In this document: positions 1 through 64,000 of the stretch, one piece after another
Position numbering within the stretch: the first letter of the stretch is position 1
How the letters are laid out: every line of letters begins with the position of its first letter
Assembly (NCBI GenBank): GCA_029547225.1
Contig: JAKPPS010000040.1
Location: forward strand, 42,796 to 106,795
Length of the DNA stretch: 64,000 bases
Reading direction: 5' to 3'
DNA from: a bacterium
GTDB taxonomy: Bacteria > Patescibacteriota > Dojkabacteria > SC72 > WJKH01
Notes under the pieces: generated by a model
What the model was told of the DNA's origin: nothing
The model's database searches: none
What the model saw: the letters and a program-made list of their open reading frames with translations, nothing else
Position numbers and translations under genes: made by a program

Positions 1-789
1 AGTTATGAACTAGCTCCTATAGATATCTCTTATTTTAGAAATATTGATTTCCAAGAATTGCCACTAACCGATGGAACGACTTCATGGTTTGCCAATTTTA
101 AAAATAGTCCTGATAAAAACAATGAGATAAAACAATTCATTAAAAATAATGATGGTAAAATAATTGGCCTACAAACCGATTATCTTGTTGAATTCATCCA
201 TGTAATTGATTCCTCAGAAACATTCATAGCTTTCAATGTCCCTACTGATGATGAGGAAGCTGTAAAAACATATGATGCAATTATTAATAGTGGTGCAAGT
301 AGTACAAGTGTTACTGCTACAGAGATTGACACCCAACCTGTAGCAGAGTTGAAATTTGATTACATTAAAGCATTTATTACTTTCTCTCTGGTTGCTATAG
401 CAATATCATTATTTGCTAAAAACCGTTTTGCGACATTGTGCTCATTAATAGTACCAACAGGAATTATGATTGCATACCATAAACTTGCGAATCTTCCAAT
501 TTCTTCAGATGACCTTATTATCTTCATTATCATTTCTTCAATAATTGCCGTATCACTAGGACATAATAAAAATATTATGATTCAATTAGCCATTCTTTCT
601 ATGATTGGTTTTACAATAATGCATTTGGTTTCTTACGGGCAGATAAGCCATCTTGCTTTGATAGGTTTGTTAAGTACTATTTCTACAATATTTGTATTTA
701 TCCTTTCTGATGTATATGGTAAAAGATTTTTACCACAAACAAATTTCTTTGACAAAATAATTATTAATGGAGGGAAAAATGATAGATAG
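1..789 (+). CDS. Hypothetical membrane protein, N-terminally truncated by the window edge; soluble N-terminal part plus C-terminal polytopic TM region
   Basis: Frame 1 is open from nt 1 with no stop before the listed TTG at 58, so the gene probably starts upstream of the window. The C-terminal half has several hydrophobic helices (FITFSLVAIAISLFA, IIFIIISSIIAVSL, LAILSMIGFTIMHLV). No recognisable catalytic motif. Confidence 0.4.
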   Translation, partial: SYELAPIDISYFRNIDFQELPLTDGTTSWFANFKNSPDKNNEIKQFIKNNDGKIIGLQTDYLVEFIHVIDSSETFIAFNVPTDDEEAVKTYDAIINSGASSTSVTATEIDTQPVAELKFDYIKAFITFSLVAIAISLFAKNRFATLCSLIVPTGIMIAYHKLANLPISSDDLIIFIIISSIIAVSLGHNKNIMIQLAILSMIGFTIMHLVSYGQISHLALIGLLSTISTIFVFILSDVYGKRFLPQTNFFDKIIINGGKNDR

Positions 790-1210
790 AGAGTTAATCG
801 ATATAATTGTTCTAGTCTCATTAGTACCAGCAGGAACCTTACTATTTGCATGGTTATATCAGAAAAAGGATCGAAATATTTTTTCTGCATTCCTATCGAT
901 AGCAGCTGTTGTAGCTCTATACAACTTATCAATATTTATTCTTGAAAAGTTCACTGTCGTGGATATTACATATCGTAGCTTCTGGACATATATTACGACT
1001 GCACTCTTTATCATTTTTATATCTGTATATGAATCGGAATCGATAAAGAACTTTTCAGTCAAATATTTTGTGTCCCTAATATTAATCCTAATTGCATCAA
1101 TTATTTGGTTACCTTTAAATTATATCGTTTCGATAGGTTCAGCTTTACTCGTAGGACTTATCGGGATAGGTATGTACTTTGGTATAAAGAAGTTGATTAG
1201 TAAAAAGTAA
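767..1210 (+). CDS. Small polytopic membrane protein (hypothetical)
   Basis: 147 aa that are almost entirely hydrophobic helices. It overlaps the upstream ORF by 23 nt, which suggests an operon. Confidence 0.4.
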   Translation: MEGKMIDRELIDIIVLVSLVPAGTLLFAWLYQKKDRNIFSAFLSIAAVVALYNLSIFILEKFTVVDITYRSFWTYITTALFIIFISVYESESIKNFSVKYFVSLILILIASIIWLPLNYIVSIGSALLVGLIGIGMYFGIKKLISKK

Positions 1211-1226
1211 TTTTCAATCGTCGATT

Positions 1227-2507
1227 TTGATGACTCCAATTATAGCCTCAATAGTAAATGAAATCGTTGCCAAAATTACAGAATATCTTCTATTTGCTGA
1301 CATTACTCCATACAAATCGCAAAAATATGTTATTAAATATTCAGATACTGCTATCAATTATGAAAAGCAATACGAATATACCCATAACACTGCAGATATT
1401 GACATACCGCCAATTATTGTAATCGGGGGGACAACTGCAAGTGGGAAATCAGACATAGCAGTTGAAGTTGCAAAACGAATCAGATGCAAAATCCCGATAA
1501 TAGTAAATGCAGATTCAAGACAGATATATGATCAGCTAATAATTGGAGCTGCTCAGCCTTTCTTTAATCAGGCAGATAATACTCTTAACAAAAGCTTTTC
1601 TATACTGGGGGGGAGTACACTTAAATGCAATAATATTCAGTGCAATGACACATGTCTCTCCGAAAAAAAGAATATCGCAAAAGCAGGTAATAACATTACA
1701 AATAAAAAAGCTGAAGATATTTCTAAAAAATATAATTTGCAAACAATAAATGGCATAGCTCACTTAATGTATGGCTATAAAAGTATTATTGATGATTACA
1801 ATCTATTTGATTATAAAAATGATTGTGATGAAATATTAAAATCAATTTCTGGCACTCCAATATTAGTCGGAGGTACAGGGATGTATATTGAAAGCGTCAT
1901 TTACAATTACGAAATAAATAATCAATTTGTTGAGAAAAATATCAATGCTCAAAAAGATAATTTACGCGAGAGATTAAACATATTAGATGTTAATCAACTA
2001 CAGAAATTAGCTGGTGATTCGGTTAAATTGTTAAATAATAGTGATAAAAATAATCCGAGAAGATTAATTAGGATAATAGAAAAGAAAACATACTATGGAG
2101 AAGAAAACCTGAAAGATCTTTATCAGAAGCGAAGAAATCGTAGGCATCTCTACTTTTCACTTATTCCAGAAAAAGAAATTGCAATAGACCGTATCAATAA
2201 TAGAACTAATAAAATGTTCGACAATGGGCTTATTGAGGAAAATATCTCGATAATAAAATTTCTGCACGAAAAGAAAATGACTGCGCAAAATGTAAAATCA
2301 TTGAATTCAATTGGATACAAAGAATTCTTTACCAATTCTAATTTTTACCGTTTAGTAGAAAAATCAATTTCCGAGAAAACAGATAAGATTATTGTTGATG
2401 ATTCAATCAAGAAGGAAATTATTAATAGTATTAACATCAATACTGTAAAACTATATAAAAAGCAGAAGACTTGGTTTAGTAAAAACCATTTAGATATTTC
2501 ACAATAA
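1227..2507 (+). CDS. miaA: tRNA dimethylallyltransferase (MiaA) with an N-terminal extension and a Cys-containing insertion
   Basis: P-loop 'IIVIGGTTASGKSDIAVEVAK' followed by 'IVNADSRQIYDQLIIGAAQP', the MiaA 'DSMQVY..IGTAKP' substrate motif. 'IAHLMYGY' corresponds to MiaA 'pHHLid'; 'ILVGGTGMYIESVIY' corresponds to 'vGGTglY'. About 60 aa of extra N-terminal sequence; the likely true start is the ATG at 1230. A roughly 60-aa insert contains 'CNNIQCNDTC'. Confidence 0.75.
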   Translation: MMTPIIASIVNEIVAKITEYLLFADITPYKSQKYVIKYSDTAINYEKQYEYTHNTADIDIPPIIVIGGTTASGKSDIAVEVAKRIRCKIPIIVNADSRQIYDQLIIGAAQPFFNQADNTLNKSFSILGGSTLKCNNIQCNDTCLSEKKNIAKAGNNITNKKAEDISKKYNLQTINGIAHLMYGYKSIIDDYNLFDYKNDCDEILKSISGTPILVGGTGMYIESVIYNYEINNQFVEKNINAQKDNLRERLNILDVNQLQKLAGDSVKLLNNSDKNNPRRLIRIIEKKTYYGEENLKDLYQKRRNRRHLYFSLIPEKEIAIDRINNRTNKMFDNGLIEENISIIKFLHEKKMTAQNVKSLNSIGYKEFFTNSNFYRLVEKSISEKTDKIIVDDSIKKEIINSININTVKLYKKQKTWFSKNHLDISQ

Positions 2508-2555
2508 TAAATACTTGGATACAAGATTCATCAAGAAGTGTTAAGCAAGCTTATA

Positions 2556-3095
2556 TCAGACTATAAGAGAGTATTTGTCGAGGTCACTAACAACAAAATT
2601 TATTGTCTGCGCTTGCCAGATAATTGGATCGGGAATTGTAATCTCCTTCACTTCTGTAAGAATATTAGAATACTCTTGATCTGTTAAGTCCTTCCCTACT
2701 CTTCCTAAAGTAATATGAGGTATAAAAACTTGATCTCTTTTAACCCCAGTTTTCTTTGATAGATCAGTAACTAATTCTCGCAATTGATCTGCTCCTTGAC
2801 CAACTGTTAAAAATATCAGCTCTCTATAACGATTTGAAATACCAGCTTTATATCCCGATATTTCAATATTTATTGGATCGAAGGAATATTTACTTACTCG
2901 ATTCTTTATCAACAGTTTACGAAAGAATGATATCTCATGCCCAATGAATAAAAGTGAAAGATGGTATTTCTCCGGTTCAACCCATTTTACATTAATACCC
3001 TGTGAGGCGAATATCTTACGAATCTCAATGGCCGATTTAGCTATTTTCTTACTGACTTCTATGTCGGGAAAAATCCCTAAAAAATAATTTTTCAT
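2556..3095 (-). CDS. thpR: RNA 2',3'-cyclic phosphodiesterase / 2'-5' RNA ligase family (ThpR/LigT, 2H phosphoesterase)
   Basis: Two H-x-T/S-x motifs typical of the 2H superfamily: 'HLSLLFIG' and 'HITLGRVG'. Size 179 aa. Confidence 0.65.
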   Translation of the reverse strand: MKNYFLGIFPDIEVSKKIAKSAIEIRKIFASQGINVKWVEPEKYHLSLLFIGHEISFFRKLLIKNRVSKYSFDPINIEISGYKAGISNRYRELIFLTVGQGADQLRELVTDLSKKTGVKRDQVFIPHITLGRVGKDLTDQEYSNILTEVKEITIPDPIIWQAQTINFVVSDLDKYSLIV

Positions 3096-3097
3096 AT

Positions 3098-4375
3098 TTA
3101 TTTAGTTGCTTTCTCGATTTTATCTTTCCCTACAAAAGCTCTCAGAACTTCAGGTACAGTTATCGATCCATCAGCATTTTGATATGTTTCCAATAGAGCC
3201 ACCATAAGACGACTTGTAGCTAGACCAGAGCCATTTAAAGTATGCATATATTTTGGTTTATCATCTTTTTGTGATCGATATCTCATATTTCCCCTACGAG
3301 CTTGATAATCTCTTGCATTTGATACTGAGCTTACCTCATAGAATGTATCCATAAATGGCATATAAGCTTCAACATCGTATGTACGAGCCATACCGCCAGA
3401 ACAATCTCCAGCAGCTAGTTTAGACACTCTATAATGCAATCCCAGTTTCTCGACTAGATTCATAGCTTTATGTAACAATTCGTCAAATGCTTTATCAGAT
3501 TGCTCTGGAGTCGTAAATTGAAACATCTCAACTTTATTAAATTGGTGCATCCTCATTAGTCCTCTCTCATTAGCTCTATAGCTTCCGGCTTCTCGTCGAT
3601 AACATGGTGTATATGCAAAAAATTTCTTCGGCAAAATAGATTCGTCGACAATTTCATCTCTGTAATAATTTGCTAAAGCTGTTTCTGCTGTGGGCAAGAG
3701 AAAATTTCCATCTTGTGTCCAAAAAACATCTTCTCGAAATTTCGGCATTTGTCCTGCAGTATACCCAGAATCCTCACAAAGAAGATGTGGAGGAATAATC
3801 ATCGTATAACCATCAGCAATATGCTCTCTAATAAAAAAATTTATCAAGGCCCATTCAAGTAGTGCACCATCACCAACATACATCGACATCTGTGCTCCAC
3901 CGATCTTAGCAGCTCTTTCAAAATCGACAATTCCTAAATCTGCAGATAATTGAACATGATCTTTTACTTTAAAAGTAAAATTTGGTTTAATACCATGACT
4001 TTCAAGAACCTGATTGTTCTCTTTTTCTCCAGCTAATAGATCATCATCAGGAATATTTGGTAAAACATCAAGTAACGATTTAAGCTTCTCTTCTGTAAAT
4101 CGTAAATCTTCCTCAAGTTGTTTAGTCTGTGCTGAAATCTCCTTTAAATCAGAAATCATTTTCCCAAAATCATCTGATTTCCTATCCATCTGTGACATCT
4201 TATCATTGAAACTTTTTTGTTTTGATCGCAATTCATCATATTTAACTTGTTTCTCTCTACGTGACGAATCTAACGCTATTATTGACTCCAAATTAAGTTC
4301 TTCTGGCTTCATCCTTTTGAGGAGAGCATTTTTCACTTTTTCAGTCTCTTCGACTATTCTCCTAATATCTAGCAT
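3098..4375 (-). CDS. serS: Seryl-tRNA synthetase
   Basis: N-terminal 'MLDIRRIVEETEKVKNALLKR' and a coiled-coil arm. Class II core motifs 'GLMRMHQFNKVEMF', 'TAGQMPKFREDVFW', 'GSGLATSRLMVALLETYQNADGSITVPEVL'. Confidence 0.95.
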   Translation of the reverse strand: MLDIRRIVEETEKVKNALLKRMKPEELNLESIIALDSSRREKQVKYDELRSKQKSFNDKMSQMDRKSDDFGKMISDLKEISAQTKQLEEDLRFTEEKLKSLLDVLPNIPDDDLLAGEKENNQVLESHGIKPNFTFKVKDHVQLSADLGIVDFERAAKIGGAQMSMYVGDGALLEWALINFFIREHIADGYTMIIPPHLLCEDSGYTAGQMPKFREDVFWTQDGNFLLPTAETALANYYRDEIVDESILPKKFFAYTPCYRREAGSYRANERGLMRMHQFNKVEMFQFTTPEQSDKAFDELLHKAMNLVEKLGLHYRVSKLAAGDCSGGMARTYDVEAYMPFMDTFYEVSSVSNARDYQARRGNMRYRSQKDDKPKYMHTLNGSGLATSRLMVALLETYQNADGSITVPEVLRAFVGKDKIEKATK

Positions 4376-4539
4376 CTATTTAAGCTAATAATTTATCAAT
4401 CTAATATACAATATTTACGCTGTAAAATCCAGAGTTTAGTCGATAGTATAATAGAAATACTTTTATTTGTTGAAAAAACACCCAAAATCTAAATTATTAC
4501 TAACAAAATTATTTTCTTACTTGAAAATCTGGAAAATAA

Positions 4540-5298
4540 CTATTCTTTTACTTCATATCCATGAACTACTGCATTGTATTTGAATTTTCTGAAATCAATT
4601 ATCTCGATTTCCTGATAATCCCAAACAGAAATATTTTCTGCATTTTTCTGAATTTTTTCTGAGACATATGGTATTGTCATTTTATATAAAGCGGTCGATG
4701 TCTGTCTTGTCGGAGTATAACCATCACGAAGTGATTGACCAATATATCGAGGACTTACTGAGAAACATGAGTTTGAATGTAATCCTAACCAATGGTAGAA
4801 TTCTTCTTGAGATAAAAGATATTCTCCATAATAATGCCAATATCTATCAGTTTTAAGAAGATACCCATCCCAACGTACAATAAGTTTTAACAACTTTATT
4901 ATTGAATTTTTTAATTCCTCTTCATCAGTAATACCATCCAATATAGGATGGTAATTCATAGTCGGAAGATGCATCTCTTTACGTTTACCAGTAATTACTT
5001 TTGAGCAAAAAGATACTAATGTATTCGGGATAATGTTTTTATAATCCTCAACGATTTCATTAACGACTTTTCGATAATTTGTTAGAACTTCATATCTAGG
5101 TATTTCTATCATTGGTCGTTTATATTGTATTAACCCACTGTCTAATGTGCGTAATTGATCGGTATTTAATGTGTTTTTTTGCCTCCAATTAAAATTTGCT
5201 GGATGAACAATCAGATTTATTGCAGAAATTTTTTTGAGGTTTTCTACAAGAATCGGAATCACATCCAATACTTCGAGTTTCTTTTCATTATTTGCCAT
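4540..5298 (-). CDS. Hypothetical protein (no recognisable family)
   Basis: 252-aa soluble protein, Trp/Tyr/His-rich in its C-terminal half (WDGYLLKTDRYWHYYGEYLL). It lies in the tRNA-modification neighbourhood between serS and the SpoU methyltransferase. I can place no motif. Confidence 0.35.
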   Translation of the reverse strand: MANNEKKLEVLDVIPILVENLKKISAINLIVHPANFNWRQKNTLNTDQLRTLDSGLIQYKRPMIEIPRYEVLTNYRKVVNEIVEDYKNIIPNTLVSFCSKVITGKRKEMHLPTMNYHPILDGITDEEELKNSIIKLLKLIVRWDGYLLKTDRYWHYYGEYLLSQEEFYHWLGLHSNSCFSVSPRYIGQSLRDGYTPTRQTSTALYKMTIPYVSEKIQKNAENISVWDYQEIEIIDFRKFKYNAVVHGYEVKE

Positions 5299-5387
5299 AT
5301 TCTACAAGATTTAAACAATAAAATTAGGGCACAATGATACACTAATTTAATAGAATAATCAATTCTAACATCTTTTGAATTAAGCAC

Positions 5388-5861
5388 CTACTTTTCTTCT
5401 CTCAATGCCTCAAACATAATAATACTTGCAGTATTTGCGACATTAAGTGACTCTTTAATACCGAGCATTGGAATCATGATTTTTGCATCACTTTGAGCAA
5501 GAACTAGATTATTTACTCCAAGTCGTTCATGACCGAAAACTAAAGCTACTTCATGAGGATAATCATAGCTTTGAAAATGATAAGCATCATCAGTTAACTC
5601 TACAGAAACAATTGGAATGTGTCTTTCTTTTAATTCATTAATCGCATCAAGCGTTGTTTTGTAATATTCCCATGGAACAGTCTCTATTGCACCTAAAGCA
5701 GTTTTATACATCTTGGGGTTTTCTGGAGTTGGAGTCATTCCACATATATATATTTTGGCACAACCAGTAGCATCAGCAGTTCGAAAAATACTTCCGACAT
5801 TAAAAACACTACGAATATTATCTAATACAATGTGTAATCTTATCTCCTTATTATTATTCAT
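5388..5861 (-). CDS. SpoU/TrmH-family tRNA 2'-O-methyltransferase (TrmL-like)
   Basis: SPOUT motifs 'IVLDNIRSVFNVGSIFRTADATG', 'LVFGHERLGV', 'MIPMLGIKESLNVANTASIIMFE'. The 157-aa size matches TrmL. Confidence 0.75.
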   Translation of the reverse strand: MNNNKEIRLHIVLDNIRSVFNVGSIFRTADATGCAKIYICGMTPTPENPKMYKTALGAIETVPWEYYKTTLDAINELKERHIPIVSVELTDDAYHFQSYDYPHEVALVFGHERLGVNNLVLAQSDAKIMIPMLGIKESLNVANTASIIMFEALREEK

Positions 5862-5909
5862 AATTGAAATTGTGTTTGATTTTTTACTTATTAATAATTG
5901 ACACGGGTA

Positions 5910-8114
5910 TTAGTGGAATAATTTTGTTCTAATATCGTTAATCTGATCAGGATTATACTCGTTAATCATCTTTTTTGCTATATCACGAGCTCTTTTAACT
6001 AGTTGAATATCCATAATATCAGCTACTTTCAACTTTGGTATTCCAGATTGAGCTAATCCATATACTTCACCAGGACCCCTACTCTTAAGATCATATTCGG
6101 CGACATCAAATCCTGAGCTGTGTTTTACAAAATACTCTAAGCGTTTATAACTATCACTATTTGTAGAAACATTTTTACTTGCTACAACGAAACAATGTGA
6201 TTGTTTATCTCCTCTTCCGACACGCCCTCTAAATTGATGCAACTGAGCTAATCCGAAGTGTTCTGCATCCTCAATAACCATAATAGTCGCATCAGGAATA
6301 TCTATACCGACTTCAATTACTGAAGTAGCGACAAGTACATCATATTTTTTGTCTCGGAAATCACTTAGTATGGCCTGTTTTTCAATTTCTTTCATTTTGC
6401 CGTGCAAAAGGCCAACACTTAGTCCCTTAAAAGCACTTGATTTCAACTTTTCAAACTGATCAGTTGCTGATAGTGCATCCATTTTGTCCGAATCATCTAC
6501 TAGAGGAAAAATAATATATGCTTGCTGGATATTCTTATCTGTTTTAGCTTGAATAATATTTTGCTTTATCCAGCGATAACAATCATTTCGCTTTGACTGA
6601 GGCACTAAATATGATTTTACAGGAATACGATTTTTTGGCATCTGTTTAATTATCGAAATATCTGAATCACCATACAAAATTTGCGTCAATGTCCTTGGAA
6701 TAGGTGTCGCAGTCATTGATAAGTAATGAGGTACATTTTTATTATCACCCATCTCTTTTAGATATTCTCTTTGTAATACGCCAAATCTGTGTTGCTCATC
6801 AACAACTACTAAACCTACCTTACCGATGTATTGATCAATATCTTTTTTGAATAATATTGCATGAGTACCTATAAGTATAGATTTCTTGTTTTCACAAAAA
6901 AAGCTTACTAACTGATTTCCAGACATTAAGAGATCAATAGAAAAATCATATTGCTTCATATATTTACCAAGTATTTTATTAAATGTTTCATAATGCTGTT
7001 TTGCTAAGATGGTTGTCGGAGCAATAAGAATTACACTATATCCATTTTGTATGGTGAGTAATGATGTGATAAGAGCGATTATAGTTTTACCACTTCCAAC
7101 ATCGCCATTTAACACCCTACGCATAGGTTTACTATTTCGCATATCAATCAATATCTCTTCAAGTACTTTCTGCTGATCATCCGTGAGTGGATAAGGTAAA
7201 CCCGAAATAAAATCATTTAGATTGCATCCCTCCGCCTTAATACTATATGACTTCTTCTTTTCTCTATATTGATTCTGGTATTCAATGTCGAATGCAATAT
7301 TTAGCATTTCATCAAGCGCTAACCTTTTTTTAGCAATCTCAATCTGTTGAGTATTATCAGGAAAATGAATTTGTTCAATAGCTTTATCAAGCTTAATAAA
7401 TTTACTATCTGAAGAAGATTTAATATTTAGTTCGGAATCAGATAAGTATTGTGTTGGTAAAGAATCCGCAATTGGAATTTGGTCAATTTTCAATAATTTG
7501 TAAATATTTTTTCTTATTATTTTCTGAGAAAGCCCTGCAGTTGTAGGATAGAAAGGCGTGATACCACCGATATTAATTTTACTTAAGTTAGGTAGACTCT
7601 TTTTTTCATTAATAATTTCGGATCTTTTATTTTGAATATTTTCTATATCATTTTGTACCTTTATTATATCAGCAGTGTTCTTAGAAGAAGACTCCTCATA
7701 CTCAGTTTCATCAACTTGTTGATACTCTCTAACCTGCAGTGATACAAAACGATCTTTTATCTTTACCTTTCCATCAATAAAGTAGTAGTTATCCCTTTTT
7801 ATTGACATAATAATATATGGTTGATTAAACCAAACTGCCTCAATTTTACCCGAATCATCGATAAGCTTTGCTTTTGTAATCAAAAATCTTCCTGCTTTGA
7901 AACTAGAAATTGATTCTACCTTTGCAACAATCGTGCCCTCACCTTGTTCAATTAATGTCGAGATATTAAGTAGATTAGATGTATCTCTATATTTTGAAGG
8001 TATATAAAATAATAAATCCTTAACATATTCAATACCAAGTTTATGAAGTTTCGACGCAATAAATGAGCCTACACCTTTAAGCTCTGTGATCGGAGAAGAT
8101 AGTGATATATCCAT
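5910..8114 (-). CDS. recG: ATP-dependent DNA helicase RecG
   Basis: N-terminal 'LKGVGSFIASKLHKLGIEYVKDLLFYIPSKYRD' with wedge domain. Walker A 'GDVGSGKT', DEQH box 'VVVDEQHRFGV', 'LSMTATPIPRTL', 'QFRGRVGRG'. A Lys/Glu-rich insert lies between wedge and helicase core. Confidence 0.9.
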   Translation of the reverse strand: MDISLSSPITELKGVGSFIASKLHKLGIEYVKDLLFYIPSKYRDTSNLLNISTLIEQGEGTIVAKVESISSFKAGRFLITKAKLIDDSGKIEAVWFNQPYIIMSIKRDNYYFIDGKVKIKDRFVSLQVREYQQVDETEYEESSSKNTADIIKVQNDIENIQNKRSEIINEKKSLPNLSKINIGGITPFYPTTAGLSQKIIRKNIYKLLKIDQIPIADSLPTQYLSDSELNIKSSSDSKFIKLDKAIEQIHFPDNTQQIEIAKKRLALDEMLNIAFDIEYQNQYREKKKSYSIKAEGCNLNDFISGLPYPLTDDQQKVLEEILIDMRNSKPMRRVLNGDVGSGKTIIALITSLLTIQNGYSVILIAPTTILAKQHYETFNKILGKYMKQYDFSIDLLMSGNQLVSFFCENKKSILIGTHAILFKKDIDQYIGKVGLVVVDEQHRFGVLQREYLKEMGDNKNVPHYLSMTATPIPRTLTQILYGDSDISIIKQMPKNRIPVKSYLVPQSKRNDCYRWIKQNIIQAKTDKNIQQAYIIFPLVDDSDKMDALSATDQFEKLKSSAFKGLSVGLLHGKMKEIEKQAILSDFRDKKYDVLVATSVIEVGIDIPDATIMVIEDAEHFGLAQLHQFRGRVGRGDKQSHCFVVASKNVSTNSDSYKRLEYFVKHSSGFDVAEYDLKSRGPGEVYGLAQSGIPKLKVADIMDIQLVKRARDIAKKMINEYNPDQINDIRTKLFH

Positions 8115-8117
8115 ATA

Positions 8118-8243
8118 CTATTTCGTAAGTAATGCAATAATTGTAAACAACAATGGTAATAATATTGAAAGTACCATTAAAATTGCAATAACAGTGTTAA
8201 AAGCTTTATTAATATTTTTTCCTATAGCTTTCTTTGATTTCAT
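8118..8243 (-). CDS. Possible 41-aa small membrane protein between recG and rel
   Basis: I translated it by hand from the minus strand as MKSKKAIGKNINKAFNTVIAILMVLSILLPLLFTIIALLTK*: one clean TM helix. It is below the ORF-track size cutoff and fills the recG-rel gap exactly. Confidence 0.2.
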   Translation of the reverse strand: MKSKKAIGKNINKAFNTVIAILMVLSILLPLLFTIIALLTK

Positions 8244-8252
8244 AAGAAGATA

Positions 8253-9749
8253 TTAACATTTTGATAAATACTTTGCAATTTTCTGCTTCGCTCTGACAGA
8301 TACTACAAAATTAAGCCAGTCAGAATTCACAGTTGCTACAGTATTCGGATTTGGAGATACATTAATTTTTATAATATCGTTATTTTTTAATTTCGTATTT
8401 AGTGGCTTAACCACACCATTAATCTCTGCATTTACGGCGCGTAACCCTATTTTTTCATGAATATAAAATGCAAAATCTAAAGCAGTACTTCCCTGAGCAA
8501 GTGCAATAATATCTGACTGTGGCGTAAAGACATAAACTCGATCAGAAAATACATTAGAAATTATTGGATTTGATAATTTTAATTTCTTTTGTTTAGTATT
8601 CTTATCAATTTTCTCCCTGATCTCTTTAACCCACATAAAATCTTCACCTGCTTCTGCATACCTTTTGCCTCTAATTTTGTATGAAAAATGGGAAGCGTAG
8701 CCATATGTATTCGTATTATACATTTCGTATGTCATTATCTGAATTTCAAATTTCAACGGTGTTATTTCTGGGATCGACACAATTAATTGGAGTTGACTAA
8801 ATCCATTTGGTTTAGGATCCATAATATAATCTTCAAAATCAATAATATTATTAACAGTATTTGCCTCAATTATAGAAGCAACTTTGTAACAATCTTTCAC
8901 ATCCTTGACAATAATGCTAAACGCAATTAAATCGCGCATAGCAGAAATATCAGGCTTTTTAGATTCGTTAATGTATTTTATTGTTTTCTTATAAATACTA
9001 TATGGTGCTTTTATTCTTCCAACTATAAATGGTTTATAATGTATATCTCGTAACAGCACCTTAAGTTTAGTACTAATTTCATAAATAAGTTTATCATTAT
9101 CGAGCTGTTTAGATCTTAAGAACATATTTATTTCAGAGTAAATTTCTGGATATAGTATTCTGAAACCGACATCCTCGAAATGTTTCTTAAAAAAGTAGAA
9201 GTTAATGAACTCCGCAAGTGGAGCATAAACACTGATAGCTTTTTTTGCAATATCTTTCTGGAAATCTTCGTCAAAATACTCGATGTTATCTACAGTATCT
9301 CGCATATCACACAAGCGAATCATTAAATATCGTAAGTCAGTTTTGCGCTTTAATATATATTTATGTACAGCCTCAGAAACAGATATCGAATTAGAAATCA
9401 CAATTATTTCGTTATTACCTTTAACTAAATCCAATACATCATTTCCAAATTTTTGTTCTATCTTTAAAAATATTTCATTAATTGAATATTTATTTTTATC
9501 ATAAGTCCTAACAGTTTGATGGACTAAACCCGCAATTACAGTATTAATATCAATGCCTATCTGAGCAAGATAATAAGCAACATTTACTGAGTGTTCTACC
9601 TGCGAATATTTACTATTCCTCATCTGATCTCCAAGTATCTCCAATGCAAATTCATACGCATCAATGATTATTGAATCAAATTCATCTGGAATCAGATTGA
9701 GAATCTTCTTATACTTCAAAGATCCCTGTAGTTGCTTATTAGTATCCAT
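8253..9749 (-). CDS. rel: Short RelA/SpoT-homologue (HD-like N-domain + (p)ppGpp synthetase domain + TGS, no ACT/C-terminal regulatory domains)
   Basis: Synthetase motifs 'RDLIAFSIIVKDVKDCYKVASII', 'DYIMDPKPNGFSQLQLIV', 'EIQIMTYEM...YASHFSYK'. TGS 'VYVFTPQSDIIALAQGSTALDFAFYIHEKIGLRAVNAEINGVVKPLNTKLKNNDIIKI'. N-terminal 'HSVNVAYYLAQIGID..VIAGLVHQTV' aligns with the hydrolase HD region, but HD is replaced by HQ. Confidence 0.8.
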   Translation of the reverse strand: MDTNKQLQGSLKYKKILNLIPDEFDSIIIDAYEFALEILGDQMRNSKYSQVEHSVNVAYYLAQIGIDINTVIAGLVHQTVRTYDKNKYSINEIFLKIEQKFGNDVLDLVKGNNEIIVISNSISVSEAVHKYILKRKTDLRYLMIRLCDMRDTVDNIEYFDEDFQKDIAKKAISVYAPLAEFINFYFFKKHFEDVGFRILYPEIYSEINMFLRSKQLDNDKLIYEISTKLKVLLRDIHYKPFIVGRIKAPYSIYKKTIKYINESKKPDISAMRDLIAFSIIVKDVKDCYKVASIIEANTVNNIIDFEDYIMDPKPNGFSQLQLIVSIPEITPLKFEIQIMTYEMYNTNTYGYASHFSYKIRGKRYAEAGEDFMWVKEIREKIDKNTKQKKLKLSNPIISNVFSDRVYVFTPQSDIIALAQGSTALDFAFYIHEKIGLRAVNAEINGVVKPLNTKLKNNDIIKINVSPNPNTVATVNSDWLNFVVSVRAKQKIAKYLSKC

Positions 9750-9791
9750 TATTTGTTAGATTAAGAGAAAATTATTATTGATTGGCTTGTT

Positions 9792-11756
9792 TTAATTCCT
9801 ATCGATATTGATAAAAGTAAAACCTGTTTGAGGTATAGATAAATAGCCTGGAGCTCTTAGATTGTATGTATTTTTAAATTCACTACCAGGCACACTAATT
9901 ACTCCAATATTTGTATTAAAGCTTATGTACTGAGTCTGTGCGTTATCCCCTTGAACATTGTAAGGCATACCAGAAATAGAAGTTATCGGATTCACAAGCA
10001 AATCTCTCATTTCTTGCATAGAATATGGATTGCCACCCAAACCTTGTATAGGACATTGAGATATAGTGACAGGCATAATACGGCTACTATCATAACCACC
10101 TTTCAAACCAGACCCTTTTAATACTAACCAAGTATTTAAAATATCTGCCATTTCTTCTTCACTCATCCAAGAATTTCGTCCACAAGTTGCAGAAGCATCA
10201 TTATATGTTTGTCTATACCATGATCGATAAAACCACGGATGACCTGACATACTTTCCCAAGATCTACTCAACCAATCTCCACTCCCAGTACGATCAGTTG
10301 TATCCCAGCCGACATTATTGACATAACCACCATGTATAGCAGCATATTGTGTGGAAATAGTATTACCATTTGCATCTTGTAATACCCACCCTCTAGTTTC
10401 ATCTACAGCTTGCTTCCAAGCACCCGACTTAAGTGGATAACTAAAAACTTGACAAGCTTGTGTAGCACATATCGCTCCAGCACCATTACTCGTCCTACGG
10501 ATAGCATATGTCCTTGCAATTATTGCTTGCGCTTTTAATGCTTCATAACCCCAGTTCTCTGGCATTTCTTGAATACCATAAAGATAGTCCGTTTCAAAAG
10601 GTATAGGATCAGCATAACCAATTACAGATATTGTTGCCATAGATGGATAGTCTTTGCGCAAAACTGAACCCGGATAATACGCTTGCAAAATCTCCTCTGC
10701 ACTTTGACCAGCTTCAGCTCTGGCATAAGCACCAGTTTGACTCATACCATTACGATGAGTATAGGCACCGATTGAAAATACTCCGAAGTATCCTGAAGGA
10801 GCATTATCCCTAAAACCAGCTAATGTCGCATTATAATCTCCAGTATTTGGCACTGAACCCTCATTAACGATTGTTCCACCTGATCTCGCAACAATAATAG
10901 CTCTTTGTAATTCAGATATTTGATCGCTAAGAGAAGATATTTCTGAAGAAAGCTGGTATTGTTGTGCATATGTTTGATTCATCTGTTCAATAAGCATAGC
11001 CCTCTCAGCTTCAAATGCTCTTTTGGAATCATCTAATGCTTGCTTTTCAGCTTCAATTTGAATTCGAGAATTCTCAATATCCTTTTTTTGCTTCTCTATT
11101 TCTGCAACTTGTTCATTTAGTTCTTTTCCTAAAGCAATCTGATTTTTTAAGGCATATCTTTTGTAGTTTAGTAAACTCCAAGTATCATCTGTGTTCCATT
11201 TCATTAACAATATCTCCATAATACCCATCCGTGAATTCTTGTAGATCTCAGTTGATACATCAGCAATCAGAAGCAGCTTTTCCTCCAAGATACTCTTCTG
11301 TTCCTCAAGCTGAGCTTCTTTTTCTTGCAATAATCTAGTATTCTCTTCTAGTTTTGCATTACTCTGACCCAATTTATCATCTATCATCCATATTTTCTGA
11401 TCTAATGAGACATTACTTGCAGTTATATCCTGTAAAGATTTTCTTGTCTCTGCAAGGATTCGCTCTTTCTCTTGTTTTATTCGTTCTGCTTCTTCAAGCT
11501 GTTGTTCATATTCTTCAGCAGTTGTAGCATACGCTTTTCGTATAAATTGATCAGATATCTGCTTAGGAATTATTAATCCACTAGGGATAGAGAATATCAC
11601 TGTAGTTAAAATAACAAACATAAATGAAACCGAAAAGTACCTCAAATATGACATTTTCTTTTGTATACTGTGGGTTTTATTATTTTGTTTTATCTGGATT
11701 TCTCCCATCTTCTGATTATAACATATTTTGTTAAAAAATATTAACGGACAAGGCAT
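9792..11756 (-). CDS. Membrane-anchored coiled-coil protein with C-terminal SpoIID/LytB-like domain
   Basis: N-terminal TM 'FSVSFMFVILTTVIFSIP'. About 250 aa of heptad-like E/K/Q-rich sequence follows. C-terminal 'DYLYGIQEMPENWGYEALKAQAIIARTYAIRR' matches the SpoIID/LytB signature ('EALKAQAVAARTYA'). The true start is probably internal (MSYLRYF or MGEIQ). Confidence 0.6.
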   Translation of the reverse strand: MPCPLIFFNKICYNQKMGEIQIKQNNKTHSIQKKMSYLRYFSVSFMFVILTTVIFSIPSGLIIPKQISDQFIRKAYATTAEEYEQQLEEAERIKQEKERILAETRKSLQDITASNVSLDQKIWMIDDKLGQSNAKLEENTRLLQEKEAQLEEQKSILEEKLLLIADVSTEIYKNSRMGIMEILLMKWNTDDTWSLLNYKRYALKNQIALGKELNEQVAEIEKQKKDIENSRIQIEAEKQALDDSKRAFEAERAMLIEQMNQTYAQQYQLSSEISSLSDQISELQRAIIVARSGGTIVNEGSVPNTGDYNATLAGFRDNAPSGYFGVFSIGAYTHRNGMSQTGAYARAEAGQSAEEILQAYYPGSVLRKDYPSMATISVIGYADPIPFETDYLYGIQEMPENWGYEALKAQAIIARTYAIRRTSNGAGAICATQACQVFSYPLKSGAWKQAVDETRGWVLQDANGNTISTQYAAIHGGYVNNVGWDTTDRTGSGDWLSRSWESMSGHPWFYRSWYRQTYNDASATCGRNSWMSEEEMADILNTWLVLKGSGLKGGYDSSRIMPVTISQCPIQGLGGNPYSMQEMRDLLVNPITSISGMPYNVQGDNAQTQYISFNTNIGVISVPGSEFKNTYNLRAPGYLSIPQTGFTFINIDRN

Positions 11757-11934
11757 ACCATAATTTTATGGTTCAGATTCAATAACTAGAAAAATAATTA
11801 ATTTATTTATGTAGTATCAGAAATTCTTCAACAAAGCGTGTCAATCATAAAGGAGGAATAATTCAACCAAATTGTTGTCTACGATTTTATCATTACGCCA
11901 TTACTATCAATACAAGACAGCAATAAATTTCCAA

Positions 11935-12294
11935 TTACTTAAGAATAAAATCCATAACCAAGCTAAAGATTATCCTTACCATAACAATAAAAAACAACCC
12001 TATTACGGTCCAAGTAATAGTTGAAGATGCTTTTTTAACTTTTTCAGGATCTCCTGCAGAAGATATCCACATGTATCCAGAAAAAATCAACAGTGCAAGA
12101 GCAATAAAAACCGATACAGGTATTAATAAAGATTCTATTTTTGAAATTAATGTAGCAAGAAATGCTCCACTTAACTGTGGAGGATCCTGTACCCCACTAT
12201 TCGCATTAACAGGATTAACGGATATTAAAAATACCTGAAGAACAGATAAAATAAATATTATTATTTTTGAAACATAAGCCTTCAATGTATTCAA
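11935..12294 (-). CDS. TrbC/VirB2-like pilin family protein (paralog 4 of 4)
   Basis: Signal/anchor 'IIIFILSVLQVFLISVNPVNA'. Two C-terminal hydrophobic helices flank 'SSAGDPEKVKKASSTITWTVIGLFFIVMV'. Same architecture as the three upstream paralogs. Confidence 0.5.
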   Translation of the reverse strand: MNTLKAYVSKIIIFILSVLQVFLISVNPVNANSGVQDPPQLSGAFLATLISKIESLLIPVSVFIALALLIFSGYMWISSAGDPEKVKKASSTITWTVIGLFFIVMVRIIFSLVMDFILK

Positions 12295-12307
12295 TTTCCT
12301 TTATTCT

Positions 12308-12676
12308 TTAAATACCAACGATATTTTTAATAACAAAATTGACAATAAGAATTGAGAAGAAACATATTACTAGACCGATAATAGCATAGGTAATACCCTT
12401 TGTTGCACCTTTAATTTTATCCTCATCACCATTTGCCGTAATATATCGAATACCGTTCCATATTAACATTACTACCGCAACTAATGCAGTCAATCCAATA
12501 CCCCAATTAAGGAGATCAATTATAATTACCTGTAAGTCACCCTCAGCACGAGGTCCCTTAACTTTGTTTACCCATGTCTCCCATGTCTCCTGAGCTGAAA
12601 CAGCCATAGTTGAAGAGGCTAAAACAACGGCTGAAGTACTTAATTTTGCGTATAACGACACTAATTTATTTTTCAT
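12308..12676 (-). CDS. TrbC/VirB2-like pilin family protein (paralog 3 of 4)
   Basis: Signal peptide 'LSTSAVVLASSTMAVSAQ', then two C-terminal helices around the conserved block 'ITANGDEDKIKGATKGITYAIIGLVICFFSILIV'. Confidence 0.55.
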   Translation of the reverse strand: MKNKLVSLYAKLSTSAVVLASSTMAVSAQETWETWVNKVKGPRAEGDLQVIIIDLLNWGIGLTALVAVVMLIWNGIRYITANGDEDKIKGATKGITYAIIGLVICFFSILIVNFVIKNIVGI

Positions 12677-12751
12677 TTTTTAATTATTAAAAATTAATAT
12701 AATTTATAATTACTTATTTTACACTAAAAAAACTATAATTTCAATATTATT

Positions 12752-13087
12752 TTAAGCTAAAATTTTTCCCATAATAAATCTAATGATTAGTTGTGATAAA
12801 AAAATAATCACTAAACCAATTATCGCATTAACAATCGTACCTGTACCTTTTTTAATTTTGTCCGCATCACCATTAGCAGTAATATATGTAACGCCTCCCC
12901 AAACAATAAAGGCTAAAGCAACTACTGAAGAGATCACTACTGCCGTAGATAAAAATGAAGCAACCTTAGCCAATATTACATCACCGGAACCCGTCTCAGA
13001 TTGAAGAGAGGATACAACTGGATTATTGACACCAAACCAACCTACTAGACAAGTCGAATATTTAATTGTACTTATTATATTTATCAT
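12752..13087 (-). CDS. TrbC/VirB2-like pilin family protein (paralog 2 of 4)
   Basis: Block 'ITANGDADKIKKGTGTIVNAIIGLVIIFLSQLII' is near-identical to paralog 3. Its start overlaps the upstream paralog by 4 nt. Confidence 0.55.
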   Translation of the reverse strand: MINIISTIKYSTCLVGWFGVNNPVVSSLQSETGSGDVILAKVASFLSTAVVISSVVALAFIVWGGVTYITANGDADKIKKGTGTIVNAIIGLVIIFLSQLIIRFIMGKILA

Positions 13088-13524
13088 GATGATGGATTAT
13101 TAGGATCAAATTGAATATTTAGACCAAGGACTTTATTTATAATAACCAATATTACAATAGAAAGCATGATAATTGCAAATCCAGTAATAGCATTAGTTAT
13201 TATTTCTTTAGATTCCTTAAGCTTATCTGGATCTCCTTTACTCAACATAATCGTAATACCTGCATACACCAGTAAGATTATCGCACATAATACTCCCGCG
13301 GGTATAGCAATAACTATTAACTTGTTTACAAATTCAGTTATTACATCTGTCGGTTGACCACCTTGAGTTGTTGTAGTAGTAGTCGTATTAATAAAATCGT
13401 CCACAGTATCTCCAAAACTAGGCCCGAAAGCATCACTATCTCCATTAGCGATCAGGAAAATAAAAGGAATCTGTATGATTTTTGCAAAAATTAATGATAA
13501 GTTCATAAATACAATATTATACAC
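13084..13524 (-). CDS. TrbC/VirB2-like pilin family protein (paralog 1 of 4) with poly-Thr linker
   Basis: N-terminal hydrophobic segment, 'TTTTTTQGGQ' linker, C-terminal 'LSKGDPDKLKESKEIITNAITGFAIIMLSIVILVII'. Its start codon shares nt 13524 with the helicase stop. Confidence 0.45.
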   Translation of the reverse strand: MYNIVFMNLSLIFAKIIQIPFIFLIANGDSDAFGPSFGDTVDDFINTTTTTTTQGGQPTDVITEFVNKLIVIAIPAGVLCAIILLVYAGITIMLSKGDPDKLKESKEIITNAITGFAIIMLSIVILVIINKVLGLNIQFDPNNPSS

Positions 13525-16500
13525 TATAAATACGCATCATCACAAATAGATAAATAATCGCAATATTTACACATAAAACCAGGCCTAGCAATAAAGTTCT
13601 CTGCCAATATTTCATTTTTAACTTCAGCTATTAAGCTAAGTAATTTTGCTTTTATTTTCTCATCAATTTCGACATCTAATATCTCACTACCATCTAGATA
13701 AATTATTTTAGCCTTTTGAACTATCAAATTTTGACTTTCTTCTAGAACTAAAGCATAAAGTGCAAGTTGAAGTTGATAGTCTGAATCTTTATCTTCTTTT
13801 TTTTCACCCGTTTTGTAATCGATAACCGTTACAACATTTTTACCGTCTTCCTCGCCTACTTTATCAATACGGTCAATTGCACCGGTAAATGCTAAATCCA
13901 AAATATTATAGGAGAATTTTCGTTCAAGGTCTATGGGATACTCGTCAACAGAATAAAGTTTCTCAAAGTATTGTTTAATTGTATTTTTAGCTCTGTTTAA
14001 CTGTAATTCTTTTTGCTCAACTGAATCGTATCCGATATCTGACCAATTGGCGTCAAGACATTTCTCGAGAAATTCAAAGTCTGGCTGCTGAACTATACCT
14101 GGCAATGATTCTTTATATTGTTTTTGCTTCTCATAAAAGGACTTTAGAGTATTATGTATCACCCTTCCATAAGTCTGACTAGCACTGGGTTCACCTGGAA
14201 CAAGCTGTAAATATTTATATCGATACTGTTTAGGACATTTTCTATATTGGTTAAATGAGGTGAAGCTTAAAGATAATTTTTTCCTTTGATATGTTACCAG
14301 GAATTTTACCATCTCATCTTCGATAACATTTGACGAGAATGATTTTTCAATCGTGTTAATATTATTGTTTATTGTGCCATTAATTTCATTATCTATCACA
14401 TCTGTTTCCTCTTTATTTTGAGAATATTCTTTATCAAGATCGACTTTGCGATTCAGAAGTTCTTCAATAAAGATACTCGGCTGTTTCTTCCTTACTCCAC
14501 CATAATTTTCGGCTGCTGTAAGATACAACTTCTCTTTTGCTCTTGTAGCACCGACATAAAAAAGGCGTCTTTCTTCTTGCAAATGAGCCATCTTTTCATC
14601 TTTTTCTCCAAGTACTTCCTTGATTAATTCCTCAGGGATAGGTAAACGATCTGACATATACCTTGAAGGGAATCTTTCGGAAGAAAGATTGACAAGAAAA
14701 ACAACAGGAAATTCTAATCCTTTAGAAGAATGAACTGTCATAATATTTACAGCATTTAGATCATCCATTGATTCCTGTTCGACTGAAGGACTCTCACCAA
14801 TCTCAATGCTGTAATTTAAATAATCAATATAGTCATAAAGATTTGTATCTTTACTATCTTGTTCAAACTTCTTAATCGTATCAAAATATTTGCTAATATT
14901 CTGAATTTTAAAAACATCTTCTTGATTAGATGAATTGGCTAGCTGTGACATATACCCACTCTGTTTAAAGAAATTTAAGAGAATATTTCCAATCGATCTA
15001 TTCTCTTTAACCATCTTTAATGAATAATCAAAAATCTGTAGAAAATTTGATAAACTTGCAATTGCTTCTTTTGAAAAAGTAATATCCCTTTGATTCTTTG
15101 GATTTCCTTGATTAACGTCTGTAAAATTATCTTCACCCAATTTTATACCCCACTGAGCTTCAAGCCAGTTAATAATATTTATCTTATCTCTGCGAGAACC
15201 TTGCATGATTTCCGCAACTTCACGCCCTGATAATTTCCAACAATCCATCACGAGTAAGTTATAAGCATCAACATTTTTATTAAAGTCATTTAGTAATTTC
15301 AAAAATGAAATTAGCACTCCTACTTCTGGACGATTATATAGTCCTCTCGGTCCGACAAATTTGAAAGGAATACCTTTGTATTTAAATGCCTGGACAAACT
15401 CATCAATATGCTTATTAGCACGCACTAATACTGCAATATCAGAAAAATTATAATTGGAATTATTACTCACTGTACTATTTGTATCTACAAAAGATGATTG
15501 TCCCTCATCGTTAAATTTCCCTATTAAAACGGAATTATCACTATTACCTGTAAGCTTCAATATCTCTTCAGACACTAATTCTGCTTCATGCACACCTGTA
15601 TCAGTAGCGATAAGATTCACAGGTTCTTCAATTATTTTATCTGTAGCTTTATTAGCAATGAGCTTCTTGTTTATATTTTCAGTTATTTCAAGGCGATGTG
15701 GATTATTATTTGAGATTAATGAGTAAGCAGAATCTAAAATTTTCTGCTCGTTACGGTAATTCCTTGTAAGAACGATATTTGTAGCAGAAGGATATATTTT
15801 CTTAAATTGAAGAATATTTGAGATTGCTGCACCTCGAAACTTATATATTGCTTGATCATCATCTCCAACAACTGTAATATTGGATTTTTTTGATGCTTGA
15901 GTAATTTTCTTCTGTATTTCTGGAGAGCATTTTCCAGTCCCTGCAATTTCAATATACTTGGGATCAACATTTATTGCTAAGGTATTTATAAGCACATTTT
16001 GAGTAAAATTTGTGTCTTGAAACTCATCAACTAAAATATACTTATATTGTTGACGATATTTTTGGAGTGTAATAGGACTTTCGCGAAGTAATTTTAGTGC
16101 GAGATTAATAACATCTCCAAAATCTAGTTTAGACTCATCTATTTTCAACTGACTATAAACTTTATATGTTTCTGACAACTCTTTGAGTCTTTCATAGTGC
16201 TCTTTCTCTTCTTGAGTGTCTTGCTTAAGTTTTGTTACATAATCAATATAATCATCTGGACGAATATCTTCATCTTGCAAGCGACTAAAGTGTTTTAATA
16301 TCTCCGTAATATATGACGATGGATTTCCAATAGGTCTAAGCTTTTGCAGAGGAAACTTGTACAGATTCTTTCTAAAAAGCATATAAGCTTGAGCTTGAGT
16401 CATTAGCGTAAAATTAATATCTAGACCTATATTCAGTGCCTCTTGCCTAAGTAATTTCTCGCAAAAGGAATGAAAAGTTGAGATATTCACTTCTTCATAA

Positions 16501-16733
16501 CCCAATGGCATCGCAGTATCAACACGATCAAGCATTTCTTTTGAAGCTTTATCAGTAAAAGTAAGTGCTAAGATTTCTGATGGTTTAGCCCATCCTTGCT
16601 CGATAATATTAATAATTCGAGTTGTGATTACTTTTGTTTTTCCAGTACCTGCTCCGGCAATAATAAGTAATGGCCCTTGATTATGATTTACGGCTTCAAT
16701 TTGTTCATCATTTAGTTTTTGTGTTAATTCCAT
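13524..16733 (-). CDS. UvrD/PcrA-like SF1 helicase fused to C-terminal PD-(D/E)xK (RecB/Cas4-like) nuclease with Cys cluster
   Basis: Walker A 'IIAGAGTGKTKVIT', 'LTFTDKASKEM', 'ILVDEFQDTNFTQ', 'VGDDDQAIYKFRGA', 'VHSSKGLEFPVVFL', 'YVGATRAKEKLYLT'. C-terminus 'CPKQYRYKYL ... IDRIDKV..VIDYKTGEK ... QLQLALYALVL ... CKYCDYLSIC' is a RecB/Cas4-type nuclease with a 4-Cys (likely Fe-S) motif. Confidence 0.85.
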   Translation of the reverse strand: MELTQKLNDEQIEAVNHNQGPLLIIAGAGTGKTKVITTRIINIIEQGWAKPSEILALTFTDKASKEMLDRVDTAMPLGYEEVNISTFHSFCEKLLRQEALNIGLDINFTLMTQAQAYMLFRKNLYKFPLQKLRPIGNPSSYITEILKHFSRLQDEDIRPDDYIDYVTKLKQDTQEEKEHYERLKELSETYKVYSQLKIDESKLDFGDVINLALKLLRESPITLQKYRQQYKYILVDEFQDTNFTQNVLINTLAINVDPKYIEIAGTGKCSPEIQKKITQASKKSNITVVGDDDQAIYKFRGAAISNILQFKKIYPSATNIVLTRNYRNEQKILDSAYSLISNNNPHRLEITENINKKLIANKATDKIIEEPVNLIATDTGVHEAELVSEEILKLTGNSDNSVLIGKFNDEGQSSFVDTNSTVSNNSNYNFSDIAVLVRANKHIDEFVQAFKYKGIPFKFVGPRGLYNRPEVGVLISFLKLLNDFNKNVDAYNLLVMDCWKLSGREVAEIMQGSRRDKINIINWLEAQWGIKLGEDNFTDVNQGNPKNQRDITFSKEAIASLSNFLQIFDYSLKMVKENRSIGNILLNFFKQSGYMSQLANSSNQEDVFKIQNISKYFDTIKKFEQDSKDTNLYDYIDYLNYSIEIGESPSVEQESMDDLNAVNIMTVHSSKGLEFPVVFLVNLSSERFPSRYMSDRLPIPEELIKEVLGEKDEKMAHLQEERRLFYVGATRAKEKLYLTAAENYGGVRKKQPSIFIEELLNRKVDLDKEYSQNKEETDVIDNEINGTINNNINTIEKSFSSNVIEDEMVKFLVTYQRKKLSLSFTSFNQYRKCPKQYRYKYLQLVPGEPSASQTYGRVIHNTLKSFYEKQKQYKESLPGIVQQPDFEFLEKCLDANWSDIGYDSVEQKELQLNRAKNTIKQYFEKLYSVDEYPIDLERKFSYNILDLAFTGAIDRIDKVGEEDGKNVVTVIDYKTGEKKEDKDSDYQLQLALYALVLEESQNLIVQKAKIIYLDGSEILDVEIDEKIKAKLLSLIAEVKNEILAENFIARPGFMCKYCDYLSICDDAYL

Positions 16734-16964
16734 AGTAGTTATTATTCTGCATTTTCTTACTTATGACAAGTAGATAATATTTGTACTGTTTTATCATGAT
16801 TTGATCTGATAATAAATGTATATTTTAATTAGATTAATTAATCCTTGATAGAAGGGTTTTTCGGCTAAATTTTGATATCACATTGTCGAAATAAAAATAA
16901 TACTGACAATTGGGATTCGATTTTTTGGATTTCATAATTATTTAACACTGTTTTAATAATTATA

Positions 16965-19900
16965 GTGCAAAATAATACTATGATTGAAACAGATAAGAAT
17001 AAAAGAATTATACAAATTTCCGTAGTAATTCTATCAATTGCACTAATCCCTTTACTCGTAACATACTTCAATTTAATTAATGAAAAGCTTGAATTACCAA
17101 ACAAAACTTATAGTCAGATAGTAGAAAATACAGGCTTAATAGAAAACTATACAGAATATGACCAAACTAACGCTATAGAAAAAGTAAGTTTATTAAATAG
17201 TAATCCATCAGATATCCAAAATGAAATAAATGCTAACATCGAGATAGATGAAGAAAATCTTGGAAATAACAATGCCGACAATTTGATAAGTACTGTTCAA
17301 AATATACCTATATCGACAATCAAGTTAGGAATAACCGAAGACACTTACACTGAGAGTGGCTATCCATATGCTAGTCCTTGGGATACACGAAGTTTTTTAG
17401 TCGGATACGATAATCAATGGATGAAACAGAAAACTCGTTCATATCTTAAGTATTCACTTGCAGATTTTGCAATCTATGAGATTTTACCAAGAGATATTGT
17501 TTCTGCTGAATTAAACATTTGGCAGTATTACAATGAAAGCAATAGTGATTATCAAGTCGATATAGGAGTACCAAGCAGCAATTGGTCACAATACAACATA
17601 AATTGGTTCAATCAGCCATCATCAGATAATTATTACTCATATACAATCAGTAAAACGATTGGTCGGAAAACATTAGAAATCAAAAGTATTGTTTTCAATC
17701 AACTTGTAAATAACAATTGGGAGAATGGAATATCACTTATTGCATCAAACGAAAATTTAAATGGCGGTATCTTTTGGAGCAATGCTTGCATATATACACC
17801 TGATCTTCCTCGATGTGAACCAGGACAAGAACCATTTGTATTAGTCAGCTATAAGCAGAATGTGCCTCCTACAAAAGCAAATCTACAATACCCAATAAAT
17901 AGTAACGGAAATCCAGAATATATTGATAATAGGAATATTATTTTTAATTGGGGAATTTCACAAGATCCTAATGAAGATGAAATAACATATTATGTTGAAA
18001 TTTCTGACGCTCAAGATTTTTCAACAATTCTTCATAATTCGGAGGGTCTATCCGAGAATAAATATGAATATACTTTTGAAGAAGATGGTCTGTATTTTTG
18101 GCGAATAAAATCCGAAGACAACCGAATTAAAAATAAGTGCCATACATATTCAGATATAGCATATTTTGAAATAGATACTACCGCACCAGATGTACCTAAG
18201 ATTGATTTTATTCCTCCTGTAACCTACGGAAATAATATTGTCCTCTCTTGGCAATTTAATACAGGATCAGAATCGAACCCAGTAACTTTCGGCATAGAGA
18301 AAATATGTGATACAAATGGAGAACAACTGATATGTGAAGAAAAAAGTACTGCTTATCTTAATGAGCTCTTTACTAATGAGATTGAAGATGTAATTTTTTG
18401 TTACAGAGTATTTGCAAGAGATCATTTGGGCCATCAGAGCGAATATTCGGAGACAATGTGTTCAAGACACGATTTTACTCCGCCAATTTTTACGACCTTC
18501 TCTGTAGGACAACAATACTTATCACCACAAAGTAGTCCAGAAGTGCAAGATAAATTAGAAATCTCATATTCATTAAAAGAAACTAATTTAACTAATGCAT
18601 CATTAATCGTTGAAAATCAAAATAGAGAAATCGTAATAGAAACTCCTATTACAGAAATTGAGGATACTTTAATCCCTGATATTCAAAATCTACCCGAGGG
18701 GAATTATTTTGTTTATGCATCAGCATTAGATATTGTAGGCCAAGTTTCTTTATCTCAGATGATTCCCTTTATTATTGATAACACCCCTCCTTTAAAGCCA
18801 AATATAATCTCCCCGACAAATAATCTCTTGAGTAATCAAAAAGAAATAAAGTTTGAAGCTTTAATAGATCCTTATGCAAAAACTGAAGTTTTAACTTCGA
18901 TTAATAGTAATAGCCAAGAAAACAAGTCGATTTTCACTACCGAACTTTCAAGCCGTTTTAAAAGTAAACTTTCTGCAGATGCGAATACCCTTTACGAAGG
19001 TCTTAATAAAATAAAAGTTGTAACAAAAGATAGAGCAGGAAATTCTTCTGAAAGTATTATTGAATTTCTAACTGATTGGACAAAACCTACAAAACCGATT
19101 ATTGAACTCTCTGCAGATGATCAATCAAAAAATCTATATGCAACAATATCTTCAGTCGGAGCTGATAAATATTACATTTATAATTTAGCCGGATTACATG
19201 CGGTAACAGAAAATACTTCTGGTAAAATATTACTAGTAGAAAACTGGTCAGGTAATAGTACATACTCTTTTTCAGCTGTTGCAACTGATAAATCAGGAAA
19301 TATTAGTGAGAGGTCAGAAATTTATTCTTACACTACCCCTTCAGTAAAAGGGGCTTCTTTATTCGGGATAGGTTCAATTATTGATCCTTCTTTTAAACCT
19401 GCATTAATACCTCTTACCTCTCAATGTTTATATAAATATCAAATAACCGACAATCTTATTACAAAAGTGAGTTGCAATCTCTCAGCGCCAACAATTGAAA
19501 AGAATTATAATTATTCCTCAAACAAAGAAAAGTACTTAGTTAGAACATATGGAGCTGATAACGACAAATTATCACTCACAGTAGAGGCTTACCGGTGTAA
19601 AAAGAAATCATTTTTCGATCCACGTACTTGGTTTAAATGTTTTGAAGAGCAATTACCATCAAAGACTAATGTGATTTCAACATATGGTGCTGTATATGGT
19701 ATTTTTCCTGATTCAAGAAATCATTTTGCTGTACGAGAAACAATCAACGATACAGGTGTAAGATTAGATTTCTTTAAAAATGGAGATTATTCTGGACAAA
19801 ATATTTCGATAGAAAAGGAGATGATTTTTTCGCAGAAAATAGGTCAAAGCTGGTTAGATTTTCATGAAACTGTACCTAGATCAAATGAACAAATAATCTC

Positions 19901-20447
19901 TCAATTGATATATAACCCGATTGGAGATGGGTCGAATAAATACTTCAGATTTCCTTTCAATAAGGTTGTTGGTGTAACACAATGGCACGGATATACAGCC
20001 TTTCAGAGTCCGCATATGGGCATTGATTTTGGGGTTTATCGAGAACCAATATACGCAATAGCTGATGGATATGTAGGATATGTTGGTTGGGATAATTTCG
20101 GAGGTGAATGTCTTACTGGTGGCAATATGATTAAAATTATCCACGATAATGGCATGAGCAGTTTGTACGCACATTTAGAGAATTATAAAAAGGCTGATGG
20201 TACAGATTTAGTTTATGGGGAAAGAGTGAAAAAAGGCGATTTAATTGGGCTGACTGGTAATAGCGGTTACTATAATTGTGAACCGCTGGGCTATCATCTG
20301 CATTTTGAATTACGAAAGGATCAATGGCAAAGCTCTCATATTAATCCGACAGATTGGATCGATGTTGATTGGAATGCGATAAATACTCTTAACGCAGATT
20401 GGTATCCAGGAAGATTATCTGGTGATAATCCCCACCCTACTTTTTAA
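16965..20447 (+). CDS. Large secreted/membrane-anchored multidomain protein with C-terminal M23 (LytM) peptidase domain
   Basis: N-terminal TM 'IIQISVVILSIALIPLLVTYF'. The block 'RSYLKYSLADFAIYEILPRDIVSAELNIWQYY...NINWFNQP' resembles DNRLRE-type carbohydrate-binding domains. FN3-like segments follow. C-terminal M23 has 'HMGIDFGV' (HxxxD) and 'GYHLHFEL' (HxH). Confidence 0.8.
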   Translation: MQNNTMIETDKNKRIIQISVVILSIALIPLLVTYFNLINEKLELPNKTYSQIVENTGLIENYTEYDQTNAIEKVSLLNSNPSDIQNEINANIEIDEENLGNNNADNLISTVQNIPISTIKLGITEDTYTESGYPYASPWDTRSFLVGYDNQWMKQKTRSYLKYSLADFAIYEILPRDIVSAELNIWQYYNESNSDYQVDIGVPSSNWSQYNINWFNQPSSDNYYSYTISKTIGRKTLEIKSIVFNQLVNNNWENGISLIASNENLNGGIFWSNACIYTPDLPRCEPGQEPFVLVSYKQNVPPTKANLQYPINSNGNPEYIDNRNIIFNWGISQDPNEDEITYYVEISDAQDFSTILHNSEGLSENKYEYTFEEDGLYFWRIKSEDNRIKNKCHTYSDIAYFEIDTTAPDVPKIDFIPPVTYGNNIVLSWQFNTGSESNPVTFGIEKICDTNGEQLICEEKSTAYLNELFTNEIEDVIFCYRVFARDHLGHQSEYSETMCSRHDFTPPIFTTFSVGQQYLSPQSSPEVQDKLEISYSLKETNLTNASLIVENQNREIVIETPITEIEDTLIPDIQNLPEGNYFVYASALDIVGQVSLSQMIPFIIDNTPPLKPNIISPTNNLLSNQKEIKFEALIDPYAKTEVLTSINSNSQENKSIFTTELSSRFKSKLSADANTLYEGLNKIKVVTKDRAGNSSESIIEFLTDWTKPTKPIIELSADDQSKNLYATISSVGADKYYIYNLAGLHAVTENTSGKILLVENWSGNSTYSFSAVATDKSGNISERSEIYSYTTPSVKGASLFGIGSIIDPSFKPALIPLTSQCLYKYQITDNLITKVSCNLSAPTIEKNYNYSSNKEKYLVRTYGADNDKLSLTVEAYRCKKKSFFDPRTWFKCFEEQLPSKTNVISTYGAVYGIFPDSRNHFAVRETINDTGVRLDFFKNGDYSGQNISIEKEMIFSQKIGQSWLDFHETVPRSNEQIISQLIYNPIGDGSNKYFRFPFNKVVGVTQWHGYTAFQSPHMGIDFGVYREPIYAIADGYVGYVGWDNFGGECLTGGNMIKIIHDNGMSSLYAHLENYKKADGTDLVYGERVKKGDLIGLTGNSGYYNCEPLGYHLHFELRKDQWQSSHINPTDWIDVDWNAINTLNADWYPGRLSGDNPHPTF

Positions 20448-20475
20448 TAGTTATTTTGGTAATTAATATTTTATT

Positions 20476-21603
20476 TTGCTTTTTTATATGAAGAAAAAAG
20501 ACTTACTTAGAATAATACTAATTTGGGCATTTATTTTGCTGATTTATCTTTCGGTATTTCTTTTATCATTCTTCTTTTATAAAGATAAGGAAGATAATAA
20601 TGTAAATGAAGTAATTGAGACTAATGTATTATTCCCTTTAACTCGTAAAGAAAATTATAAGAATATATTCTGGATTGATGAAAAAACATTTAGCATTGCT
20701 AGTGAAATTAATCAAGAAATTAATACCGAAGAGATATTAAGTTATGACGAAAAATCTGATTTAGTAATTGATTTTTCAGATGCTGAGAATGGCTTTAATA
20801 ATGAAGAAGAATATATAATTTCAGATACGCTCAATAAAGCAAATAACACAACACTACTTGAAATCTATGATACTGATTCGAGAGAACTGATTAAAAAAAT
20901 AATCATAGATAATGCACAGATAGTTGGTATCAAAAATACTAATGAAATTGTAAATCTAAACGATGTTGGCAATATTTCTACTGATCGAGAAAATATTGTC
21001 GATTCAAATAGTCCCAAAAAAATTAGGGAGGGAATCGATGACTCATTAGAAGTTGAAGAAAACGTTTTTTCTGAAAATGTATTAATTATTTGTAATTATA
21101 AAAATAACATTAAAAATACGGAAAGTGATTTTGGAACAGAAATTGAGACAATTGTTTTAGAAACGAACATTTCAGATATTATTAATACCCAAGAGAAAGA
21201 AATAAAAATTTCAGAAGCAGAATCAGATATTAATGAATCAGAACCAAATCATGTTGATACTTTTCCTACTATCACAACTAAGTACGAAAGAAATAAATTT
21301 TTTGTTGTACCGACACTTAAAATTGATAAATGCTCAAATAATCTTATCTATCTATCATCGGCATATCCATTTCAGGAACAAAAGTATTATGAATATGATA
21401 CTGAAAATGACTCACTTAAAGAGATGACTGATAATACCTATAGTTTATCTGGTGAAAGCGAAATTAAAATAACCAAGAATCAAAACAGTCTATTTAATAT
21501 AAACAAATACAATGACATAAAAGAGTATAGAATCAATCAGCAGGAAAATCGTGTAGCACTAGTTTCTTCCGATGGTACTTTCTACATCTATATAAGAGAA
21601 TAA
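20476..21603 (+). CDS. Hypothetical acidic membrane-anchored protein
   Basis: N-terminal TM 'LLRIILIWAFILLIYLSVFLLSFFFY', then an E/D/N-rich low-complexity ectodomain with no motif. Confidence 0.4.
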   Translation: MLFYMKKKDLLRIILIWAFILLIYLSVFLLSFFFYKDKEDNNVNEVIETNVLFPLTRKENYKNIFWIDEKTFSIASEINQEINTEEILSYDEKSDLVIDFSDAENGFNNEEEYIISDTLNKANNTTLLEIYDTDSRELIKKIIIDNAQIVGIKNTNEIVNLNDVGNISTDRENIVDSNSPKKIREGIDDSLEVEENVFSENVLIICNYKNNIKNTESDFGTEIETIVLETNISDIINTQEKEIKISEAESDINESEPNHVDTFPTITTKYERNKFFVVPTLKIDKCSNNLIYLSSAYPFQEQKYYEYDTENDSLKEMTDNTYSLSGESEIKITKNQNSLFNINKYNDIKEYRINQQENRVALVSSDGTFYIYIRE

Positions 21604-21676
21604 GTGCCAAATAATTTGTATTCGATGCAAAAAGCAATGCTTAATAATTATAAAAATACGCTGTTGAAATAATCGT

Positions 21677-22852
21677 TTACTTAGTACTATTCTTACCAGA
21701 GATTGTATCTTTGAAATACAAGCTAATCTCTTGATACCATTTTGTTGAGCTATAAAGAGGAAATTTTACTGAAAGAAATGATTTATCGCTTACTTTCCTT
21801 TTTGCTTGAATTATTTTCCTCTCCTTAAGTGTATCAGGAAAATCAGCTATCGATTTTAAAAATGAACTAATAAATGCAAATATAACAAGTGGATACTTTC
21901 TAGTTATAGCTTGTTTTAAAGTCATAAGACATGTAGAGAGATAAAACATAGGAATCATATATACAAGCGTTCCGAATTGCATATTCTTTAACAATGGTCT
22001 TACCTTTCCTGAATAGTAAAGTTTAAAAGAGTTGTAGTATTTTCGATTATCTTTACGATTTGCTAATCCCGTATGAATTAGATAAGTCTTGTTATAAACC
22101 CAGTTCTCATAACCATATACATTTGCTCTTGTCGAGATATCATCATCATCTAAGTTGAATTTCTGCCTTTCATCAAAACCGCCAATATCTTGCCACACTT
22201 TTTTACTGCAAAAAATTTGCGAGAATGTTACAACACATCGATAACCACCCTCGATTGCCATGACATCTTTGATATTCAAGATTTTATTTCGCATTATTCC
22301 ATAAAATGAATAATAACTTCCGTACTGATTAGTTTCTCCAGACTCAAGTCTTTCTTTATCAACTAGTGGAATCAATAAATACGCAATTTTATCCTTGCCC
22401 CTATAGTACTCCAATAAATTATTAAAAATATTTTTATCAGTACAAATAATATCGTTATCAAAAAACATATAATAATCACCCGTGGCATTTAGGACTGCTC
22501 GATTTCTTGATTTTGGTATACCAAGATTTTCTGGGTTTTTATAATATACGATATCTACTTTATTCTTTTTGCTACTAGAACCTTTACTGGAACTTTTTTC
22601 ATGATCAGAAATAAATTTCTCTATCCACTCTCTACTACCATCTGTTGAGCCATCATCAACAAGAGAAATCTCATAATTTGGATAATCAAATTGAATAAAT
22701 TTCGGTAATGTTTCTTTGATATAATTCAAACCATTAAAATTGCATAAGATTATTGAAACACGAGGATAATTATTTGATTCACCCACTTCGCTTTTATTTG
22801 TGCTTTGTACATCTGTCATTTTCTTTGCATTGTTATTTTTCATGGATATCAT
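21677..22852 (-). CDS. Glycosyltransferase family 2
   Basis: 'VSIILCNFNGLNYIKETLPKF..DYPNYEISLVDDGSTDGS' and a DxD-like 'FDNDI'. C-terminal hydrophobic segments. Confidence 0.85.
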   Translation of the reverse strand: MISMKNNNAKKMTDVQSTNKSEVGESNNYPRVSIILCNFNGLNYIKETLPKFIQFDYPNYEISLVDDGSTDGSREWIEKFISDHEKSSSKGSSSKKNKVDIVYYKNPENLGIPKSRNRAVLNATGDYYMFFDNDIICTDKNIFNNLLEYYRGKDKIAYLLIPLVDKERLESGETNQYGSYYSFYGIMRNKILNIKDVMAIEGGYRCVVTFSQIFCSKKVWQDIGGFDERQKFNLDDDDISTRANVYGYENWVYNKTYLIHTGLANRKDNRKYYNSFKLYYSGKVRPLLKNMQFGTLVYMIPMFYLSTCLMTLKQAITRKYPLVIFAFISSFLKSIADFPDTLKERKIIQAKRKVSDKSFLSVKFPLYSSTKWYQEISLYFKDTISGKNSTK

Positions 22853-22925
22853 TATTTCTTATTAAATTCCATACTTTATTTTAATTTATGAAATAATTCC
22901 AAAATTCATATCAAGTAGATGGTCA

Positions 22926-23966
22926 CTATGATTTTCGTTTGACAATTTTTAGCTCAATCTCTTCATGAGGGCTATTATTTATATATCCATATAAATGACT
23001 TAAATCCATTTCATAACCTTGATTCCATAAATCTAAAAGATAATTTGTATCAATGTTACCACTTCTATTCACATTAAACTTATCTTGTTGAACCTTATTA
23101 ATTGGCATATTTACTAATTTCGACTTCTTATATGCAACCGCAATCTTATGGGAATAAAGTGATGAATATAGTGAGTTTAAATAATATTCATATACATTGG
23201 GAGATGTATAATCAGTATTATGCGAAAGCAATAAAATTTCTTGGAAATCAAATATTGAGCCGTCTACAGATATACTGTAAGCCCAGTCTGCAACTCCATC
23301 TTTCCATTGCCAGAATAATTTATCATCTATCTTGGTATATTTCTTAAATAGATTATTATCTAATAATTTATTCGTTTTAGATTCACAATCCATTGTATAT
23401 GAATATGTTGTATTTGCACCTAAACGTAAAGTCGGCGTAAACACATTGAGTGGTAAATTTTTGACATCAGCATAATCAAATGATTCCGTAAGAACAATAT
23501 CGTCAACAAAAAAAATTATATTTTCAGTGCTAATACTATCAAGTGCTTGCAGATAATCTTCTCTAAAGGATTCCTTGGATTTCTGCAAAATTGGGACTAT
23601 TTCTAAATTAGAAAATTTGGAGAAAACTTCGTGATATGCAGCCTGATGCTTATCGTTTGATGCCCGATAAAAAATATAAATCGGCATTTTTGTAACAAAT
23701 TTCTCATCGATACTTTTAATCAAACTGTACAATTGGAAAGCGCGATCAAATGAAAAAATAAATCCTACTATTTCGTTTTTGTTTTGCATATTATTGATAA
23801 CTTTATTAACTGGTAACTGATAAAGAGAAATTAGCATATCTTGCTGTAATATCTTCTCCTCTCTTTCAACTCTATGCTTATACGATTTGTATATTTTGGT
23901 CTTTGTGTAATCTATATGTAATGATTTTAGAATAGTACCAACAAAGCGGCGTAATTTTCTTAACAT
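22926..23966 (-). CDS. Putative GT-A-fold glycosyltransferase of unassigned family (hypothetical)
   Basis: Rossmann-like start 'IVGFIFSFDRAFQLYSLIKSI' and DxD-like 'IIFFVDDIVL', in glycan-cluster context. No confident family assignment. Confidence 0.3.
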   Translation of the reverse strand: MLRKLRRFVGTILKSLHIDYTKTKIYKSYKHRVEREEKILQQDMLISLYQLPVNKVINNMQNKNEIVGFIFSFDRAFQLYSLIKSIDEKFVTKMPIYIFYRASNDKHQAAYHEVFSKFSNLEIVPILQKSKESFREDYLQALDSISTENIIFFVDDIVLTESFDYADVKNLPLNVFTPTLRLGANTTYSYTMDCESKTNKLLDNNLFKKYTKIDDKLFWQWKDGVADWAYSISVDGSIFDFQEILLLSHNTDYTSPNVYEYYLNSLYSSLYSHKIAVAYKKSKLVNMPINKVQQDKFNVNRSGNIDTNYLLDLWNQGYEMDLSHLYGYINNSPHEEIELKIVKRKS

Positions 23967-23976
23967 GTAAACCTAT

Positions 23977-25227
23977 TTATAACTTATTCTTCGAATTTGA
24001 ATTGACCAGTGAAAGGTATAACTTTTCATAGTCGCTTGATATTTTATCCCAAGTAAAGAAATTTTTCCATTGTTCATAACCCTTGTTACTCAACTTTTGC
24101 AATAGTTTTCTGTCATTATATAATTGTTCTATCATCTTCGCACAAGCATTTATATCAATAGTAGCATAACCTTTTGCAGATTTAGTTGTCGGAATAATCA
24201 TTCCTCCACCAGTCCACGATGCAACCTCAGAAGCATTTCCAACATCAGAGCTTAAAAAGGCAGTATGAGAGGCATTGGCTTCATATAAAACTAACGGAGA
24301 TGCCTCAATATTCGAGGGAAAAAGAAAAAGATCCGCTTCTCTATTGGTATCAGCAAGAAGCTTATCATGTAAATAAGTAAGAATTATCCGCTTTTTTTTA
24401 TTAAAGATTTTAAAATAGAAATTCGCAAGTTTTGCTCTCAATTTGCACTTCCATTCACAATTATTCCGAAAAAAGTAAACAATTGATCTTAACGATTTTA
24501 GAGGATTTAATGATAAAGATAATTTTACAGTTGATTTACCAGTTAGTACAAAAACTGAATTTGAAATATTTGCTTTTACAAAAGATTGTATTGCTTCTCG
24601 ATGACCTTTTGCGTTTGTATGATTTCCTGCATGTAATATCAAAAAAGTATTCATATCCAATCCATTCTTTTTTTTAAATGAATACTCAACAGGAGTATCA
24701 TATAATTTTTCATCTGCCCCATTTGGAATAATAGTAATATTCTTTACTTTATTTGTTCGCGCGAAAGTAACGTCTTGATAAATATTTGATTGGAAAATAT
24801 TAGCATCATATTTGTTTAACCAGTCCGGCATATTAGAAAAATATTCTTTATACTCTTTCAACCTTAATCCAGAAAAGCCAGTAGGACAAGAGACTTTCTT
24901 AGATCCGATATTATCAAGTAAATCTAATACCAGGTCTGAAGCCCATTGCTGCATTGCAAAATTGCACATCACATCATATTCTTGCTTTAAAATAAACTCA
25001 CGATATCGTTCTACCTCGCCTGATATTCCATGTACTAAATTGCCTTTTATATCAAACTGTTTCACGAATACACCATTGATTTCTCCATCCTGACGACCTT
25101 CGACTTTGCATGTTGCAATAGTGACTTGATGGCCTTTTTGAACTAGTCGTTCAGATATTTGTTTCACGACCATATACATTCCCCCACCAGTTGGTGAGTA
25201 GTCTTGAACTGTATGAAGTATTCTCAT
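23977..25227 (-). CDS. Glycosyltransferase, GT-B fold (GT4-like)
   Basis: C-terminal 'FLFPSNIEASPLVLYEANASHTAFLSSDVGNASEV' matches the GT4 E-x7-E sugar-donor motif. 416 aa. Confidence 0.75.
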   Translation of the reverse strand: MRILHTVQDYSPTGGGMYMVVKQISERLVQKGHQVTIATCKVEGRQDGEINGVFVKQFDIKGNLVHGISGEVERYREFILKQEYDVMCNFAMQQWASDLVLDLLDNIGSKKVSCPTGFSGLRLKEYKEYFSNMPDWLNKYDANIFQSNIYQDVTFARTNKVKNITIIPNGADEKLYDTPVEYSFKKKNGLDMNTFLILHAGNHTNAKGHREAIQSFVKANISNSVFVLTGKSTVKLSLSLNPLKSLRSIVYFFRNNCEWKCKLRAKLANFYFKIFNKKKRIILTYLHDKLLADTNREADLFLFPSNIEASPLVLYEANASHTAFLSSDVGNASEVASWTGGGMIIPTTKSAKGYATIDINACAKMIEQLYNDRKLLQKLSNKGYEQWKNFFTWDKISSDYEKLYLSLVNSNSKNKL

Positions 25228-26162
25228 TTTGATCTTATTCTTCTATTTAAAATCTTATGTTTAAATTGAGAAAGCCTTGCCCGAGCAAGTTTTATTTTCA
25301 AGTCAGATCTGTATTTATTTATAAATTCTAACTGTACGTTTAGGAGATTTTTAAAAGTAATAATTCTCTGTGTTGAAAAAAGTTTTGAGATATCAACTGT
25401 ACTACGCATTGAATTCTGTGAATCATAAGTATAGTTAAGCATAGGATCATCGATCACAAACCAATCTGTAAACATTGATATTTTAACCCAAGTTGTAAAA
25501 TCCTCAACTCCTCTAGCTGATATTTCCTCTGGCATTCCCTTAACATCTTCAAATAATTTTCGTGAGACAATAACTGAACTTGTTATTATTGGATTCTCAT
25601 TTTTTAAAGACGTTAAGAAATGATAATCAAAAATGTATGATGTATACCCTACACTTTTAACGCCACCAGATACTGTCTCATCATGGACGAAAAAGAACTT
25701 GCTTTTATGATCAGCTTTGAGATTAATATATTTCCCATGGTTTTCACCATTTGAAGATATTGTGTTAGCATTGGTTGCGACAGCTTCTATTGATCGATTG
25801 TCATTGCTCGATTCATAAATAAATGCCATCTGTATTTCAAGCTTGTTAGGTAACCAATAATCATCACTATCTAAAAATGCAATCCACTTACCACTAGATT
25901 TTTCAAACGCTCGGTTACGAGGTACAGCAGGTGTTTTACTGTTATTCTTTAATTCTAGCAAGATAATATTCTCATGTTTATCAGCATACTTTTGGACTAT
26001 TTCTACTGTTTCATCAGTACTTCCATCATCTGCCACTATTATTTCATAATCTTTATATGTTTGATTAAGTACTGATTCGAGGCATTTACCGATTGTATTC
26101 TGGCGATTCCAAGTTGGGATTATCACTGAAACCATTGGTGTTTTCATACCTAAGGATACCAT
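25224..26162 (-). CDS. Glycosyltransferase family 2
   Basis: 'VSVIIPTWNRQNTIGKCLESVLNQTYKDYEIIVADDGSTDET' and 'FLDSDD'. Confidence 0.85.
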   Translation of the reverse strand: MVSLGMKTPMVSVIIPTWNRQNTIGKCLESVLNQTYKDYEIIVADDGSTDETVEIVQKYADKHENIILLELKNNSKTPAVPRNRAFEKSSGKWIAFLDSDDYWLPNKLEIQMAFIYESSNDNRSIEAVATNANTISSNGENHGKYINLKADHKSKFFFVHDETVSGGVKSVGYTSYIFDYHFLTSLKNENPIITSSVIVSRKLFEDVKGMPEEISARGVEDFTTWVKISMFTDWFVIDDPMLNYTYDSQNSMRSTVDISKLFSTQRIITFKNLLNVQLEFINKYRSDLKIKLARARLSQFKHKILNRRIRSK

Positions 26163-26313
26163 ATCTGATGCAAATACGGAAATCCAAAGGCTCGGTTAAA
26201 ATGTTTAAGATATTTCCTTTCGTACAAAAGGTAAAATAACTGTAGTAAGCTCGGGTAGTCATGGTTAGTGATACTTGGAACGCAATTAGGTTGGTGGCAT
26301 ACCATAAAAAAAA

Positions 26314-27681
26314 CTAACCCACCTCAACAATACCTCGTCGTTCTCCAGGGACTAAATCATTGCGTGTATCCCATTCAATTATTGGTCCCAACATACCCGG
26401 TCTTTTTGCCATCCAATATGGCGATTTACTCAATCCGCCCTGTATGCTTAGATTGATATGCGCTGGAGTTACTCCTGGCTCCGATAACCATTTCCGCCAA
26501 TGTAAAGAAGATATTAGTTCTATGCGATATTCGCCTTCATTAAAAAGATGCTTTGGAAGTTTACTAATAAAAGTTACATTACCTTGCTTAAACTTTGGCC
26601 ATTTTTCCTCCTCTGTATCTGTATGATAAGTCCAATATAATAATTGGTTGTCAGCAGTATATATCGCATAACCTACTGTCAAAGCAGGATCGATCGTCTT
26701 GATACTTCCTGAAATACTGATATAGAAATCGGTATCATTAGATACAGGCATGTTTAAAGCCTTTCCATTTTTGTCCGTAATTGCAATACGCGTTGGACTG
26801 AACCATTCATTGAGCAGGTTTCTGTTAATTTCACTATCATCATACATCCATTCTGATGGCAGATTTCCATTATCGAGAGTATTAAAATAGCTCTTGATCA
26901 CAGACCTAACATCAGTACTATCCATCTTGATCTGACCTTTATCTAGCAAAATACACCTGTTACATAACTGCTCAATAGCGCCCATGTTATGACTTACAAA
27001 TATGACTGTGCGTCCATTGCTGCTTACATCTTTCATCTTGCCAAGACATTTTTTTTGAAATGCTGCATCACCTACCGCCAAAACCTCATCTACTATAAGT
27101 ATTTCTGGTTCAAGATGAGCAGCTACAGCAAAAGCTAATCTTACATACATACCCGAAGAATATCTTTTGACCGGAGTATCAAGGAATTTCTCTACCTCAG
27201 CAAATGATACTATCTCATCAAACTTAGATTTGATTTCTTTTCGAGACATACCAAGTATCGCACCGTTTAGATAGATATTTTCACGACCTGTTAATTCTGG
27301 ATGAAAACCAGTACCTACTTCTAATAGACTCGCTACTCGCCCGGAGATAGAAATACGGCCACTTGTTGGTTCTGTTATCCTACTAAGCATTTTTAATATT
27401 GTTGATTTACCTGCACCATTACGACCAATAATGCCTAATCTTTCGCCATCATTTACATTAAAAGTCACATCCTTAACTGCCCAAAATTCGTTTTCTTTTT
27501 CCTGGTTAGATTTTCTTGATTTGGTTAATGATTTAACTTTTGTATTCAGCAATTCTCTAAAAGAAGATGATGCCTTAGCACCTAAAATATATTTTTTTGA
27601 AAGCTTTTCTACTTTTATTACGGTTTGATCTCCCAAAATATTATTATCAATTTTGTTATTGTGATTAGATGACATCGGCAA
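26314..27681 (-). CDS. wzt: ABC-2 polysaccharide exporter ATP-binding protein with C-terminal carbohydrate-binding extension (Wzt/TagH-like)
   Basis: Walker A 'GIIGRNGAGKST', signature 'YSSGMYVRLAF', Walker B 'ILIVDEVLAVGD'. About 200 extra C-terminal aa, as in Wzt O-antigen-binding domains. Confidence 0.9.
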   Translation of the reverse strand: MPMSSNHNNKIDNNILGDQTVIKVEKLSKKYILGAKASSSFRELLNTKVKSLTKSRKSNQEKENEFWAVKDVTFNVNDGERLGIIGRNGAGKSTILKMLSRITEPTSGRISISGRVASLLEVGTGFHPELTGRENIYLNGAILGMSRKEIKSKFDEIVSFAEVEKFLDTPVKRYSSGMYVRLAFAVAAHLEPEILIVDEVLAVGDAAFQKKCLGKMKDVSSNGRTVIFVSHNMGAIEQLCNRCILLDKGQIKMDSTDVRSVIKSYFNTLDNGNLPSEWMYDDSEINRNLLNEWFSPTRIAITDKNGKALNMPVSNDTDFYISISGSIKTIDPALTVGYAIYTADNQLLYWTYHTDTEEEKWPKFKQGNVTFISKLPKHLFNEGEYRIELISSLHWRKWLSEPGVTPAHINLSIQGGLSKSPYWMAKRPGMLGPIIEWDTRNDLVPGERRGIVEVG

Positions 27682-28507
27682 ACTCCTTTTCTGTTTTCCT
27701 AAAATAAGACAAACCTATTGTAAATATCACCAAGGACATAAGTATAGCAAGTGCAATTCCTGGTATGAATAATTCCTGGTCTGTACGCAACAATGACCAT
27801 CTAAAACCATCTATCACCCCTGCCATCGGATTTAGATAATATAACAACCTGAAATTCTCAGGGATATTTGTGCTGGCAAATCCTACTGGTGAAATATATA
27901 ACCCAAATTGAACAATAAATGGCACAACAAATCTAAAATCTCGATATTTGACATTGAGTGCAGATATAAAATAGCTTGCTCCCAATGTTGTGACTAACGC
28001 GATAATAAAGAACAAAGGCATAAATACAATGTTCATTGTAGGGAAATAATTGTAGTATATCATCAACACAAAGAGTATTAAGAATGCAATTGCCGTGTCA
28101 AGAATATTGACAACTATAGTTGAAGTTGGCACGATTATCCTTGGAAAATAGATTTTTGAAAGCATGTTTGAGTTTGCAATAAGTGAATTACTACCTTCTG
28201 AAAACGAATTTGCAAAAAAATTCCAAGGCAGCAAGGCAGAATATACGAGAATCGGATAAGGTATGTTTTCTGAAGGCAATCCAGCTAATTTGCCAAAAAT
28301 AACTGTAAGTACAATCATTGTAATGACTGGACGCAAAATGCTCCATGCTACTCCAATAATTGTCTGTTTATATCTGACTAAAATATCTCTCCATGCAAGA
28401 AAAATAAATAATTCACGATATGTCCACAGGTCTCTCCAGTAATATTTACCGCTTTTATTTGCCTCTATGACAGTCATCTTGACATTTGTATTGTCTTTCT
28501 TCTCCAT
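27665..28507 (-). CDS. wzm: ABC-2 polysaccharide exporter permease (Wzm/TagG-like)
   Basis: 'YKQTIIGVAWSILRPVITMIVLTVIFGKLAG' ABC-2 signature. Six TM helices. Overlaps wzt by 17 nt. Confidence 0.85.
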   Translation of the reverse strand: MEKKDNTNVKMTVIEANKSGKYYWRDLWTYRELFIFLAWRDILVRYKQTIIGVAWSILRPVITMIVLTVIFGKLAGLPSENIPYPILVYSALLPWNFFANSFSEGSNSLIANSNMLSKIYFPRIIVPTSTIVVNILDTAIAFLILFVLMIYYNYFPTMNIVFMPLFFIIALVTTLGASYFISALNVKYRDFRFVVPFIVQFGLYISPVGFASTNIPENFRLLYYLNPMAGVIDGFRWSLLRTDQELFIPGIALAILMSLVIFTIGLSYFRKTEKEFADVI

Positions 28508-28574
28508 TAATCTAAATCTCGACTTACAAAGTTATAATAAGGAATTATACAGCTAAAGTTGAAAGTTGAAAATG

Positions 28575-29603
28575 TCAAAAACGATATTTATCCAATAACT
28601 GATATTTTATTTCTCTAACTGCATTTTGAGCTTTTAAAGGTAAAAACGAAGCTAAAACTAATTTTCGAACAGCTTCAATCTCTTTTTTGCATTCTTTGAT
28701 ATCAGTAACCTCGTTACTGGCACAATTTGAATATTTTTTAATAAATGCTTTAGCTTTACCCTTAAACTCTTTAGTTTTATTTGTAAGGAAAAGAAATTTT
28801 ATATTATTAAAATCTGTATCCCGCTCAGTATCCTTGTTTGCAATAACTGATTTTTTGAGCTTCTCAACATCAAAGTTTTCATAATTATCTACACCTGTAA
28901 TCTGCTTAGTTTCATATATTTTTTTTATCTCTTCTTTGATTGCTTTTTGTAATGCAAATTTAGAAGCACTAACAGAAGTCGGAATAAATCTATATTTAAG
29001 AAGATATTCTGGCAGAGTATCTATAACCTTGCCCTGACTAATCAATTGCAAATACATATCATAATCCTCACAATACTGTGCCTTAGCACGATACTTAACT
29101 AAACCATCATTTCTAAACATAATCGAAGGGTGTATTGGAGCAATACCTTGTACTATCCGCGTATGATAATTGCGTCTACTCATATTGACTCTGATTTTAC
29201 GAAGTTGAAATCCATTTTCGTCTATTGCATAAGCCCAAGTACCTAACAAATATATATCACGATTTGATTCTAGATATCGAAATTGATTTAATAATCTGTC
29301 GGGAAGAGAAATATCATCTGCATCCATGCGTGCAATATATTGCCCTTTTGCTTTTTCAAGGCCTGTATTAAGTGCATTAACCAAGCCTTTATTAGGAATA
29401 ATATCTATAGGTACAACTCGATGATCAATTTTAGCAAATCGTTTAATAATTTCTGGAGATTTATCAGTTGATCCATCATTTATTAATAAAAGTTCAAAGT
29501 CAATTAATGTTTGATCTAATATTGAACGGACTGCCTCCTCGAGATATTCTTGCGCATTGTAAACAGGTAAAATAACACTTACCTTTGGTGAGTTACTGTT
29601 CAT
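28575..29603 (-). CDS. Glycosyltransferase family 2
   Basis: 'VSVILPVYNAQEYLEEAVRSILDQTLIDFELLLINDGSTDKS' and 'RMDADD'. Confidence 0.85.
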   Translation of the reverse strand: MNSNSPKVSVILPVYNAQEYLEEAVRSILDQTLIDFELLLINDGSTDKSPEIIKRFAKIDHRVVPIDIIPNKGLVNALNTGLEKAKGQYIARMDADDISLPDRLLNQFRYLESNRDIYLLGTWAYAIDENGFQLRKIRVNMSRRNYHTRIVQGIAPIHPSIMFRNDGLVKYRAKAQYCEDYDMYLQLISQGKVIDTLPEYLLKYRFIPTSVSASKFALQKAIKEEIKKIYETKQITGVDNYENFDVEKLKKSVIANKDTERDTDFNNIKFLFLTNKTKEFKGKAKAFIKKYSNCASNEVTDIKECKKEIEAVRKLVLASFLPLKAQNAVREIKYQLLDKYRF

Positions 29604-29623
29604 AGTTTGAATACTAATCGAAA

Positions 29624-31045
29624 TTACTTACGCTTGTATCTTAGTTTAACATATAAATAATAAAAATTCTTTATGATTCTAAAAATATCAAAAGCCCTTA
29701 TGAAACTGAGAAATAATCCTCTCGAATGAGTAAAAAATGCTGGTAGAATAAAACCTGATACGGACTGTGCGATAATCATTGAAATTGCTCCTCCTACAAT
29801 ACCAACCTTCGGTATCAATATAACTGAACAGACATATCCTATCAATAAACCAATTATTGTTTGTAAGATTGTAACCTTAGTTTTGTTTTCTATTACATTA
29901 TATTCAGAGAAAATCATACCTGTTACTATAAATACGCCATTCCACGTGATTAATTTTAGTGCAGGCAAAGCAGTCATATATTCATCTCCAAACAAAATTT
30001 TAATGATAAAACCACCTGCTACAGTAAAGAAAATCGACGCAAAAATACTTATCCATACTAATACATCTAAAATATTTTGTATTCTTCGCCAATATAGATT
30101 TTTATCTGTCTTTTTTGCCAATATCAATGACGGAACAACCGATGATAATATCGCCGAAGGCACAAAAAGCCATATCTCAGAGAGTTTAATTGATACTCCA
30201 TAAATACCCAAATCTTGTGGCGTTAGTTTATCTCCTATAACTAACTGATCAATCCTTGAATAGATAGCAACAAAAATAGCTGATATTAGTAAGGGAAGAC
30301 CTTGCAACAATAAGTATTTTGCGCATGATTTATCGTATTTCCAAAAGAGTATTTTTTGTTTAGAAATACGAAACTGAATAATTAGTAAAACAGTTGCTAT
30401 TACCGTTTCAATAAAAAGTATTATTGCAAAGTAAATCAGGCCTTTGCTTGTTAATATGATTAGTACCTTTAAAGCACTCATTACTAAAAAGGCAATTGAT
30501 CTGGCTATAACAACATACTTAGACGCCACTTTGGATTGATACCAGAAATCAATAACATCAAAAGAGCTCAGAATATACCTAGATGAAAGGATAATAATTA
30601 TTGGCAATAATACAAAATCTAACTGTGGGTTTGTAGCTATTTTGTAATATGTGAAAATAGTTGAAAGAGCTATAACTACAAAACCACCGACAAGTTTAAT
30701 TACAAATGCTGTACCCAAAATAGTATTGCTTTCTTTGCTAATCCTATTATTAATCTCTTTTTCTTCAGTAAATTTATTTGAAGGAACAATTTTCTGAGTT
30801 ATATCACGAATAATTATGCTATCTAATCCAAGAAAAGAAAATACGGAAAAGATCCCAATAATCACTAAAGCGTAGTTGAAAATTCCCATATCGCTAGGTC
30901 CCAGGTACCGTGCCATCCACGCTGATAAAAACACATTGACTAGTAGTTGTACTATCCTATTTGCCAATAGCCAGAATGTGTTTGGCAATACTTTCCTGAT
31001 TAAAGGTCTTTCAGAGAGATAGTTTAGAAATGGGTCTTTGCTCAT
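29624..31045 (-). CDS. wzx: Wzx-like polysaccharide flippase (MOP superfamily, Polysacc_synt)
   Basis: 473 aa with about 12 TMs. N-terminal 'LLANRIVQLLVNVFLSAWMARYLGPSDMGIFNYALVIIGIF' matches Polysacc_synt family starts. Confidence 0.65.
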   Translation of the reverse strand: MSKDPFLNYLSERPLIRKVLPNTFWLLANRIVQLLVNVFLSAWMARYLGPSDMGIFNYALVIIGIFSVFSFLGLDSIIIRDITQKIVPSNKFTEEKEINNRISKESNTILGTAFVIKLVGGFVVIALSTIFTYYKIATNPQLDFVLLPIIIILSSRYILSSFDVIDFWYQSKVASKYVVIARSIAFLVMSALKVLIILTSKGLIYFAIILFIETVIATVLLIIQFRISKQKILFWKYDKSCAKYLLLQGLPLLISAIFVAIYSRIDQLVIGDKLTPQDLGIYGVSIKLSEIWLFVPSAILSSVVPSLILAKKTDKNLYWRRIQNILDVLVWISIFASIFFTVAGGFIIKILFGDEYMTALPALKLITWNGVFIVTGMIFSEYNVIENKTKVTILQTIIGLLIGYVCSVILIPKVGIVGGAISMIIAQSVSGFILPAFFTHSRGLFLSFIRAFDIFRIIKNFYYLYVKLRYKRK

Positions 31046-31135
31046 CTCTTTATTTTATCACAATTTTCAATATCCTTTGATTCAAATAAACTTCAAAGCC
31101 AAAACGTATTCAGAAATTCCACATAATTAGAAACA

Positions 31136-33397
31136 TTATTTCTTTAAAATTTTCTCAATATACTCAGAAATCAATTCTTCTGGCCTTTTCTTTGAATTAA
31201 TGTTCGCATGCAGATCAAGAAACCTATTTGCATATTCTCTTACATTCTGTTTCCTTGCCTTCTTAATCTCAGTTTTTATTGCTTTTGCTAATGATTTCGC
31301 ATCTGTACTTATACTATATGCTCCTAAGGGTTCCTGAAATTTTATTACTTTCTCTCCAATCGGATTATGATAAACAACAGGCTTACCTAACGCTAAAGAT
31401 TCGATTATTGCTCCAGAAAACCTCGAAATGAAAATTGTTCCTTTGCGAACGCAATCATACATACTTTCGTTTGTGACATTATACTCTGATAGATCCCCAT
31501 TATCAGCCGGATGTTGAGATAAAATATAATCAATACCTGCCCGTTTACACCCTTCTATAGCTGTCTTTACAAATAGATCTCTTTTATCGGTCAATACGCC
31601 ATATGAGAAATTTACATTTATCAATGCAATTGGTTTGTCAGGAAATTGGACTTCTTCTTCGTAAAGTTTTCGTACCATAGGTAGTCCAGACACAAATACT
31701 TTTTCTTTTCGATCAGAAAAGAATTGGGTATCGTATTCTCCAGGAACAAAAAGATACTCTGTAGTTCGATATGGATACAAATGTGTTGAGAATCCACAAT
31801 CCAGTTTCAAATAGTCACTTACCCCTTCATTGATAGCGAATGTTGGGATACCTTTTATTCGAAGCTTTCGAATAATTTGATTAAGCTTATTAATATCGTT
31901 AAAAGTAATTAATGCTAATGGAGACTTTTTATCGAAACCGTTTACATCAAAATCAGTACTATTAATAATAACTATTGCCTTTGGGAAATTGTTATATTCT
32001 ATTTTGTTTAGCGAACGTTTTCCTCCGAGATGATACTTAGTATTATCAATTATTACGACTTCAAGATTTTTCTTTCTCATTATTGATGAAACCTTAATTG
32101 CATTTCTCAATTGATAATCAACATCACACCAGATGAATATTGTTCGAGAATATGAATATATATAATTATTTGTATCCGTAGGCTCATTATTCTGGTTTGA
32201 CAAAGCAATCGCTTTGTTGGCGATCTTATTCAAAATTTTGTTTTTAATCATAAGGATTTTCGTTCTATTATTCTTAGTTTGAGATAATTCTTTACGAAGT
32301 CTGTTAATTTTATTTTTTAATTTCTCAAATTTCCCTTCAGAAAATTTTGAATCGTTTTTGAGTTCTTCATACTTCTCAGCAATTTTTTCAACAAATTGTA
32401 CTTTAGTATGGTTGAGTTGAGCAATCAAACTTATTGCTTTAATAATTTGGACTGTGATGTTTCCCTCATTAGCAATAATCTCATTGTATTCGGATGTATA
32501 TCGAATTCGATTGAATAATTCATGAATTAGCAAATATTTTTCACTATTTGAATTTTTGTATTGTAAGATCCGATTAAATAAAGTATTAAATGCAATTAAC
32601 AAACCATTCCAGTAATCTGACTTTATCGCTGAATATAAGCCAATACCACCGAATTTTCTTACTTCTAGTGGAATAGATTCCATACCAGTAATAAAGCCCT
32701 CAATGTTTTCTTTCGTAATTCTACTCGTTATAGATTTTTCACGAGAAAGCCAGTAATAATATATCCCATCATCAAAATAACAGCTTCTTGCATATAAGTG
32801 TAATTTAAAAACAGTTGATATGTCTTCATGCAAACCATCAGGAAATAAAATCTTGTTTTCCGTAAATAAAGATTTACGAATTAGTCTATTCCATGCTGTC
32901 AGAGTCAAGCTTAGATTTGCAAGATTTCTTAACATCACTAATCTATCAGCATTGTATTTCTCAGAACTGTTATCAAATCTTGAGCTGTACAACACTTCAC
33001 CCTTTTCTGAGATTTTGTTGAAACCACCTGTAACAATATCCGCATTTCTTAATAAAGCACCATTGAACAACATTTCTAAAGTGACTGGATCTATATAGTC
33101 GTCGCTATCAATAAAATATAGGTATTCTCCATCAGCATATTTGATGCCTCGATTACGAGTCAAACCTAATCCAATATTCTTTTTGTTTCGTAATAATTTA
33201 AAATTGCTCTTACCTTTTACAAATTTCTCAGCAATTCTTAAAGAAGAATCTGAAGATTTATCATCAATTATTATTACTTCATAATCTGTACTTCTAAGAG
33301 TTTGCTCTTGTAAGCTTAATAGACACTTTTCTAAGTATTTTTCTACATTGTATACAGGCACAATAACACTAACTTTAATATTGCTTATATTTTTCAT
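31136..33397 (-). CDS. Bifunctional glycosyltransferase: N-terminal GT2 + C-terminal TagF/capsule-synthesis-like (CDP-glycerol glycerophosphotransferase fold) domain
   Basis: N-terminal 'VSVIVPVYNVEKYLEKCLLSLQEQTL..YEVIIIDDKSSDSS', 'FIDSDD'. C-terminal 'ILSQHP...FISRFSGAIIESLALGKPVVYHNP' resembles the TagB/TagF 'K.HP ... LITDYSS' motifs. Confidence 0.55.
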   Translation of the reverse strand: MKNISNIKVSVIVPVYNVEKYLEKCLLSLQEQTLRSTDYEVIIIDDKSSDSSLRIAEKFVKGKSNFKLLRNKKNIGLGLTRNRGIKYADGEYLYFIDSDDYIDPVTLEMLFNGALLRNADIVTGGFNKISEKGEVLYSSRFDNSSEKYNADRLVMLRNLANLSLTLTAWNRLIRKSLFTENKILFPDGLHEDISTVFKLHLYARSCYFDDGIYYYWLSREKSITSRITKENIEGFITGMESIPLEVRKFGGIGLYSAIKSDYWNGLLIAFNTLFNRILQYKNSNSEKYLLIHELFNRIRYTSEYNEIIANEGNITVQIIKAISLIAQLNHTKVQFVEKIAEKYEELKNDSKFSEGKFEKLKNKINRLRKELSQTKNNRTKILMIKNKILNKIANKAIALSNQNNEPTDTNNYIYSYSRTIFIWCDVDYQLRNAIKVSSIMRKKNLEVVIIDNTKYHLGGKRSLNKIEYNNFPKAIVIINSTDFDVNGFDKKSPLALITFNDINKLNQIIRKLRIKGIPTFAINEGVSDYLKLDCGFSTHLYPYRTTEYLFVPGEYDTQFFSDRKEKVFVSGLPMVRKLYEEEVQFPDKPIALINVNFSYGVLTDKRDLFVKTAIEGCKRAGIDYILSQHPADNGDLSEYNVTNESMYDCVRKGTIFISRFSGAIIESLALGKPVVYHNPIGEKVIKFQEPLGAYSISTDAKSLAKAIKTEIKKARKQNVREYANRFLDLHANINSKKRPEELISEYIEKILKK

Positions 33398-33610
33398 GTC
33401 AGGTGATAATTACTTAATCAATGTACATTATACCAGACAATACAATTATATTTTATACTTCAATTAGTATTTCTTTCTTGATATACTAATACTTATCAAA
33501 CAATAAATTTATTAATTCTTAACATAGTAAACACTTTACTAAAGAAAGCCAGAGTAATTCTCTCAAGTAACTACGTAAAAGTTATATCTATTGCACTTCT
33601 TGGAAACATA

Positions 33611-34885
33611 TTGCAAGTGGTGGCTTTTTATGGGCAAAGAACTCTAACAGCAGATTCATTAGCAATAATCAATTTTAGCATATATTTTGTAGCGCTATCA
33701 GGGATAATTACAGATTCATTTACAAAATGGCTAACTATTGAATTAAGCTCGCGAGAGATCAAAGAGCGAATAATGTATTTAGTGTCGAACTTCCTTAGAA
33801 TCGTTACTATAATTGACTCAGTAATAATAATTATCGGAATAATAATATATATCACAACTCCTTCTTTACATAATAGTCTTGGTATAACAATTCTAATATT
33901 ATGCTCAATATCTGGGATGCTGTCGGGGATTTCATCTTTTTTTACTTCATATTTTTCAGCTCAAGGCAGATTCTCTATTGTTTCTGCATTAACACTAATT
34001 CTACCCATAACAAGAATTATTTTTACTTTTTTTATCCTTAATGACAGCAATCCTTGGGTTGTATCGTTATCTTATGTCGTAACAGCAGCAATAACTTTAT
34101 TATTCAATATTGTAATATTATCTAAGATTAGTCACCACAATTTCCGAGATATTGTGGGTAGCTTATCTAATAAGGATAATTTTTCTAAAAATTTAAAAAG
34201 CTCAACACTATTTATTATTGAAAACGCATTAATACAGATATGCTTAGGAGCATTTTATATACTCGATGGATTGATACTAAAAGAGATTATAAGTTCTTAT
34301 GATTATACTGTTTACACCTCATTAGCTTATATCTACAAATTTCCACTTTTTTTATCAATAAGTATCTCAATTATACTACTCGGACAAAATGTTGTAGAAA
34401 TAAGTGATACTAATGCGACGCAGGAATATAAAAAAGACAATCTAATCTCAGAAATTTCTAATAAAGATAATACTCAAATTACAAAAAGAAGTGATAAAAT
34501 AAAAAGAACATTTTTTATTAGCTTACTTTTAATATTTGCTTCTTTTGGTTCATTAATTGTTATTGATACACTTTTCCCTGGTCTGATACTTGATATACTC
34601 GGATATGGACAATACTATTCTAGATATCTTTCATTGATAATGGGATTTGCTTGGATGGCAAATACAACATTATATTTCATTTTCGTTTATTTTCTCAAAG
34701 CATATAAAGATAGCTATATTTTCAAAATGCTAATAATATTCTATGCCGTTTCTCTAATAGCTTCGATTATTCTTACAGGAAATGACTTAAATAAAATTAT
34801 TTTCTATATTTTGATTATACCAATTATTTATGTTATTATTACATCGATAACAGGTTATTTTGTTAAGAAGAAACGTAACCAATAA
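33611..34885 (+). CDS. Polytopic membrane protein, possible polysaccharide transporter/polymerase (hypothetical)
   Basis: 424 aa with 10 or more TMs, in glycan-cluster context. The start codon is uncertain (TTG; upstream in-frame stop). Confidence 0.35.
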   Translation: MQVVAFYGQRTLTADSLAIINFSIYFVALSGIITDSFTKWLTIELSSREIKERIMYLVSNFLRIVTIIDSVIIIIGIIIYITTPSLHNSLGITILILCSISGMLSGISSFFTSYFSAQGRFSIVSALTLILPITRIIFTFFILNDSNPWVVSLSYVVTAAITLLFNIVILSKISHHNFRDIVGSLSNKDNFSKNLKSSTLFIIENALIQICLGAFYILDGLILKEIISSYDYTVYTSLAYIYKFPLFLSISISIILLGQNVVEISDTNATQEYKKDNLISEISNKDNTQITKRSDKIKRTFFISLLLIFASFGSLIVIDTLFPGLILDILGYGQYYSRYLSLIMGFAWMANTTLYFIFVYFLKAYKDSYIFKMLIIFYAVSLIASIILTGNDLNKIIFYILIIPIIYVIITSITGYFVKKKRNQ

Positions 34886-34924
34886 AATGGTATAATGATC
34901 AATTAATAACATAAGGAACATTTT

Positions 34925-35689
34925 ATGAGAAATTATTTTGAATTGCTTGACCAGTTTATATCGACAGATTTCAAGCTAAGATATAAAAATTCATACTTAG
35001 GTATTTTATGGATAATTTTGAAACCTCTTGCTTCTTTTGCTGTTATTTACATTATCTGGACAAATTTATTTCCACAATCACCAGATTTTAAAATGAGCTT
35101 ATTGCTTGGAATAATGATTATGAATTTGTTTAGTGAATCGATTATGATGGGGATGACTTCGCTTTCAACAAAAGCTGGAATTATTCTCAAAGTACGATTT
35201 CCAAGAGAGGTTTCAGTTTTCAGCGCAGTAACTATTTCTCTATTCGACTTTGCAATTAACATGATAATATTTACTGCTTTTGCAATTTGGAACCCAATTG
35301 ATATTTCTTTTATTGGAATCATACTTTTCATTTTAAGTATTTTCAGCATATATTTTATTACTACCGGTATAAGTCTTTTTTTAAGTATTATGTTTATTAG
35401 GCTTCGAGATTTGAATAATCTCGTTTCTGTAGTACTACAGCTATTTTTTTGGATGACACCAGTATATTATAAAATTGAAATGCTACCAGAAAATTTACAG
35501 AAAATTATTTCTTTAAATCCAATGACACATATTGTCACACTAGCTCGCAGAGGACTTCTAGGAGCAAGTAATATTGCAACTGATGACTTTTGGCAAATTG
35601 GAATTGTATTCGTATTATCACTTATTGTTTTTGGAATCGGTGTCCTTTTTTTCAAGAAAAGAGTATATAAAATTGCTGAATATTTTTAA
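34925..35689 (+). CDS. ABC-2 polysaccharide/teichoic-acid exporter permease (second Wzm/TagG-like)
   Basis: 'DFKLRYKNSYLGILWIILKPLASFAVIYIIWTNLF' ABC-2 signature. Six TMs. Confidence 0.85.
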   Translation: MRNYFELLDQFISTDFKLRYKNSYLGILWIILKPLASFAVIYIIWTNLFPQSPDFKMSLLLGIMIMNLFSESIMMGMTSLSTKAGIILKVRFPREVSVFSAVTISLFDFAINMIIFTAFAIWNPIDISFIGIILFILSIFSIYFITTGISLFLSIMFIRLRDLNNLVSVVLQLFFWMTPVYYKIEMLPENLQKIISLNPMTHIVTLARRGLLGASNIATDDFWQIGIVFVLSLIVFGIGVLFFKKRVYKIAEYF

Positions 35690-36426
35690 TGGAACAAAAA
35701 CCAGTAATAGAAGTAAAGGACGTAAGTAAATCATTTTATCTTCCTCATGAAAGACATGATACTCTTGTTGAATACCTTACTAATCCAATTAGATTATTTC
35801 GCCGAAATGGTGAAATGTATCAGGTATTGAAAGATATTGATCTCAAAGTATACCCAGGCGAGTTCTTAGGGATTATGGGCAGAAATGGTTGTGGGAAATC
35901 AACATTACTTAAAATAATAGCCGGAATTTACGCGCCAACTACTGGTAAAATTATCATTAATGGTTCAGTAGCTCCATTTCTTGAATTAGGTGTCGGATTT
36001 AACCAAGAACTATCTGGTAGAGAAAATGTGTTTTTAAACGGGATAATACTTGGAATGAACAAGAAAAAGATACGACAAAAATATGATGAAATTGTTCAGT
36101 TCGCAGAATTAGAAAAATTTATGGAAATGCCTTTAAAAAACTATTCGTCAGGAATGAAAGTCAGATTAGCTTTTTCCATTGCAATTATGACTGATGCAGA
36201 GATTTACATACTTGATGAAGTTTTATCTGTAGGAGATATTGCATTTCAAAAGAAATGTGATGGTGTATTTGCAAAATTTAAAAAAGATAAAAAGACAGTC
36301 ATACTTGTAACACATAGCGCGGATGCTGTAAAAAAACTTTGTACTAGAGCAGTTTTTCTAAAAGATGGTATCATGCACGATTATCACGATTTAAATAAAG
36401 TTGTTGAAGCATATATCAATGGCTAG
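35689..36426 (+). CDS. ABC-2 exporter ATP-binding protein (second, short Wzt/TagH-like without C-terminal binding domain)
   Basis: Walker A 'GIMGRNGCGKST', 'YSSGMKVRLAF', Walker B 'IYILDEVLSVGD'. Its start overlaps the permease stop. Confidence 0.9.
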   Translation: MEQKPVIEVKDVSKSFYLPHERHDTLVEYLTNPIRLFRRNGEMYQVLKDIDLKVYPGEFLGIMGRNGCGKSTLLKIIAGIYAPTTGKIIINGSVAPFLELGVGFNQELSGRENVFLNGIILGMNKKKIRQKYDEIVQFAELEKFMEMPLKNYSSGMKVRLAFSIAIMTDAEIYILDEVLSVGDIAFQKKCDGVFAKFKKDKKTVILVTHSADAVKKLCTRAVFLKDGIMHDYHDLNKVVEAYING

Positions 36427-37666
36427 CAGGTTGACCCTAAAAGTAAAAAAATTTAAGGAGATATTACGATTTGAGTCCATTGAATTACTAAGATTATTAA
36501 GATTAAAAAGTGTTTTATCGAGCAAGATCGAAGCAGATAGAAGCGCAGTTTCCGAAATAATTGCTGAATCAATTGATTTTAACAGAAGAACAATTATTGT
36601 CCTGCCAAATATTACTTGGGGATATAGAAAACAAAGACCTCAACATATTTTTTCAAGGTTAGCAAAGAAGGGCTTTAATATATTTTGGGTTTCACAATTC
36701 ACTTCAGATAAAGAAACAATTGAGAAAATTGATGAGAACATTTATCAGTTAAACCTTAAAACACTTAATAATGGTAAATTGTTAAGAGATTTTCATATAG
36801 ATGATGCGAATGCACAGGAAGCTTTCCAATCAATAAAAAGATTGATCGGTAGAAAATTAAAGAAGGACAGTATATTATTTACCCTTCACCCTGCCTGGTA
36901 CTATCTAACACAGAAATTTAAACAAATCATCAAGATTTATGATCTAATGGATCTTTACGAAGGATTTTCTGATTCAAAAAAAGAACTAATAGAAAAAGAA
37001 AAGGAATTAATTTTACAAGCTGATTTAGTGTTTGCTACTGCAGAAAATTTACTCAAGAATGCTAAAGATTTAAATTCTAATTCTTTTTTAATTAGAAATG
37101 GAGCAGATTATGATAATTTCAAGGAAATTTCCCCGAGTGGAGTTCTCGATTGTATTTCAAGCAAGAAGATTATTGGATATTTTGGATCGATGTCAGATTG
37201 GTTAGATGTAAAGAGTATCGAATACCTCGCAAAAAATAACCCTGATTTAAATTTAGTTTTCATTGGCAAAATCAACAGTCGATCAATAAGACATTTATAC
37301 AAATACAAAAATATATATTTATTGGGCGAAATCGAATATCAATATTTACGCTGTTATCTAGCTTATTTTGATGTCTGTATAATTCCTTTTATTATTAATG
37401 ACCTAATTCAGAATACGGATCCAGTAAAATTTTATGAATATATATCTGCTGGCAAACCAGTAGTAACAAATGTATTACCAGAATTGAAAAAGTATAAGGA
37501 TATCTGTTATGTATATAAATCTCCGAATAGTTTCAATCGAAAGGTATTAAAAGCTCTAAAAGAGAATGATCCTCAAATTGTTGCCAAACGAAAAATAATT
37601 GCCCGAAATAATAGTTGGGATAAGAGAGTTATTGAAATACTAAATTGCATAAGTTCCATAGAATGA
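36401..37666 (+). CDS. Glycosyltransferase, GT-B fold (paralog A)
   Basis: C-terminal 'FDVCIIPFIINDLIQNTDPVKFYEYISAGKPVVT' matches the GT1/GT4 'K..EY...G.PVV' motif. Paralogous to the next gene. Confidence 0.55.
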   Translation: MLKHISMASRLTLKVKKFKEILRFESIELLRLLRLKSVLSSKIEADRSAVSEIIAESIDFNRRTIIVLPNITWGYRKQRPQHIFSRLAKKGFNIFWVSQFTSDKETIEKIDENIYQLNLKTLNNGKLLRDFHIDDANAQEAFQSIKRLIGRKLKKDSILFTLHPAWYYLTQKFKQIIKIYDLMDLYEGFSDSKKELIEKEKELILQADLVFATAENLLKNAKDLNSNSFLIRNGADYDNFKEISPSGVLDCISSKKIIGYFGSMSDWLDVKSIEYLAKNNPDLNLVFIGKINSRSIRHLYKYKNIYLLGEIEYQYLRCYLAYFDVCIIPFIINDLIQNTDPVKFYEYISAGKPVVTNVLPELKKYKDICYVYKSPNSFNRKVLKALKENDPQIVAKRKIIARNNSWDKRVIEILNCISSIE

Positions 37667-38940
37667 AGCTTAAAAAAATAATCAAAACTATAGCAGAAAA
37701 AACTCATATAATGTTTTTTTGGAATGTTTATAAAATTTATAAACTTAATGGCTCAAAGAAGGCTTACAAGATTATAAAAAATAAAGTATTCAATTTATTC
37801 ATTTCAAATAAGAAATTAAAGTCAAATTTCCTTAGAAAAATAGAGAGTATTATTGACAATATAGAAAAAGATCAAAAGGTAATAATATCTCTATCCTTTA
37901 TTGATTGGGATATACCACTCTTCCAAAGACCTCAGCATCTCGCATTACAGCTTGCAAATAAAGGTATTATATATTTTTATTGTACATTACAAAATAGTAA
38001 TCTAAAATATTTCATAGAAAAGCAAGCAGAAAACCTTTACGTTCTAGATGAATTCGACATTATTCTTGAAAAAGTTAAAAATAAAGATAAATATTTACAT
38101 GTTCTTTCAACAAATTATTTCAAGCAAGACACGGAAAGAATAGAAAAAGCTATTTCACTGGGTTATAAGATAATATATGAATATATCGATGAAATTTCCG
38201 AGGATATCACAGGTGAGAAGATAGAGAATTTTGTATTTGAAAGGCATAAAAAACTATTAAAGGATGAATCAAATTGTATTGTAATTGCAACAGCAGATAA
38301 GCTTTACCAGGAAGTATTAAAATATCGGCAAAAGAATTGCAAACTAATCACAAATGGAGTAAATGTCAACCATTTCAGAGATAATCATTATCTCGTTCCT
38401 AAAAGCATCAGAAAGATTACATCTCAAAATAAAACAATAATTGGATATTATGGTGCACTTGCAAAATGGATAGACTACAAACTTATGTCTGAGATAGCAG
38501 CCAAAAGAAATGATTGGAATATAGTATTATTGGGAGTAATTTATGATCAAGAAATATACAAATCAGATATAATAAGAGCTAAAAATGTTTACATATTACC
38601 CCCAGTACATTACAATACGATACCAACCTATGGAAAATGCTTTGATGTGTGTATTATTCCTTTTAAGATAAATGATATTACAAAATCAACATCTCCAATC
38701 AAGCTTTTTGAATATATGGCTTTGGGTAAACCAATAGTAACAACGCCTATGCCAGAATGCAAAAAATATAAATCTGTATATATTGCAGATAATAGAGCCG
38801 ATGATTTTATTGAAAAGATTAACTTGGCCTTAAAAAATAACAGCAAGAGATATCAAAAGCTTCTTGAAAAGGAGGCTCTTGAGAACGATTGGAGCTCAAA
38901 AGCGGATGAGATAATTAATTTAATTAGTCGTAAGTTATGA
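37645..38940 (+). CDS. Glycosyltransferase, GT-B fold (paralog B)
   Basis: 'FDVCIIPFKINDITKSTSPIKLFEYMALGKPIVTT' is nearly identical to the block in paralog A. It also shares the N-terminal 'QRPQH' motif. 22-nt overlap with paralog A. Confidence 0.55.
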   Translation: MHKFHRMKLKKIIKTIAEKTHIMFFWNVYKIYKLNGSKKAYKIIKNKVFNLFISNKKLKSNFLRKIESIIDNIEKDQKVIISLSFIDWDIPLFQRPQHLALQLANKGIIYFYCTLQNSNLKYFIEKQAENLYVLDEFDIILEKVKNKDKYLHVLSTNYFKQDTERIEKAISLGYKIIYEYIDEISEDITGEKIENFVFERHKKLLKDESNCIVIATADKLYQEVLKYRQKNCKLITNGVNVNHFRDNHYLVPKSIRKITSQNKTIIGYYGALAKWIDYKLMSEIAAKRNDWNIVLLGVIYDQEIYKSDIIRAKNVYILPPVHYNTIPTYGKCFDVCIIPFKINDITKSTSPIKLFEYMALGKPIVTTPMPECKKYKSVYIADNRADDFIEKINLALKNNSKRYQKLLEKEALENDWSSKADEIINLISRKL

Positions 38941-41900
38941 GTCCCAAAATATCTGTAATTACCACAGTCTATAACACGGAAAAATACTTAGTGAGATGCC
39001 TTGATTCATTAATTCATCAGTCATATAAAAATATTGAGATTATTGTAGTCAATGATTGCTCTAAAGGTAATACTGATGAGATTATCAATAAATATTTACG
39101 TAAATATCAAAATATTAAGTACATAAAACATAATGTAAATAAGGGTTTATTCCACGCTCGATTAACTGGTGCTGATAGTGCTACAGGTGACTTTATTGCT
39201 TTTGTTGACAGTGATGATTATGTTTCTCAAGACTTTTATAGATCAATGATATTCAAAGCAATAAATGAAAATTCAGATATTACTTTCTCACAAGCAATAG
39301 AAGTGAATAATGGGAAAAATTATTTACAGAATCTTCAATATTATGATGATGAGAAACCTATCGAAGGAAATTGTCTAGATTACTATTTTGAACAAGAGGG
39401 TCTCAATTATCGATACTACACTGTATGGAACAAGATATTTCGAATGGATCTCTGGAAAAGCGCAAGACCTTATTATTCCAAGCAAAAAAAACATCTAATA
39501 ATGACTGAAGACATAGCTTTTACAACTGTTCTGTTCTCATATGCAACAAAAATCTCTACCTGTAAGAATGCATTTTATTATTATGTAAGAAATGAAGGCT
39601 CGTCAACAGTAAATACGAATATTTCTATAAATTCAATTAAAAAAAATATATCAGACATCTCAACAAGTTTTGATTTTGTAGAGAATTTTCTATTAAAAAG
39701 ACGACTATATAAAAGATATTCCAAGAAGTTTCTAGAATGGAAAAAATTATTCTCACGCACATATTACTCGAAAATAATCAACTTAAGTTTTACTCAAAAG
39801 GAGAAGAACACATTACTTCGGCAGCTTAAAAAGCACTTTAGTAAAAATTTTCAACTAACTATAAGTAAGGAATCTGATTTCTATTATTACTCGATTCGAA
39901 CTGAATACAATCATCATTACGAAGACATTCAAAACATGATTATTGACAAAAGAGTTAAATTGGTTAGCTTCGATATTTTTGATACTTTAGTATGGAGACC
40001 CCTGTTGTATCCAACGGATCTATTCTTACTAATGAACACATATTTTAAAGATCTATCGGGTTCAAACACTTTACTTGATTTCCAGAGGATACGTGTTGAA
40101 GCTGAGAAATATGCTCGCCAAAAAAGTATTAATGAGGAAATTACACTTACAGATATCTATAAAGAACTTGAAATAAGCTTTAATATCCCAAATCATATTA
40201 CCCAAAAGCTTAAACAGAGGGAAATCGAATTAGAATACAAATATACTAAAAGAAGAGAAAGTGTTTACAACATATTTCAACTTGCAAAATATCTCGGGAA
40301 AAAGATAATAATTACTTCCGATATGTATCTCCCAACAATAGTAATAAAGCAAATCCTTAAAAGTAATGGCTACGAAAACTATGATAAGTTATACCTTTCA
40401 TCGGAAACTAAGGTATCCAAATATACTGGATCTGTTTTCAAAAAAATGATTCAAGATTACAATCTTACGCCAAAAGAAATTGTGCATTTAGGAGATAACT
40501 ATCAAAGTGATTTTGAAACACCAAACAAGCTTAAGATTCAAGGAGTATTATTCCCTAAAGCCTCCGATATTTTTTTCAATTATTTTCCTCATTTAAATAA
40601 TACTGCTAACTGTGGAAGAATTTTTATTAAAAGATTGCCTGAATGGCGTAGCAATGCCGAATCTCTAAACTTTCTTGGCATAAGATCAATGATTGCACTA
40701 ATCGCAAACAAATATTTTGATAATCCATTTAGATCCTTCAATCCGAACACAAATTTCAATGGGGATCCATATTTCCTTGGATACTATGCCCTGGGAATGC
40801 ACTTATTTTCTGTAACAAAATGGCTAATCGAGAAGAGTATTGAGCGAAAGCATAAACAAATGGTTTTCCTGGCTAGAGATGGATATCTACCTCTACAAGC
40901 ATGGGAAATACTCAATAAACACTATAAATGTAAAACAAACACTGTATATTTTCCCTTTTCGAGAAAAGCATCTATCAATTTGCTGATACAAAAACCAATT
41001 GATTTATATACTATAACCGAATACATAAATATTGATAAATACAATGGTACTAAAATTCTTAAACTAATTAAAAATGTTATTTCTAGCTATGATAAAGGAA
41101 TAAATAAAAAATATCTAAAGCTCGGTATTAAAGTAAATAAATATTTTTCTTCCTTGGATGAATTTAACAAATTTATTTCAGCAACCATAAAACTTTTATA
41201 TAGTCAAGAAAAGGTCAATCAGAATCAAGCAATATATAGTAAATACTTTGATAAATTCTTTGTTAGTAATTCAAGTATTTTCGATGTTGGATATAGCTGT
41301 AAGCCAGAAGCGATTTTTGCAAAACTAAGTAGAAGAAAATTGCAAACATACTTTATTAACATAAATAGTGATAAGGGACTATACTATTCAAAAGAATTCG
41401 GAGTAACTTTAGACACATTTTTCGATTATAAGCCATCACTAACCGGATATCTGAGAGAACTTTTTATTTCCGAACAATCAAGCTCATGTGTGTCATACGA
41501 CTTTGAAAACAATGAATTAATACCTGTTTTCGAGAAAACGAAATTTAGTTATTTCGAAAGAAATATTGTTCATAATATCCAAGAAGGTTCATTGAACTTC
41601 ATAAAAGATCTACTAAGCTACTTTAATGAAGAGCTTGATCTTCTATACATACAAAACTATTATGCGTCCCTTGCTCACGAACTATATATTCATTCCTCTA
41701 CTGAAACAGATAAACAAATATTTAGCCCAATAATATTTGAAGATTCTATCGCAGCTGGAAAATATAGTATTACGAATAAGTGGAACACCGACTTACTCTT
41801 TGGAAATCAAATTGATACTAATAAATTATTTACATTAGACTATTCAAACGTAAATAGCACAATGAATCTTCCAGCAAATTATTCATATCAGCCCAAAATA

Positions 41901-42032
41901 TCAAAGCTTATATACTTATTATTGTTTAACAGAGCACTATTAAAGGAAAAAATAAAGAATAAAATACATAGTCCTTTAATTCGCAACACTTTGAAGCATA
42001 CATACAAAACATTAAAAAAATTTTTTAATTGA
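38937..42032 (+). CDS. Large multidomain glycosyltransferase: N-terminal GT2 + HAD-like hydrolase-type domain + C-terminal domain of unknown function
   Basis: GT2 'ISVITTVYNTEKYLVRCLDSLIHQSYKNIEIIVVNDCSKGNTDEI', 'FVDSDD'. HAD-like motifs 'KLVSFDIFDTLVWRP' (motif I-like), 'IITSDMYLP', 'VHLGDNYQSDFETP'. Confidence 0.55.
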   Translation: MSPKISVITTVYNTEKYLVRCLDSLIHQSYKNIEIIVVNDCSKGNTDEIINKYLRKYQNIKYIKHNVNKGLFHARLTGADSATGDFIAFVDSDDYVSQDFYRSMIFKAINENSDITFSQAIEVNNGKNYLQNLQYYDDEKPIEGNCLDYYFEQEGLNYRYYTVWNKIFRMDLWKSARPYYSKQKKHLIMTEDIAFTTVLFSYATKISTCKNAFYYYVRNEGSSTVNTNISINSIKKNISDISTSFDFVENFLLKRRLYKRYSKKFLEWKKLFSRTYYSKIINLSFTQKEKNTLLRQLKKHFSKNFQLTISKESDFYYYSIRTEYNHHYEDIQNMIIDKRVKLVSFDIFDTLVWRPLLYPTDLFLLMNTYFKDLSGSNTLLDFQRIRVEAEKYARQKSINEEITLTDIYKELEISFNIPNHITQKLKQREIELEYKYTKRRESVYNIFQLAKYLGKKIIITSDMYLPTIVIKQILKSNGYENYDKLYLSSETKVSKYTGSVFKKMIQDYNLTPKEIVHLGDNYQSDFETPNKLKIQGVLFPKASDIFFNYFPHLNNTANCGRIFIKRLPEWRSNAESLNFLGIRSMIALIANKYFDNPFRSFNPNTNFNGDPYFLGYYALGMHLFSVTKWLIEKSIERKHKQMVFLARDGYLPLQAWEILNKHYKCKTNTVYFPFSRKASINLLIQKPIDLYTITEYINIDKYNGTKILKLIKNVISSYDKGINKKYLKLGIKVNKYFSSLDEFNKFISATIKLLYSQEKVNQNQAIYSKYFDKFFVSNSSIFDVGYSCKPEAIFAKLSRRKLQTYFININSDKGLYYSKEFGVTLDTFFDYKPSLTGYLRELFISEQSSSCVSYDFENNELIPVFEKTKFSYFERNIVHNIQEGSLNFIKDLLSYFNEELDLLYIQNYYASLAHELYIHSSTETDKQIFSPIIFEDSIAAGKYSITNKWNTDLLFGNQIDTNKLFTLDYSNVNSTMNLPANYSYQPKISKLIYLLLFNRALLKEKIKNKIHSPLIRNTLKHTYKTLKKFFN

Positions 42033-42094
42033 TTAGAGAAAAAATAAGTTTTTTAGGTGGTGAAAACTATATTACTTTGGTTATTCTCTCAAAT

Positions 42095-43219
42095 ATGAAG
42101 AAAATCTTAATGATATTTGGAACAAGGCCTGAAGCAATCAAAATGGCACCATTGTATAAAGAGCTTCAGGACTATAAAAAAGATTTCAAAACAGTAATTG
42201 CTCTAACGGGACAGCACAAAGAAATGCTATATCAGGTCTTAGATTTTTTTAAGATTAAACCAGATTACGATTTAGAATTGATGAAACCTAATCAGACATT
42301 ATTTGATATTACCTCAGACGCCTTAAGAGGACTTGAAAAAATACTAAATAAGGAAAATCCCGATTTGATTATTGTTCAAGGTGACACAACAACTGTACTA
42401 GCTGGTGCTTTGGCCGGATTCTATAAGAAAATTAAGGTTGCACATCTCGAAGCAGGATTGAGAAGTGGTGATAAATTATCCCCATTTCCTGAGGAAATAA
42501 ATCGTATTCTCACAAGTCATATCGCTGATTATCATTGGGCACCGACACCAATAGCGAAAGAAAATCTACTTACCGAAGGCGTTAAATCAAAAAATATTCA
42601 CGTTGTAAAAAACACAGTAATTGATGCACTTTTTCTTGCAGTAAAACTATTGAAAACCGAAGGTGATAAAAAATATTTGAACTTTTTTAAGGGAATAGAT
42701 TTTAAAAAGAAAATTGTCTTAGTAACTGCTCACAGAAGAGAGAGTTTTGGAGAACCATTTGAAAACATATGCAATTCAATTAAAGATTTAGCTGTTAAAA
42801 ATCCAAATGTTGAGTATGTCTACCCAGTTCATTTAAATCCAAATGTGAGAGAAGTCGTATTTAGAATATTAAGTAATATACCTAATATTCACCTACTCGA
42901 TCCTTTGGATTATCCATATTTAGTATGGATTATGAATAAATCCTATATGGTACTTACTGATTCTGGTGGGATACAAGAAGAGGCTCCTTCACTAGGTAAA
43001 CCTGTATTAGTTTTACGAGATGTAACTGAGCGGCAAGAAGGCGTAGATGCAGGTACAGCAATTTTGGTCGGAACAAATCGCAAGAAAATAGTTTCGTATG
43101 GGCAAAAATTGTTAGATGATCCAAAGTATTATGCAAAAATTGCAAAGGCAACTAACCCTTACGGTGACGGCAAAGCTTCGCAACGGATCGTAAAATTATT
43201 ATTAAAAGGAGATAATTAG
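42095..43219 (+). CDS. wecB: UDP-N-acetylglucosamine 2-epimerase (non-hydrolysing)
   Basis: 'MKKILMIFGTRPEAIKMAPL', 'VQGDTTTVLAGALAGFYKKIKVAHLEAGLRS', 'HIADYHWAPT', 'DSGGIQEEAPSLGKPVLVLRDVTERQE'. The ORF track begins at 42029, but the canonical start is the ATG at 42095. Confidence 0.93.
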   Translation: MKKILMIFGTRPEAIKMAPLYKELQDYKKDFKTVIALTGQHKEMLYQVLDFFKIKPDYDLELMKPNQTLFDITSDALRGLEKILNKENPDLIIVQGDTTTVLAGALAGFYKKIKVAHLEAGLRSGDKLSPFPEEINRILTSHIADYHWAPTPIAKENLLTEGVKSKNIHVVKNTVIDALFLAVKLLKTEGDKKYLNFFKGIDFKKKIVLVTAHRRESFGEPFENICNSIKDLAVKNPNVEYVYPVHLNPNVREVVFRILSNIPNIHLLDPLDYPYLVWIMNKSYMVLTDSGGIQEEAPSLGKPVLVLRDVTERQEGVDAGTAILVGTNRKKIVSYGQKLLDDPKYYAKIAKATNPYGDGKASQRIVKLLLKGDN

Positions 43220-43273
43220 ATCGATATCGATAAAAAATATGAAAGCGAGAATCTTATGATAGATTAATCATTA

Positions 43274-43807
43274 TTATTCTCGACTATTCCTCTTTGCAAG
43301 TGCCAATTTAGCCTGTTGAATAATAATTCCTATTAACGAAATTGTAAGGAATGTGTAGAAAGCTGAAGCAAAAGCTTCTGCAACAAACTCAATCTTAAAA
43401 GCCAAAAGTATTGGAACTGGAATCAAAGCGATTAATGAAATAATTGACAGAGTAAACGGTTTCAAGTCATTTGCAATCCAAATATATCCAATAAAATAAT
43501 AAAAAGCAGTTACGAAATCATACCTGTTTGGAGATAAGACAATTATTATTACAAGAAGGATTATCGCAATAATTATATTCAATGGGTTTAGTAATATAGA
43601 ATAAAATATTGTTTCTAACTCTGACTTTAAAAAAGAAAAATCAATAATTTTCTTACTGTCATATGTATTCGCTTCATTAATGCTTACTTTTTTCAAGTAT
43701 TTCTCAACAATTTGAGGTTTAAGATATATCCCTCTAATGGCATTATTTAAGCTTTCGTAATATCTAATGGTTCTATTCTGATTTTTTTTCTTCGTACTTT
43801 TTGACAT
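43274..43807 (-). CDS. Small membrane protein (hypothetical), last gene of the GtrB-like/GT-C-like module
   Basis: 177 aa. Basic N-terminus, 3-4 C-terminal TMs. Start overlaps the upstream 716-aa gene by 35 nt. Confidence 0.3.
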   Translation of the reverse strand: MSKSTKKKNQNRTIRYYESLNNAIRGIYLKPQIVEKYLKKVSINEANTYDSKKIIDFSFLKSELETIFYSILLNPLNIIIAIILLVIIIVLSPNRYDFVTAFYYFIGYIWIANDLKPFTLSIISLIALIPVPILLAFKIEFVAEAFASAFYTFLTISLIGIIIQQAKLALAKRNSRE

Positions 43808-45923
43808 TTTTATTTTTTATTACTAAATATGTTCCTACACTAATAATCGAAATAACAGTAAATAATAGAGAAGCAACAGAGACGTAAGAGAAAATCCGAT
43901 ATGAAACCTGTGGGAAATAATATAATGTTCCTTTAAAAGTATAATTATTTTCCTCATCATAAAGTATATCAATTTCTTGATAATTTTCTGAACTTGATGA
44001 TAGATCTGCAAGATTTATTTCCCATTGATTATTTGATAAAATACCGCTTGAATGATTTTCAGACAATAGATCCTTATAAGAAATTATATTTTTAATGTCT
44101 TGTGTATTTTGATTTGGAACAAGCTCCCATCTAACATCAAACGTATTTAACATCTCAATAGTTGCTTGATTTGTATTGCATTTCAGAACGAAAGGATACT
44201 CAACAGGAGATATACGCTCATATTCGATACTACAATTTTCAGTTTCTTTAACTGAGATAAATTCTTTGTAATCAAGATTCTCATATACAATAAAATTCTC
44301 ATTCTCTTCTACATTAACATAATCTGGATTATACATAAAGTAATTCTCATATTTTTGATAATCTGGAGGTAAATTTTTATTTACAACATCAATTAAATCC
44401 TTTTTGACGAGAATATATTTTATCCCGGCACTATCAATCATTTCATCGAAATCTTCGTAAAAGATAAATGATCCAAGATCAATCTGAAATAACTTCTTAA
44501 ATGTATCACTATAATTACTCAATACATATGCGCCACCCTCCATTAGTATTGGCTTTTTATAAAACAATTCAGCAAAATAATAATTACTTGTATAGTTTTC
44601 GCTATACCCTTCAATCGACCAATAATATGATTCATAAATTAATGCTGGAAGAATATAAACATAATAATTTTGAGAAGTATCAGATTGCAATTGAGTATTC
44701 AATTCAAAATAATCTTGAGGAACTTCCATTTTTCCAATCGTACCATCTAAATATGGAGAAAATAGTATCGGAAAATTTGTGATCGAAAAGCATAAAAGTA
44801 GTATGACCGCAAAAATAATTTTAATACTCTTTTTAACCTTAAGGAGAATAAATGTTAAAGGTAACAATAAAGAATTAATTAATATTGATATAATAAAAAA
44901 TCTATTAAAAGATCTAAAGAAACCAAACCATGACTGAGTCCTAAATAGCCACATCCATATATCTCCCCAAAGATATGAATTAGGTCCCTGCCCTAAATTA
45001 AAAAATATTACATAAACAATTATCAGGAAGAAAACAAAATAATCTTTTTTATCAATTTTCTTTAATCGACTAAAATATATTATAAAAAAAGCATAAGGCA
45101 AGGCTAATAAGGCGTAGTAAATATATGTGACAATCCAACCATTAATTTTCCCAGAGATGTTTCCAGGATAATTGCTATAATTCATAAGGTTAGATGTACG
45201 ACTTGTATCACGATACCCTTGAAAAACTGCCTCCCAATTATCAGAAGAATAAAATGAACTTGGAGATACTTCAAAGATATTACTTATAAACGGAGCTAAC
45301 CAATATGATGATATTAGCAAAATTAATATTACTGTAATAACATATTTGATTAAAACTTTTATTCGAGTTTTTTTATCTTTATATACAAAAAATAATTCAT
45401 AAATAAAGAATGCAAACAACTCAAGAATAAAAATGACAAAGAAGAACTGATGATTAATGAAGATGGTTGATAAAACAATTAATAGTAAATCAAAAAGACG
45501 AATCTCTTTTTTGTATCGAATTAAAAACACCAAGAAAATAAAAATACAAGGTATCAAGTTAAAGAAGTAGTTTCCTGGAAAGTATATCAACTGTTCCCAA
45601 ATAAAATTATTTACAATAAACAATGAGCTGCTTACAATACCAGTTAGGATAGATAAAAGAACTCCATATTTTGATTGTTTTGCAAATCTTCTATATAGAA
45701 AAAATCCGCAGAAAAAGACTAGAATTGCTGAAACTACAATTCCGAAATAAAAAATAAAATCGGACCTTGCTTGGATATCATTGAAAAGTCTTGCAACAAT
45801 ATATCCCAATACCTTTGATGCAACAGTAGAATATCGTTGCATACCAAATTGGTTTTCATCCCAGAGATATACACCATCTCCAGCATTCCACATTATTGGG
45901 GAATCACCATATCCGAAGTACAT
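43773..45923 (-). CDS. Large polytopic membrane protein, possible GT-C-fold glycosyltransferase (hypothetical)
   Basis: 716 aa. The N-terminal roughly 420 aa hold 12 or more TMs rich in aromatic residues. A roughly 280-aa soluble C-terminal domain and a terminal TM follow. It sits immediately downstream of a GtrB/DPM1-like GT2, the usual partner arrangement. Confidence 0.35.
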   Translation of the reverse strand: MYFGYGDSPIMWNAGDGVYLWDENQFGMQRYSTVASKVLGYIVARLFNDIQARSDFIFYFGIVVSAILVFFCGFFLYRRFAKQSKYGVLLSILTGIVSSSLFIVNNFIWEQLIYFPGNYFFNLIPCIFIFLVFLIRYKKEIRLFDLLLIVLSTIFINHQFFFVIFILELFAFFIYELFFVYKDKKTRIKVLIKYVITVILILLISSYWLAPFISNIFEVSPSSFYSSDNWEAVFQGYRDTSRTSNLMNYSNYPGNISGKINGWIVTYIYYALLALPYAFFIIYFSRLKKIDKKDYFVFFLIIVYVIFFNLGQGPNSYLWGDIWMWLFRTQSWFGFFRSFNRFFIISILINSLLLPLTFILLKVKKSIKIIFAVILLLCFSITNFPILFSPYLDGTIGKMEVPQDYFELNTQLQSDTSQNYYVYILPALIYESYYWSIEGYSENYTSNYYFAELFYKKPILMEGGAYVLSNYSDTFKKLFQIDLGSFIFYEDFDEMIDSAGIKYILVKKDLIDVVNKNLPPDYQKYENYFMYNPDYVNVEENENFIVYENLDYKEFISVKETENCSIEYERISPVEYPFVLKCNTNQATIEMLNTFDVRWELVPNQNTQDIKNIISYKDLLSENHSSGILSNNQWEINLADLSSSSENYQEIDILYDEENNYTFKGTLYYFPQVSYRIFSYVSVASLLFTVISIISVGTYLVIKNKNVKKYEEKKSE

Positions 45924-45941
45924 AATTTCTAAAATAAATAA

Positions 45942-46886
45942 TTATATAATCCTCTTGATAATATACAAGGGACGGTTTGTAACCTCATTATAAATAGTCG
46001 CAATATAAAGTGATATTAAACCAAGACAAGATAGTATCACACCTACAAAAAACATCAAGATAATAGCTAAAATTGCCGTACCAGTAATGCTTGCAATATA
46101 CCGATTTTCAAATATATATCGTCCAACAAATATAACTACTAGCAAAATGCTGGATGTAATCATTATAAATATTCCAAGATAACCTGCAATTTTCAGAGGA
46201 AAAAGACTCAAACCAACAAAACTAGAAATTGCTAAACGAACCTTTTTAATAAAATTGTATGATGGTCTCCCCCCGACTCTTTCTCGTGCTTCAAAATGAA
46301 TATAGTCTCTTTTAAATCCCATCCAATCTATCAAACCTCTTGTAATACGATTCCGTTCTGTGAATTTGTTAAGCTGATCAATTACCGTTCTATCAATTAG
46401 CCTAAAATCTGTCGATCCTGGCACACTTTTTGTATCCGAAATTCGATTTAATATACTGTAAAATAACTTTGAACCTAGTTTCGAAACAAAATTACCACTA
46501 TTGTTTTTCCTTACACCGACTACTACATCATTTCCTTCTTCCCATTTTTTGATGAATTGAAGTATTAGCTCTTGTGGAAACTGGAGATCAGCATCAAGTA
46601 TTATTGCCGCATCTCCATGACAATTCATATATCCAGCAGAAGTTGCGATTTCTTTACCAAAATTACGTGAAAATTCAATCAAGTGGTATCTCTTATTTTT
46701 TTTAACAAGCTGCTCAACTTTTCGAACCGTATCATCAGTACTTCCATCGCTGATTATTATTACCTCGAAATTATAATTGTCTTTCTGACTTTCTATAACT
46801 TTATTTACTTCGACATAATATTTATCAATATTTTCTGCTTCGTTGAAAGCTGGAGTTATTATCGAAATTAGTTTTTTCATAAGCAT
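45942..46886 (-). CDS. Polyprenyl-phosphate sugar synthase-type GT2 (GtrB/ArnC/DPM1-like) with C-terminal TM helices
   Basis: 'ISIITPAFNEAENIDKYYVEVNKV..FEVIIISDGSTDDT', 'ILDADLQFP', and two C-terminal TMs ('LGIFIMITSSILLVVIFV', 'ILAIILMFFVGVILSCLGLISLY') as in GtrB. Confidence 0.8.
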   Translation of the reverse strand: MLMKKLISIITPAFNEAENIDKYYVEVNKVIESQKDNYNFEVIIISDGSTDDTVRKVEQLVKKNKRYHLIEFSRNFGKEIATSAGYMNCHGDAAIILDADLQFPQELILQFIKKWEEGNDVVVGVRKNNSGNFVSKLGSKLFYSILNRISDTKSVPGSTDFRLIDRTVIDQLNKFTERNRITRGLIDWMGFKRDYIHFEARERVGGRPSYNFIKKVRLAISSFVGLSLFPLKIAGYLGIFIMITSSILLVVIFVGRYIFENRYIASITGTAILAIILMFFVGVILSCLGLISLYIATIYNEVTNRPLYIIKRII

Positions 46887-46999
46887 TTACGGAATGAAAT
46901 TCTATTATTGTCAATTATACCATTTTTTCTATTCTATATCATTGATAATAATTATCTATAAATATTTAAAGTTATAATACTATTCAGAATATTAGTAAA

Positions 47000-48154
47000 T
47001 TAAATCTCTTTAATCAATTTCTCAAAAATCTCAGAATAATCAAAACCTCTGCTATATTTTATTGCATTCTCACGATATTGTTGATTTACTTTCGGACTCA
47101 TCATTTTAATAATATGATCTGCCATATCTTTCGAATCAAGTGTGATTATTTCACCTGCGTTAACATCTGCAATCTCTCTTGCATTCCAAGGAATATTGGT
47201 AAGCAATACTGGAACTCCACAAGCTAGATATGTTTTTACTTTTCCTGGATCTGCATAATATGTCCATGTATCAAGTTCTTTTGAATATGGCGCTATAGAG
47301 ACTGCTGATTTTGCAATTTCCTTTTCGACATCTTCAAGTTTCTCTATCCTACCTAAAAAATCGCAGTATTTTGAGACGCCCATTTTTGTTGCTTTTTCTT
47401 TAAGAGTATCAAGATATGCTCCGCCACCAATTATTTTGAAGTTAAAACCTGGAATCTTCTTTATTACTTCAGGTATTGAATCTAGAACAAATTGAACACC
47501 CTGCTTTTCGATGATGTGTCCCATAAAAACTAATGTATTTTTCTGACAATCTTTATAATCATATACTTTAATTCTTGAAAGCCACATTCCATAAGGAACA
47601 ACTCTATGAAGCTTATATTCGGTTGTTTTTATGCCTGCATATTTCTCTCGAGCTTCTGCCATTCGTGGGGAAATATCCCACATCTGATCTGCGTTTCTAT
47701 ATCCGAATTTATTTACATTTGAATATATTAAATTTTTTATTTTACTTCCGAAACGATTTTCAGGTACATAATCCATAGCCCAAAAAATAGTTTTATCAAC
47801 CTTACGAAATACTTTTAATAAGTAGCCGTATACGAGACATAAACCGTCCATAGCAATATAGTATTTGAAGTGATTTTTAAGTTTTAAAAGAGAACTTAAA
47901 GTAAAAATAAATTCCTTAACATAAATCAAAACTTCTGGAAGTTTTTTATAATCCTTTGTTTCCCTTTTTTCTATCTTACCATCTGCACCAAATTTTGATA
48001 TCCAACTTTTTCGGTTATCAGCATCAGAAAAACTATGGCAAACTTGAACAACATTTTGGCCAGTACTGACAAGATATTTTATCAACTCATCATCAGGTTG
48101 TGGATTAAACTTATGAGCGACAATAACATAATCCGATTTGAATTTCTTATCCAT
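47000..48154 (-). CDS. Glycosyltransferase, GT-B fold (GT4-like)
   Basis: C-terminal 'PGKVKTYLACGVPVLLTNIPWNAREI' resembles the GT4 E..(A)CG.PV motif. 384 aa. Confidence 0.55.
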   Translation of the reverse strand: MDKKFKSDYVIVAHKFNPQPDDELIKYLVSTGQNVVQVCHSFSDADNRKSWISKFGADGKIEKRETKDYKKLPEVLIYVKEFIFTLSSLLKLKNHFKYYIAMDGLCLVYGYLLKVFRKVDKTIFWAMDYVPENRFGSKIKNLIYSNVNKFGYRNADQMWDISPRMAEAREKYAGIKTTEYKLHRVVPYGMWLSRIKVYDYKDCQKNTLVFMGHIIEKQGVQFVLDSIPEVIKKIPGFNFKIIGGGAYLDTLKEKATKMGVSKYCDFLGRIEKLEDVEKEIAKSAVSIAPYSKELDTWTYYADPGKVKTYLACGVPVLLTNIPWNAREIADVNAGEIITLDSKDMADHIIKMMSPKVNQQYRENAIKYSRGFDYSEIFEKLIKEI

Positions 48155-48171
48155 TTTGAATTACATATAAT

Positions 48172-49238
48172 TTATATTTTCTTAAAATCTTTATATAATT
48201 CAATTAACTGATTTGCACGATTTATATATGTATGAGATTTTCTTACTCGTTCCTGTCCTGCTTTCATTATTGCAATTCGTTTTTCAGGATTTTCAAGGTA
48301 ATATTCCATTTTTTGATTCCAATCATCTTCATTTTCTGCCAGCACTATTTCTTTACCTACTTCAAATTGGTCTTTTATACATCTCACATTATCAACAATT
48401 TCGAAACCTCCATATAGAGAATTTTATATGTTCTTTCATTGCAACAACCACCCGAAATTCTCTGATACTCTTCATGAACATTGACACTAATTTTCGAAGT
48501 GAAATACATATTTGCCTCATCTTGAAGTTTGTATTTTGGCTTTTTGAAATTTTTGAGTATTGGAATATTGAAATATTGTCCACCTCTTTGCACCCATCCC
48601 GTTAATCTATCAAAAAAGGTCCAATCTTGTCCTAAGAGCATTACCTTATATTTATTGCGATACCTTAATACATTTCGATTAAAGAAATCTCTTTTCTCTG
48701 GAAGATTTGTTCCTAAAAACAGAATATCAGAATTAAATCTTTCATCTCTTTGAGGAACGATACTGTCATCAGCTGCTAGTAAAACCGTATGATATTTATA
48801 ACCAGTACCTTCTTCAAAACCTTGCATTCGAGGATCTTCATGATCAGCAGGATGATAAAAAATATCACCCATTAAACCATCCTTAATTTTTTTTATCAAT
48901 TCTTTGTCATCACTTAACCCTTTATCCTCATTAATTCTAAAATCAGAAAATGGATAGCTCCAATAAGGCGCAAAGATCATTGATACCATCCCGTTTTTAC
49001 GTGCTTTATTGTAAACATCCAAATCTAAATATTTAAGATTGAATTTCGATAATGAAGTCATCATGATATCTGGCTTATATTCATCAATTACTTTTTCCAG
49101 ATTATCGTCTGCCGTCAATGGCCTAAATTGATGCCCTAACTTTAGAAAGCCATTTTTGTAGCCATTATATATTGTTCTTCCAGCATATAAAGTGTTTAAG
49201 GAAGGTATCTGATACAATACTTTTAATTTCTTATCCAT
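48172..49238 (-). pseudogene. CgeB-family (Glyco_trans_1_2) glycosyltransferase split by a single-nucleotide frameshift (two ORFs 49238-48384 and 48387-48172)
   Basis: The upstream ORF ends '...NVHEEYQRISGGCCNERTYKIL|YMEVSKLLIM*'. The downstream ORF reads '(LYGGFEIVDN)VRCIKDQFEVGKEIVLAENEDDW..MEYYLENPEKRIAIMKAGQERVRKSHTYINR'. Joined with a +1 shift, these give 'NERTYKILLYGGFEIVDN..FEVGKEIV', which matches the CgeB consensus 'NMRTFEILACGGLLLTD...LFEPGKEIV'. The indel lies in the TATATA/TTTT run at about 48411-48426. Confidence 0.6.
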
Positions 49239-50106
49239 TTTTTATTACTAATAATTTACGCAAAAACTTAAATATTATTATTACCGCCCTAGTCGGGAAA
49301 ACTTGCATGAACCAAGTTGCAAAGAATGCAAGACCATCAGAAAATGTAAATTTATATGCCTTATCATTTTTGTATTTCTTCCGAGCCTTTAAAGTATTAC
49401 GTAAAATAGCTTTCATCTTTTTGTGAGTAGCATTATTCTCCTGTTCACGATAGTAAAGAAGTATTTTAGGAACATTTGCAAATTTATACTTTCTACCGAT
49501 ACGATACCAAAGTTCAATATCTTCAGCCACTGGAAAATCCTCACTATAATTACCACAATCGATAATCGCTTCTTTTCTAATCATACATGAAGGTTGAGCG
49601 AGGGGCGAACTTTTAAATATTCTTTTTCTGATTTCAGCATCGTCTGTTTCATATTTCCTCACATCAAGATTTCCACTTGAATTGAAGCTTTGAAGAAATC
49701 CCCCACATACTCCAATCTTATCATCTGATTTCATGAGCGCAAGCTGATCCGCTATCCGTGTATTTACTGAAATATCATCTGCATCATGTATCACATAGAA
49801 TTGGCCATTAGCTAATTCGAATAGTCTATTACGAGATCTGACAATCTTTTGATTCGTTTCGTTTCGAAAAACTTTTATCCGAGAGTCTTTATTTTCATAC
49901 TTGGTAATAATATCTAGTGTATTATCTGTTGAGCAATCATCTAAAATTAGTAATTCAAAATTTGTATACGTCTGTTCTGAAACACTTTTGATTGCTTCTT
50001 CAATATACTCAGAAGCATTATATGCTGGCATCAAAACGGAGACTAAAGGTTTTGATGAAGTTTGTGACGATTTGTTTGAATTATTTCCCTGATATTTTTG
50101 TGTCAT
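49231..50106 (-). CDS. Glycosyltransferase family 2
   Basis: 'VSVLMPAYNASEYIEEAIKSVSEQTYTNFELLILDDCSTDNT', 'IHDADD'. Confidence 0.85.
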   Translation of the reverse strand: MTQKYQGNNSNKSSQTSSKPLVSVLMPAYNASEYIEEAIKSVSEQTYTNFELLILDDCSTDNTLDIITKYENKDSRIKVFRNETNQKIVRSRNRLFELANGQFYVIHDADDISVNTRIADQLALMKSDDKIGVCGGFLQSFNSSGNLDVRKYETDDAEIRKRIFKSSPLAQPSCMIRKEAIIDCGNYSEDFPVAEDIELWYRIGRKYKFANVPKILLYYREQENNATHKKMKAILRNTLKARKKYKNDKAYKFTFSDGLAFFATWFMQVFPTRAVIIIFKFLRKLLVIKNG

Positions 50107-50110
50107 ATTT

Positions 50111-50992
50111 TCAGAAAGATTTTTTCTTAAAAAACATCGTTATATTATTTGCTCCGATTTTTTTATTATTATTCTTCTCATCAATATGCTCAATCTTCTC
50201 CTTATCAATATTTTTGAAAATCATATTTAACAAGACTAAGAAAACCTTAGCCGTGTGCCCTTTATAAATTGTAGTTATTGGATCGAAATTATTAAATAAC
50301 TCTGACAATGTTTCAAAGTCATACCTTCTTAAATGTCCAATGCGTTTATCATGAATGATGTTCACTAGCCATAATAGAGGACTTATATACTTCAATTTAT
50401 GAGGGACAGTAACCATAATTTGACCATCATCTGTCACGACTCTAGTGAGCTCCTTTGCTGCCTTTACATCTTCTGGAAGATGCTCTAATACTGCATTTGA
50501 GACAAAATAATCTGCTGCTCTATCCTTTATTGGTAAACTCTGTGCATTACAGCAAAGAGTCATTATTTTATCATTAAGTCCTAATACTTTTGCATTATGA
50601 TTAAGTCTGATCAGGTAATCTAATGTAAGATCTGTAGCTAACACATTGTATCCAAGTTTTGCAAGTTCAATCGCTATGTATCCTGTACCAGTACCGCAAT
50701 CAATTATAAGAGCAGATTTCTTCTTCTTAATATTCGTATTCGCGACAAAACTATCAACATATGATTTTTGCCAAGGTTCGATTTTATAATCTGCGCCCAA
50801 ATCTTTAGATTCATTACTAAAATACTCGATTTGTTGTATAAGATGTTTCGGAATTTTATCGTAATCTATTAATACAGGTATTCCTTCTATTGTTTTATAC
50901 TTAGCTTCACATTTTGTACAATGATATTTATCAGCATTTTTTTTAAGCGCTCCTGAACATTTTGGACAGACAACAATATCATCTATATTCAT
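50111..50992 (-). CDS. Class I SAM-dependent methyltransferase with N-terminal Cys4 zinc-ribbon (Trm112-like) domain
   Basis: 'CPKCSGALKKNADKYHCTKCEAKY' zinc ribbon. Motif I 'LIIDCGTGTGYIAIELAKLGYNVLATDL'. Motif II-like 'ADYFVSNAVLEHL'. Confidence 0.75.
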   Translation of the reverse strand: MNIDDIVVCPKCSGALKKNADKYHCTKCEAKYKTIEGIPVLIDYDKIPKHLIQQIEYFSNESKDLGADYKIEPWQKSYVDSFVANTNIKKKKSALIIDCGTGTGYIAIELAKLGYNVLATDLTLDYLIRLNHNAKVLGLNDKIMTLCCNAQSLPIKDRAADYFVSNAVLEHLPEDVKAAKELTRVVTDDGQIMVTVPHKLKYISPLLWLVNIIHDKRIGHLRRYDFETLSELFNNFDPITTIYKGHTAKVFLVLLNMIFKNIDKEKIEHIDEKNNNKKIGANNITMFFKKKSF

Positions 50993-51009
50993 ATCACTAT
51001 TTTATCAAA

Positions 51010-52053
51010 TTATTTGACCTTTTCACTATTAACTTCTTCAATATCGCTTTCAACCATTATTTTTACGAGATCTTCAAATTTCGTTTTTGCCTCCCATCCA
51101 AGTATTTTTTTAGCTTTACTACAGTCACCGATCAACAAATCCACTTCAGAAGGTCTAAAATATCTTTCGTCAATCTCAATGATAGTCTTTCCAGTTTTTT
51201 TGTCGATACCCTTCTCCTGCATTCCCTTACCATTCCATTCGATATCTATATCCAATATTTTTGCTGCAGCTTCAACGCACTCTCTTACTGAATGAGTTTC
51301 GCCTGTAGCTAAAACAAAATCATCTGGTTTATCCTGCTGCAACATCATCCACATACCTTCCACATAATCTTTTGCATAACCCCAGTCTCTTTTTGATTCA
51401 AGATTTCCAAGATAAAGCTTTTCTTCCAAGCCCATTTTTATCCTTGTAAGCCCTCTTGTAATCTTTTTAGTTACAAAAGTCCCGCCTCTTCTTGGAGATT
51501 CATGATTAAATAAGATACCATTTGTAGCGAAAATATCATAACTTTCTCGATAATTTACAGTAATCCAATAAGCATATACTTTTGCACAACCATATGGGCT
51601 TCGTGGATAAAATGGAGTTGTTTCTTTTTGAGGTATTTCTTGAACTTTACCAAACATCTCAGAAGAAGATGCCTGATAATATTTTGTTTTGATTTTTGTA
51701 TCTTTTATAGCATCAAGTATACGTAATGCACCGAGTGCTACAACATCAGAAGTGTATTCAGGCATATCAAAACTTACCTTTACATGGCTTTGAGCACCAA
51801 GATTATATATTTCATCAGGATTAACTTTCTCAATAATCCTAGAAATATTGCTACTATCTGACAAATCTCCATAGTGAAGGAACAGCTTCACACCGTTAAC
51901 ATGTGGATCTTGATAAAGATGATCTATACGACTTGTATTAAATGTGGAAGCTCGTCGAAGTAATCCGTGAACTTCATAACCTTTACTGAGAAGCAATTCT
52001 GTAAGATAACTACCATCTTGTCCTGTAATACCTGTGATTAATGCTTTTTTCAT
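51010..52053 (-). CDS. gmd: GDP-mannose 4,6-dehydratase
   Basis: '[36 protein letters not shown]', '[10 protein letters not shown]', '[12 protein letters not shown]', a typical Gmd short-chain dehydrogenase. 347 aa. Confidence 0.95.
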
Positions 52054-52207
52054 ATTTATACTTTTTAATTTATAGCGATAATTTATATCTTATTTCATAA
52101 ATAATATCAATAAGAATTCATTCTTATGATTCAAGGATTACTTCCCAAAATCTAATAATTTCTTTGTCTCCAATTGCGCCCGCTAAATTGTATTCAGAAA
52201 AAATATA

Positions 52208-53149
52208 CTATTTCTTAATATCAACATAATTATTTACAAACCAATCGTATGTCATTTTAATACCCTCTTTTAACTCGATGTTATGTTTCCATCCAAGTCC
52301 ATGTAATCTACTCACATCAAGTAATTTTCGAGGAGTACCATCAGGTTTACTCTTATCCCAGACTATTTCCCCTGTAAATCCGACAATATCTTTGATCGTT
52401 TCAGCCAACTCTTTAATCGTTACATCAATACCTGTACCGATATTTACTATTTCAGATTCATCATAGTTATTCATAAGATAGACTACTGCATCAGCAAGAT
52501 CATCTACATAAAGAAATTCTCGCATTGGTGATCCTGTACCCCACAATGTAACGCTCTCTGCATTAGTTTCTTTTGCTTCATGAAATTTCCTTATCATAGC
52601 AGGCAAGACATGACTTGTTTCCAAATTGAAGTTATCGTTCTGACCATAAAGATTTGTCGGCATTACAGAAATATACTTTGTACCGTATTGCTCGTTAAAG
52701 CTCTGACACATTTTAATACCTGCAATTTTTGCAATCGCATAAGCATCATTAGTTTCTTCTAGAGGACCAGTCATAAGATATTCCTCTTTGATCGGCTGTG
52801 TGGCTAATTTAGGATATATGCACGAACTACCTAGAAACAATAGTTTCTTTACATTATTTTTATAGGAAGCATAAATAACATTATTTTGTATCTGCAGGTT
52901 GATATAAATAAAGTCAGCTTTATGTGTCTTGTTAGCTAAAATACCTCCAACATGAGCTGCGGCCAAAAAGACATATTCTGGCTTCTCCTGTACGAAAAAG
53001 TCCATAGTTGCTTTCTGATCTGTCAAATCAAGCTCCGTAGAGTCACGAAATACTAGATTAGTATAGCCATGACTTTGAAGTTTACGAGTAATTGCTGATC
53101 CAACAAGACCTTTGTGACCTGCAACAAAAATTTTTGAGTTTTTATCCAT
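52208..53149 (-). CDS. fcl: GDP-L-fucose synthase (GDP-4-keto-6-deoxymannose 3,5-epimerase/4-reductase)
   Basis: '[19 protein letters not shown]', '[10 protein letters not shown]', '[15 protein letters not shown]', '[11 protein letters not shown]'. 313 aa. Confidence 0.9.
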
Positions 53150-53580
53150 ATTTTTTATTAATAAATTAGCAAACGCACCGATTTTCGATTAGTAATTGTA
53201 CCATTTTTATAAATTATTTCCATAAATTATTGCTTGTATCTTTTTTTGTAACCATGCATATTGCATGCAAATAGCACATACCATTACAATCCAAGTTTTA
53301 TATCGCTCACTGAGCGTTATCACGTTAAATAGTATATTCTTCTGACAAAAATAGTGGTTAAAAAATAAGCCATTTGTTATTTTCAGGAATGTGAATAAGA
53401 TACTCGATCTGCAATACTCTCGGTTTGTAATGGAGATGTATTAAAGACCACCACTAAGGTCGGTTACATTAACCATATTTTTGGTCAAGCAAAAAGTTTA
53501 TTAATAAATCATTTTTTACCGTTTCGCATCTGTTACTTCTGGTTTTGTTTGTTCCAGTCGAATCAAATCATAAATTTAAA

Positions 53581-54600
53581 TTATTTCAAACTTTTTCTAT
53601 TTACTTTTTTTAAATTTTTTTCTAAAGATTTAATACTTTCAAGATATGCTTTCTCTACAGGTGACAGTGTTTTTACCTGATACTTTTTGTATTCACTTTC
53701 TGCCTTTTTCAATGCCTGATCATGACTTATACTCCCTGCAGTAAGCAATTTACCTTTGCCATATATTCCTACAAATTTTTCAAGCTCACTTAACCAATCT
53801 CTCATGCTCATCCTTTGTTGCTCTATTGCTTTCAACTCAGCTAAATCGAAAAATGCCGACACAAGTCGATTTAGCCTTTGCAGCTCATCAGAACTTAAGT
53901 AATTCTTAGCAACTTCAATCTCTTTTTTTATTGGAATTGGGCCAGAGAAAGTCGTTAATCCCATAAACTCTTTTTCTGCATCCGCTCTAGAATATATCAG
54001 TTCTGGAGCTGTTTGTTTATTAACTGCATAATGAAGTTTTTTCTGAACAGTCGCAAAGAATTTTCTCGACTCTTTACTATTTGGATCATAATCAACACTT
54101 GTTGCATAGAGATCAAGCACCTGTCTGTACAACACTTTTTCACTACTGCGGATATCACGAATTCTATCCAGTAACTCTTTCCAGTAATTCCCGCCTGCAT
54201 TTCCTTTCAACTTTTCATCATCTATTGTAAATCCTTTGATGATATACTCTGTTAACCTTTGTGTTGCCCACTTACGAAATTCTGTACCCCTAAGTGATTT
54301 TACTCTGTAACCAACTGATATTATTACGTCGAGGTTGTAGTATTCAAGATCACGAGTGACATCCCTACTACCTTCTTTTTGAACTTGGCGGAAATTCCGC
54401 CTGGTTGAATTTACTTCAAGTTCAGATTCTTTATATATATTTTGAATATGCTCACCAATAGTTCTTCGAGCTTTATCAAAGAGTAATGCCATCTGTTCTT
54501 GAGTCAACCAAACAGTTTCGTCTTCTAAAATTACATCAATAGTAATTTTTTCATCACTTGTTCTAAACAGTATGATCTCTGAATTGCTATTTTTATCCAT
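53581..54600 (-). CDS. rhuM: RhuM-family protein (virulence/defence-island associated)
   Basis: N-terminal 'EIILFRTSDEKITIDVILEDETVWLTQEQMALLFDKARRTIGEHIQNIYKESEL' matches the conserved RhuM start. It is flanked by roughly 430-bp non-coding regions on both sides. Confidence 0.65.
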   Translation of the reverse strand: MDKNSNSEIILFRTSDEKITIDVILEDETVWLTQEQMALLFDKARRTIGEHIQNIYKESELEVNSTRRNFRQVQKEGSRDVTRDLEYYNLDVIISVGYRVKSLRGTEFRKWATQRLTEYIIKGFTIDDEKLKGNAGGNYWKELLDRIRDIRSSEKVLYRQVLDLYATSVDYDPNSKESRKFFATVQKKLHYAVNKQTAPELIYSRADAEKEFMGLTTFSGPIPIKKEIEVAKNYLSSDELQRLNRLVSAFFDLAELKAIEQQRMSMRDWLSELEKFVGIYGKGKLLTAGSISHDQALKKAESEYKKYQVKTLSPVEKAYLESIKSLEKNLKKVNRKSLK

Positions 54601-55035
54601 AATAATAATTATATATAAGAATTATTAATAATTTCTTAAATTCTGATTACTTAATTACTTTCCAATTATCTAAATGTAATGCTTCGCATTGTGTCTTCTC
54701 ACTAAATCGCAAGTAGTTTTCAATCGGAAATGATATGGCTCATTCGTCTTGAAAAAAAATCATCTCAGTATCCAGATTGCCTAAGTAAAATATACTATCA
54801 CGATATATTATATTTACTCGATATCTTTACAATATACGACTTCAAGAATCATTTTATTATCTAACAACTCCTCAAGCTTGTGAACAGGCTGTATTAAGAA
54901 TTTATCAGCATCTTCCCTATGTAAAACAAAAGTAAAAAAAGATTAAATTTTTTATATCTTTCCGACGATACTTTGCAAATATCTGATTATATTCAGTTAG
55001 AGTACTTAAGATATTAATTGTACTCTAAACAGATT

Positions 55036-56283
55036 TTATGAATTCGCTTTTTTTAACTGTTCTTGCTTGACACTCAATATACTTCCCAAGACTACAAGCA
55101 AAATGATCACATAATATGTTATACCTGCAAATGGTAGCAACATTATTATTGAACTAAATAACTGACCGGCTAATAATGATATTACCAAGCTTTTGTTTGC
55201 TATTGATGGTTTGTTCAATGCTTTACTAGTTAATCCTAATAAGACTTGTCCTATTGCGATATTAAAGAATATTAGATTTACACTTATAACTAGAATCGCA
55301 ATTATGAAAGCTACATTTAATATTGGTGCGAATAATTGACCAATTGGGAAATTTATAATCAAGCCTAAAAATGATAATCCAATTAATATTGTTGATCCAA
55401 ACACACACACTGCCATCACCAATACGCCTTTTCCTAAAGATAAACCGAAATTATCCCAGCTTCCGTTAATATTCTTTACTATCGAATACGTTTTAACAGG
55501 GAAAAATTTGATTATCAAGTAGCCCAATGCAAAAGTACCTACGAATTTGAATACAAACGATGCAATTGCTATCATTATATTCTCAAAAGAATATTTATTA
55601 GCTATTGTTATTTGCTCTTCATTTTGTTCTGAGGAGATTTCCTCGCGTAAGAAAGCAAACCTACTGTCAAGTAGTTCACCTTTTGTATCAGTGCCAAGAT
55701 TTATTATTTTTGTTCCTGTAATTTTTTCCTGATTAATACTTCCAAATTGTGCACCCAATAATAGGTCTCCACCTATCTCCGAATCGATGCTTACTGTATT
55801 TGATGCAATCCGCAAATCTTCACCAATAATACCAGCTATCTCAGAATCATATGTAGCAACAAATGCGCTCTCTTCAACCTCAGCTTTTGATATTGCTCTC
55901 TGACCAGCTATAAAAATGTCTCTACCTACAGTACCATCAATATTTATTATATTTCCAGCACAATAAATAGACTTATCTGTATTTCCAGTAAATGTAATTG
56001 TATTCCCGAAAATTATTACGTTGCCTGATATCTCTCCTGTTACATTGACCGTATTCCCGAATATTATCAAATCTCCATTAATTCTTCCATCAACATTTAC
56101 ATTTTCTCCTGAATTTTCTGAAGGTATTATATATACATCATCATTGACGATTTCATCAGCAGATACTGTTGTATTGTCTCTACGCAATTCTAGTGCATAC
56201 GAATTTGTTGGGTTTGATAGGGATAATACTGATAACATTGACAAGGCAATTATTGATATACCTAGTATCTCTTTTATTTTCAT
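55036..56283 (-). CDS. Secreted/membrane protein with bactofilin-like beta-helical repeats and C-terminal polytopic TM domain
   Basis: Signal peptide 'ISIIALSMLSVLSLSNPTNSYA'. Repeats 'GDLIIFGNTVNVTGEISGNVIIFGNTITFTGNTDKSIYCAGNIINIDGTVGRDIFIAGQ' fit the bactofilin/polymer-forming cytoskeletal pattern. About 6 C-terminal TM helices. Confidence 0.45.
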   Translation of the reverse strand: MKIKEILGISIIALSMLSVLSLSNPTNSYALELRRDNTTVSADEIVNDDVYIIPSENSGENVNVDGRINGDLIIFGNTVNVTGEISGNVIIFGNTITFTGNTDKSIYCAGNIINIDGTVGRDIFIAGQRAISKAEVEESAFVATYDSEIAGIIGEDLRIASNTVSIDSEIGGDLLLGAQFGSINQEKITGTKIINLGTDTKGELLDSRFAFLREEISSEQNEEQITIANKYSFENIMIAIASFVFKFVGTFALGYLIIKFFPVKTYSIVKNINGSWDNFGLSLGKGVLVMAVCVFGSTILIGLSFLGLIINFPIGQLFAPILNVAFIIAILVISVNLIFFNIAIGQVLLGLTSKALNKPSIANKSLVISLLAGQLFSSIIMLLPFAGITYYVIILLVVLGSILSVKQEQLKKANS

Positions 56284-56485
56284 TTATATAAATAAATAAC
56301 TTAATAATAAAAATATATCATAATTTCATAACCGAATGCAATTTAAGAGGATATTATTAAGGTCTTTTATAGCAAAAATAGTACTTCCATCATTACGAAA
56401 ATATCAATTCTCTTCTTTCGCTTAAAAATCTATATCGTATAGAGTTATCTAGCTGAATGTTCTCCACAAAGAATCACACTACTCT

Positions 56486-57931
56486 CTATTTCTTGCCGAA
56501 GAAATCTATTGCAACCCGTAATTCTGGATGAGTTTTCGAATACTCCTCTATTGATACTTTTTGTTGCCATGCTTCACATGCTTGTACCAAAGCTTTTGCT
56601 CCGCTTCGAGTACCCTGTGGATGACTATGAACTCCAGCCCCCATTGTTGTTATAAAGTCAACATCCTGCATAGCATCTATAAATGGTGCGAGCAAAACCG
56701 GATTTAAACCTCCTGAGATTATTGGACATGTTTTCTTCATTTTTCTCCAATCCTGAATAAAGTGCTTTGATCTTACTGAATCGAGAAGATGGTAATTAAC
56801 TTTGTTTTGAGCTTTTTTCTCTTTTTCGATCCAATCCTTATCGATGAAACGATTTACAAAAAGTTCACGACTCACATCATCATCCTTCTCATTTACTTTA
56901 TACCAACTTTGCTCAAAAAAATGTCCGTCACTTTCAATATCAAGTGCCAATTTCGCAGCAACAATATCTTCACCTACAGATCCAGACATTTTACCTATGC
57001 CTGCTGTTCCAGTATGGATACCAGATGCGCCAGCTAATCGAGCTAGTTTTGTCAAAACAGGAACTGTCATACCGAATGGATTTTCAAGCCTTGTAAATGC
57101 ACCATGTCCTGCTCTATGAAAATGTAAAAATACTTCTGGGTATCTTCTACGAATTGTTTGAACAGCTGTCCAGCCAGCAGTTATGCCATCGACCAAAAAA
57201 GCATAACTTCCCGGTTTCATCGTTTTCTTAACTAACTCAGCTCTCTCAATCATTTGATCGAAATCTGCCGCAGAAACATTAAAAGAATGAACCTTTGTCT
57301 GTCCAGTTACTTTTTCTGCTTCATCCATAGCTTGTCTTACATACTTGACCATAGATTCATAATCGCAGAAATCCTGATTTGCTTGAGGTTCATCATTCTT
57401 CACAAAAGCACCTCCACCCGACCAAAAGTCAAAGCATACTTCAGCATACTCAGATGATGTTAATCCAATTTTTGGTTTAATAATAGTACCTAAAATTGGG
57501 ATATCATATAAATCCAAATATTGACGCATATTATCGATAGTGTATGAAGGACCGTCATATTGATCTAGCATAGAAGATGGAAACCAAACATCAAGAAGTT
57601 TACATGCTGAAAGATTCCCCATACCCAAAATATTTCCATTGATGTAGGTTATGATGTTTTGTACATTTCCTCCTCTATCAAATATTCTCCAAGGGAATGC
57701 AATCCATACTAGTTTTTTCTCTCGATCAATATTATAAACTATTGCATTTAATGAGTCAGAGAATCTTGTAGATGTACCAATATTTATATTTGATCCTGTA
57801 GAAGATTCTGCAGCTATCTCAGATGCGGCATCAAGCAGCTCATCACGATAAGTATCTACATGAAAGACAGCCAACATATATTGGTCATTAAATACTTCAT
57901 TTGTACCGAGTTTGATATATTTAGTTTGCAT
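56486..57931 (-). CDS. rbcL: Ribulose-1,5-bisphosphate carboxylase/oxygenase large subunit, archaeal-type (form III or II/III)
   Basis: 'AAESSTG', 'IIKPKIGLTSSEYAEVCFDFWSGGGAFVKNDE' (KPK plus carbamyl-Lys KxDE), 'HFHRAGHGAFTR', 'GIHTGTAGIGKMSGS', 'ISGGLNPV...TTMGAGVHSHPQG', 'SIEEYSKTHPELRVAIDFFG'. It aligns along its length with T. kodakarensis RbcL except for one roughly 40-aa insert. There is no small subunit gene nearby. Confidence 0.88.
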   Translation of the reverse strand: MQTKYIKLGTNEVFNDQYMLAVFHVDTYRDELLDAASEIAAESSTGSNINIGTSTRFSDSLNAIVYNIDREKKLVWIAFPWRIFDRGGNVQNIITYINGNILGMGNLSACKLLDVWFPSSMLDQYDGPSYTIDNMRQYLDLYDIPILGTIIKPKIGLTSSEYAEVCFDFWSGGGAFVKNDEPQANQDFCDYESMVKYVRQAMDEAEKVTGQTKVHSFNVSAADFDQMIERAELVKKTMKPGSYAFLVDGITAGWTAVQTIRRRYPEVFLHFHRAGHGAFTRLENPFGMTVPVLTKLARLAGASGIHTGTAGIGKMSGSVGEDIVAAKLALDIESDGHFFEQSWYKVNEKDDDVSRELFVNRFIDKDWIEKEKKAQNKVNYHLLDSVRSKHFIQDWRKMKKTCPIISGGLNPVLLAPFIDAMQDVDFITTMGAGVHSHPQGTRSGAKALVQACEAWQQKVSIEEYSKTHPELRVAIDFFGKK

Positions 57932-58023
57932 AATAGGCAGTTGTTCAATTTATTATTTGATAATATCATTTTAGAATAAATTTTTCTACTCTGAAATTTC
58001 AGTGATTTATTTCATATCCTCAA

Positions 58024-58047
58024 TATGTACCATATATGGTACATATA
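58024..58047. promoter_or_regulatory. 24-bp perfect palindrome ATATGTACCATATATGGTACATAT in the divergent rbcL / M14-peptidase intergenic region; candidate operator
   Basis: I read it directly at 58024-58047. It is self-complementary over all 24 nt, 118 bp upstream of rbcL (minus strand) and about 50 bp upstream of the plus-strand gene. Confidence 0.3.
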
Positions 58048-58096
58048 AGCTTATGAATAAAACTATGATATAATTTCTAAATTTTATCTGATAAAA

Positions 58097-59713
58097 ATGA
58101 AAATGAAGAAATTTGCATTAATACTTTTAATTATTTTTTCAACGTTAGCACTTGGAGCTGTTATTGCATACTTTTTTTTCTCAAACAATTATCGAAATAC
58201 AAAGAGCATCACAGTAGATTTTGGTCAAAACGCTTGTATAGAAGAAGATTATTTTTTACCAAATTTATTAAATTTTGTCGAAGCAAGACAGATTCCAGCT
58301 TATGATAATTCAGAGATATCTGAAGAAAATGCCAATGAAACTCAGAATGGCGAAAATGAAAATATCAATAACGATAATATTGTGTGGAAGATAGATAGAG
58401 AGAATTTTGGATTTAAAAATAGCAAAATATGTTTTTCCCCTAATAGCAAGCTAAAACCTGAGACACAATATTATCTGAAGTACCAATGGCTATTTCAAGA
58501 TTTTGAAATAATTATCAATGTAAAAGATATTGAGCATATTATTAACTACGATTCATTTGAGGACTCAAATGGAGAAAGTCTCACTTTTCGTTCAGACACA
58601 GAAAATATGGATTACGAAAGTACCATCCTTATCAACAATGAAAAAATTACTAATCAATGCACCCAACAAAATGAGATTACAGAATGTAAGATAAAAAGTG
58701 AAGAAGTAAAAAATTTGCTTAGGTCATATTCATCAGAAGAAAACACCACAATAAAAATTGAAATAAGAGGTACATACAAAGAGGAAATCGAAATAGAAAT
58801 TCTATCAGGTTTGGCAAGATATCAAGGAGAAAAATACTTAGGCTTTATAGATTTTAACAATGGATATGGCGTTGATAAAAGTGGCCAAGCCATGATACTT
58901 GGCTATACAGAAAAGAATGTCCCAATCCATGGATATATAATTAACAGAAGCATCTGCGAAAATATTATCAACAATGGCGGTTCAGATAGTAAAAATAATC
59001 TTGCTGATTCAAAAGAAAATTTTGATGAGAGCATTAATAATACTTTTTTTTACTTTGGTGCAATCCATGGAAACGAAGCAAATACGGCTCATCTAGTTGA
59101 TAAATGGAAGAGTGATTTAATACAGCATTGCAACTCAATTCCGCAAAATACAAATATAATTATTTTGCCTTCTATAAATCCAGATGGTGTTGCAATTAAT
59201 AACAGATTTAATAGCAATTCAGTCGATCTCAATCGTAACTTCGATACGAAGGATTGGCAACAGATTACTTACTTAACAGATGGTAAAACATTTCTAAACG
59301 GCGGAGGTAACCATCCTTTTTCTGAAAAGGAAACACAATTAATTCGAGATATTATCTTGCTTACTAGACCAGAATTAACTATATCTTTTCATTCATGGGG
59401 AAGAGTTATTGTGCCAGCAGATATAAATAATTCTTACACATACGCCAATTATTACTCTGATTATTCGGGCTACTATGTCGAGGATATCACTGCAAGTGCT
59501 GAGGACAGTTCATTTAATTATGTTACAACAGGATCATTTAATGTGTGGATGGCAAGCAATAAATTATCTGCGCTAACTATAGAACTTTGGGATTTAGAAA
59601 ATGATGACTGGGGTCGAAACCGACTTGCTTTATGGGATACGATTTCTGATATTAACAAACTTTCTTTTCTAAATGACGATATAAAGAAGCATCAAGATAA
59701 AAACGCACAATAA
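58097..59713 (+). CDS. Membrane-anchored M14-family zinc carboxypeptidase-like protein
   Basis: N-terminal TM 'FALILLIIFSTLALGAVIAYFFF'. 'FYFGAIHGNEANTAH' is the HxxE zinc motif. 'PSINPDGVAINNRFNSNSVDLNRNF' is the M14 'N.DG..R.N..GVDLNRNF' motif. 'SFHSWG' may provide the second His. Confidence 0.65.
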   Translation: MKMKKFALILLIIFSTLALGAVIAYFFFSNNYRNTKSITVDFGQNACIEEDYFLPNLLNFVEARQIPAYDNSEISEENANETQNGENENINNDNIVWKIDRENFGFKNSKICFSPNSKLKPETQYYLKYQWLFQDFEIIINVKDIEHIINYDSFEDSNGESLTFRSDTENMDYESTILINNEKITNQCTQQNEITECKIKSEEVKNLLRSYSSEENTTIKIEIRGTYKEEIEIEILSGLARYQGEKYLGFIDFNNGYGVDKSGQAMILGYTEKNVPIHGYIINRSICENIINNGGSDSKNNLADSKENFDESINNTFFYFGAIHGNEANTAHLVDKWKSDLIQHCNSIPQNTNIIILPSINPDGVAINNRFNSNSVDLNRNFDTKDWQQITYLTDGKTFLNGGGNHPFSEKETQLIRDIILLTRPELTISFHSWGRVIVPADINNSYTYANYYSDYSGYYVEDITASAEDSSFNYVTTGSFNVWMASNKLSALTIELWDLENDDWGRNRLALWDTISDINKLSFLNDDIKKHQDKNAQ

Positions 59714-59763
59714 GAAGCGTGAATACACTTGTATATCTTTTAGAAATTAAAATAGGTAGCAGG

Positions 59764-59961
59764 TTATTCTAGACAGCAATCGACTTTATCCTTTACCCAT
59801 TTTCCTAGGCTTCCCCAGAAGTTAGAGCTTTTTGAAGCACTATCATTGTCTTCAGAGCCACTATCCGTATTTTTTATATTTCTAACTTCAGTCAGTTTAC
59901 TCTTTTCAACTGTATTTACAGTGATTTTTGATTGTTTCTTCTTTGAGTTTTTCTTTTCCAT
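59764..59961 (-). CDS. Hypothetical small Lys-rich protein
   Basis: 65 aa, basic N-terminal half, C-terminal 'CCLE'. No motif. Confidence 0.2.
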   Translation of the reverse strand: MEKKNSKKKQSKITVNTVEKSKLTEVRNIKNTDSGSEDNDSASKSSNFWGSLGKWVKDKVDCCLE

Positions 59962-59979
59962 TATTATGAAAGCAAAATC

Positions 59980-60435
59980 TTAACTTTCTAAATCTTCCTT
60001 TACTCCTTCTGAATCAATAAGGCCCATATTTAGTCCCCAAAATAATGAATACAATCCATATGCCTTAGCAAAACAGTCCTCAGCTTCTTTTGTTTCGCCC
60101 TGTGCAAGCTTTTTTGTACCGTATTCCATAAGTCGATAACTGGATCCCAATAAATGCTTAGAAATACACCATACTTCTCCTTGATATTCTGGGATTATTT
60201 TCAACATAAGCTCTTTCCTCATTTTTCTTATTTCATCAAGGATTGTGTAATACTTTGATTCACCTGTTTTTGCACCACTAAAAAACAAATGCTCCTCAAT
60301 ATTGATTAGATTCATAATCGCTACAGTTAAATCTTCGTCTGAAGACAGATCAAGCTTATTATCCTTTTTTAATGTGTCATATTTCTCTACAAGTTTATTT
60401 ACTTTATCTATTTCTAACTTGCTTACTTTTGCCAT
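59980..60435 (-). CDS. Hypothetical protein
   Basis: 151 aa, soluble, no recognisable motif. Confidence 0.3.
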   Translation of the reverse strand: MAKVSKLEIDKVNKLVEKYDTLKKDNKLDLSSDEDLTVAIMNLINIEEHLFFSGAKTGESKYYTILDEIRKMRKELMLKIIPEYQGEVWCISKHLLGSSYRLMEYGTKKLAQGETKEAEDCFAKAYGLYSLFWGLNMGLIDSEGVKEDLES

Positions 60436-60580
60436 TATTTTGTAGTTAATATTTTAGTTTTAATAAATCTAATTATGCTTAGACTAATTAGTATTTTATC
60501 ATACTTGCTGAAAAATGTGAAAAACTATAACGTTTTATTAGTTAATAGTTTATGCTAGGAATATTTATCAAGGTTATCTA

Positions 60581-61360
60581 TCAATAATAAAGGATAAAAT
60601 AACCCGCAACTGTAAGCAACCATATTATACCAACCGGCACAATTACCCTTTGAAAAGGAAATCTCGCCTTACCACCATTATTTCTTTTAATCTGAGCATC
60701 AAGAAGATAACCAGAAACAAAGCCTAACATTCCAAATGCTGGTCCGATCAATAATTTATCAATACCCCATAAAACATGATCGAAATGGAAGTTGATGTAA
60801 TCTAATGAATATAGCGGATAAATAACAGAGCCTATTGTTATCAAAGCTATTAACACGAGTCTTAATTTTCCTAGCTTTTCTAACCAACCTTTTTTTGCGA
60901 ACCACTCTTCAGTAAGCATTGTGATGGCTACCAACATTGCGCCAAGCCACAAACCTGTAATCAAGTCATCAATACCAAGAAATTTTGCCAATCCCAATCC
61001 CGCGGCAACTCCACCTACACATACTGGACATATTGCATAGGCTGAGGTGGGAACAAATAATGTTGCTGCAGAAATAATTGTTGGTAAACTTATTAATGCT
61101 GAAATAATACTTAATGCTTTCTTTGATGATTTGTTCTTTTTTGAATCCTTTTTTCTATTAATATTACTCGATTTACTACTCCCATTATCATGACAATCTG
61201 TTTCCTTATCGTTTAATTCACTATCCAATTTGTCTGTCGTTTTATCATTATTCTTAGTCAATATCTTACCTATAGCAAAAAGCAAGATTAACAGTATAAA
61301 AATTACAACTATCAAAATCTCTGTATTCGTTTTTCCCTTAAGAAATATCTCTTCCATCAA
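60581..61360 (-). CDS. Hypothetical membrane protein with 'CPVC' motif
   Basis: N-terminal TM, Lys/Ser-rich linker, then 4-5 TMs including 'AICPVCVGGVAAGLGLAKFLGI'. Confidence 0.35.
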   Translation of the reverse strand: MMEEIFLKGKTNTEILIVVIFILLILLFAIGKILTKNNDKTTDKLDSELNDKETDCHDNGSSKSSNINRKKDSKKNKSSKKALSIISALISLPTIISAATLFVPTSAYAICPVCVGGVAAGLGLAKFLGIDDLITGLWLGAMLVAITMLTEEWFAKKGWLEKLGKLRLVLIALITIGSVIYPLYSLDYINFHFDHVLWGIDKLLIGPAFGMLGFVSGYLLDAQIKRNNGGKARFPFQRVIVPVGIIWLLTVAGYFILYY

Positions 61361-61672
61361 TTCATTGTTAACAATTTATTACTGATCTAGAATCAACATA
61401 CTTTTTTGTTAATCTAGTAATACTAATTATCTTTTTCAGCGGCCTCGGAATTTTTTTTATTCATTACGAGACTATCCTTTCAACGAATTCTTACCGAGTA
61501 AATTAAGTATAACATTTTTATTGAACTGAAATCAATTAATAAGATTAAATAATTAGCATACAAATTGTGATTACATTATTCTTTTCAAATTGAGGAATAT
61601 CTGATAGAATCCGAAGCAGAAGAGTTTGTTAAACAAATTCTAGGTCCAATCTAAATTATTAAATAAAATAAA

Positions 61673-62269
61673 GTGAAGCTATTTTCAAAATTATTTGCAA
61701 TATTTATTATATGTTTTTTGTTTATCTTTGCTACTTACTTAGTCATGAAAGAATACATGCATATTGATTTGGTAAAATTAATTATTGGTGATAGAAAAAC
61801 AAATACAAATCAGGTTGATGACAATTCAGAAGTCGAAGATGTTGATGTAAGTCGATCTTCATCATCGCAAGAGACAAAAATCACAGTATCTATGCCCGAT
61901 GGATGGGAGAAAAACGAAAGCTCAGTTCTTGAACATCAATATATGAAGGGTACTTCATCTTTCATGTTAAAATCTGAACCTTTTGAAGGTACTGATCTTT
62001 ATGATATCGTCGATCAGGCAAAAGAAATCTACAGCGATACTTTTGATAATGTAACCTACATCGGATCTACAAAAGATATTGAAATAAATGGGAATCCAGC
62101 AAAAACAATAGTATTCACAGCAGATATAGCAGGATTAGAAATGAAATACATGTATGCTTATACTATCATTAATGGTGAAGTCTATGTAGCAACATTTGGT
62201 GATCTTGCATCTACATTTGATTCACTTCAAAGTGATTACGATGCAATTCTTGCCAGTATAGAATACTAA
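61673..62269 (+). CDS. Hypothetical secreted/membrane-anchored protein
   Basis: N-terminal anchor 'FAIFIICFLFIFATYLV', then a roughly 150-aa beta-rich ectodomain. No motif. Confidence 0.35.
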   Translation: MKLFSKLFAIFIICFLFIFATYLVMKEYMHIDLVKLIIGDRKTNTNQVDDNSEVEDVDVSRSSSSQETKITVSMPDGWEKNESSVLEHQYMKGTSSFMLKSEPFEGTDLYDIVDQAKEIYSDTFDNVTYIGSTKDIEINGNPAKTIVFTADIAGLEMKYMYAYTIINGEVYVATFGDLASTFDSLQSDYDAILASIEY

Positions 62270-62510
62270 TTACAGTTAAGTGCTTACAAATTATCATTTA
62301 TTTGTAATAGTTTTTGATGATCTTCCCAATAACATCCAGCACAGAACTACCACATAAATTGAACACACAAAAGTACTCTTTGTATTTTGCCCATCAATAA
62401 GATATTTGTTAGCGTTTTTGCAATAGCTTATATTACCAACATAAACAGATATTTTCGCCGATAATAAGGGATAACTTGACATTTTACTCACTTAAATATA
62501 CATTATTCTA

Positions 62511-64000
62511 ATGGAACCAAAGCGCCCCGATTTGCTATACAAATCTATTATTGTCGTTTTGTGTTTATTGTCAATTGGTTTTTCGATTTATTTATATATA
62601 ACACTTCGTAAAATCAGTCCAATAATACAAGCTTCAAGAAGTTCAATACAAGATACTCTTTCTTCAATACAAATTCAGGATAGCTCTGGCAATTACACAA
62701 TTATTTCTCCCAAGGTCGTAATAAATGATATTGTTTCTGCACTTAAAAATGATCCTGCCTTTATTAATTCAATAGCTGGTTTACAAGGTGAGAAGGGTGA
62801 GAAGGGCGACACAGGAGAAACAGGCGCGACAGGTGCACAGGGATTGCAAGGCATACAAGGAGAAAAAGGCCAAGACGGATCCTCTACAGGTATACCAGGT
62901 CCTGCTGGTGCAGATGGTCTTGATGGAGTTGATGGATCGGATGGACTCAGTGCTTACGATATTGCCGTTGCTGAAGGCTATTCGGGTACTGTTGCTGAAT
63001 GGTTAGCTTCATTAATCGGACCACAAGGACCTGCAGGCGCTGATGGTATAAATGGAACTAATGGTCTTGATGGAATAGATGGATCGGATGGACTCAGTGC
63101 TTACGATATTGCCGTTGCTGAAGGCTATTCGGGTACTGTTGCTGAATGGTTAGCTTCATTAATCGGACCACAAGGACCTCAGGGGCTACAAGGTTTGCAG
63201 GGATTACAGGGAATTCAGGGAGAAGTTGGTCCTCAAGGGATTCAAGGTGAAACCGGACTACAAGGGCCCGCAGGTGCTGATGGTATTAACGGAGTTGATG
63301 GGTCAGATGGTCTTAGTGCATATGAAGTGGCTGTCGCACAGGGATATTCGGGTACTGTTGCTGAATGGTTAGCTTCATTGATAGGTCCACAAGGACCTCA
63401 GGGGCTACAAGGATTACAGGGAATTCAGGGAGAAGTTGGTCCTCAAGGCATACAGGGTGAAACAGGTGCTACTGGCCCTCAAGGACCACAGGGCGAACAG
63501 GGTTTACAAGGATTACAAGGAATACAGGGTGAAACCGGACTACAAGGGCCCGCAGGTGCTGATGGTATTAACGGAGTTGATGGGTCAGATGGTCTTAGTG
63601 CATATGAAGTGGCTGTCGCACAGGGATATTCGGGTACTGTTACTGACTGGTTAGCTTCGTTAATCGGTCCACAAGGACCTCAGGGAGAGCAAGGATTACA
63701 AGGAATACAGGGTGAAACTGGTGCTACCGGTCCAGCAGGTGATCCACTTGGCGGGTTGACTGATCCGGGTGCCGATAGAATTATGTTTTGGGATGAAAGC
63801 GCGAATGCTCCAGTCTGGTTATCATTAGGAGGTAATCTTGCAATAACAGAGACAACTTTAGATGCAATAATACCTGCCGATAGTTATGTTACTGGAGTTG
63901 CTTTTACCGGTACAAGCACAAAAACTTTAACAGTAACAAGAAGTAACAGCTTACCAGATCTGACTGCAACATTTGATGATATTGGTTTTGCAAATCCAAT
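62511..64000 (+). CDS. Membrane-anchored collagen-like (Gly-X-Y) repeat protein with phage-tail-fibre-type 'GSDGLSAY(D/E)(I/V)AVA(E/Q)GYSGTV(A/T)(E/D)WLASLIGPQGP' interruptions; 3' end beyond the window
   Basis: I translated it by hand from the ATG at 62511 (frame 0). The frame stays open to the window end, and it is absent from the ORF track because no stop lies inside the window. N-terminal TM 'SIIVVLCLLSIGFSIYLYI', then 'GLQGEKGEKGDTGETGATGAQGLQGIQGEKGQDG...' and four collagen/interruption modules, then a non-collagenous C-terminal region ('..LTDPGADRIMFWDES..'). Confidence 0.8.
   Translation, partial: MEPKRPDLLYKSIIVVLCLLSIGFSIYLYITLRKISPIIQASRSSIQDTLSSIQIQDSSGNYTIISPKVVINDIVSALKNDPAFINSIAGLQGEKGEKGDTGETGATGAQGLQGIQGEKGQDGSSTGIPGPAGADGLDGVDGSDGLSAYDIAVAEGYSGTVAEWLASLIGPQGPAGADGINGTNGLDGIDGSDGLSAYDIAVAEGYSGTVAEWLASLIGPQGPQGLQGLQGLQGIQGEVGPQGIQGETGLQGPAGADGINGVDGSDGLSAYEVAVAQGYSGTVAEWLASLIGPQGPQGLQGLQGIQGEVGPQGIQGETGATGPQGPQGEQGLQGLQGIQGETGLQGPAGADGINGVDGSDGLSAYEVAVAQGYSGTVTDWLASLIGPQGPQGEQGLQGIQGETGATGPAGDPLGGLTDPGADRIMFWDESANAPVWLSLGGNLAITETTLDAIIPADSYVTGVAFTGTSTKTLTVTRSNSLPDLTATFDDIGFANP
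62916..63683 (+). repeat. Nested near-perfect tandem DNA repeats inside the collagen-like gene (modules of ~147 bp, ~219 bp and ~282 bp)
   Basis: 62916-63032 is nearly identical to 63063-63179, with a 147-bp period. The block starting at 63177 ('cctcaggggctacaagg...') recurs at 63396. 63246-63360 recurs at 63528-63643. I compared these by eye. Confidence 0.8.

Follow-up and report, generated by a model that had tools for sequence, protein, structure and literature searches.

The four tandem small genes described here probably encode an ordered set of VirB2/TrbC-like pilins of a Patescibacterial type IV secretion system (T4SS), which are transcribed from their own promoter and are not translationally coupled to the upstream helicase–nuclease gene. 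They lie in a 64-kb stretch of a Candidatus Dojkabacteria MAG (the window), in which 49 ORFs were taken as genes and one further ORF runs off the end. The locus contains the following features:

13524–16733, minus strand: single-chain helicase–nuclease, 1069 aa, with a UvrD/PcrA-type SF1 motor and a C-terminal PD-(D/E)XK nuclease with four Cys (Cas4/AddB type)
13516–13545, minus strand: promoter-like site for the pilin array (consensus scan; TTGTGA 13545–13540, 18 nt, TATAAT 13521–13516, 9 nt, ATG 13506)
13084–13506, minus strand: P1, first-position pilin, 140 aa from ATG 13506 (PF18895, 33.5 bits in the 146-aa form and 34.6 bits in the 140-aa form)
12752–13087, minus strand: P2, second-position pilin, 111 aa (PF18895, 40.6 bits; hydropathy; orthologue alignment)
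12716–12744, minus strand: promoter-like site in the 75-nt P2–P3 gap (consensus scan; TTGAAA, 17 nt, TAAAAT; ~39 nt before the P3 ATG)
12308–12676, minus strand: P3, third-position pilin, 122 aa (PF18895, 50.5 bits, the best score of the four)
11935–12294, minus strand: P4, last-position pilin, 119 aa, read from a TTG codon that AAGGA closely precedes (PF18895, 37.7 bits)
9792–11708, minus strand: SpoIID-domain envelope protein, 638 aa from ATG 11708 (PF08486, 58 bits)

The four consecutive minus-strand ORFs (146, 111, 122 and 119 aa) are present where the earlier note placed them, and the second overlaps the first by 4 nt (ATGA), as it had read. All four proteins match the T4SS_pilin family PF18895 above its gathering cut-off of 26.6 bits and are mutually homologous (27–40% identity, BLASTP E values of 1e-10 to 6e-21); NCBI annotates P3 as a 'pilin' of Candidatus Dojkabacteria. 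For the TrbC family PF04956 the window proteins stay below the cut-off of 27.9 bits (P4 19.4 and P3 14.0 bits), whereas positional orthologues of P4 pass it with matches that span almost the whole profile (L090 p4, 32.6; L084 p5, 29.0; L085 p5, 29.9 bits). The TrbC/VirB2-like identity proposed in that note is therefore supported by PF18895 for all four proteins and by PF04956 for the P4 orthologues. Judged by these profiles, P1–P4 are paralogous TrbC/VirB2-like pilins of a T4SS, a type known from earlier work on these ultrasmall bacteria, P4 being the most TrbC/VirB2-like of the four. Profile searches of the 49 genes and the end-running ORF found no VirB4, VirB6, VirD4 or relaxase family, in agreement with the reported absence of the first three from the window.

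In both public gene calls P1 begins at ATG 13506, which yields a 140-aa protein and a 17-nt gap from the helicase stop, and this is the most likely start. The 1-nt overlap at 13524 depends on a GTG chosen mechanically in the ORF list (146 aa), and this GTG abuts, on the upstream side, a conserved TATAAT box. The putative −35 element of the P1 site lies inside the 3′ end of the helicase coding sequence, with the perfect −10 element just past the helicase stop. In all eight related loci a TATAAT separates the helicase stop from the first pilin, 7–15 nt before the ATG in seven of them, and 'TAGTGTATAAT' at the helicase/P1 junction is shared unchanged by the window, L084, L085 and L087. In the window, a TATAAT 3–15 nt before the start codon is found for only 3 of 49 genes, and the hexamer has a density of 0.9 per kb per strand. 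Because of the ATG 13506 start and the TATAAT conserved at every related junction, the pilins are probably transcribed from their own promoter. Translational coupling of the helicase to P1 is not supported, given the likely start at ATG 13506 and the −10 box between it and the helicase stop. Nor is the claim that the first pilin is co-translated with the helicase, and the box at 13521–13516, with its position kept in seven of the eight related loci, points to separate transcription, which the earlier note had itself named as counting against the claim. A terminator scan of the junction found none between the helicase and P1, so read-through co-transcription from the helicase may possibly occur.

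The P2–P3 gap is also kept in every related locus (53–106 nt), and each of the related gaps holds a TATAAT 16–51 nt before the P3 ATG (about 35–50 nt in most). Terminators consisting of a hairpin and a T-run follow P3 in five relatives. We infer that the site in the gap is a putative P3 promoter.

The gene upstream of the array is indeed a UvrD-helicase/Cas4-like-nuclease fusion: UvrD-helicase (229 bits), UvrD_C (163 bits), PDDEXK_1 (119 bits) and Cas_Cas4 (44 bits) domains occupy one 1069-aa ORF, which also scores 66.6 bits for NCBIfam TIGR00372 cas4 (cut-off 65). Its nearest solved chains are PcrA, UvrD, AdnB and AddA. The motifs AGAGTGKT (Walker A), DE[FY]QD, [IV]DR[IV]D, [IM]DYKTG and QLxxY are kept in five aligned Dojkabacteria orthologues, and the four Cys in four of the five, the last Cys being absent in L087. 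The enzyme resembles AdnAB, AddAB, RecBCD and PcrA in its SF1 UvrD-type motor with all motifs and its C-terminal RecB-family nuclease, and the AddB/Cas4 iron–sulphur nucleases in its Cys pattern (one N-terminal Cys plus CxxCx5C). Unlike AdnAB, AddAB and RecBCD, it is a single chain with no partner subunit gene adjacent, and it scores far below the cut-offs of the pcrA, addA and recB equivalogs, so that NCBIfam criteria place it in none of the three. These features suggest an AddA/AdnB-like enzyme for DNA-end processing. A general role for it fits with the AP endonuclease gene found upstream in three relatives and with the many pilin-free loci of other lineages described below.

The helicase–nuclease is a conserved neighbour of the pilins in the Dojkabacteria lineage. 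Their adjacency is kept in eight independent Dojkabacteria-type loci, in which the helicases are only 41–48% identical and both flanks change, and the gene order is helicase–nuclease, pilins and SpoIID-like gene, the last lying downstream in all seven loci that extend far enough. The SpoIID-domain protein has an N-terminal TM segment and, by eye, a predicted coiled coil, an extended −10 site (TGTTATAAT at 11723–11715) lies six nt before the ATG of its gene, and the protein plausibly serves as a peptidoglycan-opening (VirB1-like) partner. In L089 and L090 the array adjoins PrgI, a TraC-like protein and VirB4, with the helicase between this core and the pilins. In L084, L085 and L172 a VirD4-like coupling protein, which passes PF02534, PF10412 and PF12696, is encoded ~6 kb downstream of the array; L087 holds a homologous 847-aa gene, whose precomputed Pfam record shows DUF8128 and a faint DUF87 only, and L175 has the VirB4 core alone. 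The helicase–pilin linkage is tighter than that of the pilins to VirB4 and survived rearrangements on both sides in the eight loci.

Such linkage could mean that the helicase–nuclease, the pilins and the SpoIID-like enzyme form one DNA-handling module, in which a relaxase-less T4SS moves DNA (by uptake or export) at the host interface and the UvrD–Cas4-like enzyme unwinds and degrades or resects it for nucleotide salvage or recombination. We consider this unlikely, and any functional DNA-processing link of the helicase to the pilins is speculative. The adjacency in eight loci, the helicase position in L089 and L090, the intact catalytic motifs and the coupling protein in the neighbourhood of relatives are all consistent with it, as is L120 from another lineage, where the helicase is divergent from PrgI/TraC-like/VirB4. 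DNA or nucleotide uptake has been proposed as a candidate role of the essential Patescibacterial T4SS (PMC11665869), and in class ABY1 the neighbourhood of T4SS genes includes recG, radA and comF (PMC12102498); in the window, recG is found 4 kb downstream. Helicobacter pylori ComB and archaeal Ced/Ted are relaxase-less, T4SS-related DNA importers and offer a precedent for a possible uptake role in Patescibacteria (PMC11665869, PMC12102498), but no ComB- or Ced-specific component was identified. However, each scan returned 579–587 relatives of the helicase–nuclease, and none of the best 159 loci from other lineages carried a pilin within 7–8 kb of it. Two other CPR pilin arrays, those of L091 and L174, abut the T4SS core without a helicase, and a conserved promoter seems to serve the pilins separately. 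Gene order shared within one class may simply be inherited, and a promoter that reaches back into the 3′ end of the helicase gene can alone lock the two together, a neutral reason for linkage that needs no shared function. Persistence of the junction could also fit selection for co-expression.

The four pilins were reported to share one architecture, of which the conserved loop and the two hydrophobic helices stand. Hydropathy and AF2 place the conserved block at the short polar loop between helices 1 and 2, plus the start of helix 2, so the two helices do not follow it as had been described. Nor is ITANGD[E/A]DKIK found in all four: it is restricted to P2 and P3, and only the looser motif [ST/A]xGDx[DE]K[ILV]K is common to P1 and P4 as well. 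The N-terminal signal or anchor ascribed to each protein is convincing by eye only in P3 (AVSA/QE) and P4 (VNA/NS); P1 is ambiguous, and P2 and all its orthologues have no hydrophobic N-terminus. P2 carries a conserved W[FY]G motif. The predicted hairpin of P3 comprises AF2 helices 48–80 and 85–118 (pLDDT >90), and the region before helix 1 is variable among P1–P4.

The pilins of every relative match window P1, P2, P3 and P4 in the same order, with P1 and the first pilin of each as reciprocal best matches, and by these comparisons the four are ancient positional orthogroups. Within the hairpin, P3 orthologues are on average 69% identical in pairwise comparison, versus 43–52% for the other positions. 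Since P3 has a putative promoter and a leader of its own, shows the strongest conservation and is followed by a terminator in relatives, it is likely to be the major subunit, and since each position is an old orthogroup, P1, P2 and P4 are taken as non-redundant minor or specialised subunits. We give little credence to the alternative that the array holds interchangeable copies that serve antigenic or host-range variation, the role suggested for the VirB2 paralogues of Bartonella and Anaplasma, with no distinct structural roles. That idea has been raised for Patescibacteria (PMC12102498) and agrees with the 27–40% paralogue identity, the variable region before helix 1 and a copy number of 4 to 6 among relatives, the extra copies being all P3-like (L084 p4, L089 p4, L090 p5, L172 p2–p5). 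However, each window gene has a positional orthologue in every relative, in the same order despite deep divergence, and the P2-type topology, with no signal peptide, differs in all genomes. The four types are thus older than these genomes and have been kept, which suggests that their roles differ.

In fold searches the P3 model matched generic helical hairpins only, and the top matches listed included no VirB2 or TraA structure. Searching PDB sequences by profile gave no match for the pilins, and in the Pfam search weak matches to unrelated membrane families accompany the pilin matches. That the four are small two-helix membrane proteins unrelated to a secretion pilus, matching HMMs through hydrophobic composition, would agree with these results and with the lack of a T4SS gene in the window, but is highly improbable given PF18895 matches above the curated cut-off for all four ORFs, orthologues above that of PF04956, a conserved non-hydrophobic GDx[DE]K loop and arrays in relatives that adjoin VirB4, PrgI, the TraC-like protein or the coupling protein.

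VirB2-like arrays are, as the earlier note held, a known feature of Patescibacteria: 441 have been described, each of 2–11 genes (Quinonero-Coronel et al. 2025, PMC12102498), and Southlakia epibionticum ML1 has one in its T4SS cluster SEML1_0006–0019, which is essential (Wang et al. 2023, PMC10633639; see also PMC12857230). The window array is alike in its tandem PF18895/PF04956 genes, its number of four, its paralogue identity (inside the published range, which has a mean of 25% and a maximum of 54%), its monoderm CPR host and the lack of a relaxase. It differs in that virB4 is not adjacent, and Dojkabacteria differ in that a UvrD–Cas4-like helicase–nuclease and a SpoIID-domain protein bracket the array, neither flank being mentioned in the main text of PMC12102498. 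With TrbC of RP4 and VirB2 of Agrobacterium (PF04956) the pilins share a signal peptide and two hydrophobic helices with a short charged loop, but P2 has no signal peptide, the host is monoderm, and the window yielded no gene for maturation or cyclisation of the TraF/TrbF type. All four also match ~70 residues of the Mycoplasma ICE 'Mbov_0395 family pilin-like conjugal transfer protein' (NF045849; E values of 8e-5 to 2e-9; P4 36.8 bits), but no score reaches the curated cut-off of 40 bits, and membership is therefore not established. NF045849 belongs to the MPF-FATA T4SS type, to which Patescibacterial VirB4 is related (PMC12102498).

In the ordered pilin set that we favour, each protein would insert in the membrane as a helical hairpin with its basic GDx[DE]KxK loop in the cytoplasm, and a Sec signal peptide would be cleaved from P3 and P4, and probably P1. 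A VirB4-type ATPase, assumed to be encoded elsewhere in the genome, would then extract and polymerise the subunits, P3 as the major one and P1, P2 and P4 as minor or specialised ones, into a surface filament or conduit for host interaction. The SpoIID-like enzyme would plausibly open peptidoglycan for the T4SS structure, and the helicase–nuclease would handle DNA ends as a conserved neighbour of pilins expressed from their own promoter. Beyond published descriptions, the locus adds a conserved gene order, old positional orthogroups for the four pilins and, in two relatives, a helicase placed between the VirB4 core and the pilins.

Four tandem genes on the minus strand, P1 to P4 in transcription order, lie directly downstream of a helicase-nuclease gene and are followed by a SpoIID-domain gene:

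13524–16733, minus strand: helicase-nuclease, 1069 aa; UvrD-helicase, UvrD_C and PDDEXK_1/Cas_Cas4, every Pfam domain above its cut-off
13084–13524, minus strand: P1, 146 aa from GTG 13524, 140 aa from ATG 13506
12752–13087, minus strand: P2, 111 aa
12308–12676, minus strand: P3, 122 aa
11935–12294, minus strand: P4, 119 aa, TTG start
9792–11756, minus strand: SpoIID-domain gene, after the pilin array

The earlier note had read the four same-strand ORFs of 146, 111, 122 and 119 aa as pilin-like. The ORFs were confirmed, and all four proteins pass the T4SS_pilin model PF18895 (gathering cut-off 26.6 bits) in whole-protein HMM comparison, with 33.5, 40.6, 50.5 and 37.7 bits for P1, P2, P3 and P4, respectively, and 34.6 bits for the 140-aa form of P1. 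They are mutually paralogous (27–40% identity, E values of 1e-10 to 6e-21), and P3 carries the NCBI annotation 'pilin [Candidatus Dojkabacteria bacterium]'. The more specific assignment to TrbC/VirB2 (PF04956, cut-off 27.9 bits) held in part: the window pilins are all below threshold (P4, 19.4 bits; P3, 14.0 bits; no match to P1 and P2 in the Pfam scan), and positional orthologues of P4 pass in three related loci (L090, 32.6 bits; L085, 29.9 bits; L084, 29.0 bits). All four pilins also match NF045849, the 'Mbov_0395 pilin-like conjugal transfer protein' of Mycoplasma ICE, below its cut-off (maximum 36.8 versus 40 bits). The pilin interpretation of the four small genes is supported. In L001, the fourth pilin (14440–14799, TTG start) is absent from the ENA gene call, which places a 55-aa ORF on the other strand (14496–14663) in its stead; the NCBI call includes the pilin.

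By Kyte–Doolittle hydropathy, each pilin carries two hydrophobic helices at its C-terminal end, separated by a short polar loop, and the AF2 model of P3 has helices at 48–80 and 85–118 with pLDDT >90. P1 to P4 share the motif [ST/A]xGDx[DE]K[ILV]K. The conserved block had been placed ahead of the two helices; hydropathy and the P3 AlphaFold model put it in the inter-helix polar loop and the start of helix 2. The N-terminal signal ascribed to each pilin is convincing by eye for P3 (K-rich n-region, AVSA|QE) and P4 (VNA|NS) and ambiguous for P1, the orthologues of which carry xHA|D. P2, like all P2 orthologues, has no hydrophobic N terminus and has a conserved W[FY]G motif (alignment and hydropathy). 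Membrane topology, processing and polymerization of the pilins are predicted features.

Arrays of VirB2-like genes are, as had been said, a known feature of Patescibacteria. When 3035 Patescibacteria genomes were searched by means of PF18895 and PF04956, 441 VirB2 arrays of 2–11 genes were found (Quinonero-Coronel et al. 2025, PMC12102498), the paralogues of which are on average 25% and at most 54% identical (PMC12102498), and in Southlakia epibionticum a pilin series in the T4SS cluster is essential (Wang et al. 2023, PMC10633639). The genes of a published array are strongly diverged and either adjoin one another or have a single gene between them (PMC12102498); the four adjacent window genes, at 27–40% identity, fall within that definition. 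The window array belongs to this already described class, and both the arrays and the 'pilin' annotation are public. New details are the conserved bracket of helicase and SpoIID genes, the ordered orthogroups and the conserved, putative promoter at the helicase–pilin junction.

The upstream ORF proved to be the UvrD-helicase/Cas4-like-nuclease fusion that had been proposed. Beyond its Pfam domains, the motor and nuclease motifs AGAGTGKT, DEFQD, IDRID, IDYKTG and QLQLALY are intact and conserved in orthologues, and the four cysteines are intact. Its nuclease domain, which is fused to a helicase, matches TIGR00372 (Cas4) at 66.6 bits (cut-off 65); Pfam scans matched no other Cas-family ORF in the window. 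SF1 motor motifs and PD-(D/E)XK catalytic motifs are likewise combined in AddA/AdnB/RecB-type enzymes, and the closest solved structures are PcrA, UvrD, AdnB and AddA, but the window enzyme does not reach an equivalog-level match to pcrA, addA, recB or uvrD (NCBIfam, best pcrA with 400 versus 911 bits, then addA with 169 versus 708 and recB with 155 versus 696). An identical helicase protein is present on contig DAOODH010000006.1 (GCA_035424305.1) and on ENA contigs; the organism is represented in at least 8 public assemblies.

The helicase and the first pilin had been taken as co-translated through the shared nucleotide 13524, a claim that neither the start site nor the comparison of loci supports. 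The 1-nt overlap is present only with GTG 13524, the first possible start after the upstream stop, whereas both public gene calls (2/2) begin P1 at ATG 13506, which makes the protein 140 aa long and leaves 17 nt between P1 and the helicase gene. The GTG abuts, just upstream, a TATAAT box; the junction reads TAG-TG-TATAAT-attgtattt-ATG. In 8/8 loci (the window and seven related loci in which an orthologous helicase is followed by pilins), the stretch from the helicase stop to the first pilin contains a perfect TATAAT, 7–15 nt 5′ of the first pilin ATG in seven of them; the gap itself is 18–86 nt in the relatives. The window, L084, L085 and L087 have exactly the same 'TAGTGTATAAT', and in L003, L089, L090 and L172 the box is set in otherwise unrelated sequence. 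TATAAT occurs in the window at 0.9 per kb per strand, from which the chance of a junction box is estimated at ~1% per locus, too low for the pattern to be fortuitous. Nor do all genes here start with TATAAT close to the ATG: a box 3–15 nt before the start is found in only three of 49 window genes, namely P1, the SpoIID gene and the RhuM gene.

This comparative evidence points to a promoter with its −10 box just past the helicase stop and a putative −35 element, TTGTGA (13545–13540), within the helicase coding sequence. An extended −10 was considered and dropped, as 'TAGTGTATAAT' does not fit TGnTATAAT and no TG was flagged in the scan; the promoter-like site of the SpoIID gene does carry TGn. 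Activity at the junction would make the P1 mRNA leaderless or nearly so, and the GTG would then lie 5′ of the point where transcription begins. The sequence comparison does not support translational coupling of helicase and P1. Some read-through transcription from the helicase gene into the pilins could still occur, since no terminator was found between helicase and P1. The case illustrates that apparent translational coupling can arise when ORFs are called from the 'first start codon'.

Within the array, the intergenic distances are −4 nt (P1–P2), 75 nt (P2–P3) and 13 nt (P3–P4), and the 4-nt P1/P2 overlap reported earlier is real (13087–13084, ATGA). In the relatives, the P1–P2 gap is −4 nt (L087), −11 nt (L172) or 0–18 nt (others). 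The gap before the third pilin is 53–106 nt in every locus and contains a TATAAT 16–51 nt (~35–50 nt in most) 5′ of the ATG; the window has TAAAAT (12721–12716). In five relatives, a GC-rich hairpin with a T-run, resembling a terminator, directly follows the P3-type pilin:

L084, 10373–10430: terminator-like hairpin region
L085, 10370–10426: terminator-like hairpin region
L087, 10370–10438: terminator-like hairpin region
L089, 10361–10440: terminator-like hairpin region
L090, 10355–10447: terminator-like hairpin region

An extra P3-like gene comes after the hairpin in L084, L085, L089 and L090 (in L090 after the P4-type p4). Both the hairpin and the 90-aa P3-like gene of the relatives are missing from the 13 nt between P3 and P4 in the window (12295–12307), which looks like a deletion. 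A terminator-like hairpin at 12182–12165 was rejected; it lies inside the P4 coding sequence, and one such hairpin was found versus 1.6 expected in shuffles.

In best-hit analysis, the pilins of the relatives match P1, P2, P3 and P4 of the window in identical order, and additional copies are always P3-like. Mean identity over the pilin hairpin among orthologues is 69% for P3 and 43–52% for the other positions, and window paralogues share 29–47%. From these sequences we infer that the four pilin types predate these genomes and are not interchangeable, with P3 the probable major subunit. Four orthogroups of old origin and fixed order, one of them probably the major subunit, would favour a structural division of labour over simple antigenic variation.

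Downstream of the array, the SpoIID-domain gene is present in the following relatives:

L084, 11054–12937: SpoIID-domain gene
L085, 11050–12942: SpoIID-domain gene
L087, 10785–12581: SpoIID-domain gene
L089, 11792–13858: SpoIID-domain gene
L090, 12621–14456: SpoIID-domain gene
L172, 5026–6873: SpoIID-domain gene

The encoded proteins are ~600–690 aa long and have an N-terminal TM segment and, by eye, a coiled coil; their genes usually carry TATAAT 5–9 nt before the ATG. VirB1 is missing from most pilin-bearing Patescibacteria genomes (PMC12102498), and the SpoIID-type protein may be a VirB1-like, peptidoglycan-opening partner of the array. In most relatives, a block lies 3′ of SpoIID (L084, 12979–19828; L089, 13951–17244; L172, 6919–13449), encoding a 205–210-aa protein with a weak bPH_2 match, DUF5657 (83–87 aa) and a ~770-aa protein with no Pfam match, usually followed by SmpB. 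A VirD4-like coupling ATPase of ~840 aa comes after the block in L084, L085, L087 and L172, and that of L084 passes PF02534, PF10412 and PF12696. In the window and in L090, SpoIID is followed by RelA instead, and the whole block is missing from the window. The block proteins are probably uncharacterized T4SS membrane components.

Pfam scans of the window (49 ORFs taken as genes plus the ORF running off its end) found no VirB4, VirB6, VirD4 or relaxase, and tblastn with the T4SS proteins of the relatives found no T4SS core gene, in agreement with the earlier note on the absence of VirB4, VirB6 and VirD4. T4SS ATPase, channel or coupling genes do flank the orthologous arrays in L089, L090, L084, L085, L087 and L172. 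A VirB4 search gave >7000 matches with P0156 ('MAG TPA Dojkabacteria') as one plausible Dojkabacteria candidate; it was rejected as the T4SS of this MAG, as it belongs to another assembly, GCA_002335495.1.

By Pfam, RecG, RelA/SpoT and the SpoIID-domain protein are encoded downstream of the array and a large M23 peptidase upstream. Glycosyltransferases (GT2, GT4) predominate over ~30 kb (21677–53149), together with two ABC-2/Wzt-type exporter pairs, a UDP-GlcNAc 2-epimerase, a GDP-mannose dehydratase, an epimerase and a methyltransferase; this is a surface-polysaccharide island, large for a small genome. The window gave no match in Rfam and tRNA scans. Other genes of the window are:

4540–5298, minus strand: AEP-like primase-domain protein
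53581–54600, minus strand: RhuM-family protein, TATAAT 7 nt before the ATG
56486–57931, minus strand: RuBisCO large-subunit homologue (Pfam RuBisCO_large)
62502–64000, plus strand: collagen triple-helix repeat ORF (PF01391, 125 bits), running off the window end; it accounts for the GC rise to 41% in the last 2 kb

The order helicase-nuclease, 4–6 pilins, 0–2 small genes and SpoIID is kept in seven loci (the window, L084, L085, L087, L089, L090 and L172), and L003 has the same beginning up to its contig end after two pilins. The helicases of the relatives are 41–48% identical to that of the window. Upstream of the helicase there is an AP endonuclease gene in three loci, the M23 peptidase gene in the window and a divergent PrgI/TraC-like/VirB4 core in L089 and L090. 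L175, from another Dojkabacteria MAG, has the VirB4 core alone, with no helicase or pilins within 10 kb.

A pilin within 7–8 kb of the helicase-nuclease is found in 0 of the 159 best loci of other lineages (among them Microgenomatia, further CPR and Omnitrophota; helicase identity 32–40%), as judged by HMM scans and a visual check of all two-helix ORFs in GTDB loci L003–L082. The 80 loci on metagenome contigs, all from other lineages or truncated at contig ends, contain none with pilins; they serve as a negative control and add no Dojkabacteria. In L091 and L174, from two other CPR lineages, the pilin array lies right next to TrbL_3/PrgI/TraC-like genes in divergent orientation, and there is no helicase; VirB4 lies beyond these genes in L091, and the L174 locus ends inside the TraC-like gene. 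L120 (2336–9796), from a non-Dojkabacteria CPR, is a second lineage with the helicase-nuclease beside a T4SS core: the gene divergently adjoins PrgI-like, TraC-like and VirB4 genes, with DnaG and RpoD downstream, no pilins, and yidC, jag and dnaN as neighbours. In 37 other-lineage loci (L005–L157), a further helicase, PcrA-like and with no nuclease domain (~750–770 aa, span of match), lies convergently 2–5 kb downstream on the opposite strand; the long enzyme is thus not the sole UvrD-family helicase there. A three-TM ORF of ~110–120 aa (…RRG…LGVGNILNLILIVAI…ELYF) recurs in many Microgenomatia-type loci (L004–L035 and others), ~1.5–2.5 kb upstream of the helicase on the opposite strand.

Family membership, orthology, synteny and motif conservation are shown here. 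In the reading that we consider likely, an ordered set of VirB2-like pilins of a Patescibacterial T4SS, with its own putative promoters, is followed by a SpoIID-type enzyme, and the AddA/AdnB-like helicase-nuclease is a lineage-specific conserved neighbour. A pilin promoter reaching into the helicase 3′ end would give a neutral reason for the lasting linkage. A relaxase-less Dojkabacteria T4SS might instead have recruited a dedicated UvrD–Cas4-like helicase-nuclease as part of a DNA-importing or DNA-exporting machine, in which DNA from the host would enter by way of the pilus or channel and be either unwound and broken down or resected for recombination. The helicase–pilin junction outlives rearrangements on both sides, and in L089 and L090 the helicase, which always heads the array, sits between VirB4 core and pilins; both fit such a machine, as does the published placement of recG, radA and comF near T4SS genes in class ABY1 (PMC12102498). 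We nevertheless regard such a role of the helicase-nuclease as improbable, because the helicase-nuclease family is widespread without pilins, other pilin arrays have no helicase-nuclease and these pilins look separately promoted.

The constant downstream partner of the array is a SpoIID-type cell-wall enzyme, in a phylum whose pilin-bearing genomes are mostly without VirB1. The Patescibacterial T4SS has been described in a 2025 review as the sole monoderm T4SS with potential pili (PMC12857230); the near-threshold NF045849 matches bear on the proposal in the literature that these pilins derive from diderm systems by co-option, and some Tenericutes MPF-FATA systems may have a VirB2-like protein. 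The role of the Patescibacterial T4SS has been called 'completely unknown', with nucleotide or DNA uptake one proposed candidate (PMC11665869); what the system and its arrays do is acknowledged to be an open question, and the system is essential in the one organism tested (PMC11665869). The constant presence of the helicase-nuclease upstream may be a by-product of a promoter that extends into the 3′ end of its gene, or may hint at DNA handling; if the latter were true, it would provide the first genomic handle on the function of this essential T4SS, as a DNA or nucleotide import machine.

Follow-up and report, generated by a model that had tools for sequence, protein, structure and literature searches.

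Positions 21677 to 53149 of the analyzed stretch of DNA (the window, 64,000 nucleotides) hold a real glycan locus. Its machinery is mostly ordinary and of known kinds, though some known systems appear in new variants. We favor, and consider rather probable, the explanation that the locus is native to the chromosome of a Candidatus Dojkabacteria (CPR) bacterium, presumably monoderm, and makes cell-envelope glycans; two gene blocks (modules A and B) would serve ABC-dependent pathways and a third (module C) transmembrane glycosylation together with a Wzx-like flippase. The evidence below shows the gene families, the folds of two key proteins, conserved catalytic residues, synteny across CPR, and independence from assembly; from it we infer how the genes act together, which donors and acceptors they use, and what polymers they build.

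ORF mapping placed 25 genes in this 31-kb region, so tightly packed (largest intergenic gap, 213 bp) that no space is left for others; the extent and gene content given in an earlier note on this DNA were thus correct. At the family level, 22/25 genes were assigned to glycan synthesis or export using Pfam and NCBIfam, in agreement with the dense glycan-gene island described earlier and in support of the view that this CPR bacterium, with its reduced genome, carries a large locus for carbohydrate-active enzymes; the 346-, 424-, and 177-aa proteins have no family assignment in these databases. The genes form three co-oriented blocks: module A runs from 33397 to 21677 on the minus strand, module B from 33611 to 43219 on the plus strand, and module C from 53149 to 43274 on the minus strand. 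A Pfam GT2 domain was found in seven proteins, fewer than the at least nine counted in the earlier note. Its six GT-B enzymes are represented by four intact genes (416, 421, 431, and 384 aa) and one frameshifted CgeB-like gene, the sixth being a possible GT-B-like C-terminus of the 753-aa protein with weak hints. Absent from that reading were PRPP-dependent ribofuranose chemistry, the modular structure, and a CPR-wide membrane sugar-transferase cassette. Since the locus encodes two divergent ABC-2 exporters and a lipid-linked extracytoplasmic transferase, more than one product is likely, as had been proposed. A central part in episymbiotic cell contact, suggested in the same note, is plausible. 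Module A consists of the following genes:

21677..22852, minus strand: GT2 glycosyltransferase, 391 aa (Pfam Glycos_transf_2, E 4e-22)
22926..23966, minus strand: soluble protein, 346 aa (GT-A-like FFVDDIV motif, by eye only)
23977..25227, minus strand: GT-B glycosyltransferase, 416 aa (Pfam Glyco_transf_4 and Glycos_transf_1)
25224..26162, minus strand: GT2 glycosyltransferase, 312 aa (Pfam Glycos_transf_2, E 7e-37)
26314..27681, minus strand: Wzt1/TagH-like ABC ATPase, 455 aa, with a ~185-aa C-terminal extension (ABC_tran, E 3e-23)
27665..28507, minus strand: Wzm1 ABC-2 permease, 280 aa, about 6 TM by hydropathy (ABC2_membrane, E 3e-17)
28575..29603, minus strand: GT2 glycosyltransferase, 342 aa (Pfam, E 2e-35)
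29624..31045, minus strand: MOP-family (Wzx-like) flippase, 473 aa, about 12 TM (Polysacc_synt and Polysacc_synt_3)
31136..33397, minus strand: 753-aa protein with an N-terminal GT2 domain (E 1e-34), a K/E-rich helical stretch (about 330-400), and a C-terminal domain with GT-B-like motifs

Four GT2 proteins, including the 753-aa protein, and one GT-B enzyme would assemble a cytoplasmic polyprenol-linked chain to be exported by Wzm1/Wzt1. Wzt1 matched TagH and galactan Wzt in NCBIfam. Its C-terminal extension, described earlier as glycan-binding, is indeed present, but as a Wzt_C domain it scores 28.0 bits, below the Pfam gathering score of 30.4, and it has no PDB sequence match; it may read a chain-end cap. 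Residues 8-240 of the 753-aa protein matched GalT1, TarS, TarP, and RmlT in the PDB, and faint GT-B hints lie at 659-730. This protein may be a polymerase/terminator working with a coiled-coil ruler; the ruler idea is drawn from PMC11231755. The 346-aa protein gave zero matches in Pfam, NCBIfam, the PDB, and plasmid tblastn.

Module B carries the second exporter on the opposite strand:

33611..34885, plus strand: polytopic membrane protein, 424 aa, about 12 TM (weak MOP hints)
34925..35689, plus strand: Wzm2 ABC-2 permease, 254 aa (ABC2_membrane, E 2e-14; NCBIfam galactan Wzm, KpsM)
35689..36426, plus strand: Wzt2 ABC ATPase, 245 aa, lacking a C-terminal extension (ABC_tran, E 3e-24; NCBIfam TagH, Wzt)
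36401..37666, plus strand: GT-B glycosyltransferase, 421 aa (Glyco_trans_1_4, E 2e-7)
37645..38940, plus strand: GT-B glycosyltransferase, 431 aa (Glyco_trans_1_4 and Glycos_transf_1)
38937..42032, plus strand: trifunctional enzyme, 1031 aa, GT2, HAD, and PRPP-dependent transferase (phmmer, AlphaFold2, Foldseek)
42029..43219, plus strand: WecB, non-hydrolysing UDP-GlcNAc 2-epimerase producing UDP-ManNAc (Epimerase_2, E 5e-120)

Two complete Wzm/Wzt exporters are therefore recognized by Pfam and NCBIfam, as previously claimed. Their ATP-binding subunits are 46% identical and their membrane subunits 27%, and by sequence the two pairs are old paralogs. The 1031-aa protein combines a GT2 domain (1-240), an HAD phosphoribose phosphatase domain resembling CrpP/PRP (about 330-560), and a CriT/gPRT-like domain (about 560-1000). 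With phmmer it matched residues 371-713 of Bcs3, spanning CrpP and the start of CriT (E 3e-15), and its AlphaFold2 model (pLDDT 87.7, pTM 0.88) matched Bcs3 (8a0m, E 3e-26) and the T. composti ribofuranosyltransferase (7shg, E 1e-20) in Foldseek. In the alignment, D346, R647/D648, and S675/R676 correspond to D386, R679/D680, and S707/R708 of Bcs3, that is, to the HAD nucleophile and the PRPP-binding R-D and S-R pairs, and all are invariant in 61 homologs. A plain GT2 assignment was rejected, the three-enzyme architecture having emerged from phmmer, the model, and Foldseek. On homology and modeling, the protein is thus a GT2 enzyme, an HAD phosphatase, and a PRPP-dependent ribofuranosyltransferase in one chain. 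Because it resembles the CrpP/CriT part of Bcs3 and 7shg, the product of module B probably contains ribofuranose. Bcs3 and gPRT/PRP enzymes act within ABC-transporter-dependent pathways (PMC10299916, PMC11127046, PMC11231755), in line with the reading of module B as such a pathway. Among the closest non-self relatives of this protein are proteins, about 40% identical, from a MAG with a Clostridiaceae label; one 99%-identical copy bears the label Bacilli, which is probably a binning error.

We propose that module B constitutes a second, independent ABC-dependent pathway. The two GT-B enzymes and WecB, supplying UDP-ManNAc, would probably provide the primer or adaptor, onto which the 1031-aa enzyme would alternately attach a nucleotide-activated sugar (GT2 domain) and beta-ribofuranose-5-phosphate from PRPP (gPRT domain), the ribose being dephosphorylated after transfer by the HAD domain; the chain would then leave through Wzm2/Wzt2. 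The 424-aa protein, an orphan in the homolog search, gave three weak, collinear MOP hints: Pfam MurJ over residues 51-258 (E 0.003), an HMM built from the flippases adjoining the GtrB-like gene in CPR loci L010, L013, and L016 (E 0.0065), and hhalign against MOP profile A4 (probability 44%, E 2.4e-4). It is possibly a divergent MOP-superfamily flippase and could act as a second flippase or, alternatively, a Wzy-like polymerase.

Module C returns to the minus strand:

43274..43807, minus strand: small membrane protein, 177 aa, 3-4 TM (HMM of CPR small TM proteins)
43773..45923, minus strand: GT-C-fold glycosyltransferase, 716 aa (family profile, AlphaFold2/Foldseek)
45942..46886, minus strand: GtrB/PgfS/ArnC-like polyprenyl-phosphate glycosyltransferase, 314 aa, GT2 (E 3e-29) with 2 C-terminal TM
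47000..48154, minus strand: GT-B glycosyltransferase, 384 aa (Glyco_trans_1_4, E 4e-18)
48172..49238, minus strand: CgeB-like GT-B gene, frameshifted, leaving ORFs of 284 and 71 aa (Glyco_trans_1_2 on the 71-aa piece)
49231..50106, minus strand: GT2 glycosyltransferase, 291 aa (GT2, E 5e-34)
50111..50992, minus strand: SAM-dependent methyltransferase, 293 aa, with an N-terminal CxxC...CxxC zinc ribbon (Methyltransf_11, E 8e-16)
51010..52053, minus strand: Gmd, GDP-mannose 4,6-dehydratase (GDP_Man_Dehyd, E 2e-153; TIGR01472, 584 bits, cutoff 415)
52208..53149, minus strand: Fcl, GDP-L-fucose synthase (NF047922, 500.3 bits, cutoff 500)

The individual enzymes named in the earlier note were recovered here. 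Gmd and Fcl, like WecB in module B (TIGR00236, 491 bits, cutoff 210), scored above their NCBIfam cutoffs; the zinc-ribbon methyltransferase has its Methyltransf_11 match and a CPKC...CTKC motif; and the 314-aa protein aligned over its full length to PgfS at 225 bits and to ArnC at 135 bits, in keeping with the polyprenyl-phosphate glycosyltransferase named there. The frameshift in the CgeB-like gene lies near 48405-48415, where changing frame restores 'NERTYKILYGGFEIVDN'.

As a single sequence, the 716-aa protein had no match in Pfam, NCBIfam, or the PDB. Besides about 10 TM helices it contains an extracytoplasmic domain rich in beta structure (about 400-670) and a TM segment at the C-terminus; it belongs to a CPR-enriched family of 108 representative clusters, whose profile matched mycobacterial AftD (6w98/6wbx, E 2.4e-9). 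Its AlphaFold2 model, of moderate confidence (pLDDT 68, pTM 0.69), returned AftD (E 1.4e-6), then STT3, AftA, PglB, ArnT, and AftB in Foldseek, every leading match being a GT-C enzyme. With AftD closest by both sequence profile and structure, these comparisons uphold the earlier GT-C-like label and identify the protein as a GT-C distantly related to AftD. Residue D7 is invariant in the family; in most homologs an initial TM helix precedes this Asp, and its absence here raises a question of topology.

We compared the cassette across 11 loci, whose MAGs nearly all carry CPR lineage labels. In up to 9/11 of them, the same-strand stretch upstream of the GT-C gene holds homologs of the GtrB-like GT2, the 291-aa GT2, the methyltransferase, the 384-aa GT-B, and the CgeB-like GT-B. 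The 291-aa GT2 has homologs in nine loci (35-46% identity), the 384-aa GT-B in L006, L010, L011, L013, L014, and L016, and the CgeB-like gene is intact (~350 aa) in L007, L011, and L016. Sugar-nucleotide enzymes also lie there; in L011, Gmd and Fcl are 78/74% identical and the methyltransferase 47%. In CPR cassettes the gene downstream of GT-C encodes a small TM protein with homology to the 177-aa protein. The latter matched an HMM of such proteins from seven CPR loci (E 4e-10), has no Pfam match, and is a candidate GtrA-like flippase or accessory subunit. In other CPR genomes a Polysacc_synt flippase adjoins the GtrB-like gene within the cassette. The 473-aa Wzx-like protein, whose existence the earlier note had rightly reported, matched the HMM of these flippases (E 9e-10), and the L010 flippase is itself Polysacc_synt. 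In the present genome its gene lies within the module A span, 13 kb from module C, so that synteny in other lineages is what pairs the two. On this comparison, CPR lineages share module C and the Wzx-like flippase as a conserved cassette, and the 473-aa protein is probably the flippase of the module C pathway.

In the proposed pathway, Gmd/Fcl would supply GDP-L-fucose, and the methyltransferase and three or four soluble GTs would tailor the glycan. The GtrB-like enzyme would place a sugar onto polyprenyl phosphate, the Wzx-like and/or 177-aa protein would flip this lipid-linked donor outward, and the AftD-like GT-C would transfer it to a surface acceptor, most likely an exported polymer and possibly a protein. 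The window has no gene for a priming phosphoglycosyltransferase or an LCP-type ligase and none for GDP-mannose supply.

A protein acceptor would make module C an OST-like system, in which a fucose/methyl-fucose lipid-linked oligosaccharide is flipped by the MOP protein and transferred en bloc by the GT-C to pilins, an S-layer, or a collagen-like protein. The soluble GTs, sugar-nucleotide enzymes, and methyltransferases far exceed the needs of a single-sugar Gtr system; the best named match of the GtrB-like enzyme, PgfS, comes from the machinery that glycosylates proteins in S. mutans; the structural matches of the GT-C include STT3 and PglB; four pilin-like genes (11935-13524) and, at the end of the window, a protein with collagen-like repeats (starting at about 62.5 kb) are candidate acceptors nearby; and a cassette without a PGT fits priming on polyprenyl monophosphate by a DPM1/AglJ-like enzyme. 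However, the OST matches are weak (E 0.06-0.2), AftD elongates polysaccharides from a monosaccharide donor, and a PGT may be encoded elsewhere in the genome. We regard this version as somewhat unlikely.

Also unlikely is a single integrated wall polysaccharide of the rhamnose-rich streptococcal/lactococcal/enterococcal type, with A and B chains joined extracellularly and side chains added by C. The inventory of the locus, from ABC exporter and Wzx-type flippase to GtrB-like GT, small TM protein, and GT-C, resembles that of the GAC, EPA, and Rha-CWPS clusters (PMC8035078), the modules here are contiguous and syntenic in relatives, and the beta-rich domain of the GT-C could bind a polymer acceptor. 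The island, however, has no rhamnose pathway, and elsewhere in CPR module C occurs with no Wzm/Wzt homolog detected within about 10 kb of flank on each side. The exporters have diverged deeply and only one carries a C-terminal extension, suggesting that they select cargo by different rules. The modules also have separate recombination histories. Against the closely related contig L005, dS is 0-0.37 for module B genes and 1.6-3.1 for module C genes (dN/dS 0.04-0.08). In L005 a deeply divergent module C allele adjoins a nearly identical module B; this indicates that relatives have recombined at the level of modules, with the caveat that this mosaic contig could be a metagenomic co-assembly, and the pattern suggests that modules evolve as separate units.

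The earlier note counted three kinds of route (two ABC-dependent, one Wzx-dependent, and one lipid-linked). Taken further, three or four mechanistically independent routes would each have their own product: two ABC polymers, a true Wzx/Wzy polymer with the 424-aa protein as Wzy, and Gtr-type side-chain glucosylation. The flippase is a bona fide Polysacc_synt protein distant from the GtrB/GT-C pair in this genome, and the 424-aa polytopic protein, having no family, could be a divergent Wzy; Wzy proteins are notoriously divergent. Yet Pfam and NCBIfam searches of the island proteins found no Wzy (Wzy_C/O-antigen ligase), Wzz/PCP, or priming PGT, the weak signals of the 424-aa protein all favor MOP, and a homologous flippase is embedded in the GtrB/GT-C cassette of other CPR genomes. 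We consider full independence quite unlikely. The two ABC-dependent routes and the lipid-linked transferase stand, a separate Wzx-dependent route is doubtful, and, drawing on the position of the flippase in CPR cassettes, the Wzx and GtrB/GT-C routes most likely form one multi-component transmembrane glycosylation route. A precedent for this combination, alongside the exporter GacD/E, is GacI/J/K/L of the streptococcal wall-polysaccharide cluster (PMC8035078).

An assembly chimera or a recent mobile island, hinted at by a RhuM-family gene 430 bp past the right edge and by the taxonomic labels of the 1031-aa relatives, is largely refuted and very improbable. At least four independent assemblies of one Candidatus Dojkabacteria population, and a 111-kb NCBI MAG contig, show this gene order, which excludes the chimera that the earlier note had raised. 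An identical 716-aa protein with the same neighbors occurs on eight contigs (ENA, JGI, Logan, and NCBI assemblies), L018 is collinear over 21139-34296 (95.7% identity, zero indels), and matches of the locus proteins are labelled Ca. Dojkabacteria. The suggested synteny comparison shows conserved order, with variability in the module C allele of L005. No tRNA, integrase, or repeat was found at the island boundaries, and GC and codon usage, proposed earlier as a check for horizontal acquisition, gave no sign of it, being indistinguishable from the flanks (GC3 0.244 inside versus 0.239 outside, p = 0.54). The flanks carry CPR hallmarks, namely the four pilin-like genes, which are of T4SS-pilin type, and a RuBisCO large subunit.

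The glycan genes at 21677-53149 form a compact island of 25 genes with no internal gap larger than 213 bp. Pfam and NCBIfam assigned families of glycan synthesis or export to 22 of the 25, in agreement with the earlier note, which had described the locus as a surface-glycan biosynthesis island. The genes lie in three modules:

21677-33397 (-): module A, with Wzm1/Wzt1, four GT2, one GT-B, a 346-aa protein, a Wzx-like gene and a 753-aa protein
33611-43219 (+): module B, with a 424-aa membrane protein, Wzm2, Wzt2, two GT-B, a 1031-aa gene and WecB
43274-53149 (-): module C, with the genes for a 177-aa protein, a GT-C-like 716-aa protein, a GtrB-like GT2 and further glycosyltransferases

Eight contigs from independent assemblies (ENA, JGI, Logan, NCBI) share an identical 716-aa protein with the same neighbours, and a 16-kb contig (L018) is collinear with window positions 21139-34296 at 95.7% identity with zero indels; the region is therefore real, with its gene order, and not a chimera. 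The island-encoded proteins carry the label Candidatus Dojkabacteria in public records. GC content of the window is low (~31%). Composition gives no sign of horizontal acquisition, for which the earlier note had suggested a compositional check: GC and codon-usage distance fail to separate the island from its flanks, and neither does GC3 (0.244 versus 0.239, p = 0.54). Rfam and tRNA scans found no RNA genes in the window. Counts from promoter and terminator scans did not exceed those of shuffled sequence, and operon boundaries were therefore drawn from orientation and spacing only. A literature search yielded no specific earlier description of glycan loci in Dojkabacteria or CPR.

The 1031-aa "GT2" of module B is, as judged from alignments and a structural model, a predicted three-enzyme protein in which a GT2 is joined to a HAD phosphatase and a PRPP-dependent transferase. 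Past the N-terminal GT2, a stretch from residue 330 to 678 can be aligned with Bcs3 residues 371-713 (E 3e-15). Bcs3 is the H. influenzae type b capsule polymerase, in which residues 374-591 form the HAD phosphatase CrpP, followed by CriT, a PRTase-like enzyme that moves ribofuranose-5-phosphate from PRPP (PMC10299916); the aligned stretch covers CrpP and the beginning of CriT. The AlphaFold2 model of the 1031-aa protein, built from 61 homologs (pLDDT 87.7, pTM 0.88), found its best PDB match by Foldseek in Bcs3 itself (8a0m, E 3e-26, ~1000 columns); it also matched 7shg, the Thermobacillus composti polysaccharide ribofuranosyltransferase (E 1e-20, 659 columns), with ordinary GT2 enzymes coming next. 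In the HAD motif "FDIFDTL", the nucleophile D346 aligns to Bcs3 D386, and D346, D349 and T350 are invariant among the 61 homologs. The PRPP-pocket pairs R647/D648 and S675/R676, likewise invariant across the family, correspond to Bcs3 R679/D680 and S707/R708; the counterpart of Bcs3 E818 is possibly D783.

Like the CriT/CrpP part of Bcs3 (8a0c/8a0m) and the gPRT-PRP protein 7shg, the 1031-aa protein places a HAD phosphatase before a PRTase-like transferase. With these enzymes it further shares the Asp nucleophile and PRPP-binding residues, a strong structural match and a gene position in an ABC-exporter operon, but it differs in fusing an N-terminal GT2 in place of the TagF-like CroT and in having no SH3b domain. 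The replacement of CroT by a GT2 argues for a sugar-ribofuranose repeat rather than ribosyl-ribitol phosphate. Enzymes of the gPRT/PRP type serve ABC-dependent O antigens and capsules (PMC11127046, PMC11231755), and the most economical reading of module B would be an ABC-exported polymer whose repeat unit contains beta-ribofuranose. More than 2000 proteins of ~1020-1050 aa have this same architecture at ~40% identity; among the clusters looked up, one came from a MAG labelled Clostridiaceae, and members with a name carried no annotation beyond "glycosyltransferase". We did not find the GT2-PRP-gPRT architecture described as such in the literature consulted. One 99%-identical copy of the 1031-aa protein (P0008) is filed under a "Bacilli bacterium" MAG, whereas Dojkabacteria is the label of other identical copies; the public entry probably reflects a binning error.

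The 716-aa protein of module C, encoded at 43773-45923 (-), has ~10 TM helices, a beta-rich extracytoplasmic domain of ~270 aa and a C-terminal TM helix. As a single sequence it matched nothing in Pfam, NCBIfam or the PDB, and an exhaustive search gathered just 108 representative clusters of its family. The family profile, in contrast to the single sequence, matched mycobacterial AftD (6w98/6wbx) with E 2.4e-9 over ~490 positions. A model of moderate confidence (pLDDT 68, pTM 0.69) gave AftD three times (best E 1.4e-6), STT3, AftA and PglB as the top six Foldseek matches; ArnT and AftB followed lower in the list, amid non-GT-C matches and with E > 0.2. AftD, STT3, AftA, PglB, ArnT and AftB are all GT-C enzymes. 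Profile and predicted structure agree on AftD, which bears out the GT-C-like character proposed in the earlier note, and the protein is a GT-C of a poorly covered family. Like AftD (DUF3367; PDB 6w98), it combines a GT-C TM core with an extracytoplasmic domain. It is, however, half the size (716 versus ~1400 aa), ~10% identical and without acyl-carrier or multiple CBM domains, and the donor synthase beside it is GtrB-like and would use an NDP-sugar, not PRPP-derived decaprenyl-phospho-arabinose.

The family's invariant Asp (D7) belongs to a G-x-I-x-Y-x-D motif. In most homologs a TM helix comes ahead of it, whereas the window protein and its homologs P0005 and P0129 start at the motif (MYFGYGD); P0005 is 74% identical to the window protein by BLASTP and 79% in alignment A3. 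[quoted passage not shown] Both here and in a divergent allele on another contig (L005, position 2728; see below), a TAA closes the GtrB-like ORF, and 18 nt on, in the same frame, comes the ATG of the GT-C. Given this spacing and the missing TM1, a read-through fusion of the two was considered; it was rejected, as the stop is a plain TAA and nothing favours read-through.

A scan of species-representative genomes, for which the broad alignment A2 proved too diverse and the tighter A3 was used, returned 11 loci of this GT-C family, nearly all in MAGs labelled as CPR and including Saccharibacteria, Nomurabacteria, Paceibacterota, Moranbacteria and Roizmanbacteria. Upstream of the GT-C, in up to 9 of the 11 loci, lie same-strand homologs of window genes: the GtrB-like GT2 (39-53% identity), a 291-aa GT2, a methyltransferase, a 384-aa GT-B, an intact CgeB-like GT-B and sugar-nucleotide enzymes. 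In L011, Gmd and Fcl share 78% and 74% identity with the window copies. The sugar-nucleotide genes otherwise differ by locus: L010 has a UDP-glucose dehydrogenase together with a dehydratase of the Polysacc_synt_2 family, and L011 has a short-chain dehydrogenase. Extra methyltransferases occur. A priming phosphoglycosyltransferase was absent from every cassette examined. The 177-aa protein, which has 3-4 TM helices and no GtrA match in Pfam, is a homolog (E 4e-10) of small proteins, likewise with 3-4 TM helices, found downstream of the GT-C elsewhere.

The window genes bear out much of the inventory in the earlier note. WecB and the GDP-L-fucose synthesis pair, Gmd and Fcl, each score above their curated NCBIfam cutoffs (Gmd 584.5 bits against 415; Fcl, marginally, 500.3 against 500), and the methyltransferase has the zinc-ribbon signature CPKC...CTKC at its N-terminus. 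The proposed polyprenyl-phosphate glycosyltransferase is a 314-aa GtrB-like GT2 with two C-terminal TM helices; its full-length alignments to PgfS and ArnC score 225 and 135 bits, short of the equivalog cutoffs. The counts of glycosyltransferases came out lower: a GT2 domain was found in seven proteins, not nine or more, and of the six GT-B enzymes four are intact genes and one is a CgeB-like gene split by a frameshift, with faint signals only in the C-terminus of the 753-aa protein.

In the split gene, at 48172-49238 (-), ORFs of 284 and 71 aa are separated by a frameshift at "ctctatatgg" (~48405-48415), and shifting the frame restores the CgeB-like family motif NERTYKILYGGFEIVDN. The same break is present in four of four independent assemblies, and intact homologs of ~350 aa occur in other CPR genomes. 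The gene is either a fixed pseudogene or expressed in two pieces.

The earlier note had read the Wzx-like flippase and the GtrB/GT-C pair as separate export routes. The Wzx-like protein was confirmed by family matches (Polysacc_synt and Polysacc_synt_3, E ~1e-16), and it lies 13 kb from module C. In three other CPR loci (L010, L013, L016), however, the GtrB-like gene is directly adjoined by a ~430-aa protein with 12 TM helices, which in L010 is Polysacc_synt by Pfam, and an HMM of these three flippases matches the window Wzx-like protein (E 9e-10). The two routes therefore most probably form a single multi-component transmembrane glycosylation pathway. A Wzx-type flippase is a known component of others of this kind, as in GacI/J/K/L (PMC8035078). 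A separate Wzx-dependent route finds no partner within the island: there was no match to Wzy_C or O-antigen polymerase families, no Wzz or GNVR match, and no Wzy signal in the 424-aa protein, the one polytopic protein left without a family. The observation in the earlier note was largely right and its interpretation partly so: several products are likely, but the number of routes and the list of enzymes had to be corrected, and the link to episymbiosis is a hypothesis.

With GtrA/B/V, CsbB-GtcA-YfhO, GacI/J/K/L and PPPRS-MATE-GT136, module C shares a membrane-anchored GT2 for a polyprenyl-phosphate sugar and a polytopic GT-C, whose N-terminal Asp is invariant and whose beta-rich domain is extracytoplasmic; the candidate flippase would be of Wzx type and/or a small 4-TM protein. 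Unlike in those systems, its GT-C family is without a Pfam model, is kin to AftD at profile level only and comes mostly from CPR MAGs; the cassette adds three or four soluble glycosyltransferases, a methyltransferase and a variable sugar-nucleotide set; and the Dojkabacteria GT-C is without the usual first TM helix.

The island also appears to vary between strains. L005, a 17-kb contig of a different metagenome, keeps the gene order of window positions 33714-48614, but its identity to the window is a mosaic.

Identity of L005 to the window, by window position
33714-35750: ~100%
36000-37750: 89-93%
37750-42000: mostly 95-100% (one 250-bp bin 78%)
42000-43000 (WecB): 87-96%
to ~43500: 98-100%
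thereafter, after an abrupt drop, across the 177-aa, GT-C, GtrB-like and GT-B genes: 65-84%

Synonymous divergence follows the same division: the three large genes of module C (GT-B, GtrB-like, GT-C; dN/dS 0.04-0.08) have dS of 1.6-3.1, those of module B 0-0.37, and the breakpoint falls within the 177-aa gene (dS 0.40, dN/dS 0.65). These values indicate that a divergent, functional allele has taken the place of module C, although a metagenomic contig may be a co-assembly. Variable central genes in L005 were considered and dismissed, as frame breaks in shared genes account for the differing sizes. On that contig (positions 9112-11064 and 6761-9807) the 1031-aa gene comes as a 231-aa GT2 plus a 698-aa PRP-gPRT and the 431-aa GT-B as pieces of 195 and 244 aa, all 99% identical to the window genes; the splits are either assembly frame errors or inactivation in that strain.

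CPR bacteria account for much of bacterial diversity and live attached to other cells, and their surface chemistry is almost uncharacterised. For the Dojkabacteria surface, the locus predicts a PRPP-derived ribofuranose polymer, a fucose/methyl-fucose glycan and ManNAc. The GT-C family and its cassette, common to Saccharibacteria, Paceibacterota, Moranbacteria, Nomurabacteria and others, form a candidate common CPR surface-glycosylation system, and the apparent exchange of a divergent cassette allele among otherwise near-identical strains suggests surface variation under phage or host pressure. A full scheme can be put forward, which we regard as improbable in its entirety: a GtrB/DPM1-type enzyme would prime polyprenyl monophosphate, soluble glycosyltransferases and methyltransferases would add 6-deoxy and methylated sugars, the MOP flippase would export the lipid-linked oligosaccharide, and its en bloc transfer onto the wall or a surface protein would fall to the AftD-related GT-C, in a CPR-wide, hitherto undescribed pathway swapped between strains by recombination. 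If true, this would be a bacterial counterpart of archaeal dolichol-phosphate glycosylation and a surface-variation device. Relatives of known machinery, not new principles, are what the GT2-PRP-gPRT enzyme of this CPR genome, the GT-C family related to AftD and the conserved cassette represent, and the island overturns no current model.

Both Wzm/Wzt pairs of the earlier note were confirmed by family matches. The permeases, with ~6 TM helices each, match ABC2_membrane (E 3e-17 for Wzm1, E 2e-14 for Wzm2), and the adjoining ATPases match ABC_tran, with TagH and galactan Wzt as best NCBIfam models (~200 bits, below equivalog cutoffs). The two pairs are old paralogs, with 46% identity between the ATP-binding subunits and 27% between the permeases; more than one glycan product is likely to come from the island. 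Two ABC-2 permease/ATPase pairs amid soluble GT2 and GT-B enzymes recall Wzm/Wzt O-antigen, TagGH teichoic-acid and RgpDE/GacDE systems, as does the presence of a C-terminal extension on one ATPase and not on the other. Unlike Wzm/Wzt systems, the pairs belong to a CPR bacterium presumably without an outer membrane, and so without OPX or PCP partners; unlike known ABC-dependent systems, the locus has neither priming enzyme nor ligase, and its Wzt carbohydrate-binding domain is sub-threshold. No Glycos_transf_4 or Bac_transf match to a priming enzyme of the WecA/TagO type was found in the island ORFs or the flanking ORFs scanned (all but 59980-60435, 61673-62269 and a collagen-like ORF), and the priming phosphoglycosyltransferase gene may lie elsewhere in the genome.

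In the capped subtype, recognition of the chain cap is generally ascribed to a carbohydrate-binding domain of Wzt, which only this subtype has. The C-terminal extension that the earlier note saw on one Wzt is present on Wzt1, but as a glycan-binding domain it falls short of the Wzt_C gathering score (28.0 against 30.4 bits, E 2.4e-6) and has no sequence match in the PDB. The 753-aa protein of module A consists of a GT2 akin to GalT1, TarS, TarP and RmlT, a K/E-rich helical stretch and a C-terminal domain without a family, the C-terminal third giving those faint GT-B signals. Chain length in the ABC-dependent systems of Klebsiella depends on a terminator that is carried by a coiled-coil ruler protein (PMC11231755); a large multidomain glycosyltransferase with a helical segment resembles such rulers. 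By analogy, the 753-aa protein and the extended Wzt1 may work as ruler/terminator and cap reader.

Searches with the 346-aa, 424-aa and 177-aa proteins and the 753-aa C-terminus returned nothing usable (Pfam E up to 5, NCBIfam, PDB phmmer), and tblastn against plasmids gave zero matches for the 346-aa protein and the 753-aa C-terminus. The 424-aa protein, whose homolog search returned a single 99%-identical copy, was negative against the island Wzx-like protein by BLASTP; profile methods alone gave weak but collinear MOP hints (MurJ by Pfam, E 0.003, residues 51-258; the flippase HMM, E 0.0065; hhalign, probability 44%, residues 211-368). It is a possible second flippase, with a Wzy-like role as an alternative.

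The island is flanked by genes for RecG, RelA/SpoT, SerRS, an AddA-like helicase-nuclease and the RuBisCO large subunit, among which we noted the following:

4540-5298 (-): 252-aa protein of an AEP-like (archaeo-eukaryotic primase 1D-like) family, among housekeeping genes
11935-13524 (-): four small T4SS-pilin-like genes in tandem (T4SS_pilin, PF18895), beside the AddA-like gene
16965-20447 (+): directly upstream of the island, 1160-aa protein with CBM96, a bacterial Ig-like domain and a C-terminal M23 peptidase
53581-54600 (-): RhuM-family gene (E 7e-105), between the island and the RuBisCO gene
55036-56283 (-): 415-aa protein with ~8 TM helices and no family match, also between the island and the RuBisCO gene
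56486-57931: RuBisCO large-subunit gene
~62500-64000 (+), running past the window end: surface protein anchored by an N-terminal TM helix, with long runs of collagen-like G-x-x repeats and several "DGSDGLSAYDIAVAEGYSGTVAEWLASLIGPQGP" modules

No integrase or tRNA lies near the RhuM-family and 415-aa genes. The pilin-like genes encode candidate surface filaments or glycosylation acceptors, and the 1160-aa protein may be a secreted cell-wall hydrolase. Glycosylation is known for collagen-like proteins such as BclA, and the collagen-like protein at the window end, which accounts for a local rise in GC to 41%, is a possible acceptor.

Follow-up and report, generated by a model that had tools for sequence, protein, structure and literature searches.

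RuBisCOs of form II/III with an insertion between the FFEQxW strand and the SGG loop are known from M. burtonii (PDB 5MAC), Candidatus Methanofastidiosum (8VGS), and CPR and DPANN organisms (Wrighton 2012/2016, Jaffe 2019). A Dojkabacteria form II/III enzyme with a 48-aa insertion was published in 2016 (PMC5113843), together with a proposed two-gene AMP pathway for WS6/Dojkabacteria (Wrighton 2016, PMC5113843), and carboxylase activity of the PER RuBisCO has been shown by enzyme assay or complementation (PMC5113843). The AMP-pathway genes are usually not co-located with form II/III enzymes, tight clustering being mainly a form III-c trait (PMC6389311). On the regulatory side, the published operators of the TrpR family are 20-bp palindromes of the type TGTAc...gTACA, with lineage-specific arms and often autoregulated genes; the TrpR operator is TGTAcTnGTnnACnAgTACA, and those of HisR/YerC are palindromes of 20 bp that vary by lineage (Ashniev et al. 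2022, PMC9413887).

The window described here, the whole 64-kb stretch of DNA that was analysed, carries an rbcL gene divergently paired with a peptidase gene, and the coding features discussed below are as follows.

56486..57931, minus strand: rbcL, form II/III RuBisCO large subunit, 481 aa (NCBI HQG57765.1), from Pfam, NCBIfam, and structure matches
56747..56902, minus strand: coding region of the 52-aa insertion, residues 344-395, from homolog alignment
58097..59713, plus strand: M14 metallopeptidase (MpaA/DUF2817-like; NCBI HQG57766.1), N-terminal membrane anchor, PF00246 at 64.9 bits

The rbcL product contains RuBisCO_large_N (PF02788, 75 bits) and RuBisCO_large (PF00016, 307 bits) domains, and it scores 561 bits against NCBIfam NF010002, for which the cut-off is 489. 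Matches to the solved structures 5MAC (676 bits), 9DYP (668 bits), and 8VGS (∼667 bits) are far stronger than those to form II (∼310 bits), form III (∼205 bits), and form I (∼170 bits), and full-length identity is 61 to 63% to the M. burtonii-type structures versus 34 to 36% to the other forms. By scores and identity, the protein groups with the M. burtonii-type enzymes and not with forms I, II, III, or IV. An AF2 model (pLDDT 84, pTM 0.86) has the RuBisCO architecture of an N-terminal domain and a C-terminal TIM barrel, and its best Foldseek matches are 9DYR, 5MAC, and 8VGS (TM 0.89 to 0.95). The catalytic motifs listed in the first-pass annotation, which had called this an archaeal-type large subunit, are all present in the translation: KPK at 152-154, K-N-D-E at 178-181, HRA at 272-274, HTGT..GK at 306-314, SGG at 406-408, and GAG at 431-433. 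Set against the spinach reference residues (K175, K177, K201, D203, E204, H294, R295, H327, K334, S379, G381, and G403/404), the active site comprises K152, K154, K178, D180, E181, H272, R273, H306, K314, S406, G408, and G431/G433, most of which are invariant in a 62-sequence alignment; E42 and N100 are also present. The gene is under strong purifying selection, as dN/dS against the ortholog in the sister species (L154) is ∼0.02, with synonymous sites near saturation. The closest database relatives beyond the protein's own 90% cluster are 68 to 74% identical, and HQG57765.1 is already in NCBI, from a Candidatus Dojkabacteria metagenome-assembled genome.

That the product might be a form IV RuBisCO-like protein, or some other superfamily member without carboxylase activity, is hardly conceivable. 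The matches to the MtnW and OiaX models are weak, such as any superfamily member gives, and nothing else points toward form IV; the RuBisCO-like protein models score 84 to 138 bits against cut-offs of 409 to 700, while NF010002 is exceeded, the catalytic residues are all kept, and the closest solved structures are active carboxylases. The form IV placement with a substituted active site that had been named in advance as counting against the annotation was thus not found. Sequence comparison shows rbcL to be an intact form II/III RuBisCO large subunit gene of Candidatus Dojkabacteria (Patescibacteria/CPR), with a product predicted to be functional.

The insertion is larger than in most relatives. 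Between W343 and W395 the protein exceeds form II by 52 aa and the M. burtonii enzyme, with its 29-aa insert, by 23 aa, so that the ∼40 aa first estimated for the insert was imprecise in length although right as to its existence. It consists of the 29-aa form II/III insert plus ∼23 aa and, unlike the M. burtonii and Methanofastidiosum inserts, ends in a second FFxQxW copy (KHFIQDW); form II chains align to residues 336-343 and also to residues 388-395. AF2 confidence is low across residues 350-395. With at least 29 aa before the SGG loop, the protein belongs to the insertion-bearing subgroup, and among 115 homologs the insert is 29 aa long in 78 and 42 to 57 aa long in 37. The nearest described counterpart is the enzyme of the closed Dojkabacteria genome WS6-1 (Wrighton et al. 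2016, PMC5113843), of the same phylum and form. Its insertion, likewise enlarged and identically placed, has 48 rather than 52 aa, as judged from its published description.

No IF-2B or Glycos_transf_3 family genes, which would code for ribose-1,5-bisphosphate (R15P) isomerase and AMP phosphorylase, are present in the window plus ∼7 kb of the same contig (∼71 kb), which bears out the earlier remark that neither partner is adjacent. This missing co-location is not noteworthy, because it is usual for form II/III enzymes. A role in the AMP pathway, by analogy with characterized relatives and the literature, is most likely: the enzyme would carboxylate ribulose-1,5-bisphosphate derived from nucleotides through AMP phosphorylase and R15P isomerase, whose genes would sit elsewhere in the genome. 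The name Candidatus Dojkabacteria is that given by NCBI, and the presence of CPR-type T4SS pilin genes on the contig that carries rbcL speaks for the same origin.

The divergent M14 peptidase gene reported in the first-pass annotation is upheld by its PF00246 match, its product also matches NF007897 MpaA weakly, and the pairing with rbcL is retained in strain L153 and in the sister species. The region between the two genes contains the following.

57960..57988, minus strand: candidate rbcL core promoter (TAGAAA, 17-nt spacer, TATTAT with TG extension), from a consensus scan
57991..58002, no strand: 12-bp palindrome CTGAAATTTCAG, a short way upstream of the rbcL -35, from a palindrome scan
58006..58062, no strand: extended imperfect inverted repeat around the 24-bp palindrome, TTTATTTCATA ... 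TATGAATAAAA, found as an inverted-repeat pair
58023..58046, no strand: perfect 24-bp palindrome ATATGTACCATATATGGTACATAT, putative operator of a dimeric helix-turn-helix repressor, from a palindrome scan
58057..58074, plus strand: candidate peptidase promoter, conserved block ATAAAACTATGATATAAT, read from the sequence

We infer that rbcL and the peptidase gene have separate conserved core promoters. From the rbcL ATG to approximately -58, the sister species is ∼84% identical despite the near-saturated synonymous sites, and the 18-nt peptidase promoter block, which includes a perfect extended -10 (TGATATAAT, 58066-58074), is identical there upstream of the orthologous peptidase. The 12-bp palindrome is not conserved in the sister species and is probably a chance occurrence; palindromes of at least 12 bp number 34 in the window, with 35 expected.

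The 24-bp palindrome lies one base from where it was first placed (58024-58047) but is present and perfect as described. No other perfect palindrome in the window exceeds 16 bp, and palindromes of at least 24 bp arise in 5 of 300 order-2 Markov simulations of the window (∼1.7%), so its length is unusual, although not astronomically so. The search for further copies that had been proposed found none in the 64-kb window, even with 2 to 3 mismatches allowed, whereas the exact 18-bp core does occur in other genomes (see below); counts of extra copies and half-sites in the window and in related loci are at chance level. A literature search for the sequence itself found no matches, and BLAST of the intergenic region against plasmids returned only AT-rich noise.

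The palindrome occupies a nonconserved, lineage-specific spacer between the two promoters. It spans approximately -58 to -35 of the peptidase promoter, abutting the -35 position. Relative to the rbcL promoter it covers approximately -93 to -70, which places it ∼80 bp upstream of the conserved core promoter and ∼35 bp beyond the end of the block conserved at rbcL. The sister species, in which the two genes and their core promoters are retained, lacks the palindrome, as do seven more distant Dojkabacteria-type rbcL loci, and it is therefore no ancestral control element. In relatives with 60 to 74% identity (L009-L019), the region upstream of rbcL shows neither synteny nor a similar palindrome, and a match to TGAAATTTCA in L009 is the start of a divergent yjbQ gene. 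In strain L153 the palindrome region is 100% identical, but this is uninformative since it falls inside a ∼700-bp mosaic block without any difference. The locus has also been rearranged locally: RhuM is missing from the sister species, in which a 415-aa gene is inverted.

Several other readings of the element were discarded. No motifs matching a dif site, a replication origin, or a restriction site were seen, and strand and skew changes track gene orientation. A resemblance to NrdR boxes extended only to the center, with no nrd context. No terminator, riboswitch, or known RNA family was found.

Outside this genome, the exact 18-bp core recurs in operator-like positions. Among the matches listed in a metagenome scan (at least 120 loci), the core is 0 to 11 nt upstream of a Gp49-family toxin gene in 87 of the 120 loci listed, with a TTGACA -35 on one side and the start codon of the toxin on the other, and both the toxin and an XRE antitoxin are present in 76 of these 120. 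Within one toxin-antitoxin group (family 1), base changes on either side of the 18-mer are such that a ∼30-bp palindrome is kept. The core also occurs four times around a Trp_repressor-family (TrpR/YerC-like) gene on a Parcubacteria contig (L020), and three further CPR lineages have ATATAT-centered palindromes with different arms on both sides of an orthologous TrpR/YerC-like gene; the recognition helices of the encoded proteins differ among these lineages. These Patescibacteria TrpR/YerC-like proteins are ∼140 aa long, share a C-terminal tail, YPLHFLLFPWPK, that is conserved, and do not reach the equivalog cut-offs for TrpR and YerC. At an Adlerbacteria locus (L161) one of the flanking palindromes is between convergent genes, where no promoter is expected, and so is as compatible with a role in structure or looping as with that of a simple operator. 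The 18-mer adjoins an IS110-family transposase in L056 and an IS1595-like transposase in L051, and matches in viral contigs are mostly coding or unrelated.

The palindrome resembles the TrpR-family operators in being perfect, in its TGTAC...GTACA ends, in its promoter-region location, and in sharing its 18-mer with sites around a Trp_repressor-family gene of a CPR contig, and the lineage-specific arms among the CPR palindromes recall the HisR operators. It differs in having 18 rather than 20 bp between the outer bases (2 bp shorter), in its ATATAT center, and in that no TrpR-family gene was found on its contig. With operators of HigB(Gp49)-HigA(XRE) type II toxin-antitoxin systems it shares an identical 18-bp core, but it sits between RuBisCO and peptidase genes, and a HigB/HigA operator in place is rejected, as the window has no Gp49 or matching XRE gene. 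Cognate regulators of these three types (TrpR/YerC-like, XRE antitoxin, and Gp49 toxin) are encoded neither in the window nor in the other Dojkabacteria loci examined.

We favor, with a probability of about 60%, an explanation in which the locus combines a form II/III RuBisCO with an operator for a helix-turn-helix repressor that serves mainly the peptidase gene. An operator function is plausible because the 18-bp core recurs at Gp49/HigB-XRE operons and at a TrpR/YerC-like gene, and the site would be bound by a dimeric repressor encoded outside this contig, the best candidates being a TrpR/YerC-like or an XRE/antitoxin-like protein. Because of the position of the palindrome relative to the two promoters, the bound repressor would act mainly on the peptidase gene and at most secondarily on rbcL; from this geometry the peptidase gene is the more likely target. 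Of the dimeric-regulator site proposed in the first-pass annotation, the general idea is therefore plausible, and the control of rbcL specifically is unsupported. That proposal, in which the palindrome is the main rbcL operator and couples RuBisCO expression to a metabolic signal, is decidedly unlikely. The element does precede rbcL in a divergent control region common to both genes, and a distal site near -80 could work through activation or looping, but the conserved rbcL promoter block stops short of it, the palindrome instead abuts the peptidase -35, the sister species has the same rbcL promoter without it, and the seven other Dojkabacteria-type rbcL loci have no similar element.

It is somewhat improbable, yet deserves weight, that the palindrome has no regulatory role and is either a lineage-specific relic, such as a scar or remnant left by a mobile element or by a toxin-antitoxin promoter since lost, or a sequence that arose by rare chance in an AT-rich spacer. 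The sister species keeps both genes and both promoters without it, it occurs only once and lacks a cognate regulator within 75 kb, palindromes of this length do appear in simulations, the 18-mer elsewhere adjoins transposases, and the locus is rearranged. Exact 18-bp identity with operator-like sites in unrelated genomes is nevertheless hard to credit to chance, the placement is precisely between two promoters, and no transposase or toxin-antitoxin remnant is detectable nearby. An action through structure, as a DNA cruciform or as an RNA hairpin in a long 5' leader that affects transcription, mRNA stability, or recombination, is very unlikely. It would accommodate the predicted 57-nt extended hairpin (DNA fold, -11.3 kcal/mol, z = -3.8; RNA fold, z = -4.2), the co-changing flanks of toxin-antitoxin family 1, and the L161 palindrome between convergent genes; the low folding energy is, however, a trivial consequence of a perfect palindrome, there is neither a T-tract nor a known RNA family, and the best promoter candidates are downstream of the palindrome on both strands, so that it would escape transcription. 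Returning to the operator reading, a more specific version, tentative and on the whole unlikely, is that the element belongs to an undescribed ATATAT-centered operator class of a Patescibacteria-specific TrpR/YerC branch and was recruited between the RuBisCO and peptidase genes.

The RuBisCO itself is conceptually nothing new, being another form II/III enzyme from Dojkabacteria whose insertion is enlarged, a class known since 2016 and already deposited, although the insertion may interest RuBisCO structural biologists if it changes assembly in the way that the 29-aa one does in M. burtonii. More useful as a lead is the palindrome, which offers an 18- to 24-bp site and two concrete families of candidate binders and is directly testable. 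Gene regulation in Patescibacteria is, to our knowledge, almost unstudied, and if the ATATAT-centered class is real, nucleoside and/or peptide salvage, the latter through a murein-peptide-amidase-like peptidase partner, would be under a small-molecule-sensing repressor in a host with almost no known regulation.

The rbcL gene and its divergent M14 peptidase neighbor are separated by 165 bp holding a perfect 24-bp palindrome and the sequences in which both promoters are predicted. The relevant features are as follows:

56486-57931, minus strand: rbcL, 481 aa, with both RuBisCO large-subunit domains
56747-56902, minus strand: coding region of the RuBisCO insertion (residues 344-395), from the double alignment of form II chains
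57988-57960: predicted rbcL promoter, TAGAAA-17-TATTAT with a TG extension, inside a block conserved in the sister species locus L154
58023-58046: perfect 24-bp palindrome
58057-58074: block ATAAAACTATGATATAAT, containing a perfect extended -10, identical 5' of the L154 peptidase gene
58097-59713, divergent from rbcL: M14 peptidase, 538 aa, with a zinc-carboxypeptidase domain and a weak MpaA-like match

The rbcL product is an intact form II/III enzyme under selection. Among solved structures it scores 676 bits with 5MAC (M. burtonii RuBisCO), 668 bits with 9DYP, and 667 bits with 8VGS (Candidatus Methanofastidiosum), versus ~310 bits for form II enzymes, ~205 for form III (T. kodakarensis type), and ~170 for form I. 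It passes NCBIfam NF010002 (561 versus a cut-off of 489) and stays under the cut-off of every RuBisCO-like, form III, and form I model. Based on an alignment of 62 homologs, an AlphaFold model (pLDDT 84, pTM 0.86) has the three top-scoring enzymes as its best structural matches (61-63% identity), followed by form II (34-36%). Every catalytic residue is present (E42, N100, K152, K154, K178, D180, E181, H272, R273, H306, K314, S406, G408, and G431/G433), and dN/dS is ~0.02 against an ortholog with 92% protein identity, with synonymous sites near saturation. A form IV (RuBisCO-like) identity is ruled out by this unsubstituted active site and the sub-threshold RuBisCO-like models. Both the RuBisCO and the peptidase are at NCBI in identical sequence, as HQG57765.1 and HQG57766.1 ("MAG TPA: Candidatus Dojkabacteria bacterium").

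The insertion first estimated at about 40 aa is present but larger, with 52 aa from tryptophan to tryptophan. Of 115 homologs in which this distance could be measured, 78 have 29 aa, as in the known insert of the M. burtonii type, and the 37 closest relatives have 42 to 57 aa. Form II chains align to both residues 336-343 (GHFFEQSW) and 388-395 (SKHFIQDW), and because a second FFxQxW motif terminates inserts of at least 50 aa (GHFFEQSW ... KHFIQDW; homologs P0002-P0024), the sequences suggest that the enlargement arose by partial tandem duplication. Model confidence is low over residues 350-395. A 48-aa enlarged insertion is already known from a closed Dojkabacteria genome (Wrighton et al. 2016, PMC5113843); the protein adds a member to a well-described kind of enzyme, and its enlarged insert has published precedent.

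No gene of the IF-2B (R15P isomerase) or Glycos_transf_3 (AMP phosphorylase) family occurs on the window plus ~7 kb, by precomputed annotation and a scan of suitably sized unannotated ORFs, in agreement with the earlier remark that these partners are not adjacent. Seven rbcL loci of 60-74%-identical relatives also lack such neighbors and have no synteny with the window. Missing pathway neighbors are normal for this kind of enzyme, and are expected because close co-location is mainly a form III-c trait (Jaffe et al., PMC6389311); the two-gene AMP pathway has nonetheless been inferred for WS6 (Wrighton et al. 2016, PMC5113843). The same ~75-kb contig recurs in several metagenomes and codes for CPR-type T4SS pilins, RelA/SpoT, RecG, SerRS, and a large polysaccharide-synthesis cluster. 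Three tandem small T4SS_pilin genes (PF18895; 11935-13524, minus strand), typical of Patescibacteria, adjoin a 1069-aa gene matching both UvrD-helicase and PD-(D/E)XK nuclease families. A collagen triple-helix repeat gene (PF01391, 87 bits; 62511-64000, plus strand, running past the window end) explains the G+C jump to 41% there and probably also the breaks at this point in most assemblies. Beside rbcL, a RhuM-family gene (53581-54600, minus strand) is absent from L154 and the adjoining 415-aa membrane protein gene (55036-56283, minus strand) is inverted there, which indicates a local rearrangement.

The palindrome is perfect, as first described, and lies one base to the left of where it had been placed. 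No other perfect palindrome in the window is as long (the runner-up is 16 bp), and an imperfect inverted repeat of 57 bp (58006-58062) is built around it. Under an order-2 Markov model, palindromes of at least 12 bp are as frequent as expected (34 observed versus 35), and one of at least 24 bp arises in 5 of 300 simulated windows, so it is unusual, though by length alone not overwhelmingly so. There is no second copy, and no enrichment of half-sites, in the window or the related Dojkabacteria loci.

The divergent pair is preserved in two closer relatives. In the strain-level relative L153 (RuBisCO 480/481 identical, peptidase 93%) the spacer is identical, but this is uninformative because it lies within a ~700-bp difference-free stretch of a mosaic 95%-identical alignment. 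In L154 (RuBisCO 92%, peptidase 58%) the ~58 bp 5' of the rbcL ATG are ~84% identical, and the DNA between the conserved promoter blocks is unrelated (~67 bp in the window versus ~150 bp). A comparison of 57932-58096 with L154:3859-4137 shows that both genes have stayed, each with its core promoter block, and that the spacer between the blocks is wholly replaced. Neither the palindrome nor the 12-bp CTGAAATTTCAG is present in L154, which retains both promoter blocks; the palindrome is therefore lineage specific and sits between two conserved promoters. If transcription begins ~7 nt past each -10, its center would fall at about -46 for the peptidase and about -81 for rbcL.

The inner 18-bp core, TGTACCATATATGGTACA, was found by contig scan in at least 120 metagenome loci, and other bacteria, CPR included, have it at sites placed like operators. 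Among the 120 matches listed, a Gp49/HigB-family toxin gene lies 3' of the core in 87 (within the range L021-L139), an XRE-type antitoxin gene is present in 79, and both are in 76, the antitoxin gene following the toxin gene (e.g., L064:1827-2492 and L021:10858-11623); the core typically has a TTGACA hexamer (-35) on one side and the toxin start codon, at a distance of 5-11 nt, on the other. The core flanks of one toxin-antitoxin subfamily vary on both sides together, preserving a ~30-bp palindrome; the flank pairs of this Gp49/XRE subfamily are ACATGT/ACATGT, ACATGG/CCATGT, ACAGGT/ACCTGT, and ACGTAT/ATACGT. At another locus (L135), a pair of non-coding copies with 39 bp between them lies beside a small Cro/C1-type HTH gene, and ~20 further matches among those listed fall within coding regions and look like chance. 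We note that the 18-mer or a one-mismatch copy also lies ~165 bp 5' of an IS110-family transposase gene on a 31% G+C contig (L056:100-117) and as a pair beside an IS1595-like transposase gene (L051:14-152); the core may serve these elements as an insertion site or belong to them.

Locus L020 has a Trp_repressor-family gene of 142 aa with two core copies on either side, four in all. Homologs of that protein carry Parcubacteria, Paceibacterota, Kaiserbacteria, and Adlerbacteria names, which makes L020 a CPR contig. Three more CPR lineages show a similar arrangement, in which palindromes that share the ATATAT center but differ in their arms stand on either side of the orthologous gene (TGTCCC-ATATAT-GGGACA, AGTTCA-ATATAT-TGAACT, and TTATG-ATATAT-CATAA). 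Four Patescibacteria lineages thus have perfect or near-perfect palindromes 5' and just past the stop of ~140-aa Trp_repressor-family genes, at these loci:

L020:2266-2919
L155:2966-3465
L158:2813-3505
L161:2455-2949
L163:151-172

There are 12 such palindromes in ~1.6 kb of gene flanks versus 7 in other CPR loci totaling ~215 kb, and the recognition helix of the HTH varies in parallel with the arms. The proteins, a branch specific to CPR, share a C-terminal YPLHFLLFPWPK tail and pass Pfam PF01371 while falling under the TrpR and YerC/YecD equivalog cut-offs. TrpR-family regulators are described as using 20-bp palindromic operators with lineage-specific arms and as frequently autoregulated (TrpR consensus TGTAcTnGTnnACnAgTACA; PMC9413887); the window palindrome shares the consensus ends, but its spacing is 2 bp shorter. 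Literature searches found no description of the palindrome sequence or of ATATAT-centered palindromes at CPR TrpR-like genes.

The palindrome is thus a candidate operator. A dimeric HTH repressor, either TrpR/YerC-like or XRE/antitoxin-like and encoded elsewhere in the genome, would bind it, and occupancy would mainly block the peptidase promoter. The operator-like use of the core elsewhere favors the regulatory site that the first-pass annotation proposed, whereas control of rbcL specifically is the least supported regulatory reading. Counting against an operator are the single site, the lack of a gene for either type of regulator on the contig or in the Dojkabacteria loci examined, and one flanking palindrome at the Adlerbacteria locus that sits between convergent genes, a position that a structural role would fit as well. 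The main rival is a palindrome with no function, left behind by mobile DNA or by the promoter of a lost toxin-antitoxin system. The original observation is largely correct and its biology ordinary; the modest value of the finding lies mainly in the palindrome, through which gene regulation in Patescibacteria could be approached experimentally.
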